A stretch of 63,596 bases of DNA, the filler included, from Stramenopiles sp. TOSAG23-6 (taxonomy: Eukaryota): the NCBI GenBank assembly GCA_900128565.1. It is 14 parts of 14 records of this genome, joined end to end, with 100 filler letters (N's around TTAATTAATTAA, not from the genome) between each part and the next. Parts side by side here need not be neighbours in the genome. Positions count along the whole stretch, not along the records: positions 1 to 6,375 come from LT636708.1; positions 6,476 to 12,850 come from LT636709.1; positions 12,951 to 19,323 come from LT636710.1; positions 19,424 to 25,791 come from LT636711.1; positions 25,892 to 32,255 come from LT636712.1; positions 32,356 to 38,718 come from LT636713.1; positions 38,819 to 45,164 come from LT636714.1; positions 45,265 to 51,610 come from LT636715.1; 6 more parts are not named here. One strand, 5' to 3'. Position 1 is the first letter of the stretch, and each line of letters begins with the position of its first letter. A program made the position numbers and the translations under genes. This document shows positions 1 to 63,596 of the stretch, in pieces. The notes below the pieces were generated by a model. That model worked only from the letters and a program-made list of their open reading frames with translations, made no database searches and was not told the origin of the DNA.

Positions 1-354
1 AGAAAGTATACCACACTAAATACAAATAGAAGGCTTCGTTGGGAGTCCTTAGTTCCGTCACTTTTCACATGTGTTATAACTGGTGGCTGTGCTGGTGGAG
101 TCGCAGCTGTTGCTACATCACCAATGGATGTTATAAGAACACGACTTCAGGTGAGTGAAGCTGCTAGTAGTAGTGTGTGGAAGGCAGGTAAAGGTGTCTT
201 TTTTGAAGCTGGGATTAAAGGGTTTTGGAAAGGTTGTGGGGCTAGAATGGCTGGTATGGTGCCTTCAACTGCTCTTTTAATTACAAGCTATGAATTATTG
301 AAACGATTGTGTCTAAAGGATGGATTCGACGATATAATTTTTAGAGATGATTGA
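1..354 (+). CDS. Mitochondrial carrier (SLC25) family protein, C-terminal part
   Basis: Open from base 1; carrier signature P-M-D-V-I-R-T-R-L-Q followed by GIKGFWKG..AR; stop TGA at 352-354. Confidence 0.85.
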   Translation, partial: RKYTTLNTNRRLRWESLVPSLFTCVITGGCAGGVAAVATSPMDVIRTRLQVSEAASSSVWKAGKGVFFEAGIKGFWKGCGARMAGMVPSTALLITSYELLKRLCLKDGFDDIIFRDD

Positions 355-596
355 TTATTGAATTAAGAACAGTTATTATGAATATTTTATAATATGGTAA
401 ATTTTCTATATTATTTTTATATATATATATATCGATTGCTAAATGGTTAGGGTTAGGGTTGGACCCGCGGGTCAACTTGAAACTATCAAAGAGCCACCAC
501 ACGAACCATTGACTTCCCCAATTCGAATTATTCCAATAATTCTGGTTCCGGACGATTACATTTTGAACTCCAGCAAATAATAATCATACATTCAAA

Positions 597-1052
597 ATGG
601 CAGGGAATAGTCAAAAGAAGAGAGCCAAGGGAAATGCTTTGTTCAAGCAAATATTTTCCATGACTTACCTTATAGTCAATGTCTTGTATATGTATAGTGA
701 AATTTTTAACATTGACTCAACCGTCCATTGGTTGCGCGTTATCTTCATTAGTGGTAGTTCCTGCGCATGTTTTTTCTTGACGTACTCTTCTCTGGAGCAA
801 TATATTTGGACAGATGCAATCAAAGGTTACACATTTGATTATGGGTGTATAGTGCTTTTTGTAGAGTTAACGTCATCATTGTTTTCATCATATTTCTTTT
901 ACCTTCTATTGGTTGTTCCTTCTTTTATCATGTACAAGTTAACTCGTATGTTGCTTAGCTATATTTTTACTCCTACGCAAGAGGAAAAAGCGTTGAACAA
1001 AGAACTGACAGATTCACGACACAAAAAGCGACAACGAAAATCAAGGCGATAG
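597..1052 (+). CDS. TMEM208: TMEM208/SND2-like SRP-independent targeting membrane protein
   Basis: 151 aa; MAGNSQKKRAKGN start, hydrophobic core with D...LF, YLLLVVP..YK, basic C-terminal tail. Confidence 0.7.
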   Translation: MAGNSQKKRAKGNALFKQIFSMTYLIVNVLYMYSEIFNIDSTVHWLRVIFISGSSCACFFLTYSSLEQYIWTDAIKGYTFDYGCIVLFVELTSSLFSSYFFYLLLVVPSFIMYKLTRMLLSYIFTPTQEEKALNKELTDSRHKKRQRKSRR

Positions 1053-1125
1053 TATGCCAGCTATAGTAGAAACTTAAACAAAAATGTTTATTATACAAAT
1101 CTCAAATAATACAAAAATAAAACAT

Positions 1126-3003
1126 CTAAAAATTTGCAAAGTCTTCACTTCTTCGTGCCCCGCGAGGACCAGGTATCTGTATGGGATCCTCATACGGAGA
1201 TCTATATTCATTTGTATCTGCTGCATTTTCCACATGCGATGGCATAGCTTTCTTTGCTCTCTCCATTTCAATGTTAGCAGCAGCAGCTTTTGCACGTCTA
1301 TGGCTTTCTTCTAACTCGGGCAGCCTATCCTCCTCTTTTTTAGTTGATCTGGCACTAATTCCACCATTGTTTCTTTTCCTCCTCCTTTTCCCTTTCCCAG
1401 CAGGACTTTTATCAGGTCCACCACCACCTACTAAATTTTTAAGTACATTTTCAGCTTTGGACCAATTTTTTGATGACTTAATCTTTGCCATAGTAGTAAC
1501 TAAGTGATCGCGAGTCTGTTTTGCCTTTATTGCAGAACGTTTTCGGTCTTCCAATAAAGCCGCTTTTTGTTGAAGCATTTTTTCTGTTCTTTTTCGTTTA
1601 GCATCAAGTGCTTGCTGTATTTGCTGTCGCTTAAATTCCGCAATCCTCTTTTGCCTTTCGACTGTAGCATGACGAGTAGCAATTTCCAAAGTTCTTCTTT
1701 CTGATTTGAGTTTATGTGCTCTCATTCTTTCCATTTTAACGCGTCTCATTAACTCATCGGCTTCAGCTTGTTTTTCTAATAATCCTTCGACTCGTTCTGC
1801 ATCTTCACGAATTGCATCCTCTAAAGCCATCTGTCTTCTACGATTATTCAATTCCACCAAACGTAATCGTTCTTCGTGTTCTTCTTTCTTTTCAAGCATT
1901 AATCTTTTTCGTTTTTCTTCATTTCTTTTTTCACGCATATAAAATTCCGCTTTTTTTCTAGCAGCTCGTTCACGATATTTTCTCTGATTCTCACTTTTAC
2001 GACGCTCCATTAATTCTCGCTTTTTTACTACTTCACGTTTACGTAATCTGCGTTGCTCTGCCATATAGCGTTCTCTTTTTTTACTTTGTTCTTCCATCTC
2101 CAAAAAACGCCGATGAATGGCGTCCTGTTGATCTTGTAATATAGCTTGTGTCTGTGCCTTATGCATTTTTGCCTTTTCAATGCGTTCTTCTTCCTTCTGA
2201 ATTGCTTCAATCTTTTGTTGTGCTCGTTTCCGCTTTAGCTCTTCCTGGAGTTGCTGTTCTTTAACAAAGTGCTCTCTTGCAAGCATTCGTCTTCGCATTT
2301 CGTCAGCCTCTTCCTGAGCTTTCTTCTTCAGCTCTTTTTCGCGTTTTAACTCTTCAGCGTGTTTTTTACGCTTCATTTTAAGTCGTTTTTCTTTTTCCAT
2401 ACGTGCCTTATCACGAAGCATTTTGTTGTGGTGTTCTTCCTGAATTTGTGCTACTTTCATTTCATATGCGAGCATTTGTTGTATCTCTCTTTGCTGACGA
2501 GCTTGCATTTTCTTGACGCGTTCTTGTTCTATCTGAATCATCTTTGACTTTTCTTTCTTAGCTTTTAGACGAATCATTCTCATCGCATCAGTTTCTTCCT
2601 CATCACTGTCACTCATACTACCACCCATTGCATTTGCCACCTTCTTCCATTCAGCTCTTGCTATATCCATGTAGTCGTGCCGTTGATTAGAAAAAGATTC
2701 ATGCCTCATTCTCTGAACTGCAGGATCAATTCCTGGACTCCAAAAACAATCAAAGTCACGAACTTTTAGTAGCTGTGGATCAATACCTTGGACAAGGCAA
2801 GCTTGTGCAGATCGTGGAGTTAGGAGTAAACGTGGTGGAGGTTTTCGATTAGGGTCATGAGCCTTCCATTCTGAAACTGTTTGAAACAAGTCTTCAATGT
2901 TGAGTCTCTTTCGTGTTTTACGAATTGATTTTCGAGGTTTTCCAGACAGCTTACTGCGTTCCTGCTCCCATGCTTCATCTTCTTCACTCTCTTTATCAGC
3001 CAT
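1126..3003 (-). CDS. Long coiled-coil protein of unknown function
   Basis: 625 aa uninterrupted ORF rich in E/K/R/Q; N-terminal LTPRSAQACLVQGIDP motif. Confidence 0.75.
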   Translation of the reverse strand: MADKESEEDEAWEQERSKLSGKPRKSIRKTRKRLNIEDLFQTVSEWKAHDPNRKPPPRLLLTPRSAQACLVQGIDPQLLKVRDFDCFWSPGIDPAVQRMRHESFSNQRHDYMDIARAEWKKVANAMGGSMSDSDEEETDAMRMIRLKAKKEKSKMIQIEQERVKKMQARQQREIQQMLAYEMKVAQIQEEHHNKMLRDKARMEKEKRLKMKRKKHAEELKREKELKKKAQEEADEMRRRMLAREHFVKEQQLQEELKRKRAQQKIEAIQKEEERIEKAKMHKAQTQAILQDQQDAIHRRFLEMEEQSKKRERYMAEQRRLRKREVVKKRELMERRKSENQRKYRERAARKKAEFYMREKRNEEKRKRLMLEKKEEHEERLRLVELNNRRRQMALEDAIREDAERVEGLLEKQAEADELMRRVKMERMRAHKLKSERRTLEIATRHATVERQKRIAEFKRQQIQQALDAKRKRTEKMLQQKAALLEDRKRSAIKAKQTRDHLVTTMAKIKSSKNWSKAENVLKNLVGGGGPDKSPAGKGKRRRKRNNGGISARSTKKEEDRLPELEESHRRAKAAAANIEMERAKKAMPSHVENAADTNEYRSPYEDPIQIPGPRGARRSEDFANF

Positions 3004-3309
3004 TGCTAAAGTTTATACAATGTAGAATTGCCGTGGATGTACCAATTGAAATTACTTACACACACAGTGTGACTAATACAACTACTGATGTTTTTTTCAA
3101 GTATCTTTCTTAGTCAAGTGAAACGGTAATAATCGTTACCCGGTAATAATAAATTCGGGCTAAAAAATTGTTCTAATTATTCTTTTTATTAAAGAGGTTT
3201 ATAATATATAAATCCCACTATAGTTTTGCATCATCAACACAAAGTTTAACCCACAAAGAAAAAACTAAGAAATATCGAAGTTGTTATCTGAAAAAAAAAC
3301 TTCTTAGGT

Positions 3310-5154
3310 TTAGGGCCTGTGTTTTCTTATTTTCATAATTTTACCAATACCAATAGTCTTCCCCTCGTCTCTCAATGTAAATCGACCCAGTTGTGGACAT
3401 TTTGCAAATGTTTCAATCGCAATACTTTGTTTCAATGAAATTTTGCACTTAATAACAGATTTAGACTTCACAAACATTGGCTTTCTTTTTGAGAATTTTT
3501 TAACTTTTAAATCCATTTCGCTCAATAATTCTTCAAAGGTACACTCTTCCGAAACAGTATGACAGTGAAGGATGCACTCATAACCTGATGTGATTAATTT
3601 ACGATGTTCCAATAATTCCAACACTTCAATAATTGCAATAAACTCGCGGCATGCTGGGGTAGGATCTTCAACAGAACTCAAAACAAAACCCTTATGAACA
3701 TCATTATCAGCAACACCCTTAAGTTTAACACGGACATTCTCTCCAGGTTTTGCAACATTACATTCCTTCATTACTTCACCACCATCGTCGACATACAACG
3801 AAATCACTTGAGTTTTTATGTTCATTGGCATAAGCATTAAGTCCATGCCACGCTTTAGTGTGCCACTTTCTATTTTACCCATTGCAATAACACCACGATC
3901 AAACATTTTGCCAAGAATTGGCATACGAAGACTTGCTTTTGGATCACGATTTGAAACTGGAATTTTATCCAATAATTCGATCAAAGAAGGTCCACGATAC
4001 CAAGGACATGTTTCTGCAGTCGCACGATCTTTCAAATTTTCTCCTGTCATGCCTGAGATAGGAACCCATTGAACATCACGCTTGAGACGAAATCCACATG
4101 AGTGTCTTAAAAATGGTTTCATTTTGGTTTGAATTTCTTCATATCGCGCTTTACTCCATTTAACAGTTTTTTCATCCATCTTATTAATTACAACAATAAG
4201 TTTATCAATACCTAATGTCTTTGCAAGCATAGCGTGTTCACGTGTTTGCCCAGCGCCATCAAAACCAGCCTCAAACTCACCACGACGAGCGGAAATGACA
4301 AGAATACCAACATCGGCCTGTGAAGCACCTTGAATCATATTTGGGACATAATTTTTATGGCCTGGGGCATCGAGAATAGTAAATCGCTTATTTTCAGTCT
4401 CAAATGAAGCACGACCAACTTCGACAGTCTTACCTTTTGCTCTTTCTTCCTCGTTTGTATCCATGATGAAGGCTAGAAACCAAGAATCACGATTTCGTTC
4501 TTTTGCTTCCCGTGTGAATTTGTCAATTACACGTTTATCCACCATACCTGTTTGGTATAATACGTTACCTGATATTGTACTTTTGCCAGCATCAACGTGG
4601 CCTATGAAGACAACGTTGAGGTGGTCACGAGGGTCTGAATCGTCTTCAATGATGATTTCTTTACGTACAGGTGTAGCTTTCTCTTTCTTTTTTTTCGCAA
4701 TTTTAACATCCTTCATTGTAGAGGTAACTTTGTCTACTTTACTTGGTGAAGGTGCTACGGGAGGAGATACATTGGTGGCAACCTTACTCTTGGGAGTAGG
4801 TTTTGGCGCAGCAGGTTTTGGTGCAGCAGCCTCGCCGGTGGGAGTAGGTTTTGGCACTGCAGGTTTTGGTGCAACAGGTTCTCCTCTCTTTAAAATTTTC
4901 GGTGGAGAATGTGTACTTTGCTGCTGAGGCTGTTGATATTGCTGTTGATAGGCATAGTTTGCTTGTTGACCATACTGCTGTTGATAGTGGCCACCGTAAC
5001 CACCGTTCTGGTCATACTGTTGGTTACCTTGTTGTTGATTGTAATATTGCTGCTGTTGCTGCTGGTAGTACGCCTGTTGAGCGTAGTACTGTTGCATTTG
5101 CTCTGGTGTGTATTGTTGGCTAGCATCTGCTTGATCTTCCCAAGAATCTGCCAT
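3310..5154 (-). CDS. SUP35: Eukaryotic peptide chain release factor GTP-binding subunit eRF3
   Basis: GHVDAGKST, GKTVEVGRA, DAPGHKNYVPNMI, NKMD, GRFTLRDEGKTI motifs; Q/Y/N/G-rich N-terminus. Confidence 0.97.
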   Translation of the reverse strand: MADSWEDQADASQQYTPEQMQQYYAQQAYYQQQQQQYYNQQQGNQQYDQNGGYGGHYQQQYGQQANYAYQQQYQQPQQQSTHSPPKILKRGEPVAPKPAVPKPTPTGEAAAPKPAAPKPTPKSKVATNVSPPVAPSPSKVDKVTSTMKDVKIAKKKKEKATPVRKEIIIEDDSDPRDHLNVVFIGHVDAGKSTISGNVLYQTGMVDKRVIDKFTREAKERNRDSWFLAFIMDTNEEERAKGKTVEVGRASFETENKRFTILDAPGHKNYVPNMIQGASQADVGILVISARRGEFEAGFDGAGQTREHAMLAKTLGIDKLIVVINKMDEKTVKWSKARYEEIQTKMKPFLRHSCGFRLKRDVQWVPISGMTGENLKDRATAETCPWYRGPSLIELLDKIPVSNRDPKASLRMPILGKMFDRGVIAMGKIESGTLKRGMDLMLMPMNIKTQVISLYVDDGGEVMKECNVAKPGENVRVKLKGVADNDVHKGFVLSSVEDPTPACREFIAIIEVLELLEHRKLITSGYECILHCHTVSEECTFEELLSEMDLKVKKFSKRKPMFVKSKSVIKCKISLKQSIAIETFAKCPQLGRFTLRDEGKTIGIGKIMKIRKHRP

Positions 5155-5522
5155 TATTTAAGCACGTTCCGCGCGATAGGGAATAGCTAATTGCTTATTA
5201 AAGCTACGCTTGATCCTCGTCACTGGTGGTCGTGTCCAAAAACCAGGTCCTGACTGGCTATTATTATTTTTCGGCCACGTGTATATATAGGCTAGGGTTA
5301 GGGCTTAAAAATTGAGGAGCAGGTCATCTCGATGTCATGTCAATCATCATTCACACACACACACATCATTTGATTGGACGAGATCCCGATCGAGATCATC
5401 ATTGCTCTCCTTTTGAAGTCGCCAGCAGACGACTTGAGAGAGAAGACGACAATCTATTTTGAATGAACTAGGGGCATACTTTGCTACAATATACAATTTG
5501 AGTTACTAGAAGACACAAACAT

Positions 5523-6318
5523 ATGCCATATGATTCAGATGTTGATGCTGCGTGGCAGAAAGTGTGGACTCACGCTAAAAGTGGTTTAAACAGTAATGTG
5601 GCAATCCCTTCATTTGACGATATCAAGTGTCTCTACTCTGCAGGTCTTCAAAACTTGGTGATATCAACATACTCTGAAAACTTGAAAGAGCTTCTCCGAT
5701 CTCGTGTAGTTCCAGATTTCTGGGCGCATTTCGATGCATTTGAACAATTGCGATGTGAGCCAAACAATGATGAAGAAGGGTATGAAAATGGCTATAGTGA
5801 ATCTTGTGTGTTTGAAACTGAACGAGCCCTTCCAGTGGCTATTAAATTTGCGTATAATTGGTTTTTGCGAATGAAATACATATCTGATCTACTCACGTCG
5901 CAAAATTGTACTTCTGCGAAAAATTCTAATTTACAATCAACTTTAGACCAAAAATTTTCTCTTTTATTTCGTGAAATACTTTTTCATTTGAAAATACGTG
6001 CTTTTCATGAAATTATATATTTATATTTTTCAAAGCAATTAATGTATCATGATAAATCTTTATCGAATCAGAAAACCCACAACAATAATGATTGGATGGA
6101 TGAATATGTTGCACATCTTGACGAGACACGTGTCGAAAATAGAGATATTAATGCTTTTCAAAAATCGGATTTTGTACAGTCAAAAGAAACTTTTCCAATA
6201 GTTTGTTTTCATATACGAGAAATGGGTTGGTTAGACATTGTGGAAGGGCCTTTAATGGATACTATATTTGAGTTGACAGAGACGAGGATTTTACAACCTT
6301 GTTTAGATTCTGGCTATT
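5523..6318 (+). CDS. ANAPC2: Probable anaphase-promoting complex subunit 2, first exon (gene truncated by contig end)
   Basis: LRSRVVPDFWAHF and later CFHIREMGWL resemble the APC2 N-terminus; ORF runs into a family intron at 6319. Confidence 0.5.
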
Positions 6319-6374
6319 GTATGTTTTATTTTTTTTCAAATTCGATTTTTTTTTCGTACGAAATTTTGTACCTA

Positions 6375-6475
6375 ANNNNNNNNNNNNNNNNNNNNNNNNN
6401 NNNNNNNNNNNNNNNNNNNTTAATTAATTAANNNNNNNNNNNNNNNNNNNNNNNNNNNNNNNNNNNNNNNNNNNN
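6375..6475. other. Artificial contig linker N-TTAATTAATTAA-N (recurs throughout the window)
   Basis: Identical all-frame-stop 12-mer between N runs at about 6420, 12895, 19368, 25836, 32300, 38763, 45209, 51655, 58100, 59209, 60317, 61425 and 62533. Confidence 0.97.
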
Positions 6476-6633
6476 TTTTTTTTATACAATTCAAAAAAAA
6501 AAAAAAAATGTGTATTTCCAAAAATATCAACAATTTTTTTTTTTAAATTCTATTTTTATTGTATCATTTTACCTTTTGTGTTGGATATATTCCGTCTACT
6601 ATACATACAAACCTGTTACAACTACTAAAACGA

Positions 6634-6885
6634 TTATAAAGCAGGTGTTAATTCTGTGTTTTTTTTCATACGGTGTTCTTTTGTACTTATTTTCGCCTCT
6701 GCCTGTCGAACGAGGTCAAGTTTTGCAGCATTGTCTAAATCGAACTGTCGTATTGCCTTATCTGCTTCGATCAGTGCTCTTTCTTTAGCTGCAATTTGTT
6801 GTTCAATGGTTCCAGATCCACCTTCTCCGCACTCACCTCTAGCAAAAATACCTCCCCATACAACTCCTATAATGTAAAATAACAT
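6634..6885 (-). CDS. Small hypothetical protein with hydrophobic N-terminus and short coiled coil
   Basis: 83 aa ORF with protein-like composition. Confidence 0.4.
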   Translation of the reverse strand: MLFYIIGVVWGGIFARGECGEGGSGTIEQQIAAKERALIEADKAIRQFDLDNAAKLDLVRQAEAKISTKEHRMKKNTELTPAL

Positions 6886-7572
6886 TGATTGTGAATTTGT
6901 TTTTCACAAATGGTAAAAAGGTAAGTATAACTTTGCTTCTCTTTTGTCAATTGTATAGACGCACAAGCAACTTATTGTTTAATTAAAAATCATAAAAGAA
7001 ACATAGAAAGACGTATTAAACGCCAAAGAGAAATTACTATAGATGAAAAGAAGTTATCATAAGTAAAGAAAAAAGACGTAAACACTGAAGAAAGTCATAC
7101 ACAATGAATACACAGTCATTGGCTTTCGAAGATGTCAAAAATCAATATAACTTACCCCATTGTGTCTGTAGATCTGTTTCAACGTTGCAACGTTGTTCCC
7201 AGTTCATCATTTCGGCAACAACATTAACTGGTTCCTTTTCACGCGGTGCTCCTTTACCATGTGGCATTGTCTTGAATCAACTCAATTAGAAAGTAGTTGA
7301 AGTTGAAGATTAACTCCAGAAAAGATGTGAGATAGATGAATGCTATATTTATTCATTGATAAGACGAAACCGAAGAAAAAACGGTGACTAACACTACCTG
7401 AAACAGTTTTGTTCCAAGAAAAACATCAACAGGTTTGCGCGGACAAAAAATAACCGTTTTTACGTTTTGTTTTTTTGGAAGATCTCTTTTTTCTTTTGTT
7501 GCAACTTGCAGATCTGTGTTACTACTTAGTATTTACTACTGACAGAAACAAGTCCAAATATTTCTACCTCAA

Positions 7573-8457
7573 ATGATGTTCCACAAAGTTAATTTTGCGT
7601 TCCAAACATTAATCCTGACGATCTGTGTATCTATTTCGATTGGTACAACGAATGTATCACCAGCAGGTACAAGCAATGTATCACAATATTCGTCTAATCC
7701 TAATGAAGCCCACCAAAATTTAGACCCAAACTGTCAACGCCTACCTTTATACACCAACGCCGTTATTGTTTGTATGCTCCCAAATATGTGCAAGGTAACA
7801 TGCGCTCGTGGATATGACGCAGATGGAGATGGTGATGGAAGTGACATATCCCAAAACTCCATGGATATAATATGTGGAGACAATGGTGAATGGAGCGGAA
7901 ACTTAAATTTCAAGTGTCAAGAGACAGTTTGCTCTGTTCCCCCTACAATCTACGACGCAGACGTCGACTGTGAGGTGTATAGTGGTAACGAACGTACATG
8001 TACATTGAAATGTAGAGACGAAAAAGAAAACGTTGGAGGTGATAAAAACGGTGAAACTACAGTCACGTGTAAAGGAAAAGGACCATGGGTGAAGACAACT
8101 GATTTTAAATGCGAAGAACCCGCTGGAATTTCATTCGCTATTTGGACAGGAGTCGCCATTGGTGTAATATTTGTTGCAACGTGTCTGATATTAAACTCAG
8201 GCAAACATATGCGAATGTTTACAACACTTCCAGACTTCGGTAGTGGATCATCGACATTCCATCGCTCAGCCAATTCTCGTCGAGAGAGAGAGACGAAGAA
8301 GAAACACAAGGGAAACCATCAAGACTCATCCGTAGCAACTCTGGAACTTGGAGGTAAAAATACAAGCATTGAAAGGGGCATAAGTAACCCATTGACATCT
8401 GCAGGTTTGGAAGCGGATTATGATCTACGAGGAGCATCGCGTGATGTCAAGTTATAA
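7573..8457 (+). CDS. Type I membrane protein with two Sushi/CCP-like Cys domains
   Basis: Signal peptide; C..C..GY..C...G.W....C repeated twice; TM segment FAIWTGVAIGVIFVATCLIL. Confidence 0.7.
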   Translation: MMFHKVNFAFQTLILTICVSISIGTTNVSPAGTSNVSQYSSNPNEAHQNLDPNCQRLPLYTNAVIVCMLPNMCKVTCARGYDADGDGDGSDISQNSMDIICGDNGEWSGNLNFKCQETVCSVPPTIYDADVDCEVYSGNERTCTLKCRDEKENVGGDKNGETTVTCKGKGPWVKTTDFKCEEPAGISFAIWTGVAIGVIFVATCLILNSGKHMRMFTTLPDFGSGSSTFHRSANSRRERETKKKHKGNHQDSSVATLELGGKNTSIERGISNPLTSAGLEADYDLRGASRDVKL

Positions 8458-8771
8458 TTAGATTTTTTTTGTGTTTCAAACAGTTGTGTGCCATTACAAA
8501 CTTTTTATTTTTATCTATATTTATCTAAATAGATAAAAATATACAAGCAAAATTTCGCACAACACACAAAAGGCAACATTTATATTATATTTATCATACA
8601 ATAAAAAACTAAAAATGTTTAACAGCAACTCTTACCATTATTTTTACCATTTGTTGTTTGTTGTTGTTTCTATTTTTTTTTAAATATTTTCTTTTAATCA
8701 TTTTTTTTTTGCTTTTTATTTAAATTAGGGTTAGTTAGCTAAGGCTACTACAATTTGTACAAATTTCGTAC

Positions 8772-9829
8772 CTAACGCTTTCTAAAACGTTTATCCTTCC
8801 CTTTTAATGATATTGGAGATAAATGGCCCAATGTAATTTGGAAAAATATTTCAAAAAAAAATCTAAAAAATTTGTTAGGTACAAAATTTAGTACGAAAAA
8901 AAAATCGAATTTGAAAAAAAATAAAACATACAGGAATCAGACCGTTTCCGTCCATGTTGATCTATTTCGTGAACTTTTGGTTCATTCTGAGTCAAATGAC
9001 TGGTAATATATTCCAAAGCTTTATCGACCTCATCAGTGAAAAATAAATCTTTCACATCATCTTTTGTAATTGTGCCAAATTCCTCCATGACATCCCAATT
9101 AATGACTTGAGCCCAGTATTCTTCACCAAAAAGAACTACAGGAATATTTTGCATTTTACCTACCTGAACTAAACGGAGAATCTCAAAGAGTTCATCCATT
9201 GTCCCCATGCCACCAGGGGCAACTACAAGAGCTTTGCAAGGTACAGCCATCCAAAATTTTCTAGTAAAAAAATAATGAAATTCGAATGCAAGCTCAGGTG
9301 TGACATATGCATTCAAACCTGGTTCAAATGGCAATTCTATACCCATTCCAACTGATTTAGATCCTTGTACCTCACTTGCACCATGATTCGCAGCTTCCAT
9401 CATACCAGGACCACCTCCAGTGCAAATACTATACGTCGGAAGTTCGGGGTTCTTTTCTCGGCGATCCGTGGACCACTGCGCAAGACCTCGAGCCAATCCG
9501 CGTACTTTTTCATAATAGCCACACATCCAAAAAGTTCGTGTTAGCCTCAAGAGATCTGCTTGCGCTTTAGTGCGTTCCTCATCTGTTAAATCTGAGCGTG
9601 CTAATTTAGCAGTAATCTCATCCGTTGATTTCTTATGTGCTGGAAAACTTTTACCACGAGCAGAAGCAAAAAAGAGAACAGTATTACTTACACCATTCTT
9701 CTCCAAACGTCCTTTTGGTTCTTGGTATTCGCAAAGAACACGAATTGGACGAGCAGAACGACTACAAAGAAAATCTTTACTCTTGTAAGCCTTTTCCCCT
9801 CTTGGAGGAGATTTCGTTGTTGAATTCAT
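8772..9829 (-). CDS. LOG-family nucleotide phosphoribohydrolase (lysine-decarboxylase-like); one intron 8831-8931
   Basis: TGGGPGMMEAAN, FHYFFTRK and PGGMGTMDE motifs; removing the intron gives tail SLGHLSP...KR*. Confidence 0.9.
8831..8931 (-). mobile_element. Introner-like intron, GT...AT
   Basis: GTATGTTTT...GTACCTAAC...CCAAATTAC-AT; removal leaves an open frame to TAG. Confidence 0.75.
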
Positions 9830-10090
9830 ATTGTGCTTGTGAATATGAAGAATCTGCAGTGTTTCTTCTTCGATTCTTTGTTTCTTCAGAGGTCGTGTGT
9901 ATGTGTGTCGTGTCGTCGTCTGTCGATGATGTTTTCTGATGTTTTATTTGTTTTGTTTTTTTTGACAAAAAAATCGAAATGAAACTGTCGGTTACTATAT
10001 TTATTTGTAATTATTGAATATACCGTATATGACTAGTAAAATCAGTCACATACGTAATACCAAAATAATATTACTACTACAACTACTAAA

Positions 10091-11152
10091 ATGTCTGTGC
10101 AAAATCCCAAACGAACAGAATATGAAGAAGACGTGTTTCAAAAGGTGTTTAGCGGCTTAGGCCCTGTCGTATTGATTACAAGCTATTTAAGTTTGAAGGA
10201 TAGACTCTCTGGAAGACTTGTCTCAAATGACAAAAGTCGACCTTGGTTGGTCGGTGTTGATTGGGGTAAGGTGACTTGTACTAAAACAGCTAAGAATGGC
10301 GACTTGGAATTTTTGAAGTGGTTACGAAGTAGAAAACCACCTTGTCCATGGGATGAAGATACATGCATTGAAGCAGCTCAAAAAGGTCAGTTAAAAGTAT
10401 TACAATGGTTGCGAAGTCAAAATCCACCTTGTCCGTGGGATGAAGAAACATGTAATGAAGCGGCTAGAAATGGTCATTTAAAAGTACTAAAATGGTTGAG
10501 ACTTCAAAAACCACCTTGTCCATGGAGTGTAGCTACGTGTTATTTGGCCGCTATGAACGGTCAGTTAAAAGTATTACAATGGTTACGAAGTTTTAAAATT
10601 CCTTGTCCTTGGGATGCAGATGCTTGTAGCTTTGCAGCTATGAATGGTCAGTTAAAAGTATTACAATGGTTACGAAATCAAAATCCACCTTGTCCATGGG
10701 ATGAAGATACTTGTGATTTTGCCGAGAATAAGGATCACTTGGAAGTATTACAATGGTTAAGAAGCCAAAATCCACCTTGTCCTTGGAACGAAAATGTCAT
10801 GTGTTATCGTGCAGCTCAAAATGGTCATTTAGAAATATTGAAATGGTTAAGAAGTCAAAAACCACCTTGTCCATGGAGTGGAGTCACGTGTAGGTCCGCA
10901 GCAGATAATGGTCACTTAGAAATATTAAAATGGGTAAGAAGTCAAAATCCACCTTGCCCTTGGGGTGTAAATACATGCAAATGGGCAATTATTAGTGGTC
11001 ACTTTGAAATATTGAAATGGGTAAGAAGTCAAAATCCACCATGTCCTTGGAATGAAGAAATTTGGGAATATGCAATTGAATGGGAGAGTCGGCGACCAGA
11101 AATAAAAGAATGGTTAAAAGAGGTAAAAGCACCAGGATATGATCAACATTAA
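10091..11152 (+). CDS. Ankyrin-like repeat protein with CPW repeats
   Basis: About 9 repeats of C..AA.NG(H/Q)L(E/K)(V/I)L(Q/K)WLRSQNPPCPW. Confidence 0.9.
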   Translation: MSVQNPKRTEYEEDVFQKVFSGLGPVVLITSYLSLKDRLSGRLVSNDKSRPWLVGVDWGKVTCTKTAKNGDLEFLKWLRSRKPPCPWDEDTCIEAAQKGQLKVLQWLRSQNPPCPWDEETCNEAARNGHLKVLKWLRLQKPPCPWSVATCYLAAMNGQLKVLQWLRSFKIPCPWDADACSFAAMNGQLKVLQWLRNQNPPCPWDEDTCDFAENKDHLEVLQWLRSQNPPCPWNENVMCYRAAQNGHLEILKWLRSQKPPCPWSGVTCRSAADNGHLEILKWVRSQNPPCPWGVNTCKWAIISGHFEILKWVRSQNPPCPWNEEIWEYAIEWESRRPEIKEWLKEVKAPGYDQH

Positions 11153-11362
11153 TAAAACAAAGTTAACGCTAACCCTAGTTACAATGTACATAAAAGGAAA
11201 GAAATCTGCTATTCCAAATAATTTCAGATATACTATAAAACCAAGATTGACTCTTTTATAAACAAAATATATTTGAAATAAATCACATATTAATGACTCT
11301 TTTATAAACAAAATACTTTGGTACCAAATTTCATACCAAAAAAAAAATACATTTGAAATAAA

Positions 11363-12843
11363 TCACATATCAATCCCTTTCGATCTTCGTTTTTTTTGCA
11401 TCACAGGAGAATCTGGAGCAACTGGAGCAGCACTTGCTGGAAGAGACACAGGAATGGCAACATCATTAGATATTCTCGCATCTTCCGCAGGTAGAGCAAC
11501 GGCAACAGCGTCCATTCCTTTTCGATTTGAAAGATTTTTGTTAGAGTTATTTATTTTCTTCTTGGATGAATTTTCTTCTGCATGAATTTGTCCAACTATT
11601 AATGCAGTTGCTTTCTGAATATCATTGCCAACAAGTGATAATGCTTCAGCACATGCTTCTGAGGGGAAGCCCATGCCAACCATTTCGTTTAGTTTGCGTT
11701 GATCAGGTTCAACTTTTTCATTGTTTTGGTCCATTTTGTCTATTTCACCTAGATCACACATTGATTGAAATTGTTCGCGAACTCCTTCTTTAGATATAGA
11801 AATGATTTCACCTCTGTTTGCCTCAATAATTTTCAATCGCCGACGATCATCTGCTGATACGGATCCCGCACGGACTCGATATCCTGCTTTATAACTAACA
11901 CCTCCAGCTTTTCCAGCATTCAATAAAATATTCATTCGATCTTGATCAACTTCTTCACCTTCTTCTAAATTTGATGTGCCTTGTTCAGGAAATGCAACAA
12001 AAAATAACTCCATCATTGAAAAACCAGGAGGTACAGGTGGTGGTAAACCATTTAGTTCATATGTCTTCTTTGCCTCACGATAATTTTTCAATGCCTTCAC
12101 ACGAGCGTTAAGAATAATCTGCGCAGCCCACATCATTAAAACTACAATACCATAGGCAATACCCAAAGCAATCAATGAAGTAGACAGAGATTTAACTACA
12201 GCAAGTACCCACTCAGTGTATTCTTGAGTGGATCCACTAAAGCTTACATAGGAAGATAAATTTTGTATTTCTATTTCAGTTTGATTTTGTAATTTTTTAG
12301 AAATGTCTTCTGCAGTAATAAAAATATAAATACCACTTGAGAGAAGTAGTAGTGTAATAACACCACCAATATATTTACACACTCGAAGCACCCGTGATGA
12401 ACGAGCAATCGACCCAAATGTTGAAATGACTGCATTTACCACGAGAAGTGCTAATGGTACAATCGCAATAAATGGCAACCATTGTGGTAATTTTGTTAAT
12501 ATACAAAATATTTCTCTCATATAATTTGCATATTGTAATAAAAGACATGTATTTTGGAAAAATATTTCAATTTTTTTTTTTTAAGGGTTAGGTACAAAAT
12601 TTTTATAAAAACCAAAAAATTTTACCGAAAAAAAAAAAATAAAATAAAACATACATCCAACTGTTACAATAAAAATATTTGCCATGAACGCAAAATTTAA
12701 TTGAAGCGCTTTAAATCCTAAAATTATTCCTGTGCAAATTGATCCAGCGAGAACTGTTCCAATAGTAAAACCAATTGTACTAAAGAAACATGTGGAGAAT
12801 ATAGGTTGCGATTTCATTTCACTCCATGCCTGATCAAACGTCG
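11363..12843 (-). CDS. Multi-pass membrane protein with C-terminal UBA domain (5' truncated); intron 12547-12654
   Basis: Several TM segments; UBA-like LNEMVGMGFP..AC.EAL..VGNDIQKATALI; intron removal joins VTVG-CLLLQYANY-MREIF in frame. Confidence 0.7.
12547..12654 (-). mobile_element. Introner-like intron, GT...AT
   Basis: GTATGTTTT...GTACCTAAC...CCAAAATAC-AT; joins two ORFs in frame. Confidence 0.85.
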
Positions 12844-12950
12844 TGTATTTNNNNNNNNNNNNNNNNNNNNNNNNNNNNNNNNNNNNNNNNNNNNTTAATT
12901 AATTAANNNNNNNNNNNNNNNNNNNNNNNNNNNNNNNNNNNNNNNNNNNN

Positions 12951-13080
12951 ACTTGTACATCTTTATTCATACTCTCTGACTGTGGATATAATTCTGGTAC
13001 TTGTACATCTTTATGCATACTCTCTGACTGTGAATATAATTCTGGTACTTGTACATCTTTATGTGAACTCTGTGGATATA
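12951..13080. repeat. Coding tandem repeat, 48-bp unit
   Basis: LY(P/S)QSESM(H/N)KDVQVPE repeats running into the gap. Confidence 0.8.
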
Positions 13081-14560
13081 AACTCGACAATCCTTTAAAG
13101 TTTGGTGTATTTCCGTTTCCAAAACTTGTTCCAAAAGAATTTACATTTCCGTTTCCAAAAGAATTTCCATAATTGAAAAGATTCTGGTTGAGCGATTTGT
13201 TTTCAATCTTAGTCTTGAGTTTATTTTCTGTAGCTCTGAGACGCATCTTAGGCGCGACACCATCCTCAATGTTTTTACGATAAATATCCATTGGGGCAAC
13301 TTCTGTTGTATTCTTTATTACTTCTGGGTTTTTGAAACTTACAGCTGCTGGAATACCTAAAGCTTCTTTTGGAACTTTCCCTAGAGTTTGTGATTTTTTT
13401 GTATTGTTTATTACTTCTGGGTTTTTGAAACTTACAGCTGCTGGAATACCTAAAGCTTCGTTTGGGATTTTCCCTAGAGTTTGTGATTTTTTTGTATTCT
13501 TTATTACTTCTGGGGTTTTGAAACTTACAGCTGCTGGAATACCTAAAGCTTCTTTTGGAATAGTTGGGTTATTCTTGATGGTACTTTTATGTTTTCGTGT
13601 TTCAGTTGTTTCAGTAGTTTCTAAAAAGCCGGCAGCTATTGGTGTTTTAAATCTAGGCGATGTGTCATTATTTCCAAGAGTATTTCCAGTGTCTATTTTC
13701 ACTGACTGTACCGCTTTAGTAGAAGTGTTTGGATTGTTGGGATTACTAGGGCTAGTGTTTTGTGGATATGGTTGATATTCACCTAATCCAGTACCTGCAA
13801 CCTTTTGAGCAGAGGGTATGCCTGCACGAAGTAGTAGTGAATCTGAATCGTCCATACCCATTGACTGATATGGACGTTGTATTTTGCTTTCTTTATTCTT
13901 GTCTTGTTGCTGACCATTATTAGTGGAAATGTCTGCCAGAGATTTAGTTTTTATATTTTGATCTGGTAAGGATGACGTTTGAGTTTTGGATGTTTTACCT
14001 AACGTACCATATGTCATTTGCGAAATATGAAATAATGCTTTCTTTACGACTTCTTTTGCATGAATTCCTAGCCAATTCCAATCCTCAACCTTCGAGCCAT
14101 TATCAGTTATATTATTAGGGTTAATAGTAATAGCACTCTCCGGATTAATATTCGCAGCAATCTGTGTATTTTCCGTATCCATTGTGTTCATCGCCATCGC
14201 GTCCATCGGTTGTTTATTTTGATTTGGAGAACTTGGAGAACGAGATATATCTGGGTAACCTGTTCCTGCTGTTTGGGCTGTTTGTGGATTCGTCGCTACA
14301 GTTCCCATTGATCCATGTTCCACATTATTCATGGGCGTTGTTGGATACTCTATTGGTGGTGGTTGAAACACATATGGTACAGACGTAGCAGTATCTGGAT
14401 AACCAGTACCTGCTGGCCGTTGACTAACTTCCGTGGCATAGGGCGGAAAGGGCAAAGGTGAAATTGGTATACTTTTTTTATGTCTTCTTGCATAGACATT
14501 TTGTTGTAATGTTGTGAATAATAGAAATAATGTTGTGAGTATCTGCATTCTTTGCTTCAT
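12951..14560 (-). CDS. Secreted low-complexity repeat protein (3' truncated)
   Basis: Signal peptide; P/T/N-rich; 31-aa and 16-aa tandem repeats. Confidence 0.7.
13318..13559. repeat. Coding tandem repeat, 93-bp unit, about 2.6 copies
   Basis: PKEALGIPAAVSFK(T/N)PEVI.NT repeated three times. Confidence 0.85.
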
Positions 14561-14835
14561 GAATAGTTATCTAACTTCAATCGCAAATCGACTATAGATC
14601 TTATTCTCTCGATCCCCCAAGTAGTTCTCTTCTTCTTTCTTTTGTTTGTTTCGTTCCTGTGCGAAACATTCAAAAATCCTCTCAAGCAAAATCATGTTTG
14701 TTCCAATATTCGGCGCTTTTTGGAAATAGTAACTGCCGCGGAGACTTTCTCAAGAAAAGTCTTGTCCTGCTGGTACTGCTGAAAGATTTAACTGGAAGGA
14801 CAAAGTAATTACGTGCTTCATTGATAGAGGTAATA

Positions 14836-16481
14836 ATGAGTAAACGTGGGACAAATCAGACCGATGCTGTCACAGGAGATGGCCGAGACATAGAAAATGA
14901 TATCGCAAAATTACGGAAAGCGAATAAAGCACTGCGTCAACAAATGAAAGAATTGACAAACGCACTTCACGAATTAGCACTCAGTGACAAAGCTGCAAAC
15001 TCTAGTGAAATCCGTAAACTGGAACAAGCACACCGCAGTAAAGAAAAACAGATCCGTACATGTCTCAAAAAGATTAAAATTTACAAAATAGGCAACAAAA
15101 AGCTCAAGGCACAAGTGGATGCTTGCGTGGGTGATGACAAGTTGGTAGCAGTGGAAGTCCGGATTGCTGAAAAACAAGAAGAAATCAGAAAATTAAAACA
15201 GGAAAATAAATCTTTCATTTTCAAACAACGAGTGCTAGAAAAACGATTAGATGAATTAGAGTCAATGCAAGGTGATTGGCCTAATAAAATCAAAATGTTG
15301 ACAAAGGATATCGCCGTGTATGTTTTATTTTTTTTCAATTTCGAATTTATTTTTTTTCGTACGAAATTATGTACCTAACAAATTTTTTTTTGAAATATTT
15401 TTCCAAAATACATGTAAGTTTTTTTTCTCATTTTCCTCATTTTCCTCATTTTCACTATAACTTATTTTATTTTTTTGTACCAAATCCTAATTTTTGATAG
15501 TGTTATAAAAAACTGACGAATTCCAAAATATTTTTTTTTTTTTTACAATATATNTATAAAGAGCGTATAAAAAAATGTCGAGCACAGGAATTACGACAGG
15601 AACAAATGGCCGAGCGACAGCTCGTTCAGATGCAGGATTTATCAAAAAAAAACAGTGAACTTCGTGATGAACTTAAAAAACTTGGCTTTGAGGATGATTT
15701 GTATGTTTTTATGATGAACCCTAACCCTAATCAGAGTTATTTTTGTACCTAGTATTTGGTTTTGAGTACCGTTCATATGTATTGTTCATATTCATATTCA
15801 AATTTATTATTTGTTTTTGAGTTTGTACCGTTCATATGTATTGTTCATATTCAAATTTATTATTCAAGTTATTCAAATTTTTATTTAAATGTATTAAAAA
15901 AAATTAGAGCTAATTGCCAACAATTTTTTTTTAAATATTTCTCACAATACTTGGCGAAACGCAAACAGGAAAAAATAAATCGCGAATTGAAATGGAAAAA
16001 GGATAAAAGTCGTTTAGAAAAAGAATTGAGTGAAGTAACAGAGCGACAAAAAAGAGAACGATTGCAGAATACTAGTGAACTAAATGCAAAAATGGCTGAA
16101 ATGAGATCAGTTCAACGTAAAAAAAAGGAATTCGAAAACACACTAAAAGAAAAGGAAAAGGAAGTTCGTATGTACGGTTCCATTATGAATTTCTTTTCTT
16201 TTTCTTACTACGAAAATTCCGTACCTAATGATACTTTCTTTTTTTGAAATATTTCTTCACAGTGCAGGCAAGTTCTTCGATTAAAGCACTTGAAACGTCA
16301 ACTTCGACAACTTGCTCTAGTTCCATCACCAACAGCATCCAGACGCCCACCTCGCAATACTAGTAATTTTAAAAACAATCCTTTTGAAGAAGAGACTCCC
16401 AGCACGGAAGGCGTAAGTCCTACTCAAGACGTCCAACAAGACGAAGAAGAAGAACAAAATGGGGAAATGGATTATTTGTAA
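14836..16481 (+). CDS. Coiled-coil protein, multi-exon (introns 15318-15553, 15701-15952, 16172-16267)
   Basis: Removing these introns gives a continuous coiled-coil frame ...KDIAV|YKERIKK...EDDL|AKRKQE...EVRM|QVLRLKHLKRQLRQ. Confidence 0.75.
15318..15413 (+). mobile_element. Introner-like intron, GT...AT, directly abutting a second intron (15414-15553)
   Basis: Full consensus element followed immediately by GTAAGT. Confidence 0.8.
15701..15952 (+). other. Diverged family intron, GT...TT
   Basis: TT|GTATGTTTT...AAATATTTCTCACAATAC-TT; frame restored; contains an internal duplication and CCCTAA repeats. Confidence 0.75.
16172..16267 (+). mobile_element. Family intron with canonical GT...AG ends
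   Basis: AT|GTACGG...GTACCTAAT...GAAATATTTCTTCACAGTGC-AG; AG occupies the NN position. Confidence 0.8.
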
Positions 16482-16624
16482 AACAGTTTTCTAAATTGTC
16501 ACACTTTTATCACATGATGATATACTATACTGCTACAAATATAATAGAAGAAATAAGTATAGAAAAGTTTATAAATGCCCCTTCTTCTCAACTAATTATT
16601 TGTTATATAATCTATAGCTAACGC

Positions 16625-16933
16625 TCAGTACTTTCCTTTCAATTTAGAGGTCCCAAACCTAATTCTTCTTCTCAAACGACGGCCGACGTGACTACAAGGT
16701 CGACTACCATGATTTGGACGTTTTGCTGCACGTGAATTACGTCCAGTCAATTCAAAAATATAATCTGATAAAGTCTGAATGGTCGCCTGATCTAGAACGA
16801 CAACGTTCTGCTGCTTTTCTTCACGCACGCAGTGCATTGTGCGTGCAGATGCTTCCAACTGAAGTGGTGACAAAGCTGAACGCGGGATCATCCTTCGTGC
16901 CACAAAAGCTGCTCTCATAATACTACTGTTCAT
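16625..16933 (-). CDS. Small basic protein, probably mitochondrion-targeted
   Basis: Transit-peptide-like N-terminus (MRAAFVARRMIPRSALS); Arg-rich C-terminus GRNSRAAKRPNHGSRPCSHVGRRLRRR. Confidence 0.6.
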   Translation of the reverse strand: MNSSIMRAAFVARRMIPRSALSPLQLEASARTMHCVREEKQQNVVVLDQATIQTLSDYIFELTGRNSRAAKRPNHGSRPCSHVGRRLRRRIRFGTSKLKGKY

Positions 16934-17369
16934 TGTAGTGAATGTACTACTATGTAATAAATGACTCAAATGGTGAAGACAAGGACGTAGTGAAGAATGC
17001 ACCAACGAAAGGACTTCTTTGAGTAATATTGCTGCTATGGTGTTTTGTGTGTGTGTTGGAGTAACACGTGCCGTCTGTAGGATTTTTTACAAGATTTCGT
17101 GTTTTCGCAAACGCGGATACCTGGTACCCATTGAAATGCCATTGAAATCATTGAAATGCAGCAAAAGTTTCAAAACTACTTAGTACATTTGAAGATAACA
17201 TTTTTCTTGTGAAATAAACAATTTGATACAGCTCAATTTTATGTTTATCTAAATGTTTATTTATGTTTTATCAGTCTAGTTCAAAAAAAACTTACAAAAA
17301 ACATATAAAAAATACAATGCCTTAACCTTACGAACACATTCGAATAACCCTAACCCTAAACCATAAACC

Positions 17370-18510
17370 CTACACATTCGAATAACCGACAGTGCGATTG
17401 TTAATCAACTTTTGAATATATCGAACTTGGAGATACGTAACAAGTATTACAGTGAAGCTTTCAGCATGTATTGTATAACAATATAAATTACAATTTGAAA
17501 CTTGTGAGTGTTTGTGATGCAAAACAAAGTAAATATGAAATTCATGATGAAAGCAAACATTCAAAAAAAAAAATCATTAGGTACAAAATTTCGTACGAAA
17601 AAAAAATAGGTAAAACGTACAATCGTCCACCAAAAAACATCACGATTATTTTGTTCTTGCACATCTGAGTGATTATCGACTCGCATTCCCATATATTTTG
17701 TAGAGGTATATAGAGTATCTATTTGCCAATTTAATCTGCGTAATACTTCCTTTGTAGGTTCTAAATGTTTTTTTTGCAAGTATTGTACAATAATATTTCA
17801 AAAATTCGATTTTGTTTGTTAGGTACAAAAGTTACTATGAAAAAATTTAGACAAAAAATTGAAATGATAAAAAAATTTTAAAAATCTAAAAAAAAATCTT
17901 AGGTACAAAATTTCGTACGAAAAAAAACCATAAATTCGAAATTGAAATTATTAATAAAAACGTACAAGGTATCTTCTAATGAAGTCGTTGGGTCAATATC
18001 AACCGCAAAAGTCACCCGCTTTAAGGCTCGTGAACCAAAACGGTTCTCAAAACAAAACCTATATACGCCAGCTTGTTTTGCAACAATAGAAAATTTATCC
18101 TCGGAAATGTATAGTTTTGATTCATACATAATATTCTCTTTGGTCGTATCTCCTGGGCCATATGCTTTAATCTTTAAATCTCGATTCCCACCAGCAGTGA
18201 CAAAAAATGCTCCATGAATATCCATTGATTCGAGCGGTTCAGCTTGATATAAAACACCATTAAACAACTGAACATCTTCACTAATACATACATCCTCGCC
18301 ATACGGAATATCAAAAGTTAGAATATGAGACGGAGAAAACCTGGGCTCATGAATATTTCCTGATAACTTTGTTAGGCCATTTATGTCAACTGGGACATGC
18401 TCACCTTGAGGAACTTCTACAAGAGCCGTAGAAGCAGCACTTGCCCCATATAAACGACAACTTAAGCTAAATAGGAACAATACTACTGCGATATTCAATT
18501 GATAGAACAT
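17370..18510 (-). CDS. p24/emp24/TMED family cargo receptor; introns 17778-17965 and 17466-17620
   Basis: Signal peptide, GOLD domain (GVYRFCFEN), coiled coil, NNRDVFWWTI|AESF TM segment, YLQVRYI. Confidence 0.9.
17466..17620 (-). mobile_element. Family intron, GT...AT
   Basis: ATT|GTACG...CAATAC-AT|GCTGAA yields the p24-typical WWTIAE. Confidence 0.85.
17778..17965 (-). mobile_element. Composite family intron, GT...TT
   Basis: Two internal TTTTGTACCTAA motifs; TT duplicated at both junctions; joins EDTL|QKKHLEP. Confidence 0.8.
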
Positions 18511-18760
18511 TTTGTAATCGTTCGATAATTATATATTCTGTATTGCGCCACGGTACGTAATTGAAACTTTTAAAGAAGGCAGGAAGTACAGGGATGATTG
18601 GCACGAGGGTCAAAACAGGACAGAAAAAACACGAAAAACGGTCGTTTCTGTTGTGTCAAAAAATAAACCTGTGAGTGTGACAACCACAAGTAAACCGTAG
18701 TTCAAAGTGCCAAACTTTTCAACAATATTGAATACTCTTTGGGATTGTTTTCATATCAAC

Positions 18761-19236
18761 ATGAAAAATTCCAATCCAAAGTCATCCGATATATCATCAG
18801 AGAAATATAGTATTGCTAATCAAGTAGAACGTTATCAACATCAAAAAAAAACGAATTGTCAGCAGACTTTGAATATTGAAAAACTTTACGACCCATGTAA
18901 CTTTAAAAATAAAAGAGTTCTAATTACAGGAGCTAATCGAGGACTTGGACTTGCACTCACAAAAGCTGTAATAAAAGCCGGTGCTATTGCAGTTGCTGTG
19001 ACTCGTACAAAATCCAGTTCCGCCTTTGACGGCATGAAAGTGGAACAAATTATTTCTGGAATAGATGTTACATTAGATGAAAATGTCTCGATACTAACGA
19101 AGAAGTTAAAAGTTCCTGTTGATATTGTCATTAACAATGCCGGATATTTTTATGGTCCTGTAGAACGTATTACTGAAAACACTCTCAATTTCGAAGAAAT
19201 AAAAAAAATGATTGATATTTGTGCGATTGGACCTTT
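18761..19236 (+). CDS. Short-chain dehydrogenase/reductase, first exon (truncated)
   Basis: VLITGANRGLG and DIVINNAG motifs; family intron starts at 19237. Confidence 0.88.
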
Positions 19237-20139
19237 GTATGTTTTATTTTTTTTTCAAATTCGTTTGTTTTTTCGTACGAAATTTTGTACCTAACAAATT
19301 TTAGTTTTTTTTTTTGAAATATTNNNNNNNNNNNNNNNNNNNNNNNNNNNNNNNNNNNNNNNNNNNNTTAATTAATTAANNNNNNNNNNNNNNNNNNNNN
19401 NNNNNNNNNNNNNNNNNNNNNNNTATTTTCTATCAAACTTTTGTCTTCATACGAAATTTTGTACCTAACAAAAAAATCTTTTTTTTTTTGTTTCATCATG
19501 AATTTCGAATTTATTTATTTTCTGTAACAAATTTTGTATCTAACTAATTTTCAATTTGAGTTTTTTTTTCGCAATACATTCTCCAATAGAATTATGCGAT
19601 ACAAATGTTATAACGGAAAAAGAGGAGCAGTATCAGCTAGTGCACATTTAAAACAAAGATGTGCATCTTTTCGTAATCCGTCAACTGCAAGGCGAAATAT
19701 ATCCCTTGATTTTCCACCAACAAAAGCGAAAAACGAACACGAAAAAGCGGATGAATCAAAAGTCAATACTTTGAAAAAGAATAACCAGAATAACTTGCGA
19801 AGGTCAAGTTTTGCTGTTTAAGTTAGTAGTACGATTTGATGGAGGGTTTCAAAGTGTTTTTGTATTTGAAACTTTTTTTGTAAATTTAAAAGTTTTACCA
19901 AAAAGAATTTATATAAAGTCAGAAAATATTTTTGATTATTATTCATTTTTAATTTAAGAAATTGAAAAATCATAATATCTCACACACGGAAGCACTACAA
20001 AGACTCCAAAAGGCAGTAGCGCTTGAATTCTATATAGAGAATTAACTAGTACAACATTCTAGTTTTTTCTTCGTATATAATCGTATATAATTTATGTACA
20101 TAGGTCAACAGAGTTTTGTACAAAATGTTACTCATTTTT

Positions 20140-21063
20140 TTAAGCAGCATTTGGATATCTAAAGCTTATGTACGCTTTTTTGAACTCATCAAAACCAACC
20201 AACACAAGAGCTCCAGCCATACCGCGGAAGATATTGGCTCCAGCACCTTTAAACATAGCACCAACTCCTTCTTCTTTCAAAATCAAACCAGCACATTGCA
20301 GAGAACTGGTATATTTCATTGCATTAGCACCACCAGAGTTCATCATCATGCGACGACGAATGGTATCGATTGGGTATGCCGCAGTCGATGCAGCAGCAGT
20401 GACGCTGTAACCGAGGAGAAAACGAAGCCAAAATGAATCTGGAATCATGTTGCGACAAGTATCGTAGATACCAAAGTAAAGACCACGATAAGCAATAATC
20501 CCAACACAAGAGACCCAAAAACCGTTGTATACACCTCCTTTACAAAAGACACCTGATTTCTTAGCAGTCTTTGTGATTGTATCAATAAGACCATTGAATT
20601 CACGATCAGCACCTGTACCAACATCAACAGCAAGGCGAGTACGAGCGAAATCAAGTGGATAGACAACCGCGAGGGAAGTGGCACCTGCGGCACCACCAGC
20701 CATTACGTTGTTTAGTAGCTTTATTCCGAACGAAGAATTCTTGTCAGCTCCGAGAAGTTGTTTGAAACCCTTCTTGTAGCGCTCCTTGAACATAAAGTTT
20801 AATGCCTGAGTTGGGAAATAACGCACAACATTGGCAAGGTTACCACGCCAGAAAGAAGCAAAACCTTGCTCTTTTGGGACACGCACAAAGACATCGACGA
20901 TACCTTTGTATGGCCTGGTGATAGCCGCGGACTCTCCTTGATTTTGGAGGAGGAGCTTCACACGCTCGATTGGTGCAGCAGACGTCTTTGCTACAGCTGC
21001 GGCGCAACCAGCAAGCATAAAGTCTTCAATGGCATTTAGTTTGACTTGTTTTTGAGGAGCCAT
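20140..21063 (-). CDS. AAC: Mitochondrial ADP/ATP carrier
   Basis: APIERVKLLLQ, WRGNLANVVRYFPTQALNF, YPLDFARTRLA and the RRRMMM signature; ATG at 21063. Confidence 0.97.
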   Translation of the reverse strand: MAPQKQVKLNAIEDFMLAGCAAAVAKTSAAPIERVKLLLQNQGESAAITRPYKGIVDVFVRVPKEQGFASFWRGNLANVVRYFPTQALNFMFKERYKKGFKQLLGADKNSSFGIKLLNNVMAGGAAGATSLAVVYPLDFARTRLAVDVGTGADREFNGLIDTITKTAKKSGVFCKGGVYNGFWVSCVGIIAYRGLYFGIYDTCRNMIPDSFWLRFLLGYSVTAAASTAAYPIDTIRRRMMMNSGGANAMKYTSSLQCAGLILKEEGVGAMFKGAGANIFRGMAGALVLVGFDEFKKAYISFRYPNAA

Positions 21064-21400
21064 CGTGTGGTGATTGTACTGTGCTCGGTGTGTGTGAGTG
21101 AGTAAGTGAGTGAGTGAGTGGAGGAAAACACCACGAGTTACTTCGAAGAAGCCAGCAGCGATTTCGCTTTGACTGGCACGTGGCACACTGAAAGCAATTT
21201 TCTTCAAACCGTAATTAGGTACACAAATTTCGTACCAGAATATTAGGTATAAAATTTTGTACGAGAAATTTGAATTTCAATTTTTCAGTTTTGAGCTCGA
21301 GTTAGTTTTTGATGGCTTTTTAATAATGATTTCGCGATGATTTGACAAAATTTTTCCAATGATTTAAAAATTTTAGAATAATTCTCTTTAGCCTACTTCA

Positions 21401-23221
21401 ATGAGTTCTAGTAATGAGGAATCTGAAACATCCGCATCAGATGTATCAGCATCTGAAGCAACTATTGCATTGAAGAACTTATTAGGAATTGGTGCTGCAT
21501 CAAAAGGAAACTCAAAAGGCAAATCGGATGAACCACAGAAGAGACAACTGCAAGGTAAAAACGACCTTCATGAAGCTGCAGCAACGCTGAAGAACATTAT
21601 TGGAATTAAAGCCGTTGATGACCCTGAAATAATCGTACCGTGTGGGAAATCAAATAAAATTCCTTCTGTCGAGAAACAAATGCATGAATCTCGAACTTCG
21701 ATGTCTAACCCTCAAGAATGTGCAAAAATAGAATCTCAATTAAAGAGTGCACGACAAGAAGCTGACTTTTGGGTATCAGAAACCCTTCGTGCATCCCAAG
21801 AGGCAAACAGACTTCGATCACAATTAAAACAATTGCCCCCAAATTCCGTAGATACAAAAGAAAATACTTTTACAATTGTACAAAACAAAAAAGTTACTGT
21901 CCAAAAAGAGCCTTCTGTTCAAAAGCAAAAGATGAACAGTTCTTCTGATCAAAAGCAAAAGATGAACAGTTCTGCTTCACAAACATTGGAAACAAAGAAA
22001 TCTAAAATTCTCCCGAAAACTAAAAATAATAAACAAAATGGCAAAGCATTGAATAGTAAAAGTAATCGGAATATCGTAAAGAAAGGGTCAAATAAAAAAC
22101 AGAGGAAAACAAAACGGAAACTAAATCGAAAAAAAAAACTCAAAAATCTACAGTCTGAAACATTTGATACAGAGAACAAAAACGTATTCTATCATTTGAA
22201 TACTTTTAAAAATTGCAAATGTATTGTAGTATTTTTAGCAATAATCTTCGGCAATATTATATTTTTTATTAACTATGACTTTGGAATGGAATTAAAGTTA
22301 GGGTTAGGGTTTGGAATGGAATTAAAGTTGGATTCTACTCTTGTTAAGACGTTTAAGATACCGACAGAATCAAATGGCATTTTCTTTGAATATTCATCTG
22401 ATTTCGATACGTCAGGTGTAATGTGGTATTTAGGTACTCTAGCTGGGAAACGATCTTGGTACAATCCTGCTGATCCTGAAGATCCTGATCGTTCTGTTCT
22501 CATTCGACGCTCATCTGATCGATATGGTCACTCGCATACAGCTGCTTCGCGAGATGGCAATAACGTTGCTTACACTGACTCAAGTGTACACTCTGGAGCC
22601 TGGGTATCATTTGATTTTGGTAGAGGAAGGCGTCTTTTGCCATCACAATACACACTTCGGTGCCTCAGCTCACGCACTAGTCGACAGGGAGGTGAATTAA
22701 GAAGGTGGTTATTGGAGGGATCAAATGATAATGTACATTGGACACTTCTTCGTCGCCATGGGCCGCCCGAAATTCTCAGTTCTAGTTCACTTTCTCAGTT
22801 ACCTCTCTACTTAGGAGAAGTCATTGAACATATTTTCAATATTTTTCGAAGTTTCATTATAAAATTATCAGATGTAGTATCTAACACAAATAGTGGAGAA
22901 TTGTCTTTGAGACGATGTTGCTCGTGGCTTTTTGGTGATGAATCAATAGTTGGTGCTGAAAGTTCTTCTTGGGCGATCCCTCTCGTTCAAATCAGAGTCA
23001 ATAGTTTCAATTCAGGTGAATATATTAGAAGTAATCAGGATTTAGGATTTAAAGTATTTCGATATTTTCGCATCCGCCAAAGTGGTAAGAATCATAAAGG
23101 CCTTGAAGAGACATCAACAGCAACTCTTTCGTCATTAGAAAGGCGATCTATGCTCTTTCTCAATGGTTTTGAAATTTATGGATACTTAGTTGAAGATTCT
23201 GATGCAGAAACATANCGTTAA
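21401..23221 (+). CDS. Membrane-anchored protein with C-terminal discoidin/F5-8-like beta-sandwich domain
   Basis: TM segment near aa 275-292; FEYSSDFDTSGVMWYLGT, W.LEGSND...WTLL, FRYFRIRQSG, L.GFEIYG motifs. Confidence 0.7.
   Translation: MSSSNEESETSASDVSASEATIALKNLLGIGAASKGNSKGKSDEPQKRQLQGKNDLHEAAATLKNIIGIKAVDDPEIIVPCGKSNKIPSVEKQMHESRTSMSNPQECAKIESQLKSARQEADFWVSETLRASQEANRLRSQLKQLPPNSVDTKENTFTIVQNKKVTVQKEPSVQKQKMNSSSDQKQKMNSSASQTLETKKSKILPKTKNNKQNGKALNSKSNRNIVKKGSNKKQRKTKRKLNRKKKLKNLQSETFDTENKNVFYHLNTFKNCKCIVVFLAIIFGNIIFFINYDFGMELKLGLGFGMELKLDSTLVKTFKIPTESNGIFFEYSSDFDTSGVMWYLGTLAGKRSWYNPADPEDPDRSVLIRRSSDRYGHSHTAASRDGNNVAYTDSSVHSGAWVSFDFGRGRRLLPSQYTLRCLSSRTSRQGGELRRWLLEGSNDNVHWTLLRRHGPPEILSSSSLSQLPLYLGEVIEHIFNIFRSFIIKLSDVVSNTNSGELSLRRCCSWLFGDESIVGAESSSWAIPLVQIRVNSFNSGEYIRSNQDLGFKVFRYFRIRQSGKNHKGLEETSTATLSSLERRSMLFLNGFEIYGYLVEDSDAETXR
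22280..22329. repeat. 20-bp direct repeat flanking a telomeric-type insert
   Basis: TTTGGAATGGAATTAAAGTT-AGGGTTAGGG-TTTGGAATGGAATTAAAGTT. Confidence 0.9.
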
Positions 23222-23260
23222 ATTAGTTAAAGTAACAAGATTTATATTTTTTTTTAAAGC

Positions 23261-24460
23261 TTATAAGAATAAATTTGCATAAAATCTCATGCCACTTGCT
23301 GAATCATCGCGGCAAAGTGCTCCTTTCAATTCGGCAGTTTTTAAATGTTCACTAGCCACAAGTAAAGATACATTCCATTCTTGAGAGAGTAACATTGCAG
23401 ACAAACCTGTTCCATACGTTTTTTTTCCATTCTCGAGCTTCATTGCTTCTGCTTCTTTCTCATCAACTAGACGTTTTAATTTTTCAGTTACTGCATCATC
23501 ACTAAATGTGTCCAGTTGGACAACAATAACGCCAGACGGAAATTTTCGTAAACGCATTCCAAGTTTTAGAATTGAAAGTTGTCTGCACGCCACAAGAAGA
23601 TCATCCGGTGATAAGAGTTCAGTTCCTCGTGCACGATTGTACATGCAGTATATATCCATAAGGGATAACATCCCACCAGCAGAATCTATTGGTTTTACTA
23701 TAAATCCTGAAAGTTGTCTCGCTAATTCCGAATAAAATAGATCTCCTCCAGTACCCATTGAATCACGTGTGACTGGGCTCGCAATTCCAACAGACCTCAC
23801 TAAAGAACTAAATTCCGCTTGTTCCTCGGCAGAAACATCATCACTATTTTCACGACTTGAAAGTTGTGCAACACGTTCAGCAACTTGAACTACTTCCCGT
23901 GCTTTCGCCATGAGTGAATCTAAATCCTGAAAAGCTGAGCCAGCTAGTCGTTTTCCCTTTTGCTCCTCCTGTTTTTGTTTGAATTGTAAACCACCGATAC
24001 CTGCAAATGCTGCACGCTGAGCGCCTGAAGTTCCTGAAAATGTTTTTGGTCCTTCGCGTGCTTTGCGCTCCGATTCTTCCCATGACTTCCTAGAGAGTGC
24101 TAAGGGAAGTTGCTTCTTCCAATCAGTGAATACTGACGATGAGTCATCACAAAGTTTTATCTTGAGCACAGCACCAGTTCGGGTCATAATTATTAATTTG
24201 TAACTTGCATCAAACCAACCTGTCGATTCCGATGACGTTGACGAGATATTAGCAAGTCGAAGTTCCTTTGGATTTTCCCTCGTCTTATCAACCCACACTA
24301 ATCTGAAGTTTGTGAGATATAGGAAACCAGATTGGTAGTCCTTTTGTTTATTATTATCTACATATAGCGTTGTGTTTTTCGTCTGTCTTAAAACCACCTC
24401 ATCTACGCTCATAGTGGGTATTCCCGTTTGAGCTAATTTACATGGCTTCCAATTATCCAT
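23261..24460 (-). CDS. VPS36: ESCRT-II subunit Vps36/EAP45
   Basis: GLUE domain (GFLYLTNFRLVW), AFQDLDSLMAKAREVV, YNRARGTELLSPDDL, G.LCRDDS..G.RFY.N. Confidence 0.95.
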   Translation of the reverse strand: MDNWKPCKLAQTGIPTMSVDEVVLRQTKNTTLYVDNNKQKDYQSGFLYLTNFRLVWVDKTRENPKELRLANISSTSSESTGWFDASYKLIIMTRTGAVLKIKLCDDSSSVFTDWKKQLPLALSRKSWEESERKAREGPKTFSGTSGAQRAAFAGIGGLQFKQKQEEQKGKRLAGSAFQDLDSLMAKAREVVQVAERVAQLSSRENSDDVSAEEQAEFSSLVRSVGIASPVTRDSMGTGGDLFYSELARQLSGFIVKPIDSAGGMLSLMDIYCMYNRARGTELLSPDDLLVACRQLSILKLGMRLRKFPSGVIVVQLDTFSDDAVTEKLKRLVDEKEAEAMKLENGKKTYGTGLSAMLLSQEWNVSLLVASEHLKTAELKGALCRDDSASGMRFYANLFL

Positions 24461-24675
24461 CGTGTATTCAATCTCAAATCACATTCACTAAATAAGATTA
24501 TCAAACAAATAATGTTTTTTTTTGACTCGTAAACTTTGCGAAAAAAAATTTGCCAAAAAGAAAAACAGGTTTGTCACAGCGCCAGCTCAAGTCAAACTGA
24601 CTGGACTGGCGTCAACAAAACCACCCACTTACTTCTGCGCATCGGCTGCAGCATTTTATTACAGATTTTATTAAG

Positions 24676-25038
24676 ATGAACACTCTTGTCAGATCAACCG
24701 CAAGATTTGCTCCAAAGATAGGTAGACGTAATCAGTCTACTCAGGGCACATTGTTCCAGAGATTCGTACCAGTTGAAGTATATCCTATTATTGGATGCAT
24801 TGGCTTTGCTGTTGGTCTTTGTACTTGGTTTAATCTCCGTGTACTTTTTACACACCCAGATATGAAGTTAACTAAGACCACTCGTGCCCAAATGGTGAAG
24901 CAGGGACACATGGTGGACGAAGGTAAAAAGTACACTAAACATCGTAATGGCTGGAATGCTGGAGGATGTGGCTTTAAGAGCACAACCTTTCCGAAAGAGG
25001 GCAGTGAGACAGGAAAGAACGTCACCCTTTTCGCATAA
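24676..25038 (+). CDS. NDUFA4/B12D-like small mitochondrial membrane protein
   Basis: PVEVYPIIGCIGFAVGLC...R.LF.HPD motif after a transit-like N-terminus. Confidence 0.75.
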   Translation: MNTLVRSTARFAPKIGRRNQSTQGTLFQRFVPVEVYPIIGCIGFAVGLCTWFNLRVLFTHPDMKLTKTTRAQMVKQGHMVDEGKKYTKHRNGWNAGGCGFKSTTFPKEGSETGKNVTLFA

Positions 25039-25122
25039 GAAATAAATATTATTATGGTGAAAACATGTTATGTGACGATTCCAAATCCTCTATAAATCTT
25101 GTGTATTGTCTAAGTTAACTTA

Positions 25123-25790
25123 TTAATGTTTATTTGTTTTCAAATCAGTGAAAAGTAGAGCTTTAAACTCGTCTTTGTGCAAAACGCCGTCATTATTTGC
25201 GTCCACTGCGTTGATTATTGCTTGCGTATCAGCGTCAGTCATTTCAATATTTAGACTTTTCATAGTACTTCGAAATTCATCGTGTGAAATTAAGCCAGAT
25301 CCATCTGAATCTATCATACTGAATAATACATCCACCATTTCCTCAATATTTTCATCTTTTGTCTCACCTTCATCTGGCACTAGATTTTGGGATGCCCAGC
25401 TTACAAATTCAGTATAAGAAATATCTCGTGAATTGTCCACATCGATGCTTTGAACAATCGCCTCCGCATCAGATTTCTCGTCACAGACACGCATTGCATG
25501 TAACATATCAACCAACTCTGGTATTGATATTGAGCCTGAATGGTCTTTATCAAATGCGTCAAACATACTTCTCCATTCTATATCTCTCTCTGTTGAAATT
25601 GATCCTTCAACATCTGTGTAATTTATATTGGTATTTTCATCATTTCCATGTACTCCGTTGTTACTATTCACAATAGACATTATAGGACTACCATTTGATT
25701 CTCTTTTGTCGTGTGATGCAATTGCTTTGGCCCGTCTTTTTATACCTCGAAGAAGTTTTAGTGCTCGTACAGCTTTCTGTTTCATCATAT
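25123..25790 (-). CDS. Four EF-hand calcium-binding domain (5' truncated)
   Basis: DKDHSGSISIPE, DVDNSRDISYTE, DSDGSGLISHDE, DANNDGVLHKDE. Confidence 0.9.
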
Positions 25791-26263
25791 ANNNNNNNNN
25801 NNNNNNNNNNNNNNNNNNNNNNNNNNNNNNNNNNNTTAATTAATTAANNNNNNNNNNNNNNNNNNNNNNNNNNNNNNNNNNNNNNNNNNNNGCACCTCCG
25901 CTGAAGACAGAAGTGGCATTCAATTTGAAAGACGCGATGGCAACAATTTTCTCGAAAATTTGGGAGGATGGGGGCCTACTACAAGTATTCACTTTTTTGT
26001 TGACACCCAAGATGAGCGGTGGGAATATGGAGAAAAAGAAGGAATGCGAATAGGTCTGCAGAAAGAACGCCCACGGGATGCGTTGATGCTGATACTGAAA
26101 AGTGTAGAATAGATTCATAATTTGATATGATATTTTCAAAATATTGATGCCCTTTTTTAGAAATCCGTTTTTTAATTTTCAAAAAATACAACATTTCCAA
26201 AAAAATTAAAAATCTAAATCTAAATCAGTTACATTTTATATCTTTTTAAAGACATTTTACAAG

Positions 26264-27472
26264 TTATTTACTCAAGATTTGATGTTTCACGTTTTCTCTT
26301 TTTACTCAACATTTCTTCTAAAGTAGGTAACAAAATGTCTAATGATTTCATAGTAAACTCTGGAGTTTTTTGTTCATGTATTTTAGAAAAATATTTCAAA
26401 TTTTTTTTTGAAAATTTGTTAGGTACAAATTTTCGTACGAAACCAAAAAAAAAAAATCAATTTCAAATTTTAAAAAAAAAAATAAAACATACATCACTCG
26501 AAGAGTCACTGACAAATTCAGATAACTCATTTTCATTTGTTGCACCAGACATCACTAATATAGTTCTGAAACCTCCTCTATTTCCAAATAACATATCCGT
26601 GTCTAATCGATCTCCAACAAAAACAACGCGATTTGGATCTTTGGGAAGATTAAATTTTTTTTTTGTTAAATTTGCTAAATTTAATGAAGGTTTGCCACAA
26701 ACAACAGGATCGACTCCCCCTGCGATGTGTACAGCAGAGACTATACTGCCACCACCTGGAACGAGTGGACCATTTTTTAATAGAGGTGAAGCGGCATCAG
26801 TGTTTGTGGCAACAAAATAAGCTTTACCATATCGAAGATACATGTATTGTGAAAAAATATTTTTTTTTGTAAAATTTCTTAGGTACAAAATTTCGTACGA
26901 AAAAAAAATTTAGACAAACAATTTGAAATTCAAAACATAAAACATACATGGAGGCTTTGTGTAATTTACCATAGCAAAAACTCCCATCAAATCCAACAAC
27001 AACGCCAGAAACATTAGGATTCATATCTTCGAAACCCCATGACTTGACATCATCAAAATTTTTATTTTTGTCTTCTAACCCAAGAGTGACGAAACCATCC
27101 GATTGAAGAGTTTTATGTAAACCTTCTTCACCAACAACATATAAAGTACTACCCGCTGCAATTTTTTCTTTGACATGCCGAGAAGCAGCCATTGCAGAAG
27201 ACATCAAATCACTTTCTCTTACCTCTATTCCTAAATGCTTAAACTTTGCCTTAAAATCAGCGACTGTTTTAGTGCTATTGTTTGTCACATAACTTACANA
27301 CTTNCCNANTTTTTTTNANTGCTNCGACAACTTTATCAGATCCATTGATAACTTTAAGACCAGTCCATATCACTCCATCACAATCAAAGACAAAAGCATC
27401 TATGCTATTAATCAAATCGCAAATAACATCTGATTGGTCTTTCAATAAAGTTTTAGGCGGGACCATTGGCAT
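26264..27472 (-). CDS. PGP: HAD-IIA phosphoglycolate/4-nitrophenyl phosphatase; introns 26842-26947 and 26376-26492
   Basis: FDCDGVIW, VTNNS, FVATNTD, CGKPS, VGDRLDTD; frame break only within the N-containing stretch 27299-27325. Confidence 0.92.
26376..26492 (-). mobile_element. Introner-like intron, GT...AT
   Basis: Joins SSD|EQKTPEFTMKSL, a HAD-IIA C-terminal P.F...SL motif. Confidence 0.85.
26842..26947 (-). mobile_element. Introner-like intron, GT...AT
   Basis: Joins KASM|YLRYGKAYFVATN. Confidence 0.88.
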
Positions 27473-27741
27473 TTTCTAAGACTTGAAGTAAAACCTTGTT
27501 CAACAAACTTTGTTCAACCTTGTTCAACAAACTTTGTTCAACAAGGAAGGAACCTTTGGTCCCAGGTCCAGGTGGCCAAATCGATCGCGCGAGGTAGCAA
27601 ATTCTTGAAATTTCATTTTTTTTGTATTTTTTCGACGCTTTCGCTTTGGAAATATTTTTTCTTCTTCGTGTAGAGTACTACCCCTTCTTTAATGTAGAAC
27701 ATTAGATTTAAGGTTGATTGAATACATCCGTTTCATCTAGA

Positions 27742-28320
27742 ATGAGTTTAAGTGACATATCATTGGCTTCAGCCATCCTTGCTGTGTGTTTTCTACTCTT
27801 TCTTCTTTGTATGTTTTCTCGACTAGGCAAGCGTAAAAGAGATGGCAGATATATGTTCATCAATAGTGTGCGTCCTGGTAGATACAGAGAAGTTGCTATC
27901 GGGCACAACCTTGATAAAGAGGAACAAAAGTTTAAGATACATTTAGAAAATTCAGATTCAGATGATATTGACCAATTATTTGATTTTAGAGTTGAAGATG
28001 ATGAAGATGTCACTTTTGAAAAGGATGAGTTAGAGCAGTTGAAAATATTGGAGGAGTATCATCACTCTCTAGAGGAAGGGACACACACTGAAAAAGTTCA
28101 GGTCATTGATGTCAATACCAAAGAAAATAGTATACCTATTATACCACCACCAACGCCCAATACGAGCAAAGATTGTAAAGATATTGATCAAAGTATATCC
28201 GAGCTTGATGTTGACAAATACAATACAAATCCAGAGGTAAAAAAAACGAAATCAACAACAAATATAGATACTTCAAATCCTGAAACAACAAAAATACAAA
28301 GTAGCTTAACTTTAACATAA
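27742..28320 (+). CDS. Single-pass membrane protein with acidic cytoplasmic tail
   Basis: N-terminal TM LASAILAVCFLLFLLCMF followed by basic, then D/E-rich sequence. Confidence 0.6.
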   Translation: MSLSDISLASAILAVCFLLFLLCMFSRLGKRKRDGRYMFINSVRPGRYREVAIGHNLDKEEQKFKIHLENSDSDDIDQLFDFRVEDDEDVTFEKDELEQLKILEEYHHSLEEGTHTEKVQVIDVNTKENSIPIIPPPTPNTSKDCKDIDQSISELDVDKYNTNPEVKKTKSTTNIDTSNPETTKIQSSLTLT

Positions 28321-28469
28321 TATTTTATCAATATACAACATAATTACCAGACTATTGACTATTTTTCTTGACTATTGTAATGATTCTTTTTTATTTTTTG
28401 TCACTGTTTCACTTTAAAAAAAAATAATGCGACATTATTTTTTTTATTTTAAAAAAAAATTATGCAACA

Positions 28470-31400
28470 TTATAGTGAAGCTGATCGTTGGAGACAAGAC
28501 ACTCTTCGATGACGAAACATTGCATGACGTCCAACATCATCAAGTGTTTGAAGTCTGTAATCATTCTTTACTAAAGTTGTTAATTCTCTCCTAACGTTTT
28601 CGTAAAACCTTTTAAATGAGAAAATACCTAACTGCCCTCGTAAAAATTCCACCAGGTACAAACCTGTTCGTAATTGAAATACACGTACTGTACAAACAGA
28701 TACTCCTGCTCTTGTTACATTGAGGGAATATTTATCCCAATCAGATATTACCTTTTGACGGATGTGTTTATAGGGGTATGTAATGCAAAAAAATATTTCA
28801 AAAAAAAATTAAAAATTTTGTTAGGTACAAAATTTTTTTACNAAAAAAAAAAAAAAAAAATTTAAAAAACAAAAAAAAATTAAAAAAAAAAAAATTAAAA
28901 AATAACGTACAAGGCAATGGATGCGAGTCAGCTTCAACAATGTTTGCAATTCTTCGTAATACAGCAGCAGCTGGAAACGTTGTAGTAAACCGAGTAGATC
29001 TTTTCACAGTATCAACAAATAAAGGGACATTCTTCAGGTCATTTTTTATATTTTTTATATTTTTTGTGTTTTTTGTATTTTGTATATGTTTCGTGTTTTT
29101 GAGTGTCTTTTTTTCATGTATATTTTTTTCATTTTCCACATACTTATCATTATTATTACTAGACAATTTCATATCAGAATGTGTAGCAATTGTATCATTA
29201 CATTGTAAATTAGAAAAATTGTCTTTAGTAGATTTTATTTTTGTTGGACTATTAGGGTTAGGGTTCCAGCGATGATGAAGTTGCATTGGTAACAAACTCC
29301 TAGGTGATGGAGACCAATTTTTTGCTGAATCACGAAATCTTCGACTTTCAACATCAGTCATTGGATAGCATATACTGTAAAAAGATATAACATAGAGTAT
29401 TTATTTTTGTTACAAAATTATTATTCCAAAACATTTAGTTACAAAACAAAAAAACAAAGAAATTTCAAAAAAAAAAAAAATTAGGGTTAGGGTTATTCAA
29501 AAAAATAAAACCTACATAAATCTTCAAATATTTCATCATCAAAAGAATCTGATGTAATAAATGAATGTGGAGATAAAGTATGATCTGAAAATCGACGTCT
29601 TGGGTGTAAATTTGATGTTTTACTTGACTTGTTTGATTGAGCACCGACTATATCGAGTGGAAGTGATCTCGCACATTGCGATACATTTTGATAATTTGCA
29701 TTTTGTAAAGATTGACAAGTGGTAGGACTAGGGTTAGGGCTTTCATTGTACAAGTCATTATACAAATCCATTTGAAAAGATTCATCATTTTCACGTTCTA
29801 TCCTATTTTGAAGTAGCTGTGGCGCTAAAGGAGGCGACGAAAAAAATGGTGTATTTCGTGTTTGTCTTGACTTTGTAGAATTGAAATTTGTTTTTTCTGT
29901 ATTTTCTGTATTTTCTGTATTTTCTGTATTAGGGTTGTTGTCAAATGTATGTGAATTTCCAATTTGTTCATTTTTTCTAGAATTTGCATGTTTTGTTAAA
30001 TATTCCCCTGGTGTAGTAGATGTAAGAGAATTAGTAAACATTGTATTATTGTCTTCAGTACATTTTCTAAGAGAACGAAATGGCCTATGAGTCCAAGTGT
30101 TACCCGGTGACAGTTCTTGTTTGAATTCACCTATGTCATCAAGGTCATGTAAAGACTCAAAATCAATCCAAAGTGGTTTTTGTTTTTGTTGTTGTTTTTG
30201 TTGCTGTGAATCAACAACATCTATCACTTCAATTATTTCATCTGTTGTATTATTTCTTGAGTTATGTTTTAAATTATGTTTTGAATTATGTTTTAAATTA
30301 TGTTTTGAATTATTTTTTGAATTATTTTGTGTTAGCCATGGATGACGTAATGCTGATCGTACGGAAATCCTATAGACAGGATCTGGTTCCAATAATTTTG
30401 TTAATAAATCTATCGCCTTGATGGAGAAATTTTTAGGAAAAAACCAATTTGGATACAATGTATCACTTTTTTGCTTCATAGGAAAAAGCAATGCTTCAAT
30501 ACATTGGTTATCATTGATAGTATCATACTCATTTCCAATAGCTTCTTCATTAGTGTTAGAATTGTACGAAAAAAGTTGTTTATTATTGAGTTTTTGTACT
30601 TGATTTTGTTCTAGTGCTGTACATTTATGTCGTTTTTGACACTGAATTTGATATTTATGTAAAATTTCACGACGATGTTGTGTCCATTCACGCCATTTTG
30701 CAAATCGTGGACATTGGAGCAAATCTTTTCCAAAGGGTAAGTTTCCTGCAAGCATTGCATATAAGATGATTCCTGACGACCAAACGTCAACAAAGACTCC
30801 ATCATAGCCTCTATTTGGAGTATGTTCCTCAGAATTGATTCTACGATTACATGAATGCTCAGATGTTGATGATAACGATGAAAGGACTTCAGGTGCTACA
30901 TAATGTGGAGAACCAACAACACTTTTTAGACGTCTTATATCTACTGTATTATTGTTTGCCGGACCTGCACTAAATTTCATTTTTTTTATTGAGAATATAT
31001 CAGATTCATTTTGAGAATCTCCGAAATAAGCAGAAAGTCCAAAATCAGCAATTTTTAAAGTCGGATACATATCATCATGATCGGAAAGTAACAAATTTTC
31101 AGGTTTTAAATCCCGATGGCAAACACCTCTTTCATGACAAAATAAAATACCTTGTAGTAATTGTTGGTAATATCTACGAGCGATGTTTTCTTCCGTTCCT
31201 CGATCAATCAAAATTCGATCAAACAATTCACCACCAGACGCCAACTCAAGCACTAAAAAAATTGTACTTTTTGACACATTAACTAATTCAAGAACTTCAA
31301 TCAATCGTAAAACATTTTTATGTCCGCTTAAATAAGCCATATGTTGTATTTCTTGCAAAATGTTTCTTCTATCTTTAATAAAAGCTGCATATTTAGACGA

Positions 31401-32099
31401 TATAGTAGGTATAGTTACAACACCTGCTGAGGTTTCAATTCGACGTGGTGAGTTTGGTATAGAAGACATTGTATCACATGAAGATGAAACATGATTAGGG
31501 TTAGAGCTTTTACTACTATTATTGTCTACTGGAAAAGATTTTATATATTCACTTGATGTGAGTGACGGATGTTTTTCATCATGCACATCAGGAATATGTG
31601 GATGCTCCCCCCAAACTTCTACACAACGGGTCAACGGTAACTCTTGAAGGTGTCCACCATCATTTGGATCTCGAAATGCAGCAACTAACTCTCTTTTTGC
31701 TGGGTGCAGTAACCAAGAGATGTGTCTATATTCTAATTTTTTGTTGGGTTCATCACGTGTATACGTATCACCTTCAGATACGACTGTACATCTTTGTATT
31801 GCTGTTGATGGCATTAGTTTAAAACCGACAGGGTTCAAAATTTTCACCGCTACGTGTTCGTGCGTTTTTAAGTTAATCGACTCATAGACACATCCAGCAG
31901 CACCTCCTCCCAGGAAATTACCCAACTCGTAACATGCTCCTTCACCATATATCCATATCATCTGTCCATCATAACGGTCAACTCGACGTCTCTGAAGTTT
32001 CATGGGTGTACTCTTTGTTCCTTCAAATGTTTGCTGCTGCTGCTCAGGCAAACTGCATTCGTCGTCGTGCCAATTGTTTCTGTTATTGTCTTCCATCAT
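28470..32099 (-). CDS. CAMK-group (SnRK/CIPK-like) Ser/Thr kinase with C-terminal NAF/KA1-like region; introns about 29370-29515 and 28778-28910
   Basis: GGGAAGCV, VAVK, HRDLKPEN, IADFG, GSPHYVAPE, DVWSSG; C-terminal VKRSTRF and LYLVEFLRG...FKRFY. Confidence 0.92.
28778..28910 (-). mobile_element. Introner-like intron, GT...AT
   Basis: Joins HPLP|YPYKHIRQK...LYLVEF in frame. Confidence 0.85.
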
Positions 32100-32420
32100 T
32101 CAATGGCTAGGAGAATTTATTTAAACGAATGCCGTAAAGTACTACTATATAGCTTAACTGATGTCTATATTCTTATACTTGTATTGTGCTTCACAAATGA
32201 ACACGGAGCAAATGCCTAGAGACTAAACGACGTTATTATTTAAAAAGATGTTGTTNNNNNNNNNNNNNNNNNNNNNNNNNNNNNNNNNNNNNNNNNNNNT
32301 TAATTAATTAANNNNNNNNNNNNNNNNNNNNNNNNNNNNNNNNNNNNNNNNNNNNTAGGTACAAAATTTCGTACGAAAAAAAAAATCGATTTTTTTGTTA
32401 AAAAAAAAAATATCACATAC

Positions 32421-33237
32421 ATGATCATATCCAACTCTGCAATGTACGTGATATGTTTGAGGAGCAATAACATCTTGAATCACTGCACTTAAAACAGGAT
32501 CATTTGTATCCGTTTCAGCGACAGTTGTAAAATGAGAAAAATCTGCAGTTACTTTCATTTCTGGAAAGAGTGGGAGAATATCGCGACTTAACCAAGGTGA
32601 ATGTATTTTGGAAAAATATTTCAAAAAAAATCTAAAATTTTTTGTTAGGTACAAAATTTCGTACGAAAAAAAAAACAATTAAATTAGAAATTCATATAAA
32701 ACATACATGAAGATAACGTTTACGATGGTGTTCATGGCAAACATTTGTATATCCTCCCGATGTCCCCGATTTCTCGAATTCGAGAGCTTTTGAAAAAAAT
32801 TCTGTAGCTTGGTCAAATGTGAAGTAGTCATTTCCTGAATGTGAGTTAATACGAATTGGATTGAATTCTTGAGCAGCTTCAACCTGTGATTTGAAGACGT
32901 CAAGATGTGACTCTACACTAGAATCAGGACGTGGGTGTCCTTTATAAGGTCCACCGCACACGAGACCTAACTCACATCCAGGTGCAACTGGACCATCTGT
33001 GAAAATATGGAAATTTATTTTCAAGTCATAGTCTGACAACAATTTTTTGACATTTTCTTTTCCTTCTTGCTCAACTAATTTATATGGAACTTCTATTCCA
33101 TCATAGCCTAAGTTTGCTACAGCTGCGACTGCCTGCTTTAAAGACTGAAATTTTGAACCTGCAAGTACTCCATCAGTTGTTGGAAGAACGCCCCACATAC
33201 TTCGAAACATTAAAAGCCTCATTATACGTGATATCAA
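32421..33237 (-). CDS. Sugar-phosphate isomerase/epimerase-like TIM-barrel protein (3' truncated); intron 32601-32706
   Basis: GYDGIE, INSHSG.D, HEHHRKRYLH|SPW, TADFSHF..VAE, H.H.RVG motifs. Confidence 0.85.
32601..32706 (-). mobile_element. Introner-like intron, GT...AT
   Basis: Full consensus; joins RYLH|SPWLSRDIL. Confidence 0.9.
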
Positions 33238-33574
33238 TACTATTAATACTGATTAATGTGATCGAATTGTTCTCTTCTATTATGATCTATGAGGCACAAA
33301 TTTTGTAAATATACAAATAAACGGTATTGATAGATGAAGTATAACAAAAAATAATAGTATTACAACTATTATTAAATACTCTTCTATTCGGGAATATGAT
33401 GCAACAAAAAACGCACAAAAAAACAACAAGCAAAGCAAAGCAAAAATTTGATGTTTTAATTTTTTTGACTCGCGCTGTCGCTGTTTAAATTTGCTGTCAA
33501 AAAATCTGTCCAAATCCAGAACTTAGTCAAAGTGTAGTGATACTATAAATAAAAACCTTCTGTTGCAATTGAGA

Positions 33575-45422: not shown

Positions 45423-48400
45423 ATGAACATGAGTTCTCTAGGTACAAAATTTAGTACGGAAAAAACAAATAATGTCGAACAAAATACAGAAGTCAACCCT
45501 AACCCTAATGTTGATAATAACCCTAACCCTAATGATAATGAACGTCTAGATATCAAAAATGATTGTCCATTTTTTGAAAAAAAACAAAAAAAACAAAAAA
45601 CATATCTTCAAAATCTTCAAAATCAACAATATAAAAATAGTCAAAATACAGCATTTGATATATCACAAAGATCCACAGCTGTACTGTATGTTTTTTTTTT
45701 AAATTTGAAATTGAATTTGTTTTTTTTTTTTTTTTNNNNNNNNNNNNNNNNNNNNNNNNNNNNNNNNNNNNNNNNNNNNNNNNNNNNNNNNNNNNNNNNN
45801 NNNNNNNNNNNNNNNNNNNNNNNNNNNNNNNNNNNNNNNNNNNNNNNNNNNNNNNNNNNNNNNNNNNNNNNNNNTTTTTTTTTAAAATTGAAATTTAATT
45901 TTTTTTTTTTTTTTTTTTGGTAAAAAAATGTTGTACCTAACATTTTTTTTTTTTTTTTTGAAATATTTTTCCAAATTACATGTACGAAATGGATGGTTAC
46001 CCTAACCCTACGAAATTAAATGTACAAGAAAGTAAAACGAATGTGTCACGAGGGTTAGGGTTAGGGTCACGAGGACATTTGAATACTAAACACTCAAAAG
46101 TGGATCGTGTACGTTTTCAATTTTTGTTTTTTTTTCGTACGAAATTTCGTACCTAACGATTTTCATTTTTTTTTCATTTTTTTTTTTCATTTTTTTTTCA
46201 TTTTTTTTTGTTTTTTTTCGTACGAAATGTTGTACCTAACAATTTTTTACTACAATTTTAAAAAATATTTTCTAAACAGTACATCAACGTCATCCTATTT
46301 CAAGCTTCACTGCAGACGCGCGTAATTTATCTTTTATATCACCAAGCCCAACTCCAGTCCTTCTACATCGAAAACGAGTTAACCCTAACCCTAACCCTAA
46401 AGAAGATGTTTCAAATAGACTCTCTAATCCTAAAGAAGATGTTTCAAATAGTCTGTATTCTAGTATTTCTACTAATATTTCTAGTATGTCTTTACAAGAT
46501 AATGAAACACAAAAATCACAAAATATTGACAACATTGGCAAGAAAGATCAAATCCTACTAACTCATCAAGGATCTCAAAATAATACTGTTCATTCACAGT
46601 TAAATTCTACTATAAAAACACTTGAGAGTGCATCAAAAGCAGCATTAATAAGAACAAATACATTGAAAAGAAATCTAGACAAAAACAATATACAAAATTA
46701 TTCAAGAGTAGAGACTATTAGTACTACTACTACTACTAATAATAATATTCATACTACTACTACTACTAATAATAATAATACTACAACAAATACAAATAAA
46801 TATCTCACAAAATAATAGTTCAAATATTGATACTGAAGTCATCTTTAGGTCGCAAACGCAATATGAAATGAGATCTACACAACAATACAACCCTAACCCT
46901 AACCCTAACCCTAAAAAAAACACACTGAACTCAACTGCTATCCCTAACCCTACAGAGATATATCAAGATATTGAGAAAAAATCAAAACGTTCTCGAATTG
47001 TCCAAAAAGTAGGTTTTCAAAATTGATTCTTTTGTTTCGAAAAAATTTCAAAAAAAAGTTGAAATTTTTTTTTTTAACATTTTTTTAACATTTTTTTAAC
47101 ATTTTTTTAACATTTTTTTAACATTTTTTTTACATTTTTTTTATATTTTTTTAACATTTTTTTAACATTTTTTATACAAAAACGTTTAGCTTATATATAT
47201 ATATTTCTTTTACACTATTTTCACAAAATACAGGTACTTCAGAGTTGGAAACATGTATGTTTTTTTTTTTTTTTAATGTATTAATTTTTTTCGTACGAAA
47301 TTTTGTACCTAACAACTTTTTTTTTTTTTTTAATATTTTTCCAAAATACATGGCAGGCTTCGGAACAATATTACAAATCAACAAAAAACGAGCCCTAACC
47401 CTAGTGGTAGTGTCCAACAAACTGCACATTCAATTATAGAAAACTATCAGGAGCAAAAACATTCTCCAGCAAACCCTAACCCTATTTCAAAAAATATCGA
47501 CAATCATTCAGTAAAAACACGAAATAAATCTTTGAACAAAACGTTGAATCCAAACAATACAAAATTTTATATGCCAGCGTATCACAAGGGGTTAGGGTTA
47601 GGGTTAAAACGAACAAAAAACCAAATAACAATTCGACCATTTTCAACACCAACGGAGATGAATCCCAATCCTAATAACCCCAACCCTAATAACCCAAATC
47701 AATCAAAGCATCAAAATCATCCTTGTTCAACTAACCCGAATAACCCTAACCCTAAATTTCAACAACAAAATGAGCAAAACTTTCAACAAATTCTTCATCA
47801 TTATTCTTCTGTACAACATAACAAAAATGATGGACATGTACGTTTTATATGAATTTCTAATTTAATTTTTTATATGAATTTCTAATTTAATTTTTTTTTT
47901 TTTGGTTTTTATAAAAATTTCGTACCTAACAAATTAAATTTTTTTTTTTAAATATTTTTTCACAATACATCCTAATTATAAATCCTTAAGTAACACTTTA
48001 AATATTGTGTCGCCTTTTGTAACTGAAAAAATAACAGAAAAAATAACAGAAAAAATAACAGAAAAAAAAAACAGAAAACCCTAACCCTAAGGGCGACATT
48101 CGAAATGTGTTAATACACCCTAACCCTAGATTAAATACACATTCAACTTCAAGTGAGAAAGAAGAGTTTAATCGTGTTAAATTGGATAACTATTTACGTG
48201 TATCGCGCGGGTCACGTACAACAAGCCGTAACCCTAACCCTAATCGTGTTAGCCATATATCTGCAGCAACTGCTGTGGCTGCAGCAGCATCTGCTGCTCG
48301 AAATAAAGAATTTGAAAAAACATCTACAACACGAAATAAAGAATCCTTCCATAGGATTTCGACGCCGTATTTGTTAAATACTAGGACAAACTCTACAAAT

Positions 48401-48532
48401 AATACTACTATAAATAATACTACTACAAATACTACTACAAATAACAATACTATAAATAATACTACAAATGATAATAGTATAAATAATACAAATGATAATA
48501 TTATAAATACTACTATAAATAATACTACTACA

Positions 48533-48570
<38 letters not shown>

Positions 48571-48913
48571 AAATAATACTACAAATAATAATAATAATAA
48601 TACTACAAATAATAATAATAATAATACTACTACAAATAATAATACTATAAACTTTTCAAAACCAAATGTAGGTCATTCTATTCCAATTGTTCAAAGTGAA
48701 ACTAAAAATGAAAGTGATACTACAAATAAAAGTGATTTAATAGACAATGTGGAAAAAAATAAAAAACAAACGTCAAAAACACGAAATAAAAGAAGCTCAA
48801 AAAATAAACGGAGTAAATCAAAAAATAAAACATCCAAAAAAACACGAAAAATGAGTTCAAAGACGTCTCGATCATCAAAAGCCAAAAAGAAAAAGTCAAA
48901 ATCTACGAAATAA
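45423..48913 (+). CDS. Low-complexity Asn/Thr-rich multi-exon protein (structure approximate)
   Basis: Successive ORFs separated by family introns near 45686, 46109, 47009, 47255 and 47838; many NP repeats. Confidence 0.45.
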
Positions 48914-49353
48914 CTTTTTTAAACAATAAATCAAATAATTAAAGTGTAAAAAACTTCCATTTTTCGTGTTTTTAAAGTATATTGCGAAATAACTTTTTTT
49001 AAAACAATAAATCAAATAAGTTTAAGTGTAAAAAACTTCCATTTTTCGTGTTTTTTAAGTTTATTTTTTGTTTTTTAAGTAGATTTCAGAGTTTTGAAAC
49101 ATCAATTATTCATCTTTTAAAGCTACTATATAATATTATATATAAAGCTAATATTGAATATCGTTAAATATTTGAGAAAAAACAAGAAAACACGAAATCC
49201 CTACATCCTGAATGAAAAATCAAAATATAACTATAACAGGTTTGTCCCAACAATTACCGTTTCCCCAGGAACTCAAAGAAGACAAGAGGTGGCTGATGCA
49301 GGAACTCGGCCAACAATTTTCTATATAATATCGTATTGTATAGAAAGTTTTAA

Positions 49354-50227
49354 ATGACAACAATGAAGAATACTTTTCAATATCATCTATTCCATACTGT
49401 AGGTTTGCTGGGTTTGATTCTACTTGGATGCGAAGCCGGAGAAAAAATATATGGTGAATGTAACATAGACAGTGAGTGTAGAGGTCGCTTATACTGCAAT
49501 CACTACGGGGGTTTATTATCTACTGGCACCACCCACTCTGGAGCGCCATCTAATGTTTACTGTGATGAGGGATGCTCAAGCGGCGTTTTGCACTACCAGC
49601 ACCAACAACACCAACAACACCAACAACACCAACAACACCAACAACACCAACAACACCAACGACACCAACAGGCGGTGGATCAGGCGGTGGATCAGGAGGT
49701 GGTGGTGGATCAGGAGGTGGTGGAGGTATTGGTACACACAACGCTGATGATAAACAAACAACATGGGAAAAATACAAAGTCTTGATTATTGTTGTAGTAT
49801 TACTATTTGTTGTTGGGGTTTCAACTTTTGTGGTGATTTGGTATTACAAAAAAAAGTATAAACCAAACCAAAATATTCAAAATAATCAAAAGACTACTAC
49901 ACTTCATGGAAAATTAACAAAATCAGACTTGAAGTCAGATATTCATGGAGCTAATGGATCTCATGTATGTCTTTTTTTTTTTTTACTATGAATTTATTTT
50001 TCGTACGAAATTTTGTACCTANNNNNNNNNNNNNNNNNNNNNNNNNNNNNNNNNNNNNNNNNNNNNNNNNNNNNNNNNNNNNNNNNNNNNNNNNNNNNNN
50101 NNNNNNNNNNNNNNNNNNNNNNNCTCAGTCATCACTAAAGGCTGATCCAAACACTCCAAGAGCTCATGTAATATCAACAACAACAGTTGTCCCAACTGCA
50201 CCAACTGCACCAACTGCATTTCCTTGA
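49354..50227 (+). CDS. Type I membrane protein (Cys-rich head, PTT stalk, Gly linker, TM) with an apparent frameshift near 49586
   Basis: Signal peptide and Cys domain in one frame; (PTT)n-GGGS-TM in another; family intron at 49965. Confidence 0.55.
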
Positions 50228-50544
50228 AAGAGAACGATTTTTTGAAAGATTTTTTTTGAAAGATTTTTTTTGAAAGATTTTTTTTGAAAGATTTTTTTTG
50301 AAAGGTTTTTACATTAATCTATTTTGAATGTATAACATATTTTTACATGTTTTCTAATAAAAGATTTGAATGATTTCGCCACGATTTCGTGTTTTTTGTG
50401 TTTACTTATTATATAAATGAAAAAAAGAATGTAACAACAAATGAAAAGGTTTTGAACATTAAAAATTTATCCTTTTTATTTTTTATACTGTCATGTTTTT
50501 TAATGTTTTTTTTTTTCTTGTTAAATTTTTTTTTGACATACATT

Positions 50545-51065
50545 TTAATGTTTTGCGTTTTTTTTTGCTTCCAACACATCTACTGTGTTAAAAAACAATC
50601 CATCATCATCACTTTCAAAGTCATCATTATAATTATTATTATCATTATCATCATTATTATCAATATTATTATCAATATTATTATTTTTTTTTGTTTCGTT
50701 ATTTTGATTTTTTTTCGTTTCATTTGTACTAAATGCACCTACAAATTCAAAATATGAAATTTTGGTGTCATTATTTACATCACAATATTTAAATAATTGT
50801 AACATTTCTTCATTGGTTGGTTTTGGTATAATATCTAAACACGAAATCCCAAATTTCATCTCTGAAAATGTAATTTTGGTTTCACTGTTTTTTTTAATCC
50901 AATGAAAGAGTTTGTCATATACTGTGAAAAAATATAAAATAGAGTTTGACACGTATATTAGATAATATAGATTTATTCTATATGAAAATCACAAGAATAC
51001 ATTTGCATCATTTGATCATTTGATCATTTGATCATTTGAAGTGAATGTTAAAAGTGATTACAATC

Positions 51066-51102
<37 letters not shown>

Positions 51103-51112
51103 TAGCAAAAAA

Positions 51113-51144
<32 letters not shown>

Positions 51145-51475
51145 TTTTTAGGTACAAAATTTTTATAAAAACCAAAAAAAAATTTCAATTTTTTTGTAAA
51201 AAAAAAAATAAAACATACATCATCATCATCAGATGGAGTACTATTCGATGAAATAGACGTAGAATTAGTTGTCTGATTATGAGCTCTTCTATCATGTTGT
51301 TGTAATGCCAACTTTGCTTTTTTTATAGCCATGTTTTTGTTTTTATTTTTTGATTTATTTTTTGATTTATTTTTTGATGAAAGAGAATATCTATCATTAT
51401 TATACAAAGCTGATACTAATTCCTCATAACTAATACTGTTCGAACTATCTAAATCAAATGATGCAAATACGATAT
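50545..51475 (-). CDS. EF-hand protein, 3' exons; intron 50917-51218
   Basis: FDLDSSNSISYEE and CDVNNDTKISYFE loops. Confidence 0.7.
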
Positions 51476-51773
51476 TGTAAGGAAATATGTCAAAAATTTC
51501 AAAAATGTTTGTTAGGTATGAAATTTTTTTTTGAAATTAAAAAAAAATAAAAAAACAACAATCATTGCTTGGGTACACATCTTTACAAAAAACATTTAAA
51601 AAAAAAAAAANNNNNNNNNNNNNNNNNNNNNNNNNNNNNNNNNNNNNNNNNNNNTTAATTAATTAANNNNNNNNNNNNNNNNNNNNNNNNNNNNNNNNNN
51701 NNNNNNNNNNTTTTATAAAAAAATAAATTCGATTTTTTTTTACCGGAAAAAAAAAAAAAAAAATAAAACATAC

Positions 51774-52964
51774 ATAGTACATGCTATAATATAACTTTGT
51801 CCTGCTTCAAGTCCATTTAATCCTGCATATATGTAATACGAAAAATATTTCAAAAAAAAAATTACAATCTGTTAGGTACACACTTTCGTACGAAAACCAA
51901 AAAAAAAAAATGATGAAAACGTACATGTTGATTGAATTCGTGCAGAAGATACCGAGAAGACACGTATTGTGAAAAAATATTTCAAAAAAAAAAACTTAAA
52001 TTTGTTAGGTACGAAATTTCGTATGAAAACCAAAAAAAAAAAATTAAATTAGAAATTCATATAAAACATACACGCATATACAAAATAGAATGGGCCCAAA
52101 TCAACCAAAATACCATTTGAAGTTGAAAAATATTTAACAGGAAATCCCAAGTAGCTAAATGGTTGAATGATCACATCTATAATTGCAGCTAAGTGATGCC
52201 CGGCAGGGAAGGAAATGTATATTGTGAAAAAATATCTTTCAAAAAAAAACCTTAAATTTGTTAGGTACAAAATTTCGTATGAAACCAAAAAAAAAATAAA
52301 TTTGAAATGAATGATGAAAACGTAGATGAGTCGAACCACCCGTTGTAAAATAATAACAGAGTAGTGGCAAAGAAGCAAAGCCAGGCAAGATGATCTTATA
52401 GCGCCATCTAAGTTCTAATACATCATCTGCAAATCCAAGAAATAACATGAATGTGATAGAAGCCAAAGCTGCGTTATACGCTGCTAGCTCCTCATGAGAA
52501 CGAGCAAAAGCACAGCCCATTAGAGTTACACAAATGAGATATACTGTGCCACAAACAATTCCCAAAGACTCCGCAACTTTAACTTTTTCTTTTGACGTTC
52601 CACGACGACCAAGATCATAACCCCAAAGATTTGCACGAATCAACATCAATTTTATTTGAGGAATAATTTGAACAGTTGATATATACGAAAAAGTACATAA
52701 AAATAACACACAAAATATTTTTGTATTTCGACCACGAAAATCTCCATCTTGATCAAAATATACAGTACCACGTGACCATAACTGTACTAACAATACCATT
52801 GGCAATATTAAAGGTCCAAGGATTGTAATATATTGAAACGTCGAGCACATACTGTTTGACATAGAAAAAGAAACATTTGAAATATCTGCTGCTAACTTTT
52901 CTTTTTCTACCTTTTTATTTGCAGCTGTTTTACGAGATCTCAGTTCCAAATTAGGATTTACCAT
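51774..52964 (-). CDS. DPAGT1: UDP-GlcNAc:dolichyl-phosphate GlcNAc-1-phosphotransferase (3' truncated); introns 52217-52325, 51962-52071, 51831-51924 and one starting at 51773
   Basis: VAESLGIV, FLGFADDVLELRWRYK; spliced product [35 protein letters not shown]. Confidence 0.95.
51831..51924 (-). mobile_element. Family intron, GT...AT
   Basis: Removal restores the conserved [13 protein letters not shown]. Confidence 0.92.
51962..52071 (-). mobile_element. Family intron, GT...GT
   Basis: Removal restores [11 protein letters not shown]. Confidence 0.9.
52217..52325 (-). mobile_element. Family intron, CT...AC on the sense strand
   Basis: CAT|CTACGTTTTCATC...GTACCTAAC...CACAATAT-AC|ATTTCC joins GGSTH|ISFP. 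Confidence 0.75.
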
Positions 52965-53409
52965 GGAAAGACAACGGTCTTCTATTGGAGATGAATGGTA
53001 CTACTCGGGTTCTTATTATGTGTGCTAATAATCAATTCGATGCTTATTGATGCGAGGTGCAACGTGATTGTATTCTGCTAATGCTATTTTTGGACTGTAG
53101 ACCTATATTATAATATTACGTCTTCACATGAAATCGTAAGTTTTGTTGTTTACGTTGTTTACACCACGTATAACTACGAAGTAGCAAAATTTAATGAGAT
53201 GACGATGACATCATTGTTGAATCTCAAATCATTTTGAAATTTTTGATTGATTTTTGTTTTCGAGATTTCGTGTTTCGGAAATATTAGTCATTTTCAATTT
53301 CGAGTTGTCTTTTTATGTCTTTTTTTATTCGTAATTATTCACAAAAAACACGACTTCTTTTACTTCTTTTACTTCTTTTACTTCTTGCAGGCATTAACTT
53401 GACTAAACA

Positions 53410-54477
53410 ATGTCTTTCCCTTGGAATGAAAATTCAGCACCAGCTCCTGTTCGAGGTGCGCGACGTGGTCGAGGAACAAATGAAGCTCCGACTTCACTAT
53501 GGGGTCCACCTCCTGCTCAGTCAGAAAATAAATCGAGGGGTAATCCTTCACAGAGGACTCCACCACCGTGGGGTTTAGACCAAACAAAGTCTCCAACTTT
53601 GACACAAGCACAAGTGCTTCATCAAAGACAACATAACCAACACGCAAAACTTACCAATGAACCTAAAAGTTTTGCACGTGAAGAGTTTGTCGCACAGACT
53701 TCAAATGTACCTCTTCCAAAAAAGTTTGAAATACCTGAAACTTTTCCCGAAGAAGAGCAGCGTTTGGTCGCGGATATGATGAATAATGGATATGAAGAGG
53801 CACAGATTATCGAAGCTATTATGGATCTGCGAGAATCGTTAAAGGCTCAACTGCGAAATTGGCAGGCGAACGAAAACGAACGCGGGAGAAACAAATTACG
53901 CGAGGGATCTCAAGAAATGTTCGCAAACTCTTCGCAGAATCAGGGCCAGATGAACGTCTCCCCTCCAGAATTAACACATCAAAGTGTGAATTCCGGTAAA
54001 CAATCTCGGAGTGATATATCGGCTCCTTGGGATAGAGAGGAAAAGATTCGTCCTGGAATTCGCAGAGTGTCTCGAAACAGGAGAGAAACTGCTCCATTTG
54101 CAGTTGATGAAGAAAACCTCAAGACGAATGGCACACAACACGTCAATCGTGGAAATACCAACGGCATAATGCAAAATCAAAAACGAGATCGTCGGACACT
54201 AAAAATGCAGCGAGATGATAAAGTTAAAGCACGCGAGGAAGGGAGTAAGATGTACGTTTTCATAATTAATTTCAATTTTTCTTTCATACGAAATTTTGTA
54301 CCCAATTATTTTTTTTTTGAAATGTACGTTTTCATTTAAATGTCCAAACTTTAAAACAATATTTTTCTAAAATTCAGATGTGCTGGAGGTGTCGTCTGGC
54401 AGTCAGCTGCACGGGATTCAAATGATGCAGCGCGGGCAACAAGAGAGAGAAATATGGGAACAACCTCGCTTTGGTAA
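53410..54477 (+). CDS. Hypothetical protein; GT-AG family intron 54252-54377
   Basis: Spliced frame ends ...GSKI-CAGGVVW...MGTTSLW*. Confidence 0.6.
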
Positions 54478-54774
54478 AACAATTTTTATTGATATTATCA
54501 AATAACCGGGGGGAACTCCCCGCGGGGGGAGGGTAAATTTATAAGTTATTATTCAAATTTGAGTTATATAAGAGAGTCATCCGCTCTAAATAAAAAATCC
54601 ACCGCAAGGCAAACATACTATTATTTCTCTCCCTTGTTGCTCGCGATGATCCATGAAACTACCTATGAATCCAATAGCAAATATCATTGGGGTGCTAGCA
54701 ACGGGATTTGGATGCACCTGCACCGACGATCAAAGTTGAGTATTATCTTGAAGGACATTTTTTAGGTTTAAAAN

Positions 54775-56622
54775 TTAAATATAGTGGGTACTCGAAACAA
54801 GAGTTGGATACACTTGTACCGAGGATAAAAGTTGAGTGTTATCTTGAAGAATCTCCTCTGGGCTATGTAAACTGGAGCCAATAACTTCAGTGCCCCAACG
54901 ATATACATCACCTTTCTGAGTAAGAATCAAATTGCTCGTACTACCGGCTGATATTTCAGTCACATTTTTTTCATTCAAAGATAAGACTTCAGTAGGAATC
55001 ATTCGCCTGGAAAAATCTCCCACACCTAGTTGACCATCACCACCCATACCGAAGCTATATACAGTTCGACATTCTTCTGTTAACACAAGGCTGTGATCAC
55101 TGCCTGCACTTATTTTTCTGATGGATGTTCCTTGTAAAGTTTCTATTTCAACTGGAAATAATTTATTTTCTCCTTCTTTTACACCATCCCCATGCTCAAC
55201 AGATCCGTGACCAAGTTGTCCATCAACTCCATAACCCCAAGAAAAAACTCTACCAGGAACTCCTTCCGATGATGTGCCAATTGCTAGACTGTGATATCCA
55301 CCAGCGCTTACTTGAGAAAATGATCTCTTTGCCATACTTTCGATCCGTTTTGGTGAAAGCACTTTTTGTGTATCACCGTGGCCCAATTTACCAGCAAAAC
55401 CTGAACCCCACGAAAAAAGAAAACCTTGATCTTCAAATCCACGGATAAAAGAGTGTTTCTGGGAAGCTATCGCAAGTGTGTGATTGCCACCAGCAGAGAT
55501 CTGTTCAACATTGTAGTCTTGAAATCCAGGAATAAACGTAGGACTTAAACGTGTGTTCTCATCGCCAGTACCTAATCTGCCTGACTTACCTTGACCAAAA
55601 CTAAACACAGTTCCATTATCGAACAAAACAACACTATGGACTGTTCCTGCACTCACTTGTGTTGCTTTGCGACCTTCAATATTTTGGATAACAGTGGGCT
55701 CTTCCCGATCATCAGTATCTCCATGTCCCAGTTGGCCAGTAAATCCATCACCAAAACTAAACACGTCTCCTGTTGTTGATAAGAGCAAAACATGGAAAGC
55801 ACCGACACTTACTTGCACAACTAAAGACTGACGGAGAGAAGCAACCACGTTACACACGGCAAAGCTTGGAAACAATTCAGGTTTGCCTTCGCGGTTGGCG
55901 TCAAGATCGCGTTGTTGTTGCAAAAGTAATAGTTGCTGCCGAAGAAATTGTCGACGTTCTTGGGGTTTTCCTCCTCGGACCGAAGAGTTACTATCAATCC
56001 CGAAAACTGAATGAACGTCACCATTCACATTTAACACTAGATTTTTGTGAGCGTCTCTAGATCCACTACCAGATGATATTCGACACTCGGGTGAATGAGA
56101 GAGTTTTTTGTTTTGTCGAGACACAAACTCTATTTCACTGAGCCAATGAGGCCACGACTTAAAGTTCCCTTTTGATAACCAAAATGTTTCTGAAAGAATA
56201 TCACGCGCACGATCACAACATGCGAATTGAATAAGTTTTTCTTCGAATAAAGAACACACGATCGGTATTGAACGCAGCTCATCAACTGTCATAAATGTGA
56301 GAACTTTCACGATCATATCTTCGCCTAGCGGGAAGGATGAACTCGTTTCCGACACACTTGAAAAGTCATGCTTCTTCGAGGCTAATGAAATAGATCGGGA
56401 AAATGCAGGTAAGGGCTTTCGAACACGTAAACGTTTCTTTTGGGTACTATATAGTATACTTTTTCTAACTTTGAAAGAGGCGAACTCGGAATATTTTTTC
56501 TGACCGAGCGCATCATACGGGGATCTACCTTTTTTTTTGTTTTTGAAATCATTCTGTTTACTCTCTACCAAATCCGATAGACGACATGGATATGAACACG
56601 ACCTACGGAAGCCACTACTCAT
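54775..56622 (-). CDS. RCC1-repeat (UVR8/HERC-like) protein with possible F-box-like N-terminal motif
   Basis: Multiple (V/I)SAG..H....G.V(F/Y)S(F/W)G.G..GQLG.G repeats; LGEDMIVKVLTFM motif. Confidence 0.88.
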   Translation of the reverse strand: MSSGFRRSCSYPCRLSDLVESKQNDFKNKKKGRSPYDALGQKKYSEFASFKVRKSILYSTQKKRLRVRKPLPAFSRSISLASKKHDFSSVSETSSSFPLGEDMIVKVLTFMTVDELRSIPIVCSLFEEKLIQFACCDRARDILSETFWLSKGNFKSWPHWLSEIEFVSRQNKKLSHSPECRISSGSGSRDAHKNLVLNVNGDVHSVFGIDSNSSVRGGKPQERRQFLRQQLLLLQQQRDLDANREGKPELFPSFAVCNVVASLRQSLVVQVSVGAFHVLLLSTTGDVFSFGDGFTGQLGHGDTDDREEPTVIQNIEGRKATQVSAGTVHSVVLFDNGTVFSFGQGKSGRLGTGDENTRLSPTFIPGFQDYNVEQISAGGNHTLAIASQKHSFIRGFEDQGFLFSWGSGFAGKLGHGDTQKVLSPKRIESMAKRSFSQVSAGGYHSLAIGTSSEGVPGRVFSWGYGVDGQLGHGSVEHGDGVKEGENKLFPVEIETLQGTSIRKISAGSDHSLVLTEECRTVYSFGMGGDGQLGVGDFSRRMIPTEVLSLNEKNVTEISAGSTSNLILTQKGDVYRWGTEVIGSSLHSPEEILQDNTQLLSSVQVYPTLVSSTHYI

Positions 56623-56993
56623 ACTGAGATAGAATAGTACACAATGTCCCCTTTGAGATCAATGAGATAGATAAAATATCTTTAAAACCAGTGAAGAATT
56701 CGAATTGTGTTTTCTTTTTACTGGTACAGGACTGCATAAATGCCATTCTACGTCATTCATTAATTTTGAAACAATTTGAAACGTTGAATTTTCGTAGAAT
56801 TCGTGTTTTCAAATAATCTGAAATCGCGAAGAAGAAGGAAAATGTCGTCATATGACAGCAAGAAATTTTTTCATTGGCTTGACACAGACATTGCCGATTG
56901 GATTGACCACCAGATAGATTCTTTCACCACTTTGTAATAAGTCTTTATTTATTACACTCTTGAAGCATTCACACCAATTTTAAAGATTGACTT

Positions 56994-58055
56994 ATGAGCA
57001 AACTACTTTCAAGCAAAATGATTACGCTTCCTCCGACAAAAAATGATACTAAAAGTTACGCATTACACCTTAACAACGTAAATGTTTTTGATGCTATCAT
57101 AAGAGTTTTATCCAGTGTCGATGTAAGTTCTGATGCCAATCTCTTTGCTGTTCCACTGCTATACCATGCAGTTGCTGCCGATGAAATTGATGGCGTTCGA
57201 ATGCTTTTAAATCGGTGTAAATTTGACATTAACAGGAAGGTTGAAATTAAGAACCTAGTTCAAGGTTACACTGCACTTCACTTGGCAGTTGATCAAGTAC
57301 ATCCCGAAATTGTGTCAGTCTTGCTTTCCCACGGCGCCACAGTCGAAACTAAAACGAATAGTGGTCACCTCCCTCTCAACATTGTAAATATCCCTTATTA
57401 CCCAATGTTGTTTTCTACTTTTCAAATATTATGTCACCTTTTTCTCATTCTTATTACAATTTGTCACTTTAAAAATTTACATGCAGCAATTCGAGGAAAT
57501 GTTTCAATCGTCGAAATGCTTTGTAGATTTGGTGCCAAAGTAAATGCAAAAGGATCACATGGAAATTCCCCTTTGATTGATGCAGCAGAAGCTGGTAACA
57601 TTAAAAGTGTTGAGTATCTAATCAAAAATGGTGCGAATATTCATGCGCAAAACGACTCCGGAAGCACAGCCTTAATCCGTGCAGCGTTCTGTGGTTACTT
57701 CAAAATTGTTTATTTTTTATTACTTAACGGAGCAATTGTAGATCACCAAGATAATATTGGTAATACTGCTCTGATGAAAGCTGTCATCAAAGCTCAAAAC
57801 GTTGAGGTCATTAAAATACTTTATAAATTTGGTGCGTGTAAACATATCACGAATAAATATGGCAACAGTGCTTTGAAAATAGCATTAGAAGACCAAAACC
57901 AGTTCATCGTAAGAGTTTTATCTGAAAGTTGTATGATTTATTTTTTTTTTTACAGAAAAATCGAATTTATTTTTTTCGTACGAAATGTTGTACCTAACAA
58001 TTTTTTTTTTTTTTGAAATATTTTCCTAAAATATAGACGTGATATTGTTGAATCA
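56994..58055 (+). CDS. Ankyrin-repeat protein (3' truncated); introns 57384-57482 and 57931-58036
   Basis: GYTALHLA, GHLPLNI|AAIRGN, GNSPLIDAA, GSTALIRAA, GNTALMKA. Confidence 0.9.
57384..57482 (+). other. In-frame 99-bp intron GT...AT lacking the internal family motif
   Basis: The 33 inserted codons split an ankyrin repeat; removal gives GHLPLNIAAIRGN. Confidence 0.85.
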
Positions 58056-58208
58056 NNNNNNNNNNNNNNNNNNNNNNNNNNNNNNNNNNNNNNNNNNNNT
58101 TAATTAATTAANNNNNNNNNNNNNNNNNNNNNNNNNNNNNNNNNNNNNNNNNNNNTACAAAATTTCGTATGAAAAATAAATTCGAAATTGAAAAAAAATA
58201 AAACATAC

Positions 58209-59164
58209 ATGTTCTTCAGCTCCAAAATCAGTTTCGTTTTTCCATGAATCATCATCATTACTCATAACAGTGGTGTCACTACTATCTTCCCATGAATCCA
58301 GGCGACCATAATGACGTATACCCGGTAAATGTTCTCTATGTTTTATTGACAACCGACGTAGTTTAGTTTCACTTAAATGAGGTTCATTATTCATAATTTC
58401 TAAATGAGAGGATCTTTGTATTTTATGTTGCATCCGGGCCATTGGTATAGAGCAATCAACTTCAATCTTCCCCAAATGAACAAGTCTTTGTGTTGATACT
58501 GATGACTCTAATCGTGTTACACGGCTCCTCAATGATAATACTCTTTGTTCAAGACTACCAATGAGAAGCATTGCACGAATTTTTAAGCAATTTGCAGTGG
58601 ACCCATAAACTCTATTAGTATCTATACTATTACCATCATCTTGGAAATTTGATCTACTTTTTGTGCCACCAATACTAGCAGTAGTTTCTTCCAAAGGAAC
58701 TTTTAACTTACTTGTTTCTATTTCAGGTTCCATGCGAAGTCGCATACTTTGCAATGCGACACGAAAGCACACTGGATCTGTATCAGGACTATTTTCGGAA
58801 ACTAAATCATCACAAATATAGAGTGAAAGATCTCGCATTCCAAAACCTACTGACATTTGCCGAATTATTGCAGGAACATAAATTCCCTGACGACTCTTTT
58901 CTCTTGAATTTCTTTGATCTTTGTAACCCGATGTTTTGCGATGAAGCTTTTTATCTTGAGTATATTTATCATTACGTCGCCTTGAAGCATCCAACATTCT
59001 TCGGGGACCAAAACGCATTTGCGCAAATGCACCACCTTGGCGTAGCGGAATACCCTGACGTAAACCATCTATCGCTCTTTTTAGAGCTCGCATGGCACCT
59101 GTACTCGCAGTAAGTCTGACTCCAGATACTTGCGTTGAAATTTCACGAACTCTTCTACCTTCAG
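58209..59164 (-). CDS. Internal exon of a large unknown protein
   Basis: Long ORF bounded by a gap and by a family donor at 58208. Confidence 0.6.
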
Positions 59165-59264
59165 NNNNNNNNNNNNNNNNNNNNNNNNNNNNNNNNNNNN
59201 NNNNNNNNTTAATTAATTAANNNNNNNNNNNNNNNNNNNNNNNNNNNNNNNNNNNNNNNNNNNN

Positions 59265-60203
59265 AAATACTTAGAGCCAACTCGCGTTTTGATTCATATA
59301 CTGTATCTTTCGCTAGCCTTTTTTGAAATACCGTTTTGGATGAGGGAAAAATCTTCTGATGAATTGACGCAGTCACTTGAAAAATATAATTACTATACAC
59401 ATGGTCGAGAATATTGGTCTATGACGACTGTGAAATCCTTAGAATTTTGTTTATTACTTTTAGAAGCGTTTGGACTAGTATACTTTGGCTCGATAATTAA
59501 AAGTGAGGTAGTGTCAGAACATGCAACTAACGTGCAGAGCGCTGCTAGTAAAAATATGTCAGGTCAAGAGTCTATGTTCGTTTTCATCATTCATTTTATT
59601 TTTTTTCATAGTAAATGTTGTACCTAACGATTTTTTTTTACGAAAACGAAAAAAAATACATTTTTCACGATACATGAGCGGATTGGTACGGTTATGGCGA
59701 TTTTCACATTGGATATTTTTCGATGCAAGTGTTTTACTTATAGCTTTTATAGATTTATTTCTGTATTCCATTGATTTTTCTTCAGGATTTCTTGGTTCTC
59801 TAATTAGACCCATAATTTGGATTTTATTTATTCATGTATATTTTCATCATGAATTTTTTACCTACATTTTTTTTTTCATAGAAAATTTTGTACCTAACAT
59901 TTTTTTCTCTTTTTTAAAAATAATTTTATTTATTCATCCTGTACGACGAACAATGGGTTTTATAATTAGACTTTTTCGGAGAATTGCTGATGTCCTTTTA
60001 TTACTTTTTGCAGTAGTCGCAATGTTTGCTTGCTTCAGTTATTTCTTATTTAAACCCAAAAATGGAATTATCAATGATACAAACGAAGGCTTTGGTTTCT
60101 CATCATTTTGGGAATCATACAAAACTTTATTCAAGTGTGTAACACTTGTAAATTTTCCTGATTTTATGAATTCTGGATACGCAGAGTTCTCGTGGTTCCC
60201 TTT
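59265..60203 (+). CDS. Ion-transport domain protein (two-pore-channel-like) fragment; introns 59576-59675 and 59836-59937
   Basis: L.LAFFE.P.W; IRP helix; FSSFWESYKTLFKCVTLVNFPDFM pore motif. Confidence 0.75.
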
Positions 60204-60372
60204 GTACGTTTTCAAAATCGAATTTTGACTGTTTTTTTTTTTTCGTACGAAATTTTGTACCTAACAACTTTGNNNNNNNNNNNNNNNNNNNNNNNNNNNN
60301 NNNNNNNNNNNNNNNNTTAATTAATTAANNNNNNNNNNNNNNNNNNNNNNNNNNNNNNNNNNNNNNNNNNNN

Positions 60373-60425
<53 letters not shown>

Positions 60426-61520
60426 TTATGAATGAATGTAAAACATTAACATAAAAATAATTTGTAGCAAAATATTGTATTACAATGTATGTTAATTGCA
60501 AAATTGCACTATGCCATTGAACACAAAAGATCAAATGTCAAACAATTAAGAGATAAACTAGTCGACTTAAATTCTAAATTGACTCGATGCGATGTATGTT
60601 TTTTTTTTTTTCAACAAAAAAATTGATTTTTTTTTCGTACGTAATTTTGTACCTAACAATTTTTTTCAAATTTTTTTTGAAATATTTTTCCAAAATACAT
60701 GTACGAATTTTTAATGAATTTGCGAAACGTAGTAACAATATAAAATATGGAAGTCCTCCAAATTTAATTTCAACTCAGATGCGTTTTAAAAAAGGTGTTT
60801 CTTCAAGACGTTCAAAAAGTTCTAGAAGCTCAAAAAGTTCAAAACTTTCAAAAAGTGTAAAATATCGAAATAAATCCAAAAAAATATGATTTTTTTATTC
60901 TGGAACATACCTGCTCGAATTACTCTCTCTGAGACTGAGACTGAGAGAGTCATTCTGGGTAAGAAATCATCGATGAAAAGAAAAACAAGATAAAAAAAAC
61001 AAAAAAAACAAAAAAAACAAAAAACGTTGAATTTTTAAAAAATTGAATATAATAAAATCTTCAAACAAAAATTTCAAGACTTTTTTCTGTTTCAGTAGAA
61101 AATTTATTTTCAATGTTTACAATTTTTTAATTAGGTACAAAATTTCATACCAAACAAAAATTGTTATCCTATACTTTACATTATTTAAAAGTAGTTTATT
61201 GTTCCATTTTATCATCATTATCATCATCATTAATAAGATGTTGGTCCACATCATTTGTTTTGAAGAAATATTTCAAAAAAAAAAAAAATTAAATTTGTTA
61301 GGTACAAAATTTCGTACGAAAAAAAAAAAATATTTCAAAAAAAAAAAAACTTAAATTTGTTAGGTACAAAATTTCGTACGNNNNNNNNNNNNNNNNNNNN
61401 NNNNNNNNNNNNNNNNNNNNNNNNTTAATTAATTAANNNNNNNNNNNNNNNNNNNNNNNNNNNNNNNNNNNNNNNNNNNNTTTTTTTTTTTTTTTTTTTT
61501 CGTGTAAAAAAAAAATTACC

Positions 61521-61551
<31 letters not shown>

Positions 61552-61582
61552 TGAAATGTGAAATGTTTTTAAAAAAACGTAC

Positions 61583-62373
61583 ATATGATTATTAAATAAA
61601 TTTTGTAATTTTTCATTGGCAAAATTAATACATAATTGTTCAAGAGAATTAATTTGCATAATTTCAAAACCAAAAATATCTAAAATACCTATAAAATTTG
61701 ATGAATTATTATTATTACTTGGGGTAGGGTTAGGGTTATCAGTAGTAGGGTTAGGGTTATCAGTAGTAGGGTTAGGGTTTATATTATTTTGAGTGTGGTT
61801 TTGATGATTTGATGAATTTTCATATATTAAATGTTTTTCGTGTAGTATTTTGTTACACACTTCTTCCACAAGCCATGTAAAAATACGTTGATAAATATTC
61901 TTGACTAATGACATCGTATATAATATGATACAATATTTCAAAAAAAAATTTAATTTTTGTTAGGTACAAAATTTCGTACGAAAAAAATTTTCAAAAAAAC
62001 AAATTTCAAAAAAAATATAAAATTACATTTTCTCGTGCTTTTGAAATGGTACATAATTTATCTGTATATTTTGAATTTGGTAAATACAAACGATATATAC
62101 ATAATAAATGAGTCAAATCTGAGTCAAAGCCTAATAAGGAAAATGCTTGTTTGGCATTATTTACATTTTTGATTTTTGTTTTTTTTTCATTTTTTTTTGA
62201 ATTTTTTGAATTTTCTACATTTTTTTTTGAATTTTCTGTAAATTCTAAATGTAATAAATGTAATACACCCACAAGTACTTGCCATATAGTACTTTGTTGC
62301 TTCATAGACACACCAAAGTGTAATAATGCTGCACGTATGCCTGTCGCGTCAGGATCATTTTCAATAAATGGAT
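61583..62373 (-). CDS. Myosin motor domain fragment; intron 61918-62026
   Basis: [14 protein letters not shown] and [11 protein letters not shown]....[16 protein letters not shown]. Confidence 0.92.
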
Positions 62374-62456
62374 TATATATTGTAAAAAAATATTTTTTTT
62401 TTTTTTTTTTTTGAAAAAAATCGTTAGGTACAAAATTCCGTACGAAAAAAAAATTT

Positions 62457-62488
<32 letters not shown>

Positions 62489-62643
62489 NNNNNNNNNNNN
62501 NNNNNNNNNNNNNNNNNNNNNNNNNNNNNNNNTTAATTAATTAANNNNNNNNNNNNNNNNNNNNNNNNNNNNNNNNNNNNNNNNNNNNATTTCGTACCTA
62601 ACAAATTTAAGTTTTTTTTTTGAAATATTTTTCCAAAATACAT

Positions 62644-63596
62644 AATTATGGGAGGAGTAAATCATACAAGAAATACACTAGAAGTAAAGAGATTTTTTAA
62701 ATATATAGAAAATGGAAATTGGTATCAAGCCAAGAATTTACTGGAGGATATAACTGAAAAATATGTACAAGAATATCCAAATGATATAATACGCCCACCT
62801 AGTTGTAATGAATGGAAGAAATGTACCACAACTTTTATTGATATTGAGGGCGAAAAAAGAAAAAAAGGTGAATATTTTCGAGTAAATTCTGATGCAGCTC
62901 AAAACTATTTTGAACGTCATAAGCATAATTTTAAGGATGTACAATGTAAAACAAAATCGTTTTCGACCATTCTAGATGCTAGAGATTTAAAAGCACAAGG
63001 ACTGGTATATCACAATATAGATATAAACAAAATGAAGGAAGGACTGTCCCGTTTTGAAACTACAGAACATTACTATCAACATATACATAATGTAATCTAA
63101 TGAAAAAACAATTTTTATTTTAAAATATTTCCTCACGATGCATGATAATAGGACAATTGAGAGACTTGTACTGAAAAAACGCAGGTATAGGTTTTTTGAT
63201 AGTAAAGAGACAATTATTCGACGTATTGCTGATCCAAAATTCCTAAATTCCATTTGTAATGATCGTCCAATATTTATGCGTTTGAAAAGCAAAATAGATC
63301 CTATATTCATTGCTAACATTTGTCTTGAAATATCCAAATCCAAAGAATCTAATTTGGATGAAGATGATCCAGGAAAGTTTCCATCTCCGCCAGGGGTTGC
63401 TTTAATTAGTCGTAATATGCATACGGAGTTATTGTTTAACGCTTCACATAATGAAGAGGTGTCTCCTAGGTTAATTGAGATGCTGATCCAACTTGGGGCT
63501 GATGTCAATCATGGTAATTCAACAGGCTTTCCCCCATTATTGGTTGCTTCATTGAGAGGTCATGTGGAAGTAGTTGCAAAACTTCTCAAAGCTAAA
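62644..63596 (+). CDS. Ankyrin-repeat-containing protein fragment; 52-bp intron 63092-63143
   Basis: Intron removal joins HIHN|DNRTIERL...; ends LGADVNHG...GFPPLLVASLRGHVEVVAKLL at the window edge. Confidence 0.7.

What the first reader, a model, noticed from the sequence alone, without database searches (positions are those of the whole stretch)
6319..63143. High-copy introner-like intron family that mostly lacks the 3' AG
Seen in sequence: about 40 complete or partial copies of a 95-130 bp element. It starts GTAYGTTTT, contains the palindrome TTTCGTACGAAA joined to a branch-point-like TTTTGTACCTAAC, and ends TTGAAATATTTTTC(C/A)AAATAC-NN. Copies inside genes are always in sense orientation. 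Excision from GTAYG through NN restores the frame and conserved motifs in DPAGT1, PGP, p24, Myb, the kinase, the isomerase, myosin and the ion channel. NN is usually AT, also TT, GT, CT or AC, and only sometimes AG. Established knowledge: U2 introns end in AG and U12 introns in AG/AC. Introners are known from Micromonas and Aureococcus, and abundant non-canonical introns from Amoebophrya, Fritillaria and euglenids. Inference: this is a transposon-driven intron burst in a lineage with a standard-looking 5' site and branch point but AG-independent 3' site choice. I do not recognise this family as described.
Basis: partly seen in the sequence, partly recalled or inferred. Interest (0 to 1): 0.96.

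Follow-up and report, generated by a model that had tools for sequence, protein, structure and literature searches.

The report
Transposon-like introns without 3' AG
A marine stramenopile genome carries many copies of a 100-base mobile element that interrupts genes like an intron, has a normal intron start and branch point, but ends in AT rather than AG, because its last two bases copy the insertion site.

Summary
The window is 14 contigs of an AT-rich eukaryote joined by linkers. One protein matches, at 100% identity, a public model whose label suggests marine stramenopile group MAST-3.

A profile of the element finds 44 hits (37 loci). Of these, 22 lie in sense next to long open frames, 0 in antisense, and 15 are unclear.

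Exact excision from GTAYG through TAC-NN restores conserved motifs without gaps in DPAGT1 (2 of 3 introns) and PGP. It keeps a frame open in 11 of 18 full copies.

New here: NN repeats the two bases before GTAYG in 15 of 18 copies, including CT/CT, GT/GT and TT/TT twice (permutation p 0.0003). So NN is one copy of a 2-bp target-site duplication left by a MITE-like insertion. The boundaries can therefore be read GT..NT or NT..AC; neither ends in AG. Internal AGs in 7 of 18 copies would have to be bypassed.

Splicing was not shown directly. The metatranscriptome contigs were too sparse, no exon-exon joint was seen, and one AG-type copy is retained in contigs from an RNA library.

A public gene model forces GT-AG sites and loses a conserved DPAGT1 motif.

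The papers I searched on this lineage do not describe the family. I rate it a new variant of the known introner / non-canonical intron kind.

The parts
8831..8931 (-). full copy near the 3' end of a LOG-like gene. Bases before GTATG are CT and NN is AT (imperfect duplication).
   Evidence: Pfam
12547..12654 (-). full copy, AT/AT
15318..15413 (+). full copy, GT/AT, directly followed by a second intron-like unit that starts GTAAGT
16172..16267 (+). diverged copy that ends in AG
17778..17965 (-). compound copy (two cores) in the p24 gene, TT/TT
   Evidence: Pfam
26376..26492 (-). full copy in the PGP (HAD phosphatase) gene, AT/AT; the junction lies in a variable region
26842..26947 (-). full copy in the PGP gene, AT/AT. 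Exact excision gives KAS-M-YLRYGK, colinear with homologs.
28778..28910 (-). full copy downstream of the kinase ORF, TT/AT (imperfect duplication); holds one N
32601..32706 (-). full copy in the xylose-isomerase-like gene, AT/AT
35712..35821 (-). full copy just downstream of the bleomycin-hydrolase-like ORF, CT/CT; no open frame beside it
40475..40574 (-). copy in the Myb gene that starts TTATG, AT/AT; the frame is open only with exact excision
41522..41631 (-). copy in the Myb gene, TT/TT
46109..46279 (+). compound copy (two cores) with an AG at its end
47255..47351 (+). full copy, AT/AT
47838..47970 (+). full copy, AT/AT
51831..51924 (-). DPAGT1 intron 3, AT/AT. Exact excision gives ...[16 protein letters not shown], colinear with homologs.
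51962..52071 (-). DPAGT1 intron 2, GT/GT. Exact excision gives ...[16 protein letters not shown], colinear with homologs.
52217..52325 (-). DPAGT1 intron 1, starts CTACG. Only a 109-nt excision (CT..AC, or the equivalent protein with AT..AT) gives the conserved T-x-I-x-F-P.
54252..54377 (+). copy that ends in AG. It is held unspliced in RNA-library contigs of X7 and X8 and in the DNA run X3.
57931..58036 (+). copy in an ankyrin-repeat gene that ends in AG
59576..59675 (+). copy in the ion-channel gene that starts GTTCG, AT/AT
60594..60700 (+). full copy, AT/AT; best profile score
6319..6375 (+). 5' half of a copy, cut by the contig end
19237..19323 (+). 5' part of a copy in the SDR gene, cut by the contig end
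32356..32420 (-). 5' half of a copy, cut by the contig end
45083..45164 (+). 5' part of a copy, cut by the contig end
49965..50021 (+). 5' half of a copy, cut by an N run
58156..58208 (-). 5' half of a copy, cut by the contig end
62589..62645 (+). 3' half of a copy at a contig start, ends TAC-AT
61930..61989 (-). degenerate copy in the myosin gene; boundaries not resolved

Best explanation
This is a family of short non-autonomous DNA elements (MITE-like introners). Each copy is about 95-130 nt and has the termini GTAYGTTTT...AAAATAC.

The element inserts at a dinucleotide NT, mostly AT and often inside (C)AT(G), and duplicates those two bases. It carries a yeast-type 5' splice site (GTAYGT), a branch motif (CCTAAC) and a T-rich tract. 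Only insertions in the sense orientation of a gene survive, because only they can be removed from the transcript.

Removal must take out the element plus one copy of the duplication. The 5' cut is at the G of GTAYG. The 3' cut is two bases past the terminal TAC, about 41-44 nt from the branch point. The intron therefore ends in the duplicated NT (AT, TT, CT or GT) rather than AG.

Shown here:
- the family and its target-site duplication;
- the strand bias;
- exact colinearity with homologs after excision;
- the non-AG boundary that follows from that colinearity.

Inferred, not shown:
- that removal happens in RNA, and by the major spliceosome;
- that the cut is read GT..NT rather than NT..AC;
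- that the conserved 3' block, or a set distance from the branch point, defines the 3' site.
For: - Copy number far above chance: 27 observed against 0.24 expected; 44 profile hits in 37 loci.
- Contigs of the assembly and of an independent metagenome run break at copies. Summed word depth in element bins is 6,300-17,000, against 7-8 for unique sequence in the DNA run X3.
- In 15 of 18 full copies the 2 nt before GTAYG equal NN, including all four copies whose NN is not AT (CT, GT, TT, TT). Permutation p 0.00032. A stricter automatic pick gave 9 of 11, p 0.018.
- Orientation is 22 sense, 0 antisense, 15 unclear.
- Exact excision leaves an open frame across 240 nt in 11 of 18 copies, and in 8 of those only with that exact length.
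- In 8 of 11 copies with a unique frame, the element carries a stop in the host frame. The other 3 have lengths of 106, 100 and 110 nt, which shift the frame.
- DPAGT1 introns 2 and 3 and PGP intron 1 give gap-free alignment through [19 protein letters not shown] and KASMYLRYGKAYFVATN, using 12 and 14 homologs.
- No AG site gives these proteins. The next downstream AG is frame-compatible in only 4 of 18 copies, and 7 of 18 have an internal AG 3-25 nt after the branch A that would have to be skipped.
- For the GT..NT reading: positions 1-6 (GTAYGT) are near-invariant while the two bases before them vary.
Against: - No spliced joint was seen. In three metatranscriptome runs the contigs were 150-240 nt long and did not cover the exons beside the DPAGT1 copies.
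- Contigs of X7 and X8 (one sample) run through copy 54252-54377 unspliced. Element bins are very deep in the RNA libraries too, at 850-7,800. The element is therefore plainly present in RNA-library material.
- G1 of GTAYG is replaced in 2 of 18 copies: TTATG at 40574 and CTACG at 52325. A GT-type 5' site should not tolerate this, whereas the A-T two bases upstream is intact in both.
- Copy 52217-52325 does not follow the rule; it needs a 109-nt excision.
- The terminal inverted repeat is only 4-6 bp, and no autonomous partner was found in the window.
- One copy (near 59867) is flanked by a direct repeat of about 15 nt rather than 2 nt, so the insertion mechanism may not have a fixed stagger.
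Confidence: 0.62

Rival explanations
1. The same elements are spliced as introns, but the cut lies two bases further upstream. The intron would then begin with the upstream copy of the duplication and end at the terminal TAC: AT..AC in most copies, and CT..AC, GT..AC or TT..AC in others. An A at the first base paired with a C at the last is a known workable combination in the spliceosome (recalled knowledge, from no call).
For: Where the duplication is perfect, both readings give the same mRNA (15 of 18). TAC is invariant at the 3' end in all 18 copies. The two copies that lack G1 (TTATG, CTACG) keep the AT before it. For copy 52217-52325, homology places the 3' cut right after TAC.
Against: Read this way, the 5' site is ATGTAT, a poor match to either splice-site class (class consensus recalled, from no call). 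The first intron base would vary (A 14, T 2, C 1, G 1 among the 18). Meanwhile GTAYGT two bases further in is conserved across subfamilies. U12-type splicing does not fit: there is no RTATCCTT and the branch motif is 35-48 nt from the end (U12 consensus and spacing recalled).
Confidence: 0.2
2. The elements are cut out of RNA by a route that does not depend on the usual splice signals. Pairing of the two intron ends would guide the cut, as proposed for euglenid nonconventional introns and Amoebophrya introners.
For: The ends ATGTAT/ATACAT can pair in 86.9% of cells of a 6-bp helix. The minimum-energy fold closes the ends in 3 of 6 copies.
Against: RNAalifold predicts no consensus pair on 14 copies. 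There are 0 compensatory changes, and 49 of 500 shuffles do as well. Fold z-scores run from -0.2 to -2.85. The helix fails for CT and TT duplications. A structure-guided cut would not explain the 22:0 strand bias or the conserved GTAYGT and CTAAC.
Confidence: 0.06
3. The elements are not removed precisely. Either the genes use nearby canonical GT-AG sites, as in the public gene models, or the copies are retained and many host genes are impaired.
For: The public model P0121 joins GT-AG sites around and inside the DPAGT1 copies. RNA-library contigs retain copy 54252-54377.
Against: The canonical model loses the conserved T-x-I-x-F-P and FCTNSIN segments, and puts element-derived residues before the NGLEAGQ motif. 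Retention gives stops or frameshifts in 11 of 11 testable copies, in housekeeping genes. Strand bias is 22:0.
Confidence: 0.06
4. The elements are removed at the DNA level (IES-like), so that expressed genes are element-free.
For: The elements are short, AT-rich and flanked by a 2-bp direct repeat, as ciliate IESs are (recalled).
Against: DNA excision has no reason to be strand-specific, yet the count is 22 sense and 0 antisense. An independent seawater DNA run holds copy 54252-54377 in place within a 1,679-nt contig. None of the 15 joints printed in any run removes exactly one copy; 31 more joints were not shown. No nuclear dimorphism is known in stramenopiles (recalled).
Confidence: 0.03

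Closest known systems
Introner elements of Micromonas pusilla and Aureococcus anophagefferens (MITE-like DNA transposons that create introns)
   Same: Both are short, non-autonomous, high-copy elements with a target-site duplication and inverted termini. In both, the element brings one splice site and the other boundary falls in the duplicated target, so removing the element plus one duplicate restores the gene (review PMC11282704, passages read).
   Different: There the duplication (3 nt in M. pusilla) supplies a canonical AG and the introns are GT/GC-AG. Here the duplication is 2 nt, mostly AT, and the resulting 3' end is not AG in 18 of 22 complete copies.
Amoebophrya introners / non-canonical introns
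   Same: Both are repeated introns whose direct repeats overlap the exon-intron boundaries, with inverted repeats at the ends. In both, boundaries are non-GT-AG and ambiguous because of the direct repeat (PMC7789003, passages read).
   Different: Amoebophrya has 8-20 nt inverted repeats that form hairpins, direct repeats of 3-5 nt, no common splice motif, and an undetected U1 snRNA. Here a strict GTAYGT and CTAAC are kept, the inverted termini are 4-6 nt, and no conserved RNA structure is found.
Non-canonical introns of the tunicate Fritillaria borealis
   Same: Both are MITE-derived introns with TIR and TSD and non-AG 3' ends (AG-AC, AG-AT). In Fritillaria they are removed by a modified major spliceosome (review PMC11282704, passages; the original paper was not read).
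   Different: Fritillaria is an animal, and the 5' end there is not GT. Here the 5' end looks fully canonical and only the 3' end departs.
Euglenid nonconventional introns
   Same: Both have non-canonical junctions, TSD-like repeats at the junctions and a likely MITE origin (PMC11282704).
   Different: The euglenid introns lack a polypyrimidine tract and rely on stable pairing of the ends. Here there is a T-rich tract and a branch motif, and end pairing has no support.
U12-type (AT-AC) introns
   Same: In 14 of 18 copies the boundaries can be read AT..AC.
   Different: There is no RTATCCTT 5' motif. The branch motif lies 35-48 nt from the 3' end, not the roughly 10-20 nt I recall for U12 introns.

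Membership tests
Introner (transposon-derived intron family) | Many similar copies in unrelated genes | tested here: met
   44 profile hits in 37 loci, in DPAGT1, PGP, p24, Myb, kinase, ion channel, myosin, ankyrin, SDR, LOG-like and other genes. Median pairwise identity 0.73 among 15 copies.
Introner (transposon-derived intron family) | Target-site duplication at the boundaries | tested here: met
   15 of 18 copies, including CT/CT, GT/GT and TT/TT twice; permutation p 0.00032.
Introner (transposon-derived intron family) | Terminal inverted repeats | tested here: inconclusive
   Only GTAT..ATAC (4-6 bp) is complementary. That is shorter than typical MITE TIRs.
Introner (transposon-derived intron family) | Removed from the mRNA by splicing | tested here: inconclusive
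   No joint was seen and one copy is retained in RNA-library contigs; coverage was too sparse. Indirect support comes from colinearity and strand bias.
Canonical U2-type GT-AG intron | GT at the 5' end with a consensus 5' site | tested here: met
   GTAYG in 15 of 18 copies; the variants are GTTCG, TTATG and CTACG.
Canonical U2-type GT-AG intron | Branch motif upstream of the 3' end | tested here: met
   CTAAC or a close variant lies 35-48 nt from the boundary in all 18 copies.
Canonical U2-type GT-AG intron | AG at the 3' end | tested here: not met
   The boundary required by homology and frame is AT, TT, CT, GT or AC in 18 of 22 complete copies.
U12-type intron | 5' motif RTATCCTT, with the branch motif close to the 3' end | tested here: not met
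   The 5' end is (AT)GTAYGTTTT and the branch-to-end distance is 35-48 nt. The U12 consensus is recalled. U12-type snRNAs could not be sought because no genome is held.
Hairpin-type non-canonical introns (euglenid, Amoebophrya) | Stable pairing that brings the intron ends together | tested here: not met
   0 consensus pairs on 14 copies. No compensatory change in the 6-bp terminal helix. Fold z-scores from -0.2 to -2.85.
IES-like DNA elimination | An element-free DNA form in expressed nuclei | not testable with these tools
   Only contig-level DNA of one metagenome run was laid. It holds copy 54252-54377 in place. The strand bias argues against this model.

The most novel reading that the evidence does not exclude
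A free-living marine stramenopile lineage has a major spliceosome that routinely carries out the second splicing step at a non-AG site (A/N-U). The site is set by position, two bases past a conserved element terminus about 42 nt from the branch point, and AGs on the way are ignored. A 2-bp-duplicating transposon has used this tolerance to become the main source of the organism's introns. This would be a natural system for AG-independent 3' splice-site choice that keeps a textbook 5' site and branch point.
Probability: 0.45. Interest if true: 0.88.

Novelty: new variant of a known kind. Interest (0 to 1): 0.72.

Why it matters
If transcripts confirm it, this lineage separates 3' splice-site choice from the AG rule while the 5' site and branch point stay fully canonical. 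That is a cleaner natural experiment than Amoebophrya or Fritillaria, where both ends are odd. It would make testable which spliceosome parts (U2AF small subunit, Slu7, Prp18, Prp8) have changed.

It also shows how a transposon's target-site duplication, rather than a splice signal, can fix an intron's last two bases.

There is a practical consequence as well. Public gene models for this organism force GT-AG sites. In DPAGT1 this drops a conserved segment and adds element-derived residues. In eRF3 a 63-residue stretch of a continuous ORF is spliced out. Proteomes of this lineage used in phylogenomics and functional surveys may therefore be wrong wherever a copy sits.

Tried and rejected
- RNA test. 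The look-up of sequencing runs gave 4 RNA and 7 DNA-type runs. I then laid contig 51711-58055 with X7, X8, X9 and X3. RNA contigs were 150-240 nt and did not cover the exons beside the three DPAGT1 copies. The 15 joints printed link equivalent positions of different copies, so they are repeat artefacts; 31 more were not shown. No conclusion on splicing follows from the uncovered parts.
- Protein searches for spliced transcripts. The DPAGT1 exon search found only the public model at 100% identity. The p24 exon search found nothing.
- The JGI metagenome scan with the PGP exon found only relatives at 43-46% identity.
- The exact 25-nt core was sought in prokaryote genome contigs and in viral contigs, with 0 matches in each (one search was unanswered).
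- PDB sequence searches with the isomerase-like exon and the upstream myosin exon gave nothing usable.
- Rfam found only a tRNA, so no snRNA could be examined. No whole genome is held, so a census, a transposase search and a spliceosome inventory were not possible.
- A TA or CAT duplication was considered and rejected. The right-hand C is always present as part of TAC, whereas the left-hand base varies (C, G, T).
- U12-type splicing and a conserved hairpin were considered and rejected.
- Supplements of the papers were closed. The supplementary tables of PMC5778133 and PMC8163842 may hold intron statistics that I could not see.

Full report
WHAT THE WINDOW IS

The 63,596 bases are 14 contigs joined by N44-TTAATTAATTAA-N44 linkers and sorted by falling length: nine of about 6.35 kb and five of about 1 kb. 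Overall GC is 25-39%. No whole genome is held for the window.

The genes are eukaryotic. Pfam finds eRF3, a protein kinase, bleomycin hydrolase, RCC1, Vps36, a mitochondrial carrier, p24, Myb, DPAGT1, a HAD phosphatase (PGP), ankyrin proteins and an ion channel. A PDB sequence search finds a myosin.

The large DPAGT1 exon is 100% identical to a public protein model labelled 'GSMAST32...'. The eRF3 ORF is identical to another such model apart from a 63-residue gap in the model. I read the label as marine stramenopile group 3; that reading is an inference from the name. The next named eRF3 hits at 56-60% identity include several oomycetes, which fits a stramenopile, but plants score alike, so this is not decisive.

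THE OBSERVATION

The palindrome TTTCGTACGAAA (up to 1 mismatch) occurs 27 times against 0.24 expected. With the adjoining GTACCTAAC it occurs 32 times. A profile built from 6 full copies finds 44 hits at E<0.01 (93 at E<=10), which merge into 37 loci.

Copies start GTAYGTTTT, carry the palindrome and the branch-like CCTAAC, and end ...ATATTTTT(C/T)C(A/C)AAATAC-NN. Among 15 single-core copies the median pairwise identity is 0.73, with a range of 0.56-0.95. The 5' nine bases, the core and the last roughly 20 bases are the conserved blocks. Several copies are compound, with two cores. Many contigs end inside a copy.

ORIENTATION AND EFFECT ON GENES

I called a locus sense or antisense only when one strand had at least 60 open codons next to it and at least twice as many as the other strand. 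By that rule 22 loci are sense, 0 antisense and 15 unclear. The two PGP copies among the unclear ones are sense by homology.

For 18 hand-curated full copies (coordinates), I removed the stretch from the G of GTAYG through TAC-NN. This leaves a frame open over 120 nt on each side in 11 copies. In 8 of those the frame is open only with that exact length. In 3 copies two frame classes are open. Six have no open frame, because a stop, another intron or non-coding sequence is near. One copy (52325) is open only if two bases fewer are removed.

Reading through the element in the host frame meets a stop in 8 of the 11 copies with a unique frame. The other three are 106, 100 and 110 nt long and so shift the frame.

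COLINEARITY WITH HOMOLOGS

In DPAGT1, removing 51962-52071 and 51831-51924 yields ...[33 protein letters not shown]. This aligns without a gap to 12 homologs (picked from the 103) through the FCTN(S/A)IN and NGLE(A/V)GQ motifs. The 37-nt exon between the two copies encodes the conserved [11 protein letters not shown].

In PGP, removing 26842-26947 yields ...GKLHKASMYLRYGKAYFVATNTD, gap-free against 14 homologs (picked from the 150). The split codon AT|G gives the M that the closest homologs also have. The second PGP junction lies in a variable stretch and says little.

No AG gives these proteins. The next AG downstream is frame-compatible in only 4 of 18 copies. Seven of 18 copies have an AG 3-25 nt after the branch A that would have to be passed over.

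The public DPAGT1 model uses GT-AG sites instead. One of its acceptors is the AG three bases after the branch A of the third copy. That model loses both T-x-I-x-F-P and FCTNSIN and contains element-derived residues.

THE ODD COPY

The first DPAGT1 copy starts CTACG and ends ...CACAATATACAT. Removing it by the general rule shifts the frame. Removing 109 nt (52217-52325, CT..AC) gives GGSTHISFP, which matches the G-x-T-x-(I/V)-x-(V/F)-P of all 12 homologs. A cut two bases further upstream at both ends (AT..AT) gives the same residues. The 3' end of this copy differs from the consensus at two bases.

WHAT NN IS

In 15 of the 18 curated copies, the two bases before GTAYG are the same as NN: AT/AT eleven times, CT/CT once, GT/GT once and TT/TT twice. 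The three exceptions (CT, GT and TT before, AT after) still share the T. Shuffling NN among the copies reaches 15 matches with p 0.00032. A stricter automatic pick of 11 copies, one of them doubtful, gave 9 matches and p 0.018.

NN is therefore one copy of a 2-bp target-site duplication. The element proper is GTAYG...TAC, with inverted termini GTA(T)/(A)TAC. The base before the AT is C in 7 of the 11 AT/AT copies, and the first exon base after NN is G in 9 of 18. This suggests a loosely palindromic target (C)AT(G).

This is the design known from Micromonas and Aureococcus introners: the element brings one splice site and the other boundary falls in the duplication (PMC11282704, passages). Here, however, the duplication is AT, not AG.

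TWO READINGS OF THE BOUNDARIES

Because of the duplication, the same mRNA results from GT..NT and from NT..AC.

I favour GT..NT for two reasons. GTAYGT is a perfect yeast-type 5' site, and it is conserved across subfamilies while the two bases before it vary. Read the other way, the intron's first base would be A, T, C or G.

Against this, two copies lack G1 (TTATG, CTACG) while keeping the AT before it, and the odd DPAGT1 copy is cut right after TAC.

U12-type splicing does not fit. There is no RTATCCTT, and the branch-to-end distance is 35-48 nt, mostly 41-44. The U12 rules are recalled, not tested.

RNA STRUCTURE

Single copies fold weakly, with z-scores from -0.2 to -2.85. Three of the 6 minimum-energy folds close the ends. 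RNAalifold predicts no consensus pair on 14 copies. The 6-bp terminal helix ATGTAT/ATACAT can form in 86.9% of cells, but there is no compensatory change and 49 of 500 shuffles do as well. It fails with CT and TT duplications. A hairpin-guided cut of the Amoebophrya or euglenid kind has no support.

DIRECT RNA EVIDENCE

One 10-kb stretch found 11 public runs:
- two DNA runs with 95% of the words, possibly the source;
- three seawater metagenome runs of one study (39%, 22% and 16%), plus two further DNA-type runs with small shares (18% and 6%);
- four metatranscriptome runs with 5-14%.

X3 covers all 30 bins at about 7-8x with a few differences. It holds copy 54252-54377 in place within a 1,679-nt contig, and its contigs break at the other copies.

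The RNA-library contigs are 150-240 nt long and cover 13, 18 and 7 of the 30 bins. The exons beside the DPAGT1 copies are not covered. No joint that removes a copy is among the 15 printed; those link different copies, and 31 more were not shown. X7 and X8 each hold a contig that runs through copy 54252-54377 (the AG type) with exon on both sides.

Element bins have summed depths of 850-7,800 in the RNA libraries and 6,300-17,000 in X3. In the polyA run most unique bins are empty, so DNA carry-over alone does not explain the element signal there.

Splicing is therefore neither shown nor excluded. Element-bearing RNA clearly exists.

OTHER SEARCHES

- The 25-nt core has no exact match in prokaryote genome contigs or viral contigs.
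- A JGI metagenome scan with the PGP exon found only relatives at 43-46% identity.
- A p24 exon search found nothing.
- Rfam finds only a tRNA.

LITERATURE

No paper in the held library contains both 'introner' and 'MAST-3'. Two MAST single-cell genome papers do not describe these introns in their main text: PMC5778133 mentions introns only in its methods, and PMC8163842 does not contain the word. The Incisomonas genome paper does not mention introns or splicing (PMC12614181). A 2026 preprint on marine protist single-cell genomes gives only intron proportions. All four were read with the find mode only, and their supplements were closed.

The 2025 introner survey checks families with non-canonical sites by hand and does not mention stramenopiles or MAST in its main text (PMC12130899, find mode). 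I read passages on Amoebophrya (PMC7789003) and a review covering Fritillaria, euglenids and Micromonas (PMC11282704). The original Fritillaria and Micromonas papers are known to me only through that review and recall.

VERDICT

The family is real. It is mobile-element-like, and by strong indirect evidence it is removed precisely from transcripts at a 3' boundary that is not AG.

The new point is that the 'missing AG' is the second copy of a 2-bp target-site duplication. That explains why NN varies and why it matches the exon end. It also leaves two readings of the cut.

The family belongs with the known transposon-derived non-canonical introns. It differs from them in keeping a canonical 5' site and branch point, in its 2-bp duplication, and in its lineage.

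Noticed in passing
window 447, 15719, 17348, 22298, 29252, 29481, 45497-45532, 46055, 46383-46400, 46891-46914, 47592, 47744, 48079, 48232: Short telomere-like runs (TTAGGG, 2-4 units) occur 18 times against 0 expected, in exons, introns and between genes. Read on the other strand they contain CCTAAC, the same hexamer as the element's branch motif. The run at 22298 is flanked by a direct repeat of about 17 nt (ACTTTAATTCCATTCCA), as if inserted at a staggered break.
   Followed up: partly
window 51711-53000 (-) and 3310-5157 (-): Public protein models identical to the window (P0121 DPAGT1, P0002 eRF3) are mis-spliced. The DPAGT1 model forces GT-AG sites and loses conserved segments. The eRF3 model removes 63 residues from a continuous 615-codon ORF.
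   Followed up: yes
window 59840-59990 (+): A diverged copy in the ion-channel gene (start GTATATTTTCATCATG near 59850) is flanked by a direct repeat of about 15 nt (TTTTATTTATTCAT) instead of 2 nt. The insertion mechanism may therefore not always make a 2-bp duplication.
   Followed up: no
window 15414-15560 (+): Directly after copy 15318-15413 comes a second intron-like unit: GTAAGTTTT..., GTACCAAAT, then a T-run and ACAATATAT. The two units sit back to back with no exon between them.
   Followed up: no
window 17400-17620 (-): The second intron of the p24 gene starts GTACGTTTTACC, contains part of another copy's 5' arm (TTTCATCATGAATTTC) and ends ...ACAATACAT. It looks like one copy nested in another.
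   Followed up: partly
window 61589-61800 (-): The myosin ORF carries a stretch of about 40 residues, rich in NPNPTTD repeats and encoded by telomere-like repeats, just before the conserved ILDIFGFE switch-II motif, where myosin-7 has only a few residues.
   Followed up: no
window 13284-13630 (+ coordinates; ORF 12899-14566 on -): Three tandem repeats of 93 nt lie inside a 555-codon ORF that has no Pfam match.
   Followed up: no
window 37704-37776 (-): A tRNA gene (Rfam RF00005, 67 bits) is the only Rfam match in the window.
   Followed up: no
window 38640-38690 (+): A run of about 50 T precedes a partial copy at a contig end.
   Followed up: no

Follow-up and report, generated by a model that had tools for sequence, protein, structure and literature searches.

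Repeated introns with mostly non-AG acceptors and a two-base target-site duplication in a MAST-3-like stramenopile

How does an intron that appears to have arrived as a mobile element obtain an acceptor, and does that acceptor change afterwards? The question is raised by the window analyzed here, the whole stretch of 63,596 nucleotides (filler between joined records included) from Stramenopiles sp. TOSAG23-6 (GCA_900128565.1). The original prediction was that a MITE-like element inserts at NT sites to make a scar-free intron, and that selection then improves the acceptor stepwise toward AG.

The window contains a repeated intron of about 100 nt, with 31 complete, frame-checked copies in unrelated genes and a further 12 usable on the 5′ side only, 43 in total. 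Copy ends were set from the consensus and the reading frame, and this partial use of the consensus inflates conservation near the 3′ end. The copy at 62026 is complete but was tallied as 5′-only because its end is ambiguous, and copies showing just a 3′ end were left out of the counts. All 14 coordinates cited in the original prediction proved to be element copies or introns. The copies lie in gene-sense orientation (43/43) and, with one exception, in coding sequence (42/43). No antisense or intergenic full-length copy is among the 43 in the window, where there is little intergenic DNA, and only core fragments occur between genes. The summed depth of the core is 160,851 versus about 7, which is not a copy number. 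We judge the family to be an introner variant with non-AG acceptors and the host to be MAST-3-like. Neither core nor terminal motifs were matched in viral contigs, metagenome contigs or phages (0 in each), and no transposase-bearing partner element was found. The introns are given below with the last two bases of the upstream exon and of the intron (flank>acceptor), and were placed by reading frame unless other support is named.

8831..8931, minus strand: near-consensus element intron in a LOG-family gene, CT>AT (frame, Pfam)
12547..12654, minus strand: element intron, AT>AT
15318..15553, plus strand: tandem double element (15318-15414 and degenerate 15415-15553), GT>AT
15701..15952, plus strand: element intron, TT>TT, GT-TT ends (excised from polyA contig)
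16172..16267, plus strand: element intron, AT>AG, with AT>AT instead in DNA-type runs X2 and X3 (excised from polyA contig)
17466..17620, minus strand: element intron, TT>AT, p24 gene (frame; Pfam PF01105 reaches the junction)
17778..17965, minus strand: two-core element intron, TT>TT, p24 gene (frame, Pfam)
26376..26492, minus strand: element intron, AT>AT, HAD phosphatase gene
26842..26947, minus strand: element intron, AT>AT, HAD phosphatase gene (frame, Pfam)
28778..28910, minus strand: element intron, TT>AT
29370..29515, minus strand: decayed element intron, AT>AT, out-of-frame AG 5 nt upstream of the end
32601..32706, minus strand: element intron, AT>AT, agrees with consensus blocks (consensus)
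34613..34790, plus strand: decayed element intron, AT>AT
35712..35821, minus strand: element copy in sense, CT>CT, non-coding, probably 3′ UTR (position past the stop)
40475..40574, minus strand: element intron with TT start (putative donor), AT>AT
41522..41631, minus strand: element intron, TT>TT, in-frame AG at +12
45686..45981, plus strand: element intron over an N gap, CT>AT (frame; end pairing assumed)
46109..46284, plus strand: two-core element intron, GT>AT
47009..47233, plus strand: decayed element intron, AA>AG, breaks the T rule
47255..47351, plus strand: element intron, AT>AT
47838..47970, plus strand: element intron, AT>AT
51831..51924, minus strand: element intron, AT>AT, DPAGT1/ALG7 gene (homologues P0122 and P0123 colinear over the junction)
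51962..52071, minus strand: element intron, GT>GT, DPAGT1/ALG7 gene (homologues have equal residue count over the junction)
52217..52325, minus strand: element intron with CT start, AT>AC or an equal-length shifted cut (homologues: 109 nt removed)
54252..54377, plus strand: element intron, AT>AG
57384..57482, plus strand: strongly decayed intron, or one unrelated to the family, in an ankyrin gene, TT>AT (cut preserves the 33-residue ankyrin period)
57931..58036, plus strand: element intron, TT>AG (frame over 6 codons only, then a gap)
59570..59675, plus strand: element intron, GA>AT, breaks the T rule, in-frame AG at +3
59836..59937, plus strand: element intron, AT>AT, 3′ terminus replaced by a 15-nt direct repeat (consensus and frame catalogue)
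60594..60700, plus strand: element intron, AT>AT
63092..63143, plus strand: decayed intron of 52 nt, AT>AT
6867..7155, minus strand: canonical GT-AG intron after GG, beyond the range first cited, not tallied as element

Several boundaries and assignments differ from those first proposed. The intron at 15318, predicted to end at 15414, has its end placed at 15553 by the frame, and the copy at 35712, first listed among the introns, is non-coding and lies 136 nt beyond the stop of a minus-strand gene. For 52217 the homologues set the length removed, but the element starts with CT and several cuts are available; the proposed AT>AC is just one option, because the homologues fix length and not cut points. 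The intron at 57384 was named as a family copy: its cut fits the ankyrin period, but there is no recognizable core (23 mismatches in 53). At 59570-59675 the frame needs a GT two bases 5′ of the usual start, and AG ends for the introns at 29515 and 34613 are ruled out, since the frame holds only with an AT end. LOG homologues stop short of the 8831 junction, a homologue search gave none for p24 exon 1, and p24 exon 2 has no match among solved structures. The DPAGT1 homologues were compared as proteins only.

The upstream exon was predicted to end always in T. It does so in 41 of all 43 copies (coding background 0.29) and in 29 of the 31 complete ones, the exceptions being 47009-47233 and 59570-59675. 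At the 25 AT sites the preceding base is C in 11, T in 6, G in 5 and A in 3, so that CAT occurs at 11/25 (background 0.17, p=0.001). The first base of the downstream exon is G in 16/30 (background 0.20). The termini were described as imperfect inverted repeats, and we find the pairs +1/-3, +2/-4, +3/-5 and +4/-6 complementary in 25, 27, 30 and 18 of the 31 copies. The repeat is no longer than 3-4 bp, followed by a T/A run, and the identical bases double as splice signals; a compensating base is present in 2/10 GTAC copies. In keeping with a U1/U6-type consensus, the donor is GT in 29/31 and +5 is G in 27/31. A branch-like box (predicted branch role) lies 37-48 nt from the end in 23/27, and intron -5 is T and -3 is Y in 31/31. 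The AG acceptor of U2-type introns is found in only 4/31 copies, and the upstream flank is AG in 0/43. An in-frame AG lies within 45 nt in 11 of the 27 non-AG introns, and an upstream AG is skipped before the assigned end in 13 of them. The canonical intron at 6867..7155 and the element share a 7-nt pre-acceptor motif at the end.

Two other definitions of the introns were rejected. A U12 AT-AC intron, reached by a 2-nt shift, fits the AT/AT copies only, and 18/31 are not AT/AT; the element donor is also unlike the U12 donor consensus. An RNA hairpin is ruled out, as none of five copies gave a better fold than its shuffled versions (z -1.63 to +0.29).

The non-AG ends usually repeat the end of the exon, as had been claimed. 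Identical pairs are AT>AT (13), TT>TT (3), GT>GT (1) and CT>CT (1), and the remaining copies are TT>AT (3), CT>AT (2), GT>AT (2), GA>AT (1), AT>AG (2), TT>AG (1), AA>AG (1) and AT>AC (1). Both bases are identical in 18/31, compared with a mean of 11.7 in 200,000 shuffles (p=0.0007). A lack of flank identity, named in the original prediction as the result that would count against it, was thus not what the window copies gave. The signal comes from one variable position: -2 matches in 22/31 versus 15.2 when shuffled (p=0.0001), and is locus-specific. At -1, and likewise at -3 to -8, permutation of the 31 copies showed no excess identity, which for the latter positions rules out a duplication longer than 2 bp. 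All five acceptors without A at -2 (TT three times, GT and CT) are identical to the flank at their own site, in support of a real 2-bp duplication. An acceptor obliged to equal the exon end is ruled out by mismatches at 9 of the 14 non-A sites. A locus-specific 2-bp target-site duplication is therefore supported.

Spread by an RNA route, with reverse splicing of an AT-ended intron and a flank match that merely reflects preferred context, could account for the uniform gene-sense, coding placement and the purely fragmentary intergenic copies, and the context is like that of a proto-splice site in which T stands for G. We consider this route very unlikely: at -2 the flank match is specific to each locus and exceeds any common preference, and selective loss of antisense inserts explains the orientation too.

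Excision is observed in RNA, with the support of one contig from one study. In record 21 of polyA contig X5 the 252 nt of the GT-TT copy (15701..15952) and the 96 nt of the 16172..16267 copy are cut out exactly, and 15388-15553 of a third copy (15318..15553) is kept. Record 20 of X5 ends at 15315, which may mark a shifted donor, an allele or a break in coverage. The tables of joints and loose ends were swamped by other repeat copies, and their end counts for 15413 and 15414, which suggested an artifact of the aligner, were left out; missing RNA cover at the p24 introns was also kept out of the evidence. Scar-free removal fits the colinearity of the DPAGT1/ALG7 homologues and the ankyrin spacing as well. 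This part of the original prediction, together with the duplication, is supported by the permutation test, the RNA contig, the homologues and the ankyrin spacing. Sequencing error behind the non-AG ends is ruled out, as run X2 is unchanged at the acceptors of 15318, 15701, 17620 and 17965; it has the same TT ends for 15701..15952. At 16267 the DNA-type runs X2 and X3 carry G>T, giving AT, the flank match, where the window has AG; this is an AT/AG polymorphism at an acceptor. No empty allele was seen among the DNA pieces listed, which cover five introns.

Where flank and acceptor differ, the intron has A at -2 in 13/13 pairs, exactly as noted before. The intron has A here at 9 of 14 non-A flanks, versus a base other than A at 0 of 17 A flanks (Fisher p=1e-4), far above the background of 4/31 at -4. 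The exon side might instead have changed, with AT/AT drifting to NT/AT while purifying selection keeps the intron A. Of the nine conversions, two could be silent and two conservative exon changes, and positive selection would be unneeded. Yet two cases require Asn to Ile, one of them at a p24 position where the family presumably has a hydrophobic residue, and 13/14 phase-0 sites retain T at -1, a third codon position where change would be silent, which indicates that the exon flanks have changed little. We regard this explanation as improbable.

Alternatively, A at -2 may have been laid down at insertion, either by carriage of donor-flank bases (mostly AT) or because the true ends are TG...CA with the right junction repaired from target or element. 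In 24/31 copies T at exon -1 faces a complementary A at intron -2, which would lengthen the inverted repeat, and the 8831..8931 copy is already CT>AT with 2 mismatches in 53 to the consensus. The age trend is not significant: converted copies are not significantly more diverged than unconverted ones (p=0.19), and two TT/TT copies persist with 8 and 10 mismatches. In favor of later change, the unconverted CT and GT copies belong to the least diverged, with 0 and 3 mismatches versus 2-10 (p=0.095). An origin at insertion keeps some weight because converted copies are not significantly older. We nevertheless think it unlikely, as a pure TG...CA model with no duplication cannot yield five of five flank-matching non-A acceptors, three AG copies would require non-silent exon changes, and the 16267 polymorphism is an acceptor change after insertion.

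The proposed stepwise selection to AG, with positive selection moving acceptors via AT, holds for its first step in that the shift to A is strongly non-random, but the AG step is rare and proceeds at background rate: -1 changed in 5/31, no more than neighboring intron positions (3 to 9 of 31). Four of these five changes are to G (p=0.045 for equal rates, 0.009 for the observed SNP spectrum). Youngest copies ending in AG had been named as contrary evidence, and this was not the outcome: AG copies make up 0 of the 12 least-diverged and 4 of the 19 other copies (p=0.12, not significant). The model also gains from the AT/AG polymorphism, an AG copy that lacks the exon T as well, the element's pre-acceptor motif in the canonical intron, and a similar conversion reported for Symbiodinium donors (10.1101/2020.10.14.339549). 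On the other hand, of the five most decayed copies four retain an AT end, upstream AG dinucleotides are skipped, and purging of AC and AA variants would give an equal bias with AG having no advantage over AT. Full canonization by positive selection is a doubtful though tenable reading.

We lean modestly toward mobile-element insertion with a 2-bp NT duplication whose intron copy shifts to A at -2 and only rarely to AG; AT seems to be the state in which copies settle, with AG reached only now and then. A short non-coding element with termini GTAY...ATAC would have inserted thousands of times at NT, preferably (C)AT(G), with a putative transposase and with the two target bases duplicated, as shown statistically. 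The element would bring its own U2-type donor and pre-acceptor motif, with a branch-like box some 40 nt before its end. The spliceosome would presumably cut two bases beyond the element end, whatever these are, so that the downstream duplicate becomes the acceptor and the message is restored, as RNA shows for a TT copy and an AG/AT copy. Once inserted, the element would leave the intron-side duplicate free to mutate. A at -2 may be favored, probably by pairing with the branch adenosine: in the yeast P complex, A(-2) pairs with the branch A and G(-1) with G(+1) (10.1101/212811). With A favored, CT, GT and TT would turn into AT, and AT would keep its A; T at -1 may be tolerated for long, with G the chief surviving change at roughly background rate. 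A bolder version, which we hold only speculatively, has a spliceosome that works without AG scanning and an acceptor set by element motif and branch distance; tens of thousands of acceptors would be undergoing an ordered conversion, first of any base to A and next of T to G, while AT/AG alleles still segregate, and the decayed end product would be a GT-AG intron like 7155-6867.

In each intron the upstream exon keeps the ancestral state of the acceptor, and because that state is stored per intron, the fitness of every acceptor dinucleotide should be readable from one genome plus populations. Both the strictness of the spliceosome on AG and the canonization of transposon-born introns become testable. 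Excision of a GT-TT intron at the RNA level is unusual by itself, and gene finders requiring AG would mis-splice most intron-bearing genes of an abundant marine grazer type.

A literature search, with most subscription papers outside it, returned nothing relevant on such introns in MAST or on GT-AT introns in protists, and our comparison with published introner families leaves out supplementary tables, where a related family could sit. ISL2EU DNA transposons also duplicate 2 bp, AT, but their target is A|AT|T and their termini usually GG, while here the target is (C)AT(G) with a variable first base and the termini GT; this is a lead only, and neither the base before AT (A in 3/25, C in 11/25) nor the GT termini fit membership (PMC4482050). 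Amoebophrya introners (PMC7789003) and euglenid nonconventional introns (PMC11282704) have non-canonical ends with direct and inverted repeats, but their inverted repeats are 8-20 nt or their ends pair stably, in contrast to z of -1.63 to +0.29 in five copies here. The MITE-derived introns of Fritillaria borealis, as summarized in a review, mostly lack GT-AG, often have AT or AC ends, show duplications as well as inverted repeats, and rely on the spliceosome for their removal; their donors are diverse and mostly AG, whereas here one dominant family has a canonical donor and branch box (PMC11282704). Micromonas pusilla IE1 and Chrysochromulina sp. introners are likewise short non-coding repeats that bear the donor, take the acceptor from the target-site duplication and leave no scar, but their duplications are 3-4 bp and the IE1 example supplies AG, compared with 2 bp of AT, TT, GT or CT here (PMC11282704, PMC9860276). 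In Symbiodinium introner-like elements, a duplication-derived splice site was converted directionally (GA to GC donor) and detected by copy mismatch; that case concerns the donor, a 4-nt duplication and a comparison between species, whereas ours concerns the acceptor, 31 copies and one polymorphism, and it is a direct precedent for the argument of the original prediction (10.1101/2020.10.14.339549).

The window contains 31 complete introns of one repeated type (the element, about 100 nt, termini GTAY...ATAC; copies are named by window start) and 12 more with a usable 5′ side only. Copies were collected by motif scan, inspection and a profile search of the window, excluding those that show only a 3′ end. 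Intron ends were assigned from the terminal consensus and the joining of open frames on either side; RNA folding does not define them. All 43 copies are gene-sense and 42 lie in coding sequence. The element combines a GTAYG donor (GT in 29 of 31 complete copies), T-rich spacers, and a palindromic core terminating in a branch-like CTAAC. This box was located in 27 copies, and in 23 of them it lies 37-48 nt from the intron end. Counting back from the intron end, T at -5 and a pyrimidine at -3 occur in 31/31. Intergenic space holds core fragments only.

8756-8786, 11316-11349, 21234-21267, 35420-35549, 61131-61162, either orientation: lone palindromic cores, intergenic
15318-15553, 17778-17965, 46109-46284, 54252-54377, 61256-61380, all in the same orientation: tandem or nested copies, duplicated cores in a single intron

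The isolated intergenic cores are candidates for decayed insertions or a protein-binding site. An antisense core fragment at 45433-45475 (-), within an open plus-strand frame, may have turned coding. Three donors lack the usual +1 G: 40574 (-) TT, 52325 (-) CT, and 59570-59572 (+) CT, with GT two bases upstream; requirements at the donor may be relaxed too, with errors or shifted cuts as alternatives. At 59836-59937 the end of the upstream exon recurs as a 15-nt copy in place of the 3′ terminus, a direct repeat far exceeding that of all other copies.

The window is AT-rich and eukaryotic, with assembly gaps. The closest named relative of the ADP/ATP carrier (20143-21063) is a EukProt protein labelled GSMAST32 (87% identity), a label we take to mean MAST-3, so the host is probably a MAST-3-like marine stramenopile. 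Short telomere-type repeats of at least two CCCTAA units match 23 times between 449 and 61779 (chance expectation 0), scattered over exons, introns and spacers and frequently read in frame as Asn-Pro; they are possibly break-repair scars. A tRNA-like sequence was spotted by eye at ~37704-37776 (-).

The last two intron bases (acceptor) had originally been noted usually to repeat the last two upstream-exon bases (flank), as a target-site duplication, and the repeat is indeed locus-specific. The acceptor equals its flank in 18 of 31 copies, an excess over the 11.7 expected on shuffling (p=0.0007). At -2 they match in 22/31, the maximum permitted by base counts (shuffled 15.2, p=0.0001), a signal that depends on five acceptors (three TT, one GT, one CT), each equal to its own flank; permutation of the 31 copies found no excess match at any other position from -1 to -8. 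This within-locus versus between-locus test is described in available sections of PMC9860276. A two-base duplication is supported. The upstream exon had also been noted as always ending in T, which holds for 41 of 43 copies, with exceptions at 47009 and 59570. Those 41 have A at -2 in 25, CAT is found at 11 of the 25 AT sites, and exon +1 is G in 16/30. No flank among the 43 is AG (p=0.07 versus background); since AG targets should splice best, insertion rather than splicing is the likelier origin of the exon T.

Exact excision is seen in one 680-nt contig (record 21) of the polyA-RNA run X5, from a single study. It aligns to 15388-15698, 15951-16171 and 16268-16415, and lacks exactly 252 nt (15701-15952, GT...TT, given a two-base shift that the repeat permits) and exactly 96 nt (16172-16267). 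It keeps 15388-15553, and excision of the 15318 tandem element is not seen there. In DPAGT1/ALG7, two homologues are colinear across the 51962 and 51831 junctions, and homologues fix the length removed at 52217. A GT-AT cut at 57384 preserves the ankyrin period. Counting against non-AG splicing, an in-frame AG is available no more than 45 nt away in 11 of the 27 non-AG introns. At 52072 (-), the DPAGT1 codon split by the GT>GT (flank > acceptor) intron encodes Cys, whereas Gly stands there in both closest homologues and in two of the other three printed; the difference resides in the exon -1 T. Element sequence, summed over copies, reaches hundreds to thousands of times exon depth in both RNA runs; retention, or capture of A/T-rich RNA, may account for this.

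Acceptors show a strong pull toward A at -2, its cause unsettled. Where the flank has another base (14 sites), the intron has A in nine; where the flank has A (17 sites), it is never lost (Fisher p=1e-4). Drift is not the explanation, as nearby terminal positions differ from the consensus in 0 to 9 of 31 copies. In yeast, according to the part of 10.1101/212811 available, the branch adenosine is the pairing partner of acceptor A(-2), and the donor G that of G(-1), which offers a reason for selection. Some mismatches could stem from exon-side change, which fits four cases (two silent, two conservative) but accounts poorly for the two Ile codons. Delivery of A at insertion is a live rival to later selection: copies converted to A are not significantly more diverged than unconverted ones (medians 7 versus 4 mismatches in 53, p=0.19; restricted to C/G flanks, p=0.095).

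T is the last base of all but five of the 31 acceptors; the five comprise four AG and one AC, the latter uncertain. Among them G is favoured at -1 with p=0.045 under equal rates and 0.009 under the observed SNP spectrum. AG occurs in 0/12 of the least-diverged copies and 4/19 of the others (p=0.12), so AG copies are not the youngest; of the five most decayed copies, four have AT acceptors. In 13/27 copies, the RNA-supported 16172 copy among them, an AG lying between the branch box and the intron end is skipped. The best single item for canonisation is position 16267, G in the window and T in the DNA-type runs X2 and X3 (one contig each, one study). By parsimony AG would be derived there, because the AT allele equals the flank. 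The difference may be an error in the window; about 0.5% of sites differ, giving by hand estimate a roughly 5% chance that one of ten acceptor bases differs. The originally predicted stepwise improvement to AG thus gains from the -2 asymmetry and the G bias, but the rate of change at -1 is not above that of neighbouring positions and the age trend is not significant. Canonisation is suggested, not shown. Besides the element copies there is a single canonical GT-AG intron, 7155-6867 (-). It ends in the 7-nt pre-acceptor motif found in 20/31 element copies, and the motif occurs in it once, in the same place; it may be an old converted copy, or the motif may be a host acceptor signal.

The analysis establishes that the element is present in repeated copies, that its two-base repeat is locus-specific, that two copies are excised exactly, that -2 is asymmetric and that one site is polymorphic. 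We predict that a transposase would move the element, that the spliceosome would remove it with the acceptor chosen by motif and distance, and that selection may act at -2. No empty allele appears among the listed X2 and X3 pieces; across the junctions they cover, these pieces continue into element sequence. Motif scans of viral contigs, metagenome contigs and phages found no autonomous partner or related loci.

MAST and stramenopiles do not occur in the available text of two introner surveys, and nothing relevant was found in the accessible part of PMC12621601. The portion of PMC12130899 available expects only AG and AC acceptors. As far as the excerpt of PMC4482050 goes, ISL2EU shares the AT duplication; identity with it was rejected, as target and termini do not fit. 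Fritillaria, known via a review, and Amoebophrya (PMC7789003, in part) are precedents for mass non-AG acceptors, and Symbiodinium donors, in what is available of 10.1101/2020.10.14.339549, for biased change at a splice site that came from the duplication. In the sections available of PMC11282704 and PMC9860276, some known introners bring their own donor, and the duplication supplies the acceptor. The element works alike but its acceptor lacks AG. The feature is real, of the introner kind, and novel as a variant with non-AG acceptors.

Follow-up and report, generated by a model that had tools for sequence, protein, structure and literature searches.

We asked in which register a family of repeated inserts is removed from the genes of a protist: as GT...NN, with the upstream copy of a 2-bp duplication left in the exon, or two nucleotides further upstream as NN...AC, with that copy inside the intron. 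The window, by which we mean the whole stretch of DNA analyzed (63,596 nt), is AT-rich eukaryotic DNA. Its eRF3 gene (3310-5157) was 86% identical to EukProt entry GSMAST32, the best match besides one 100% identical record, and the matches below this were all at or below 64% identity, one flagged contaminant apart. We take the label GSMAST32 to mean MAST-3; MAST-3 is an uncultured marine stramenopile group. Judged by this similarity, the host would best be read as a MAST-3-like stramenopile. RNA matching positions 15001-24900 was found in 14 runs, all of them seawater metatranscriptomes and available as assembled contigs. We compared four of these runs (X1, X2, X3 and X5, from three studies, X2 and X5 belonging to the same one) with positions 12951-19323.

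One gene in which the two registers can be told apart encodes a p24/EMP24 protein and is interrupted twice:

17966..18510, minus strand: p24 exon 1 (Pfam PF01105, E 1.4e-12; RNA contigs over 18017-18540)
17778..17965, minus strand: p24 intron 1, GT...TT, 188 nt, TT/TT duplication; its removal restores the frame
17621..17777, minus strand: p24 exon 2 (PF01105, E 1.5e-08; RNA contig with 2 synonymous differences)
17466..17620, minus strand: p24 intron 2, GT...AT, 155 nt, phase 0; RNA contig join
17615..17620, minus strand: 5' splice site GTACGT of intron 2, from the sequence and the family donor counts
17576..17598, minus strand: family core; its branch-point motif (TACCTAA), that of the family, lies 111 nt before the 3' end of intron 2
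17504..17510, minus strand: candidate replacement branch point CACTCAC, whose putative branch A would lie 39 nt before the 3' end; the motif pattern was picked after the site was seen
17466..17470, minus strand: 3' end TACAT of intron 2, the family consensus end
17370..17465, minus strand: p24 exon 3, encoding the transmembrane segment and the tail up to the stop (p24 homologue alignment; RNA contig over 17354-17464)

Removal of both inserts (17620-17466 and 17965-17778) gives a 265-aa protein. The exon upstream of intron 2 ends in ATT and the insert, a lengthened copy of the family, reads GTACGT...AATACAT; cutting it as GT...AT yields WWTIAE, whereas the 2-nt upstream shift, TT...AC, yields WWTNAE. 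Record 18 of run X3, a 272-nt contig of depth 2, consists of 17354-17464 directly abutting 17620-17780, and differs from the gene at two positions, both synonymous. It joins 17464 to 17620 and fits the intron 17466..17620 with an ambiguity of 1 nt on each side. Among eleven shifts, only GT..AT, TA..TG and TG..CA fit this contig, and TT..AC mismatches it. The join comes from one contig of depth 2 in one run, and an intron-less allele would look identical. A p24 cDNA carrying the downstream dinucleotide (AAT) had been named as evidence against the GT-first register; the contig carries the upstream one and reads WWTIAE. For intron 1, no bridging RNA contig was present among the matches listed for the four runs. 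We also considered six in-frame GT/GC-AG cuts near intron 2, each of which adds or drops residues of the conserved region and none of which yields the RNA join.

The original prediction held that protein conservation fixes the register, at p24 and at a second locus, an ankyrin gene:

57384..57482, plus strand: candidate intron GT...AT in the ankyrin gene, diverged, 99 nt, in frame and stop-free

The predicted translations were reproduced in both cases (WWTIAE versus WWTNAE in p24, PLNIAA versus PLNNAA at 57384-57482), but the scores did not bear the argument out. A word-based search with p24 exon 1 found no homologue; an exhaustive HMMER search returned 31. Against the profile of these 31, the Ile form scored 206.7 bits and the Asn form 204.3, a preference of I over N of 2.4 bits, and the junction column held V in 12 rows, I in 3, F in 2, five other residues once each and N in 0 of 22 residues, 9 of the 31 rows being gaps. 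Downstream shifts of 2-3 nt, which give WWTIVE, scored highest (208.7 bits), 2 bits above the GT..AT form, and were rejected by RNA only. The ankyrin profile, built from 101 repeats in the best 120 of 207 matches, gave 11.8 bits for I and 11.6 for N (0.2 apart), 17.5 for a 6-nt shift and 9.5 for the intron-retained form; the column itself held I in 7 and N in 4 of the 101 repeats. Among the best 120 of the 207 matches there was no close orthologue and no same-species cDNA protein, and six in-frame GT/GC-AG alternatives lie near this intron. Conservation in p24 thus disfavors NN...AC, with its Asn, without singling out one register, and the ankyrin gene is uninformative.

Three further junctions are covered by RNA, all of them in a coiled-coil gene next to p24:

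15318..15553, plus strand: tandem double intron (15318-15413 and 15414-15553), removed whole as GT...AT; GT upstream, AT downstream
15701..15952, plus strand: GT...TT intron, 252 nt, equally readable as TT...AC; RNA joint
16172..16267, plus strand: family copy ending in AG; RNA joint

Contigs of X3 and X5 join 15318 to 15555 (base 15554 is N in the window) with the upstream GT kept, and the 2-nt upstream shift mismatches them. X2 and X5 join 16171 to 16268, that is, GT...AG with the upstream AT kept. The same two runs join 15698 to 15951 across the intron 15701..15952, where the register is not discriminated. The 2-nt shift therefore mismatches RNA at all three discriminating junctions (p24, 15318 and 16172), and the GT...NN register that had been predicted is right; at p24 itself it is backed by the RNA of one contig. 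Taken together, the four joins leave just GT..NN and the 1-nt downstream shift TA..NG, the latter because G is the first base of each of the four downstream exons; GT is favored by the donor consensus and by the copy at 16172..16267, a plain GT..AG intron. In all, RNA supports the precise removal from mRNA of 4 of the 27 catalogued introns, with contigs from 2 studies.

Such joins could in principle come from alleles or strains whose DNA has no inserts, the inserts themselves being unspliced or poorly spliced. We regard this as highly improbable, although the RNA was taken from mixed seawater communities and the p24 contig differs from the window at 2 sites. Record 14 of X2 retains 15388-15553, a portion of one insert, but neither of the two inserts that follow, and record 6 of X1 retains 16172-16266, an insert that is absent in X2 and X5. 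The presence of both unspliced and spliced contigs argues for splicing in the coiled-coil gene, rather than for presence/absence alleles there. In addition, the p24, DPAGT1 and PGP-like hydrolase genes are frameshifted unless their inserts are removed.

RNA contigs were also found to pile up on the element at 15294-15506, 17424-18062 and 19128-19323, where their depths add up to thousands in X1 and X2 and to 10-74 in X3 and X5, the exon depths being similar. Such a sum over contigs is no measure of expression. Many of these contigs have loose ends showing copies at other loci, and the pile-up in X1 and X2 may reflect retention or differences in assembly.

The family counts out of 26 given below derive from complete copies curated by hand. 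This set excludes copies cut by assembly gaps, copies with no clear end, the odd copy near 52325 in the DPAGT1 gene, the later member of the tandem pair, and what look like GT-AG introns at three places (near 29.5, 47.0 and 62.2 kb). At unrelated genic sites, 24 of the 26 copies share an identity of 0.68-0.92 with a homopolymer-collapsed consensus. The yeast-like GTAYGT donor of the original prediction is kept, with GT in 25 of 26 copies (40574 being the one exception), the full GTAYGT in 19, and G at +5 and T at +6 in 23 each. The base at intron position -3 is C in 25 of 26. Four copies that bear on the register or on the 3' end are these:

8831..8931, minus strand: family copy in a LOG-family gene, CT/AT
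28778..28910, minus strand: family copy, TT/AT
54252..54377, plus strand: family copy ending in AG, AT/AG
57931..58036, plus strand: family copy ending in AG, TT/AG

A shift of 2 nt alters the mRNA in 9 of the 26 copies and is synonymous at 8831 and 28778, so that RNA alone could test those two. The other 17 copies are indistinguishable by mRNA sequence, which leaves some room for the NN...AC register, possibly with a U12-type spliceosome, as does the GT-less copy at 40574-40475, which reads AT...AC when shifted. We nevertheless consider NN...AC extremely improbable, given the mismatches at each discriminating junction and the absence of Asn from the p24 column, and a U12-type machinery fits poorly with a donor that has no ATCC motif and a branch distance of 35-48 nt. 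A search of the window with Rfam found no snRNA; its only match was a tRNA gene (37704-37776, minus strand).

With the GT-first register, the intron ends are AT in 18 copies, TT in 3, AG in 3, CT in 1 and GT in 1; 23 of 26 end in T, the remaining three in AG, and AC is absent. In terms of triplets, the 3' end is CAT in 18 and CTT, CCT or CGT in 5. The last exon base upstream is T in all 26 copies, preceded by A in 14, and T occupies -1 on both sides of the insert in 23. At -2 the two sides match in 19 of 26 copies against 12.3 expected (permutation p=1.4e-4), and no covariation was found at -3 or -4 among the 26 copies, which defines a 2-bp N-T duplication. The exon base at -3 is C in 13 of 26 (p=1e-4) and that at +1 is G in 14 of 26 (p=4e-5), giving a CAT↓G target. 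Thus the duplication proposed from the sequence exceeds chance, and the three AG copies end exactly in the family's terminal position (16267, 54377 and 58036), 16267 being the acceptor used in RNA. The 3' dinucleotide had also been called free; the strong excess of AT does not support this for the ends in use, which are N-T, mostly AT, and sometimes AG. All targets sampled end in T.

Fourteen copies have A upstream at -2, and all 14 have A in the intron as well. In the other 12, the intron repeats the upstream base in 5 and carries A in 7, never a third base, so that in all seven mismatched copies it is the intron that carries A. In p24, the exon base, in the Ile codon, is family-like; the intron side therefore probably carries the derived A. 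These counts suggest that A is favored at -2, but an insertion that leaves the element's own A would explain them too. In the latter account, introns are still GT-first, an element TG...CA enters N↓T with the mismatch resolved either way, the AT excess is a product of insertion and the 3' dinucleotide may be freely tolerated. We hold this account to be possible, if rather unlikely. It agrees with three near-consensus copies (8931, 15318 and 46109; identity 0.83-0.86) that are already NT/AT, with the lack of an age trend (the divergence of NT/AT copies did not significantly exceed that of NT/NT copies, p=0.36) and with targets that all end in T, from which other termini were never sampled. Conversely, a true duplication is needed for the five copies in which both sides share a base other than A (three TT/TT, one CT/CT and one GT/GT), and three copies have reached AG at the exact terminal position. 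Among JGI metagenome contigs, we found no exact match to the element core and no p24 relative that could offer an empty orthologous site.

In 25 of the 27 introns, a motif resembling a branch point is found 35-48 nt from the 3' end. Of these introns, 21 have the family motif there, and four that are long or diverged (p24 intron 2, 15414-15553, 15701-15952 and the ankyrin intron) have another motif at 35-39 nt; such replacement motifs, matched by a relaxed pattern that was fixed after the sequences had been viewed, are suggestive only. The GT donor consensus, the branch-point motif and the pyrimidine tract are those of U2-type introns, the use of the branch A being presumed. The first YAG after the branch point, conversely, does not serve as the acceptor: AG ends 3 of 26 copies, and in 16172-16267 a CAG 5 nt upstream of the end (16260-16262) is skipped in the RNA. 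Use of this CAG would frameshift the gene, and decay of frameshifted RNA could hide the use of skipped AG sites. A nearer CAG precedes the end of 46109-46284 in the same arrangement.

The inserts have short inverted repeats at their ends (TGTA...TACA), which raises the alternative that paired ends guide a non-spliceosomal removal, as proposed for the nonconventional introns of euglenids. The predicted pairing of the ends reaches 0.97 for 46109 and about 0.6 for several copies. However, it is at most 0.2 in 12 of the 26 copies, two of the rows having ends misplaced by a few bases, and for the p24 intron confirmed by RNA it is 0.01; the donor, the branch motif, the U-rich tract and the copies ending in AG all match spliceosomal signals. 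Structure-guided removal is, in our view, highly improbable.

We therefore think it probable that the inserts are a MITE-like family of Introners with a 2-bp NT duplication, removed by a U2-type spliceosome whose 3' rule is relaxed. The introns would be copies of one small non-autonomous DNA transposon with ends GTA...TAC, which would insert at a CAT↓G-like site and duplicate 2 bp, always N-T and mostly AT. The perfect part of the terminal inverted repeat is just 3-4 nt (GTA...TAC, TGTA...TACA) with an imperfect extension, against the 6 nt or more looked for in an Introner. The element would bring along both the GTAYGT donor and the TACCTAAC branch point, and the downstream copy of the duplication would become the last two bases of the intron, so that GT...NT splicing would restore the original coding sequence. 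The U2-type spliceosome would recognize the (T)ACNT signature 35-48 nt past the branch point as the 3' end, instead of the first YAG, with A favored at -2. We infer the mode of transposition, the spliceosomal chemistry, the use of the branch point and the selection at -2. More tentatively, the major spliceosome may work here without scanning for YAG, with a ruler of ~35-48 nt from the branch point to TAC-N-U and the last-base U opposite a normal G1, which would let one transposon family make clean introns at almost any N-T site; we see this as possible, though less likely than not.

Several copies depart from the family pattern. At 15318-15553 (plus strand), a full family copy ending in ACAT is followed directly by GTAAGT...AT; both are missing from the mRNA, one contig retains the second intron in full together with the last part of the first, and these back-to-back introns could be a case of recursive or twin-intron splicing. 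In a Myb gene (40574-40475, minus strand), a family copy has the donor TTATGT instead of GTATGT and reads TT...AT, or AT...AC when shifted; its retention ends the Myb protein early and its removal restores about 135 more codons, which makes it the best place in the window to seek a relaxed donor. The copy in the DPAGT1 gene (52327-52213, minus strand) has lost its first G (CTACGT), and the usual ends give a frameshift. Starting the intron at the second GT (52321) and ending it at an AT situated 4 nt earlier (52219) leaves the gene in frame with two additional residues, and a CT...AC reading is therefore unneeded; an assembly error is possible as well. In an ion-channel gene, a 102-nt copy (59836-59937, plus strand) is flanked by a 15-nt direct repeat and is in frame and stop-free, so that its register cannot be read from mRNA. 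Three introns that look like GT-AG and contain hardly any of the family core, or none, lie at about 29515-29376 (minus strand), 47008-47232 (plus strand) and 62260-62062 (minus strand), with coordinates set by eye.

Fragments of the element core also occur outside recognized introns, at 21215-21275 (minus strand), preceding an ORF recognized by eye as mitochondrial-carrier-like, and at 8745-8775, just after the LOG gene. Short telomere-type runs of TTAGGG/CCCTAA (e.g., 45496-45530, 46380-46400, 46885-46915 and 61720-61780) are scattered through genes, introns and intergenic DNA, some of them inside open reading frames. An intronless ORF at 10091-11152 (plus strand) is made of repeats of about 26 residues of the type WLRSQNPPCPW, which presumably resembles the repeat proteins of giant viruses and algae.

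The 3' AG is among the most conserved signals of eukaryotic gene expression, and a lineage in which most introns have a normal donor and branch point with N-T ends isolates the 3'-site rule. With the RNA joins, the register of these introns in the window passes from inference to observation. The system makes it testable how the second splicing step proceeds with no terminal AG, and whether a relaxed rule opens genes to a mass gain of introns from transposons. For this organism, gene predictors that insist on GT-AG will produce wrong gene models.

Among known systems, U12-type introns have AT-AC ends and an RTATCCT donor. The present introns share with them their non-AG 3' ends, and shifted copies look like AT...AC; they differ in that the RNA rejects the shift, the ATCC donor motif is missing and the distance from branch to end is long. 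Introners of Micromonas, Aureococcus and Chrysochromulina are reportedly the subject of Huff et al. in 2016. In the available parts of two accounts, Introners of these and other organisms are multi-copy and short, with a target-site duplication and inverted ends that contain the 5' splice site, the 3' site being drawn from the duplication (PMC9860276, PMC11282704). According to the same parts, known Introners need an AG target because the co-opted 3' site is AG, and the duplication elsewhere thus supplies AG, whereas here it is N-T and is used unchanged (PMC9860276, PMC11282704). The marine protist Amoebophrya, as far as the accessible sections go, has invasive introns that recur in many places, carry both direct and inverted repeats and have ends other than GT-AG; its direct repeats are of 3-5 nt, its intron borders are variable and its U1 snRNA is apparently absent (PMC7789003, PMC11282704), in contrast to the fixed U1/U6-type donor and 2-nt duplication here.

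The closest precedent is that of the Fritillaria tunicates. In the portion of the source available, the introns of Fritillaria borealis and F. pellucida are transposon-derived, are removed by the U2 spliceosome and mostly end in AT or AC, with AT the commonest 3' end (34% and 44% of introns), and U2AF is duplicated, with divergent paralogues (PMC13326754). The same portion describes YAY before the donor and at the 3' end, which CAT↓GT...CAT↓ here may partly resemble, but the main classes of F. borealis start with AG (AG/AC and AG/AT) and are highly diverse, whereas a GTAYGT donor and one dominant family are seen here, and the 3' AC common in Fritillaria was found at 0 of 26 ends (PMC13326754). 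Fritillaria is moreover an animal, and the present host a stramenopile-like protist. If the ruler-type splicing considered above is real, it would be independent of the tunicate solution and simpler, with an unaltered donor. We found no description of such introns in MAST-3 or any stramenopile in a search that covered few subscription papers, and the supplementary species table of PMC9860276 may list the lineage. Introners and splicing at a 3' AT are thus already known elsewhere; what would be new here is an Introner family, in a stramenopile-like protist, whose splicing does without AG.

What the first reader, a model, noticed from the sequence alone, without database searches (positions are those of the whole stretch)
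51774..52325. Essential DPAGT1 gene split by four elements in 550 bp with CT-AC, GT-GT and GT-AT ends
The three complete introns (109, 110 and 94 bp) are not multiples of 3. Exact removal rebuilds the conserved [20 protein letters not shown] motif across exons of only 37 and 57 bp. DPAGT1/ALG7 catalyses the first step of N-glycan synthesis and is normally essential, so these non-AG introns are very likely removed in vivo. This is the best single locus for testing the system.
Basis: partly seen in the sequence, partly recalled or inferred. Interest (0 to 1): 0.85.

Follow-up and report, generated by a model that had tools for sequence, protein, structure and literature searches.

The report
Mobile non-AG introns splitting DPAGT1
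The gene for the first enzyme of N-glycan synthesis in a marine protist is interrupted by copies of a ~100-base repeated, transposon-like intron that has to be cut out exactly although it never ends in the near-universal AG.

Summary
A DPAGT1/ALG7 gene lies on the minus strand (ATG at 52964). Segments of 109, 110 and 94 nt separate it into exons, two of them only 37 and 57 nt. Removing exactly these segments restores the spacing and active-site motif that are invariant in homologues. No GT-AG pair does this.

The segments are copies of one dispersed, gene-oriented, MITE-like "introner" family, with about 44 copies in this 63.6-kb window. The consensus is GTAYGTTTT ... GTACCTAAC ... T-tract ... 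AAAATAC plus a 2-nt flank repeat.

- The termini CT-AC, GT-GT and GT-AT are each only one of several registers the protein allows.
- The fourth element is only a 63-nt 5' stump, cut by an artificial contig joint. The C-terminal ~180 residues are missing from the window.
- No spliced RNA could be recovered for this locus.

The public gene model of the locus forces canonical introns and deletes the catalytic motif.

This scan had already flagged the same intron family on other pieces of this genome. The closest precedents are Fritillaria, Amoebophrya and classical introners. I found nothing in print for this lineage.

The parts
52326..52964 (-). DPAGT1 exon 1 (ATG at 52964; 213 codons, includes the FADDVLELRWRYK Mg-site region)
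   Evidence: Open frame. PDB human DPAGT1 E 3e-20. 54-63% identity to P0001/P0002. An exact 151-nt contig (52544-52694) is present in a seawater RNA library.
52217..52325 (-). Intervening element A, 109 nt. It starts CTACGTTTT where the family has GTAYGTTTT. The register may slide -2..+4: AT-AT, TC-TA, CT-AC, TA-CA, AC-AT, CG-TT or GT-TT.
   Evidence: A 109-nt excision gives the best global score against P0001/P0002 (806/753, against 792-797/739-742 for 103, 106 or 112 nt). It also keeps the invariant T-x4-P spacing. Registers are listed. 88% identical to element B.
52260..52268 (-). Branch-site-like box GTACCTAAC of element A, 43 nt before the last excised base
52072..52216 (-). DPAGT1 exon 2 (145 nt; variable loop and start of the next membrane helix)
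   Evidence: tblastn to P0001/P0002. 95% match to public model P0145.
51962..52071 (-). Intervening element B, 110 nt. A 5-nt direct repeat CGTGT at both ends gives six equivalent cuts: CG-TA, GT-AC, TG-CG, GT-GT, TA-TG, AT-GT.
   Evidence: 87% identical to the copy at 32706-32603.
52004..52012 (-). Branch-site-like box GTACCTAAC of element B, 42 nt before the last excised base
51925..51961 (-). DPAGT1 exon 3, 37 nt (..[11 protein letters not shown])
51831..51924 (-). Intervening element C, 94 nt. An AT repeat at both ends gives AT-AC, TG-CA or GT-AT.
   Evidence: Removal rebuilds the contiguous [19 protein letters not shown] motif.
51871..51879 (-). Branch-site-like box GTACCTAAC of element C, 40 nt before the last excised base
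51774..51830 (-). DPAGT1 exon 4, 57 nt ([19 protein letters not shown] + AT)
51711..51773 (-). 5' 63 nt of a fourth copy (GTATGTTTTAT...), cut off by the end of the contig
   Evidence: In semi-global alignment, 62-90% of its 63 bases match the 15 other copies (10 of 15 at 81% or more, e.g. 90% to 32706, 81% to 35821). Sequence.
51611..51710 (.). Artificial joint N44-TTAATTAATTAA-N44 between unrelated contigs. It is not part of the gene.
   Evidence: The same spacer recurs about every 6.45 kb and then every 1.1 kb. An EF-hand gene lies to its left.

Best explanation
The DPAGT1 gene is functional. It is interrupted by three full copies and one truncated copy of a ~100-nt MITE-like introner that has spread through the genes of this AT-rich marine protist. 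A source label on the identical public gene model points to a MAST-3-type stramenopile.

Each copy carries its own signals:
- a 5' splice-site-like end (GTAYGT);
- a small palindrome followed by a branch-site-like CTAAC box;
- a T-rich tract.

The unit removed from the pre-mRNA is the element (GTAYG...TAC) plus one copy of a duplicated 2-nt flank, usually AT. Excision is therefore scarless. The 3' cut falls 40-43 nt after the box, at AT, GT, AC or similar, and not at AG.

Shown here: the anatomy, the copy number, the orientation bias, the frame rule and the protein register.

Inferred: that removal happens at the RNA level, by a U2-type spliceosome that does not require a terminal AG.
For: **At this locus**
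- Exact removal of 109, 110 and 94 nt is required by invariant homologue spacing.

**The family**
- A profile built from 13 copies finds 49 hits, which merge to 44 elements in 63.6 kb.
- Orientation relative to flanking ORFs: 32 sense, 5 antisense, 7 unclear of 44. One 'antisense' call (26844-26947) is really sense, because the HAD-phosphatase domains lie on its strand.
- All frames through the element are closed in 17 of 17 full copies.

**The frame rule**
- Excising element+2 nt joins the dominant flanking frames in 12 of 15 copies that could be judged.
- With 99-nt flanks, a frame is open after +2 in 11 of 17 copies, after +1 in 6 of 17, and after +0 in 3 of 17.

**Flank repeat**
- The 2-nt flank is identical on both sides in 14 of 17 full copies: 11 AT, and one each of GT, CT and TT.

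**AG inside the elements**
- Of the 11 rule-fitting copies tested (12 without 40574), 5 contain no AG at all, 3 have AG only out of frame, and 1 has an in-frame AG followed by stops. Only 2 have an in-frame AG with an open tail.

**Other genes**
- The same elements split conserved domains in other genes: emp24 profile positions 3-98 | 110-160, and the HAD Hydrolase_6 | Hydrolase_like exons.

**Conserved blocks**
- These are GTAYGTTTT, TTTTCGTACGAAATTTTGTACCTAAC, and GAAATA-TTTTT-C..A.TAC.
Against: - No spliced RNA was recovered. Four seawater RNA libraries gave one exact exon-1 contig, one upstream contig and hundreds of contigs on the repeat itself, but no joint across A, B or C. One contig runs from exon 4 into element C unspliced (X2 record 9, 3 differences in 102 nt).
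- Element A breaks the family rule by 2 nt. It needs 109 nt, not 111. Its first base is C where the family has G.
- In-frame GT-AG alternatives exist: -24 nt for A, +33 nt for B, +42 nt for C.
- Most flank repeats are AT, which could equally be part of the inverted termini.
- The gene is incomplete in the window.
- No snRNA or splicing-factor gene could be examined.
Confidence: 0.75

Rival explanations
1. RNA-level excision that does not use the spliceosome, guided by pairing of the intron ends. This is what has been proposed for euglenid and hemistasiid nonconventional introns.
For: The termini ATGTAT...ATACAT are inverted repeats. The minimum-energy fold closes the two ends in 3 of 8 copies folded. 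The terminal dinucleotides vary.
Against: Folds are weak: z from -0.01 to -2.43, and A, B and C give -0.47, -0.17 and -0.01. The ends of A and C are not paired in the best fold. The family keeps a GTAYGT end, a CTAAC box and a T tract. According to PMC11282704 (passages seen), euglenid nonconventional introns lack a polypyrimidine tract.
Confidence: 0.08
2. Canonical GT-AG splicing inside or around the elements, as in the public gene model. This would give a DPAGT1 variant with an 8-codon deletion and 11- and 14-codon insertions.
For: In-frame GT..AG pairs exist: 52321..52189 (-24 nt), 52071..51995 (+33 nt, open tail) and 51920..51869 (+42 nt). The public model P0145 uses such sites.
Against: These products break spacings that are invariant in 17-19 homologues. 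They also split or delete the FCTN..NGLE active-site motif. Family-wide, 9 of the 11 rule-fitting copies tested have no usable in-frame AG.
Confidence: 0.05
3. The elements are removed from DNA, as ciliate internal eliminated sequences are, and the assembly shows an unprocessed form.
For: They are short, AT-rich, precisely bounded and flanked by a 2-nt repeat.
Against: The strong sense-orientation bias (32 of the 37 elements that could be classified) and the splice-signal-like blocks are expected for RNA recognition, not for DNA excision. The flanks are AT, GT, CT or TT, not TA. From general knowledge, no germline/soma split is known in stramenopiles.
Confidence: 0.05
4. This copy is a decaying pseudogene, and an intact paralogue does the work.
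For: The first base of element A is C instead of G. The gene is incomplete here. The assembly is fragmentary.
Against: All four exons are open and highly conserved, including the 37- and 57-nt ones. The same elements sit in dozens of other conserved genes. No second copy is in the window. No near-identical protein of 374 residues or more was found in the protein collection.
Confidence: 0.04
5. They are U12-type (minor spliceosome) AT-AC introns.
For: With AT flanks, the register AT...AC is possible for C and for most family members. The box CCTAAC faintly recalls the U12 branch consensus, which I quote from memory.
Against: The 5' end is (AT)GTAYGTTTT, not ATATCCTT. The box lies 40-43 nt from the 3' cut, far beyond the short distance typical of U12 introns (recalled). 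B has no AT-AC register, and A has none at 109 nt.
Confidence: 0.03

Closest known systems
Introner elements of Micromonas pusilla and Aureococcus anophagefferens (MITE-like, transposon-derived spliceosomal introns; review PMC11282704, passages seen)
   Same: Many near-identical short copies lie inside unrelated genes and are co-oriented with them. They have short inverted termini and a short flank duplication. One splice site is carried by the element and the other falls in the duplicated flank, so excision is scarless.
   Different: Those families splice at canonical GT/GC-AG with a 3-nt duplication. Here the duplication is 2 nt and the 3' end is AT, GT, CT, TT or AC, never AG, at the register the protein requires.
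Non-canonical MITE-derived U2 introns of the tunicates Fritillaria borealis and F. pellucida (PMC13326754, sections 4 and 21 read; Henriet 2019 seen only as cited there)
   Same: Non-AG 3' ends dominated by AT/AC. A pyrimidine-A-pyrimidine triplet closes the intron (CAT or TAC here). Transposon-like origin. A T-rich tract is kept.
   Different: Fritillaria's main classes start with AG (AG/AC, AG/AT) and are highly diverse. Here there is one family with a near-perfect GTAYGT start. The host is a protist, so any likeness is convergent. Fritillaria's duplicated U2AF and changed snRNA methylation could not be examined here.
Introner elements / non-canonical introns of Amoebophrya (PMC7789003, passages seen)
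   Same: A marine protist with repeated introns that carry direct repeats across the exon/intron borders plus inverted repeats. The termini are non-canonical and variable. Gene finders are misled.
   Different: Amoebophrya repeats are 3-5 nt direct and 8-20 nt inverted, have no common terminal signature, and lie in a GC-richer genome (nuclear cox genes 54-58% GC in the passages seen). Here the 5' end, the internal box and the 3' block are strongly conserved, and the DNA is about 33% GC.
Nonconventional introns of euglenids and hemistasiid diplonemids (PMC12621601, sections 3 and 5 read)
   Same: Non-GT-AG ends. Short repeats at the borders. Possible pairing of the intron ends.
   Different: Here the ends are A/T-rich with a GTAYGT consensus, and the CTAAC box is found in every one of the 13 aligned copies. 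Those copies were chosen through that box, which is an ascertainment bias.

Membership tests
DPAGT1/ALG7 (UDP-GlcNAc:dolichyl-phosphate GlcNAc-1-phosphate transferase) | Sequence similarity to solved DPAGT1 and to Pfam Glycos_transf_4 | tested here: met
   Human DPAGT1 chains at E 3e-20 with exon 1 alone. Exon 1 alone scores 24 bits on PF00953, below the 27-bit cut-off. The public model of the locus carries PF00953.
DPAGT1/ALG7 (UDP-GlcNAc:dolichyl-phosphate GlcNAc-1-phosphate transferase) | Contiguous FCTN-x-IN-x-x-x-G-x-NG-L/V-E motif | tested here: met
   The motif is rebuilt only across exons 3 and 4 after the 94-nt removal. It is contiguous in all 17 homologues in which it was located and in the human enzyme.
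DPAGT1/ALG7 (UDP-GlcNAc:dolichyl-phosphate GlcNAc-1-phosphate transferase) | Complete protein, including the C-terminal half (about 180 residues) | tested here: inconclusive
   Only residues aligning to about 1-291 of P0001 are in the window. The contig ends inside the fourth element.
Introner elements (transposon-derived spliceosomal introns) | Many similar copies inside unrelated genes | tested here: met
   44 elements in 63.6 kb. Copies lie in DPAGT1, emp24, HAD phosphatase, a Myb-like gene and others.
Introner elements (transposon-derived spliceosomal introns) | Co-orientation with the host gene | tested here: met
   32 sense against 5 antisense, with 7 unclear.
Introner elements (transposon-derived spliceosomal introns) | Target-site duplication and terminal inverted repeats | tested here: inconclusive
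   The 2-nt flank repeat is present in 14 of 17 copies, but 11 of these are AT. Of the 6 copies with a non-AT upstream flank, 3 match downstream. The inverted termini are only about 5-8 nt (GTAT.TTTT / AAAATAC).
Introner elements (transposon-derived spliceosomal introns) | Removal from mRNA by splicing | not testable with these tools
   The only read-laying job returned no joint over A, B or C. No protein in the collection spans the junctions correctly.
Introner elements (transposon-derived spliceosomal introns) | Canonical GT/GC-AG termini (as in the classical families) | tested here: not met
   No GT..AG pair reproduces the homologous junction. 5 of the 11 rule-fitting copies tested have no AG at all.
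Fritillaria-type non-canonical U2 introns | Y-A-Y triplet as the last three intron bases and just upstream of the 5' cut | tested here: inconclusive
   In the GT...AT register the last triplet is CAT in the 13 of 17 copies whose downstream flank is AT. The upstream triplet is CAT or TAT in 8 of 17. B has CGT on both sides.
Fritillaria-type non-canonical U2 introns | Duplicated divergent U2AF and altered snRNA methylation | not testable with these tools
   No genome is held. Only one tRNA was found by Rfam in the window.
U12-type AT-AC introns | 5' ATATCCTT-type end, with the branch box close to the 3' end (consensus recalled, not from a call) | tested here: not met
   The 5' block is GTAYGTTTT. 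The box ends 40-43 nt before the cut (coordinates).
Euglenid-type nonconventional introns | Stable pairing of the intron ends, and no polypyrimidine tract | tested here: not met
   The ends are paired in the best fold of 3 of 8 copies. z ranges from -0.01 to -2.43. T tracts are present in all aligned copies.

The most novel reading that the evidence does not exclude
This stramenopile's spliceosome no longer reads the terminal dinucleotides. The 3' cut would be placed by the element itself: a fixed position about 10 nt after the CAC/CCA block, 40-43 nt after the CTAAC box, and so inside the duplicated target dinucleotide. Every new insertion would then be born scarlessly spliceable, whatever two bases it duplicates.

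The first base need not be G either. Element A has C at the family's G position and element 40574-40477 has T there, and both sit in intact frames.

In a gapless alignment, A differs from its relatives at exactly three end positions. In the GT...AT register these are the terminal positions +1, -3 and -1. In the AT...AC register they are +3, -1 and a synonymous exon base. This may be a covarying pair of intron ends.
Probability: 0.35. Interest if true: 0.85.

Novelty: new variant of a known kind. Interest (0 to 1): 0.7.

Why it matters
- **The GT-AG rule.** Why nearly all eukaryotes keep this rule is an open question. Only a few lineages are known to have abandoned it (Fritillaria, Amoebophrya, euglenozoans). 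An independent case in a stramenopile is a new natural experiment on how the 3' splice site is chosen and how transposons create introns. Here a single, well-conserved element keeps a textbook 5' site and branch box but ends in AT.
- **This locus as a test.** It packs three complete copies with three different end types into 550 bp of a conserved, normally essential enzyme. The expected junctions can therefore be predicted to the base.
- **Annotation.** Published gene models for this assembly are wrong wherever the element occurs. P0145 loses the catalytic motif. This probably depresses gene counts and completeness estimates for the lineage.

Tried and rejected
**RNA evidence**
- The look-up of sequencing runs gave four seawater metatranscriptome runs holding 5-12% of the sampled words.
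- Read laying showed no joint across A, B or C. It gave one exact exon-1 contig, one upstream contig, and 384-503 repeat-only contigs in each of three runs. This neither supports nor contradicts splicing.

**Protein collection**
- No full-length or partial protein of this species spans the junctions correctly. The only hit to exon 2 is the mis-spliced public model.

**Other collections**
- Two metagenome contig scans found nothing: one with exon-1 peptides and one with the 25-nt element core.
- No whole genome is held. A second ALG7 copy, snRNAs and U2AF could therefore not be searched.
- Rfam on the window found one tRNA only.

**RNA folding**
- Eight copies gave no significant structure.

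**Organism guesses dropped**
- I first suspected a Fritillaria-type tunicate and then a diplonemid. Both were dropped when the window's eRF3 and DPAGT1 proved identical to protein models labelled GSMAST32 in EukProt, with oomycetes among the next named hits.

**Literature**
- Eight searches found no paper on non-AG introns in MAST or Incisomonas lineages.
- The two MAST single-cell genome papers contain 0 mentions of 'splice'/'non-canonical' (PMC5778133) and 0 of 'intron' (PMC8163842) in the passages searched.
- Their supplements were not read.
- Gawryluk 2016 is not held.

Full report
**What is there**

The window is AT-rich eukaryotic DNA, about 33% GC. It is built from separate contigs joined by N44-TTAATTAATTAA-N44 spacers. 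The spacers recur about every 6.45 kb and, from 58056 on, every 1.1 kb.

The contig 51711-58055 starts inside the flagged region. A DPAGT1/ALG7 gene begins on its minus strand at ATG 52964.
- Exon 1 (213 codons) matches the solved human enzyme at E 3e-20.
- It is 56-63% identical to two full-length relatives, P0001 and P0002, which share its N-terminal extension.
- tblastn with these relatives finds four exons in order and nothing of the last ~180 residues anywhere in the window.
- The piece to the left of the spacer encodes an EF-hand protein.

So the gene is cut by the end of its contig, inside a fourth copy of the element.

**Checking the observation**

The intervening segments are 109 nt (52325..52217), 110 nt (52071..51962) and 94 nt (51924..51831). 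The internal exons are 145, 37 and 57 nt.

I built candidate spliced forms in a script and compared them with homologues.
- *Segment A.* A 109-nt removal scores best against P0001/P0002: 806/753, against 792-797/739-742 for 103, 106 or 112 nt. It also gives the G-x-T-x4-P spacing. That spacing is found in all 19 homologues where the anchor could be located, out of 24. 17 were found by regex. P0002 and P0003 were checked by eye, because the regex took an earlier T. The human enzyme has the same spacing.
- *Segment B.* Removal keeps Y-x6-FCTN.
- *Segment C.* Removal rebuilds the uninterrupted FCTN..NGLE motif. Both features are present in all 17 homologues in which the motif was located.

Every frame through each element is closed, in 17 of 17 full copies in the window.

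- B is flanked by a 5-nt direct repeat. Six cuts give the same mRNA: CG-TA, GT-AC, TG-CG, GT-GT, TA-TG and AT-GT.
- C has an AT repeat, giving AT-AC, TG-CA or GT-AT.
- For A, sliding a 109-nt window from -2 to +4 gives T-H-I-S, T-H-L-S or T-H-L-P. All are compatible with the spacing rule. The termini would be AT-AT, TC-TA, CT-AC, TA-CA, AC-AT, CG-TT or GT-TT.
- None of these registers ends in AG.
- A systematic list of in-frame GT..AG pairs contains no pair that reproduces the homologous junction. The nearest are -24 nt (A), +33 nt (B) and +42 nt (C). Each breaks an invariant spacing or the active-site motif.

**What the segments are**

They are copies of one repeat family.
- The core GTACCTAACAAA (up to 2 mismatches) occurs 43 times, against 8.2 +/- 2.7 expected.
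- A profile from 13 copies finds 49 hits, which merge to 44 elements.
- The consensus on the coding strand is GTAYGTTTT, then a variable T/A-rich stretch, then TTTTCGTACGAAATTTTGTACCTAAC, then a T tract, then GAAATATTTTTCCAAAATAC.
- A and B are 88% identical. B is 87% identical to a copy in another gene at 32706.
- Copies sit at many contig ends, presumably because they break the assembly.

Three properties point to introns rather than inert insertions.

1. *Orientation.* 32 elements lie in the sense of a flanking long ORF, 5 antisense and 7 unclear. One 'antisense' case is a mis-call, because the conserved HAD domains are on its strand.

2. *A frame rule.* Excising the element (GTAYG..TAC) plus 2 nt joins the dominant upstream and downstream frames in 12 of 15 copies that could be judged.
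   - The 12 are B, C, 32706, 26492, 12654, 47255, 47838, 60594, 59576, 26947, 17965 and 40574.
   - The 3 misfits are A, 17620 (whose 3' anchor is uncertain) and 15318.
   - Five further copies were not judged because their flanks or ends were unclear.
   - An automatic control with 99-nt flanks gives an open frame after +2, +1 and +0 nt in 11, 6 and 3 of 17 copies.

3. *Conserved domains are split and resume in register.* emp24 profile positions run 3-98 | 110-160, and the HAD exons run Hydrolase_6 | Hydrolase_like.

**Flank repeat and AG content**

The 2 nt on either side of the element are identical in 14 of 17 copies: 11 AT, and one each of GT, CT and TT. Of the six copies whose upstream flank is not AT, three match downstream. 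This fits a 2-nt target duplication with a preference for AT, though AT could also belong to the inverted termini.

Of the 11 rule-fitting copies tested for AG content, five contain no AG at all. Only two have an in-frame AG with an open tail. The non-AG end is therefore a property of the family, not of this gene.

**How it most likely works**

The element brings three things:
- a consensus 5' site (GTAYGT);
- a CTAAC box behind a small palindrome;
- a T tract.

The box ends 43, 42 and 40 nt before the last excised base of A, B and C. An AG 10-15 nt after the box, where present, is skipped.

I infer U2-type splicing in which the 3' cut is set by the element's end (TAC plus the duplicated dinucleotide) and not by AG. 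This makes each insertion scarless.

Element A deviates in a way that may be informative. It has C at the family's first G. By frame, it needs 109 nt and not the 111 the rule predicts. If its 3' end is aligned without a gap (CACAATATAC against CACAATACAT), it obeys the rule and differs only by substitutions at the intron ends. A second copy (40574..40477, in a Myb-like gene) starts TT and is in frame under the rule.

RNA folds are weak and do not consistently pair the ends. A structure-guided, spliceosome-independent mechanism is therefore less likely. A U12-type reading fails on the 5' block and on the box-to-end distance.

**What is not shown**

Splicing itself is not shown. The single read-laying job, on four seawater RNA libraries holding 5-12% of the sampled words, returned:
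- one exact 151-nt contig inside exon 1;
- one contig upstream of the ATG;
- hundreds of contigs on the repeat alone;
- one contig running from exon 4 into element C.

There was no joint over A, B or C. The protein collection holds no correctly spliced product. Two metagenome scans found nothing, and no genome is held. A second ALG7 copy, DNA-level excision and the make-up of the spliceosome therefore remain open.

**Public annotation**

The only hit to exon 2 is P0145, labelled GSMAST32.ASY1.ANO1.1719.1 in EukProt.
- It is identical in exon 1.
- It is then spliced at forced canonical sites. It drops ISFPAGHHLA and the whole FCTNSIN exon.
- It translates the tail of element C and the start of the fourth element.

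The eRF3 model of the same set (P0026) has spurious deletions relative to the continuous ORF of the window, which a Logan contig matches at 100%. The label and the oomycete next-hits suggest a MAST-3-type stramenopile. This is my reading of a source label.

**Comparison with what is known**

The anatomy is that of introner elements (review PMC11282704, passages), but without their AG. The non-AG ends and the closing pyrimidine-A-pyrimidine triplet recall Fritillaria (PMC13326754, sections 4 and 21). Fritillaria, however, has diverse AG-starting introns. The border repeats recall Amoebophrya (PMC7789003, passages), which lacks any terminal consensus. Hemistasiid introns are G/C-rich at the ends (PMC12621601, sections 3 and 5).

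Eight literature searches found nothing on such introns in MAST or related lineages. The two MAST genome papers do not mention them in the passages searched. Supplements were not read.

**Earlier notes of this scan**

After I had reached this reading, the index showed that the same family had been flagged on many other pieces of this genome. Two follow-ups state that mRNA shows exact excision at AT or TT ends. I could not check that here, and I treat it as a lead, not as support.

**Verdict**

It is a new variant of a known kind: transposon-derived, non-canonical introns.

This locus is a good test case because of its density and its three end types. Two handicaps apply: the gene is truncated by the contig end, and the register of element A is unresolved.

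Noticed in passing
window 6376-62588 (20 spacer sites, e.g. 51611-51710): The window is a chain of contigs joined by N44-TTAATTAATTAA-N44. The pieces are about 6.45 kb and slowly shrinking, then about 1.1 kb from 58056 on. Features that cross a spacer are artefacts. Most contig ends fall inside a copy of the element.
   Followed up: partly
P0145 and P0026 (public models of window 51711-52964 and 3310-5157): The public gene models of this assembly force canonical introns. The DPAGT1 model loses its catalytic motif and translates intron sequence. The eRF3 model has invented introns inside a continuous 615-codon ORF.
   Followed up: partly
window 40477-40574 (-): This copy begins TTATG instead of GTATG, in a Myb-like gene. 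Excising element+2 nt (100 nt) still gives an open frame over 150+150 nt. It is a second copy in the window, besides element A, without G at the family's first position.
   Followed up: partly
window 17780-17965 (-), 46109-46272 (+), 61257-61381 (-): Composite or tandem copies with two GTACCTAAC cores each. The first is excised as one 188-nt unit, in frame, inside an emp24/GOLD domain.
   Followed up: partly
window 45995-46070 and ORFs 46276-48913 (+): Short telomere-like repeats (CCCTAA / TTAGGG) face each other in a short stretch between two elements. The neighbouring ORFs are full of NPNPNP runs, which is how that repeat reads in one frame.
   Followed up: no
window 37703-37777 (-): tRNA-Thr (TGT). 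It is the only Rfam or ARAGORN hit in the window.
   Followed up: no
window 15411-15750 (+): Directly after the element at 15318-15411 (+AT) comes GTAAGTTTTT and a long non-coding stretch. Neither +0 nor +2 excision opens a frame. It may be a second intron abutting the first.
   Followed up: no
window 51840-52324, runs X1, X2, X4: Between 384 and 503 contigs per seawater RNA library match the element at 90% or more. They diverge into unrelated sequence exactly at its ends (loose ends at 52324 and 51961-51972). So the repeat unit is abundant in these libraries, as RNA or as carried-over DNA.
   Followed up: no

Follow-up and report, generated by a model that had tools for sequence, protein, structure and literature searches.

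Most introns of the stramenopile sp. TOSAG23-6 appear, from their DNA sequence, to end in AT rather than in the near-universal AG, a terminal signal that is among the most conserved in eukaryotic gene expression. The window, i.e., the whole stretch of 63,596 nt that was analysed, consists of eukaryotic contigs chained by N spacers. In it, 33 intron segments were placed by motif and reading frame, and 29 of them have ends other than AG (AT in 23, TT in three, and CT, GT, and AC in one each, against four AG ends). We favour, with moderate confidence, the explanation that these are AG-independent introns of an introner family, that an intron of only 52 nt at 63092-63143 is a shortened member of this family, and that the tolerance of non-AG ends likely resides in the spliceosome. 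Of this explanation, the sequence features, the family relationship, a duplication signal, and non-AG junctions fixed by homology are shown; that the introns are spliced at all, their precise register, removal by a spliceosome, and the way in which the cut is measured are inferred.

According to this explanation, the introns would mostly be copies of one MITE-like introner with short inverted ends (GTA...TAC), and the 2-base target duplication (NT, mostly AT) would supply the last two intron bases. Removal would most likely be carried out by a U2-type spliceosome, the GT donor, CTAAC branch box, and pyrimidine at -3 being kept, and this spliceosome would no longer need the final G. The cut might be set by an upstream 3' cassette, approximately 14 nt after AAATATT. 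The 52-nt intron would have lost its 5' half and would use the GT of the core as its donor. An intron of 99 nt within an ankyrin gene (57384-57482) would be a real non-AG intron, derived from a second element or from an unrecognisably old copy; the tolerance would then probably be a property of the spliceosome and not of one sequence. In this organism, introns of the element family very probably have, as a rule, an end other than AG. A general tolerance beyond the element is plausible, at around an even chance or slightly better, and rests here on one intron.

If this is true, a second AT-acceptor lineage with GT donors would isolate the 3' recognition step, and it would become testable which factor (U2AF1, step-two factors, or U6) must change for an element to spread as an intron. 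Whether it is the spliceosome or the element that confers the tolerance is a question to which the 52-nt and 99-nt introns are relevant. In this organism, most genes with introns would be modelled wrongly by gene finders that insist on AG.

Intron ends and the introner family

Donors are GT in 31 of the 33 segments and CT and TT in one each, the donor word being GTAYGT (U2-like), and a CTAAC branch-like core is present in 26 of 32 segments. Position -3 is a pyrimidine in all 33 and position -4 a purine in 31, in agreement with the terminal RY-NN that had been proposed in a previous sequence-only reading of this DNA. The end of an AATATT-type box lies 14 nt from the cut in 20 segments, 13 nt in three, and 15 nt in one, and the box is absent in nine, a count that is partly circular because the box was also used for placing intron ends. 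The same reading had put forward a motif roughly 10-14 nt before the end and the terminal pattern as substitute 3' signals. An AAATATT box 13-15 nt before the cut and a pyrimidine at -3 are indeed real regularities; however, AAATATTT as a universal substitute signal was rejected, since it is absent in 9 of 33 segments. Inside the family the box marks intron ends well, but the 99-nt intron lacks it, and it therefore cannot be universal.

In an automatic frame check, 27 of 32 segments pass, and the five misses comprise a tandem pair (in frame if both are removed), one start placed two bases off, one short exon phased by homology, and a terminal exon. Given that 7 of 28 non-AG introns have an in-frame AG for the same donor no more than 30 nt away, the reading frame alone offers little proof of an intron end. 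An out-of-frame AG lies 5 nt ahead of the predicted AT end in three cases (29370-29515 on the minus strand, 50917-51218 on the minus strand, and 46109-46284 on the plus strand), and its putative skipping there fits a position rule over AG scanning.

An insert with a GTACCTAAC core gave 51 matches at up to one mismatch, against 6.7 expected. With 51 cores and 33 segments, the window holds many similar introns in unrelated genes, as is characteristic of introners. The upstream exon dinucleotide is identical to the terminal intron dinucleotide in 20 of 32 segments (permutation p 0.0003), and for ends that do not start with A the identity is found in five out of five (p 0.0001); both form the pattern that a target duplication of two bases leaves. 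Terminal repeats in inverted orientation have only 3-4 perfect bases in 21 of the 33 segments, 0-2 in 11, and six in the 99-nt intron. Typical family copies have a core-to-end distance of 43-56 nt. No match to the exact 22-base core word was found in viral and metagenome contigs. Individual segments are as follows:

57931-58036 (+): family intron with an AG end at the family register (motif and frame)
16172-16267 (+): family intron with an AG end at the family register (motif and frame)
47009-47233 (+): AG-ending intron with a family-like 3' end (3'-end features)
54252-54377 (+): AG-ending family intron with two donor-like starts (motif and frame)
29370-29515 (-): core-poor segment, GT...AT by prediction, whose end is family-like and is preceded at 5 nt by an AG out of frame (motif and frame)
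15414-15553 (+): core-poor segment immediately after the family copy at 15318-15413, AT end (motif and frame)
15701-15952 (+): long core-poor intron, GT...TT (motif and frame)
62594-62643 (+): core-to-end half of a typical family intron at the contig start, in the same gene as the 52-nt intron, AT end (27.8 bits)

All four segments with AG ends have a family-like 3' end. Core-poor segments with non-AG ends are those at 15414, 15701, 29515, 57384, and 63092.

Several irregular structures were also observed. The segments 15318-15413 and 15414-15553 (+) adjoin each other directly, without an intervening exon, and the intron at 54252-54377 (+) contains another donor word at 54324, after which comes a short tail that lacks the core; judged by sequence, 15318-15553 and 54252-54377 are putative nested or tandem insertions. 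A micro-exon of 21 nt (47234-47254, +) has an AG-ending intron before it and an AT-ending one after it. Two family introns have a non-GT start with the rest of the donor word kept, namely 52217-52325 (-) with CT and 40475-40574 (-) with TT, which may reflect donors that are relaxed as well, or sequence errors. In a channel gene, the intron at 59836-59937 (+) repeats at its end approximately 14 bases of the end of the preceding exon, and the entire intron is stop-free and in frame. An LRR gene contains a possible extra intron near 35300-35680 (-) that may end in AG; pieces of the element occur there in either orientation, and the gene is possibly a broken one.

Junctions fixed by homology and the 99-nt intron

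Homologous proteins bear on five of the junctions:

51962-52071 (-): DPAGT1 intron 2, GT...GT (22 homologues; no in-frame GT-AG option in the scanned range)
51831-51924 (-): DPAGT1 intron 3, GT...AT (22 homologues; no in-frame GT-AG option in the scanned range)
52217-52325 (-): DPAGT1 intron 1, apparently CT...AC (homologue scoring)
26842-26947 (-): PGP/HAD phosphatase intron, GT...AT (exons colinear with solved phosphatases)
61918-62026 (-): myosin intron, GT...AT, with a diverged 3' end and the 14-nt spacing kept (solved myosins)

When donor and acceptor shifts in DPAGT1 were scanned against 22 homologues, introns 2 and 3 obtained their top score at the non-AG junctions. For intron 1, CT...AC leads among the junctions listed when scored with the two closest homologues (464, the best GT-AG option reaching 388) but not over all 22 homologues. 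In the PGP intron, in-frame AG options occur only at -36 and +96. The myosin intron contains no AG, and the nearest in-frame AG (+18) would cut residues aligned to solved myosins; the upstream exon has a weak PDB match only, and support for this junction comes from its downstream side. In these alignments, homology excludes AG ends in the DPAGT1, PGP, and myosin genes.

The 99-nt intron interrupts an ankyrin repeat:

57384-57482 (+): GT...AT intron, 99 nt, inside an ankyrin repeat, with no clear core and no AAATATT box at its end (profile, matrices)
56994-57383 (+): ankyrin-gene exon ahead of the 99-nt intron (ORF and Pfam)
57483-57930 (+): ankyrin-gene exon behind the 99-nt intron (Pfam and frame)

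The earlier coordinates and lengths of the 52-nt and 99-nt introns, each GT...AT without AG, are borne out by the sequence. The further claim that the two behave in the same way was not confirmed: the 99-nt segment forms 33 open codons within a single ankyrin ORF and fuses no separate frames, and the AAATATT box is missing near its 3' end. A junction test was performed with 1104 stop-free candidates on a profile derived from seven ankyrin repeats of this window. With the GT...AT junction, ankyrin profile positions 2-29 are recovered gap-free (14.6 bits, rank 26), the highest score of any GT-AG option or of retention is 10.7 bits, and none of the top 14 candidates ends in AG. Higher scores, up to 20.4 bits, are obtained by shifted junctions that do not begin with GT, and hence the protein fixes the absence of AG better than it fixes the exact register. 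The 99 nt are exactly one ankyrin period, and solved ankyrins (ankyrin-1/2 chains) align across them gap-free. A degenerate ankyrin repeat was nevertheless rejected, since the insert has no Pfam match and no score on the ankyrin profile, and on a coding model it ranks lower than all 189 coding windows and slightly higher than all 26 intron windows; compared with its own exons, it ranks lower than each of their 20 windows.

The reach of the tolerance depends on what this intron is. It is the sole candidate here for an intron unrelated to the element, and the better test case; it may also be a second element or a very old family copy. An organism-wide AG-independent 3' rule beside normal GT donors, whereby any intron, derived from the element or otherwise, may end Y-N-T with a cut placed by its distance from signals upstream, would have arisen independently of that in the tunicate Fritillaria and would excise exactly even the 52-nt half-element, whose branch box is nearly adjacent to the donor; we give this broad form somewhat less than an even chance. 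A narrower alternative, which we consider rather unlikely, would confine the tolerance to the element family: the 3' cassette would recruit the machinery, unrelated or ancient introns would be GT-AG, and the 99-nt intron would be an old copy. Consistent with the narrower reading, all other segments examined have family traits in the core or the 3' end, and the 99-nt intron itself resembles family copies in length, ends in TAC-AT, and has a CTCAT box at -39. This intron also has inverted ends of its own, 6 nt long and lying inside its last two bases. Against the narrower reading, the similarity of the 99-nt intron to the family is not significant (its score is reached by 51 of 300 shuffles), it carries no cassette (-12.4 bits on the 3' matrix and -3.8 bits on the donor matrix), and none of the introns placed in the window is a GT-AG intron unrelated to the family, a candidate near 35300-35680 being unclear.

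The 52-nt intron and alternative boundaries

The favoured reading of the 52-nt intron as a shortened family member involves the following features:

63092-63143 (+): predicted intron GT...AT, 52 nt, corresponding to the core-to-end half of the introner family (no AG inside; alignment; in frame)
63092-63101 (+): degenerate core copy GTAATCTAAT (versus GTACCTAAC), predicted donor (11.2 bits)
63123-63130 (+): AAATATTT box 13 nt before the intron end, its AAATATT ending 14 nt before the cut (motif)
63160-63161 (+): canonical in-frame AG, rival acceptor of the same donor (70-nt intron), 18 nt beyond 63143
62644-63091 (+): upstream exon, open frame without known relatives (ORF and homologue search)
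63144-63596 (+): exon behind the intron, containing ankyrin repeats and truncated where the window stops (Ank_4 and Ank of Pfam, both over the cut-off)

Aligned end to end with the core-to-end half of the copy at 47838, the 52-nt intron is identical in 39 of 52 columns, and its mean family alignment score was reached by none of 500 shuffles. Its start attains 11.2 bits on the core matrix if one base is left out; on the family donor matrix it scores -8.7 bits. Its core sits 52 nt from the intron end, within the range of typical copies. Thus, the earlier statement that neither short intron has the core holds for the 99-nt intron, where no clear core is found, but not for the 52-nt one, which starts with the degenerate GTAATCTAAT. 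The motif expected some 10-14 nt before the end was found in place. Homology to the family is present, and the family donor and T-rich 5' half are absent, which suggests a truncated derivative rather than a full member. The simplest history would be a deletion between two GTA words, with the duplicated AT left on both sides. Being derived from the element, the 52-nt intron cannot show non-AG splicing beyond it. The proposal that non-AG acceptors are a general property of splicing in this organism is partly supported, as non-AG ends prevail in the window (29 of 33 segments, core-poor ones included), but its extension beyond the element draws on the 99-nt intron.

A boundary at 63143 is likely, as the register matches that of the family. 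On a 3' matrix built from positions -22 to -3 of 26 core-bearing introns (last two bases left out), 63143 is the best end downstream of the 63092 donor, at 13.8 bits, a value reached by 5 of 122,945 background positions. Removal of the 52 nt joins open frames of 156 and 151 codons, as had been claimed; however, this fusion is not unique, because eight in-frame GT-AG pairs surround the intron, one of which (63092-63161) shares its donor. A misplaced boundary is improbable; in that case the intron would be of the canonical GT-AG kind, either at 63092-63161 (70 nt, same donor) or at 63046-63151 (106 nt, the usual family length). Both options are in frame and stop-free, a YGTTTT donor-like word lies approximately 45 nt before the core (chance expectation about 0.013 in that range), and no homologue decides the boundary, given that no real homologue of the gene was found in protein searches or JGI metagenomes. 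Two matches (an immunoglobulin-repeat protein and a TPR protein) were rejected as homologues, being weak, scattered, and short of the junction. The 70-nt option is opposed by its end at 63161, which scores -16.7 on the family 3' matrix, and by the stretch 63144-63161, which scores as coding (0.54, a value reached by none of 204 intron 18-mers). The 106-nt option is opposed by the composition of 63046-63091, which has only 30% T compared with 43-66% in 27 family 5' halves and does not align to those halves.

Less probable again is a longer intron of approximately 97 nt with a degenerate non-GT donor near 63047 and the same end at 63143, in which the core would be the branch site at its normal distance. 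Such an intron would avoid a 9-nt lariat problem: a branch-like CTAAT lies only about 9 nt from the donor of the 52-nt intron, which counts against the short form. A start near 63047 keeps the frame of 63144, donors other than GT occur in two more members (CT and TT), and the coding score of 63047-63091 is 0.0, below all 52 windows from the exons of this gene (0.01-0.96). On the other hand, this stretch is not T-rich, 8 of 52 exon windows and 34 of 500 shuffles align as well as it does or better, and the first three donor bases would all deviate.

The shortened family member with a GT...AT register thus remains the reading that we favour, and a register shifted two bases to the left, which would give NT...AC introns of a U12-like AT-AC kind and a 93-nt AT-AC intron at 57388-57480 in the ankyrin gene, has a very small probability. 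Owing to the duplication, both registers yield the same mRNA in 20 of 32 cases, and an ATATCC word in the ankyrin insert resembles the U12 donor. Nevertheless, the AT-AC option scores 13.0 bits with ankyrin profile positions 2-5 lost, the occurrence of AG at the same register in four members favours GT...NN over the shift, and the upstream dinucleotide varies (AT 19, TT 7, CT 3, GT 3, AA 1) whereas in the terminal one A is favoured at -2.

Small shares of 51711-54770 were found in eight metatranscriptome runs, four of which were aligned on 51711-58055. None of the 15 joints listed, out of 38 in these four contig sets over 51711-58055, is an exon-to-exon joint; the joints link element copies. 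Depth is 0 over 56799-57858, which spans the 99-nt intron. In a single sample, two contigs still contain the intron 54252-54377 in unspliced form; they may derive from DNA or from pre-mRNA. Three runs (X1-X3) gave 712, 947, and 748 contigs on 51711-58055, with a summed depth in the thousands on element copies and mostly below 7 on exons, an excess that could reflect either a very high copy number or abundant intron RNA. The least probable reading of all is that the inserts are not spliced (i.e., retained introns, pseudogenes, excision at the DNA level, or structure-guided non-spliceosomal removal as in euglenids), which would accord with the open ankyrin insert of 33 codons and the lack of spliced reads in the four contig sets, but conserved genes such as DPAGT1 would be broken unless their inserts are removed, the 99-nt insert does not score as ankyrin, and folding z-scores are 0.1 and 0.3 for the 52-nt and 99-nt introns. 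A conserved hairpin or end pairing was likewise rejected as a 3' signal, since pairing of the ends is inconsistent over 27 folded introns, and the stable end-pairing structure of the euglenid type is not found.

Comparison with known systems and genomic setting

The closest precedent is Fritillaria. There, 3'-AT is the commonest acceptor in F. borealis and F. pellucida (34% and 44% of introns), YAY triplets occur at both intron borders, and U2AF paralogues are divergent or duplicated (PMC13326754); the introns have a transposon origin, inverted repeats, target duplication, and U2-type splicing (PMC13326754, PMC11282704), and the main classes of F. borealis start with AG (AG/AC, AG/AT), with canonical introns at conserved positions (PMC11282704). 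Splicing of the Fritillaria type is further marked by altered snRNA methylation. Common to both systems are the 3'-AT, YAY before the donor and at the intron end, target duplication, and, as the likely reading here, a transposon origin and U2-type splicing. The introns described here differ in having GT donors (31 of 33) and one family with a branch-like core, and they belong to an unrelated lineage; in addition, the tunicate case is backed by long-read cDNA, whereas the present one is known from DNA sequence. The known kind is therefore that of transposon-derived 3'-AT non-canonical introns, and what is new is the lineage and the retention of GT donors.

Introners of Micromonas and Aureococcus are likewise short repeated introns with one splice site derived from duplication; they have inverted ends, to which the short repeats here may correspond. 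However, Aureococcus introners keep canonical motifs (PMC7789003) and in a Micromonas example the AG comes from the target duplication (PMC11282704), so that both keep AG ends, whereas here the duplication would supply NT. A large introner survey expected 3' sites of AG and AC and checked other families by hand (PMC12130899). In Amoebophrya, more than 60% of introns are non-canonical and some are repeated, without consensus terminal dinucleotides and with inverted repeats of 8-20 nt that form hairpins (PMC7789003). Amoebophrya is similarly a marine protist in which most introns are non-canonical and part of them repeated, but the introns here have a regular GT donor and Y-A-T end, and their ends pair weakly. 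U12-type introns resemble the present ones in tolerating non-AG ends and in having their cut a short, constant distance past a box upstream (in part from PMC11282704). They differ in their long donor, compared with GTAYGT here, and the introns described here are the majority class. The combination of a long U12 donor with AT-AC or GT-AG ends is not found, the donors being GTAYGT, and the AT-AC reading of the ankyrin gene fits worse; of the U2-type features, the GT donor, branch box, and pyrimidine at -3 are present, and the AG acceptor is found in only 4 of 33. The literature covered, mostly non-subscription papers, yielded nothing on non-AG introns of MAST-3 or other stramenopiles.

The best named match of an ADP/ATP carrier gene (20143-21060) is a protein labelled GSMAST32 with 87% identity, a label which we take to stand for MAST-3, and from this sequence we read the source organism as a MAST-3-like stramenopile, i.e., an uncultured marine protist. 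Long conserved-looking genes form single open frames (3310-5157, 35957-37549, 54775-56658, 23261-24478, and 20140-21276), which suggests that few ancestral introns are left; such scarcity may have made a changed 3' rule easier. A search of the window against Rfam gave no snRNA, and its sole match is a tRNA gene at 37704-37776 (-). Frame shifts within short homopolymer runs at about 49585 (+) and about 48055 (+) are probably single-base assembly errors and not introns. AACCCT telomere-like repeats occur inside open frames (46889-46914, 61724-61779, and many ORFs), where they are translated as Asn-Pro runs.
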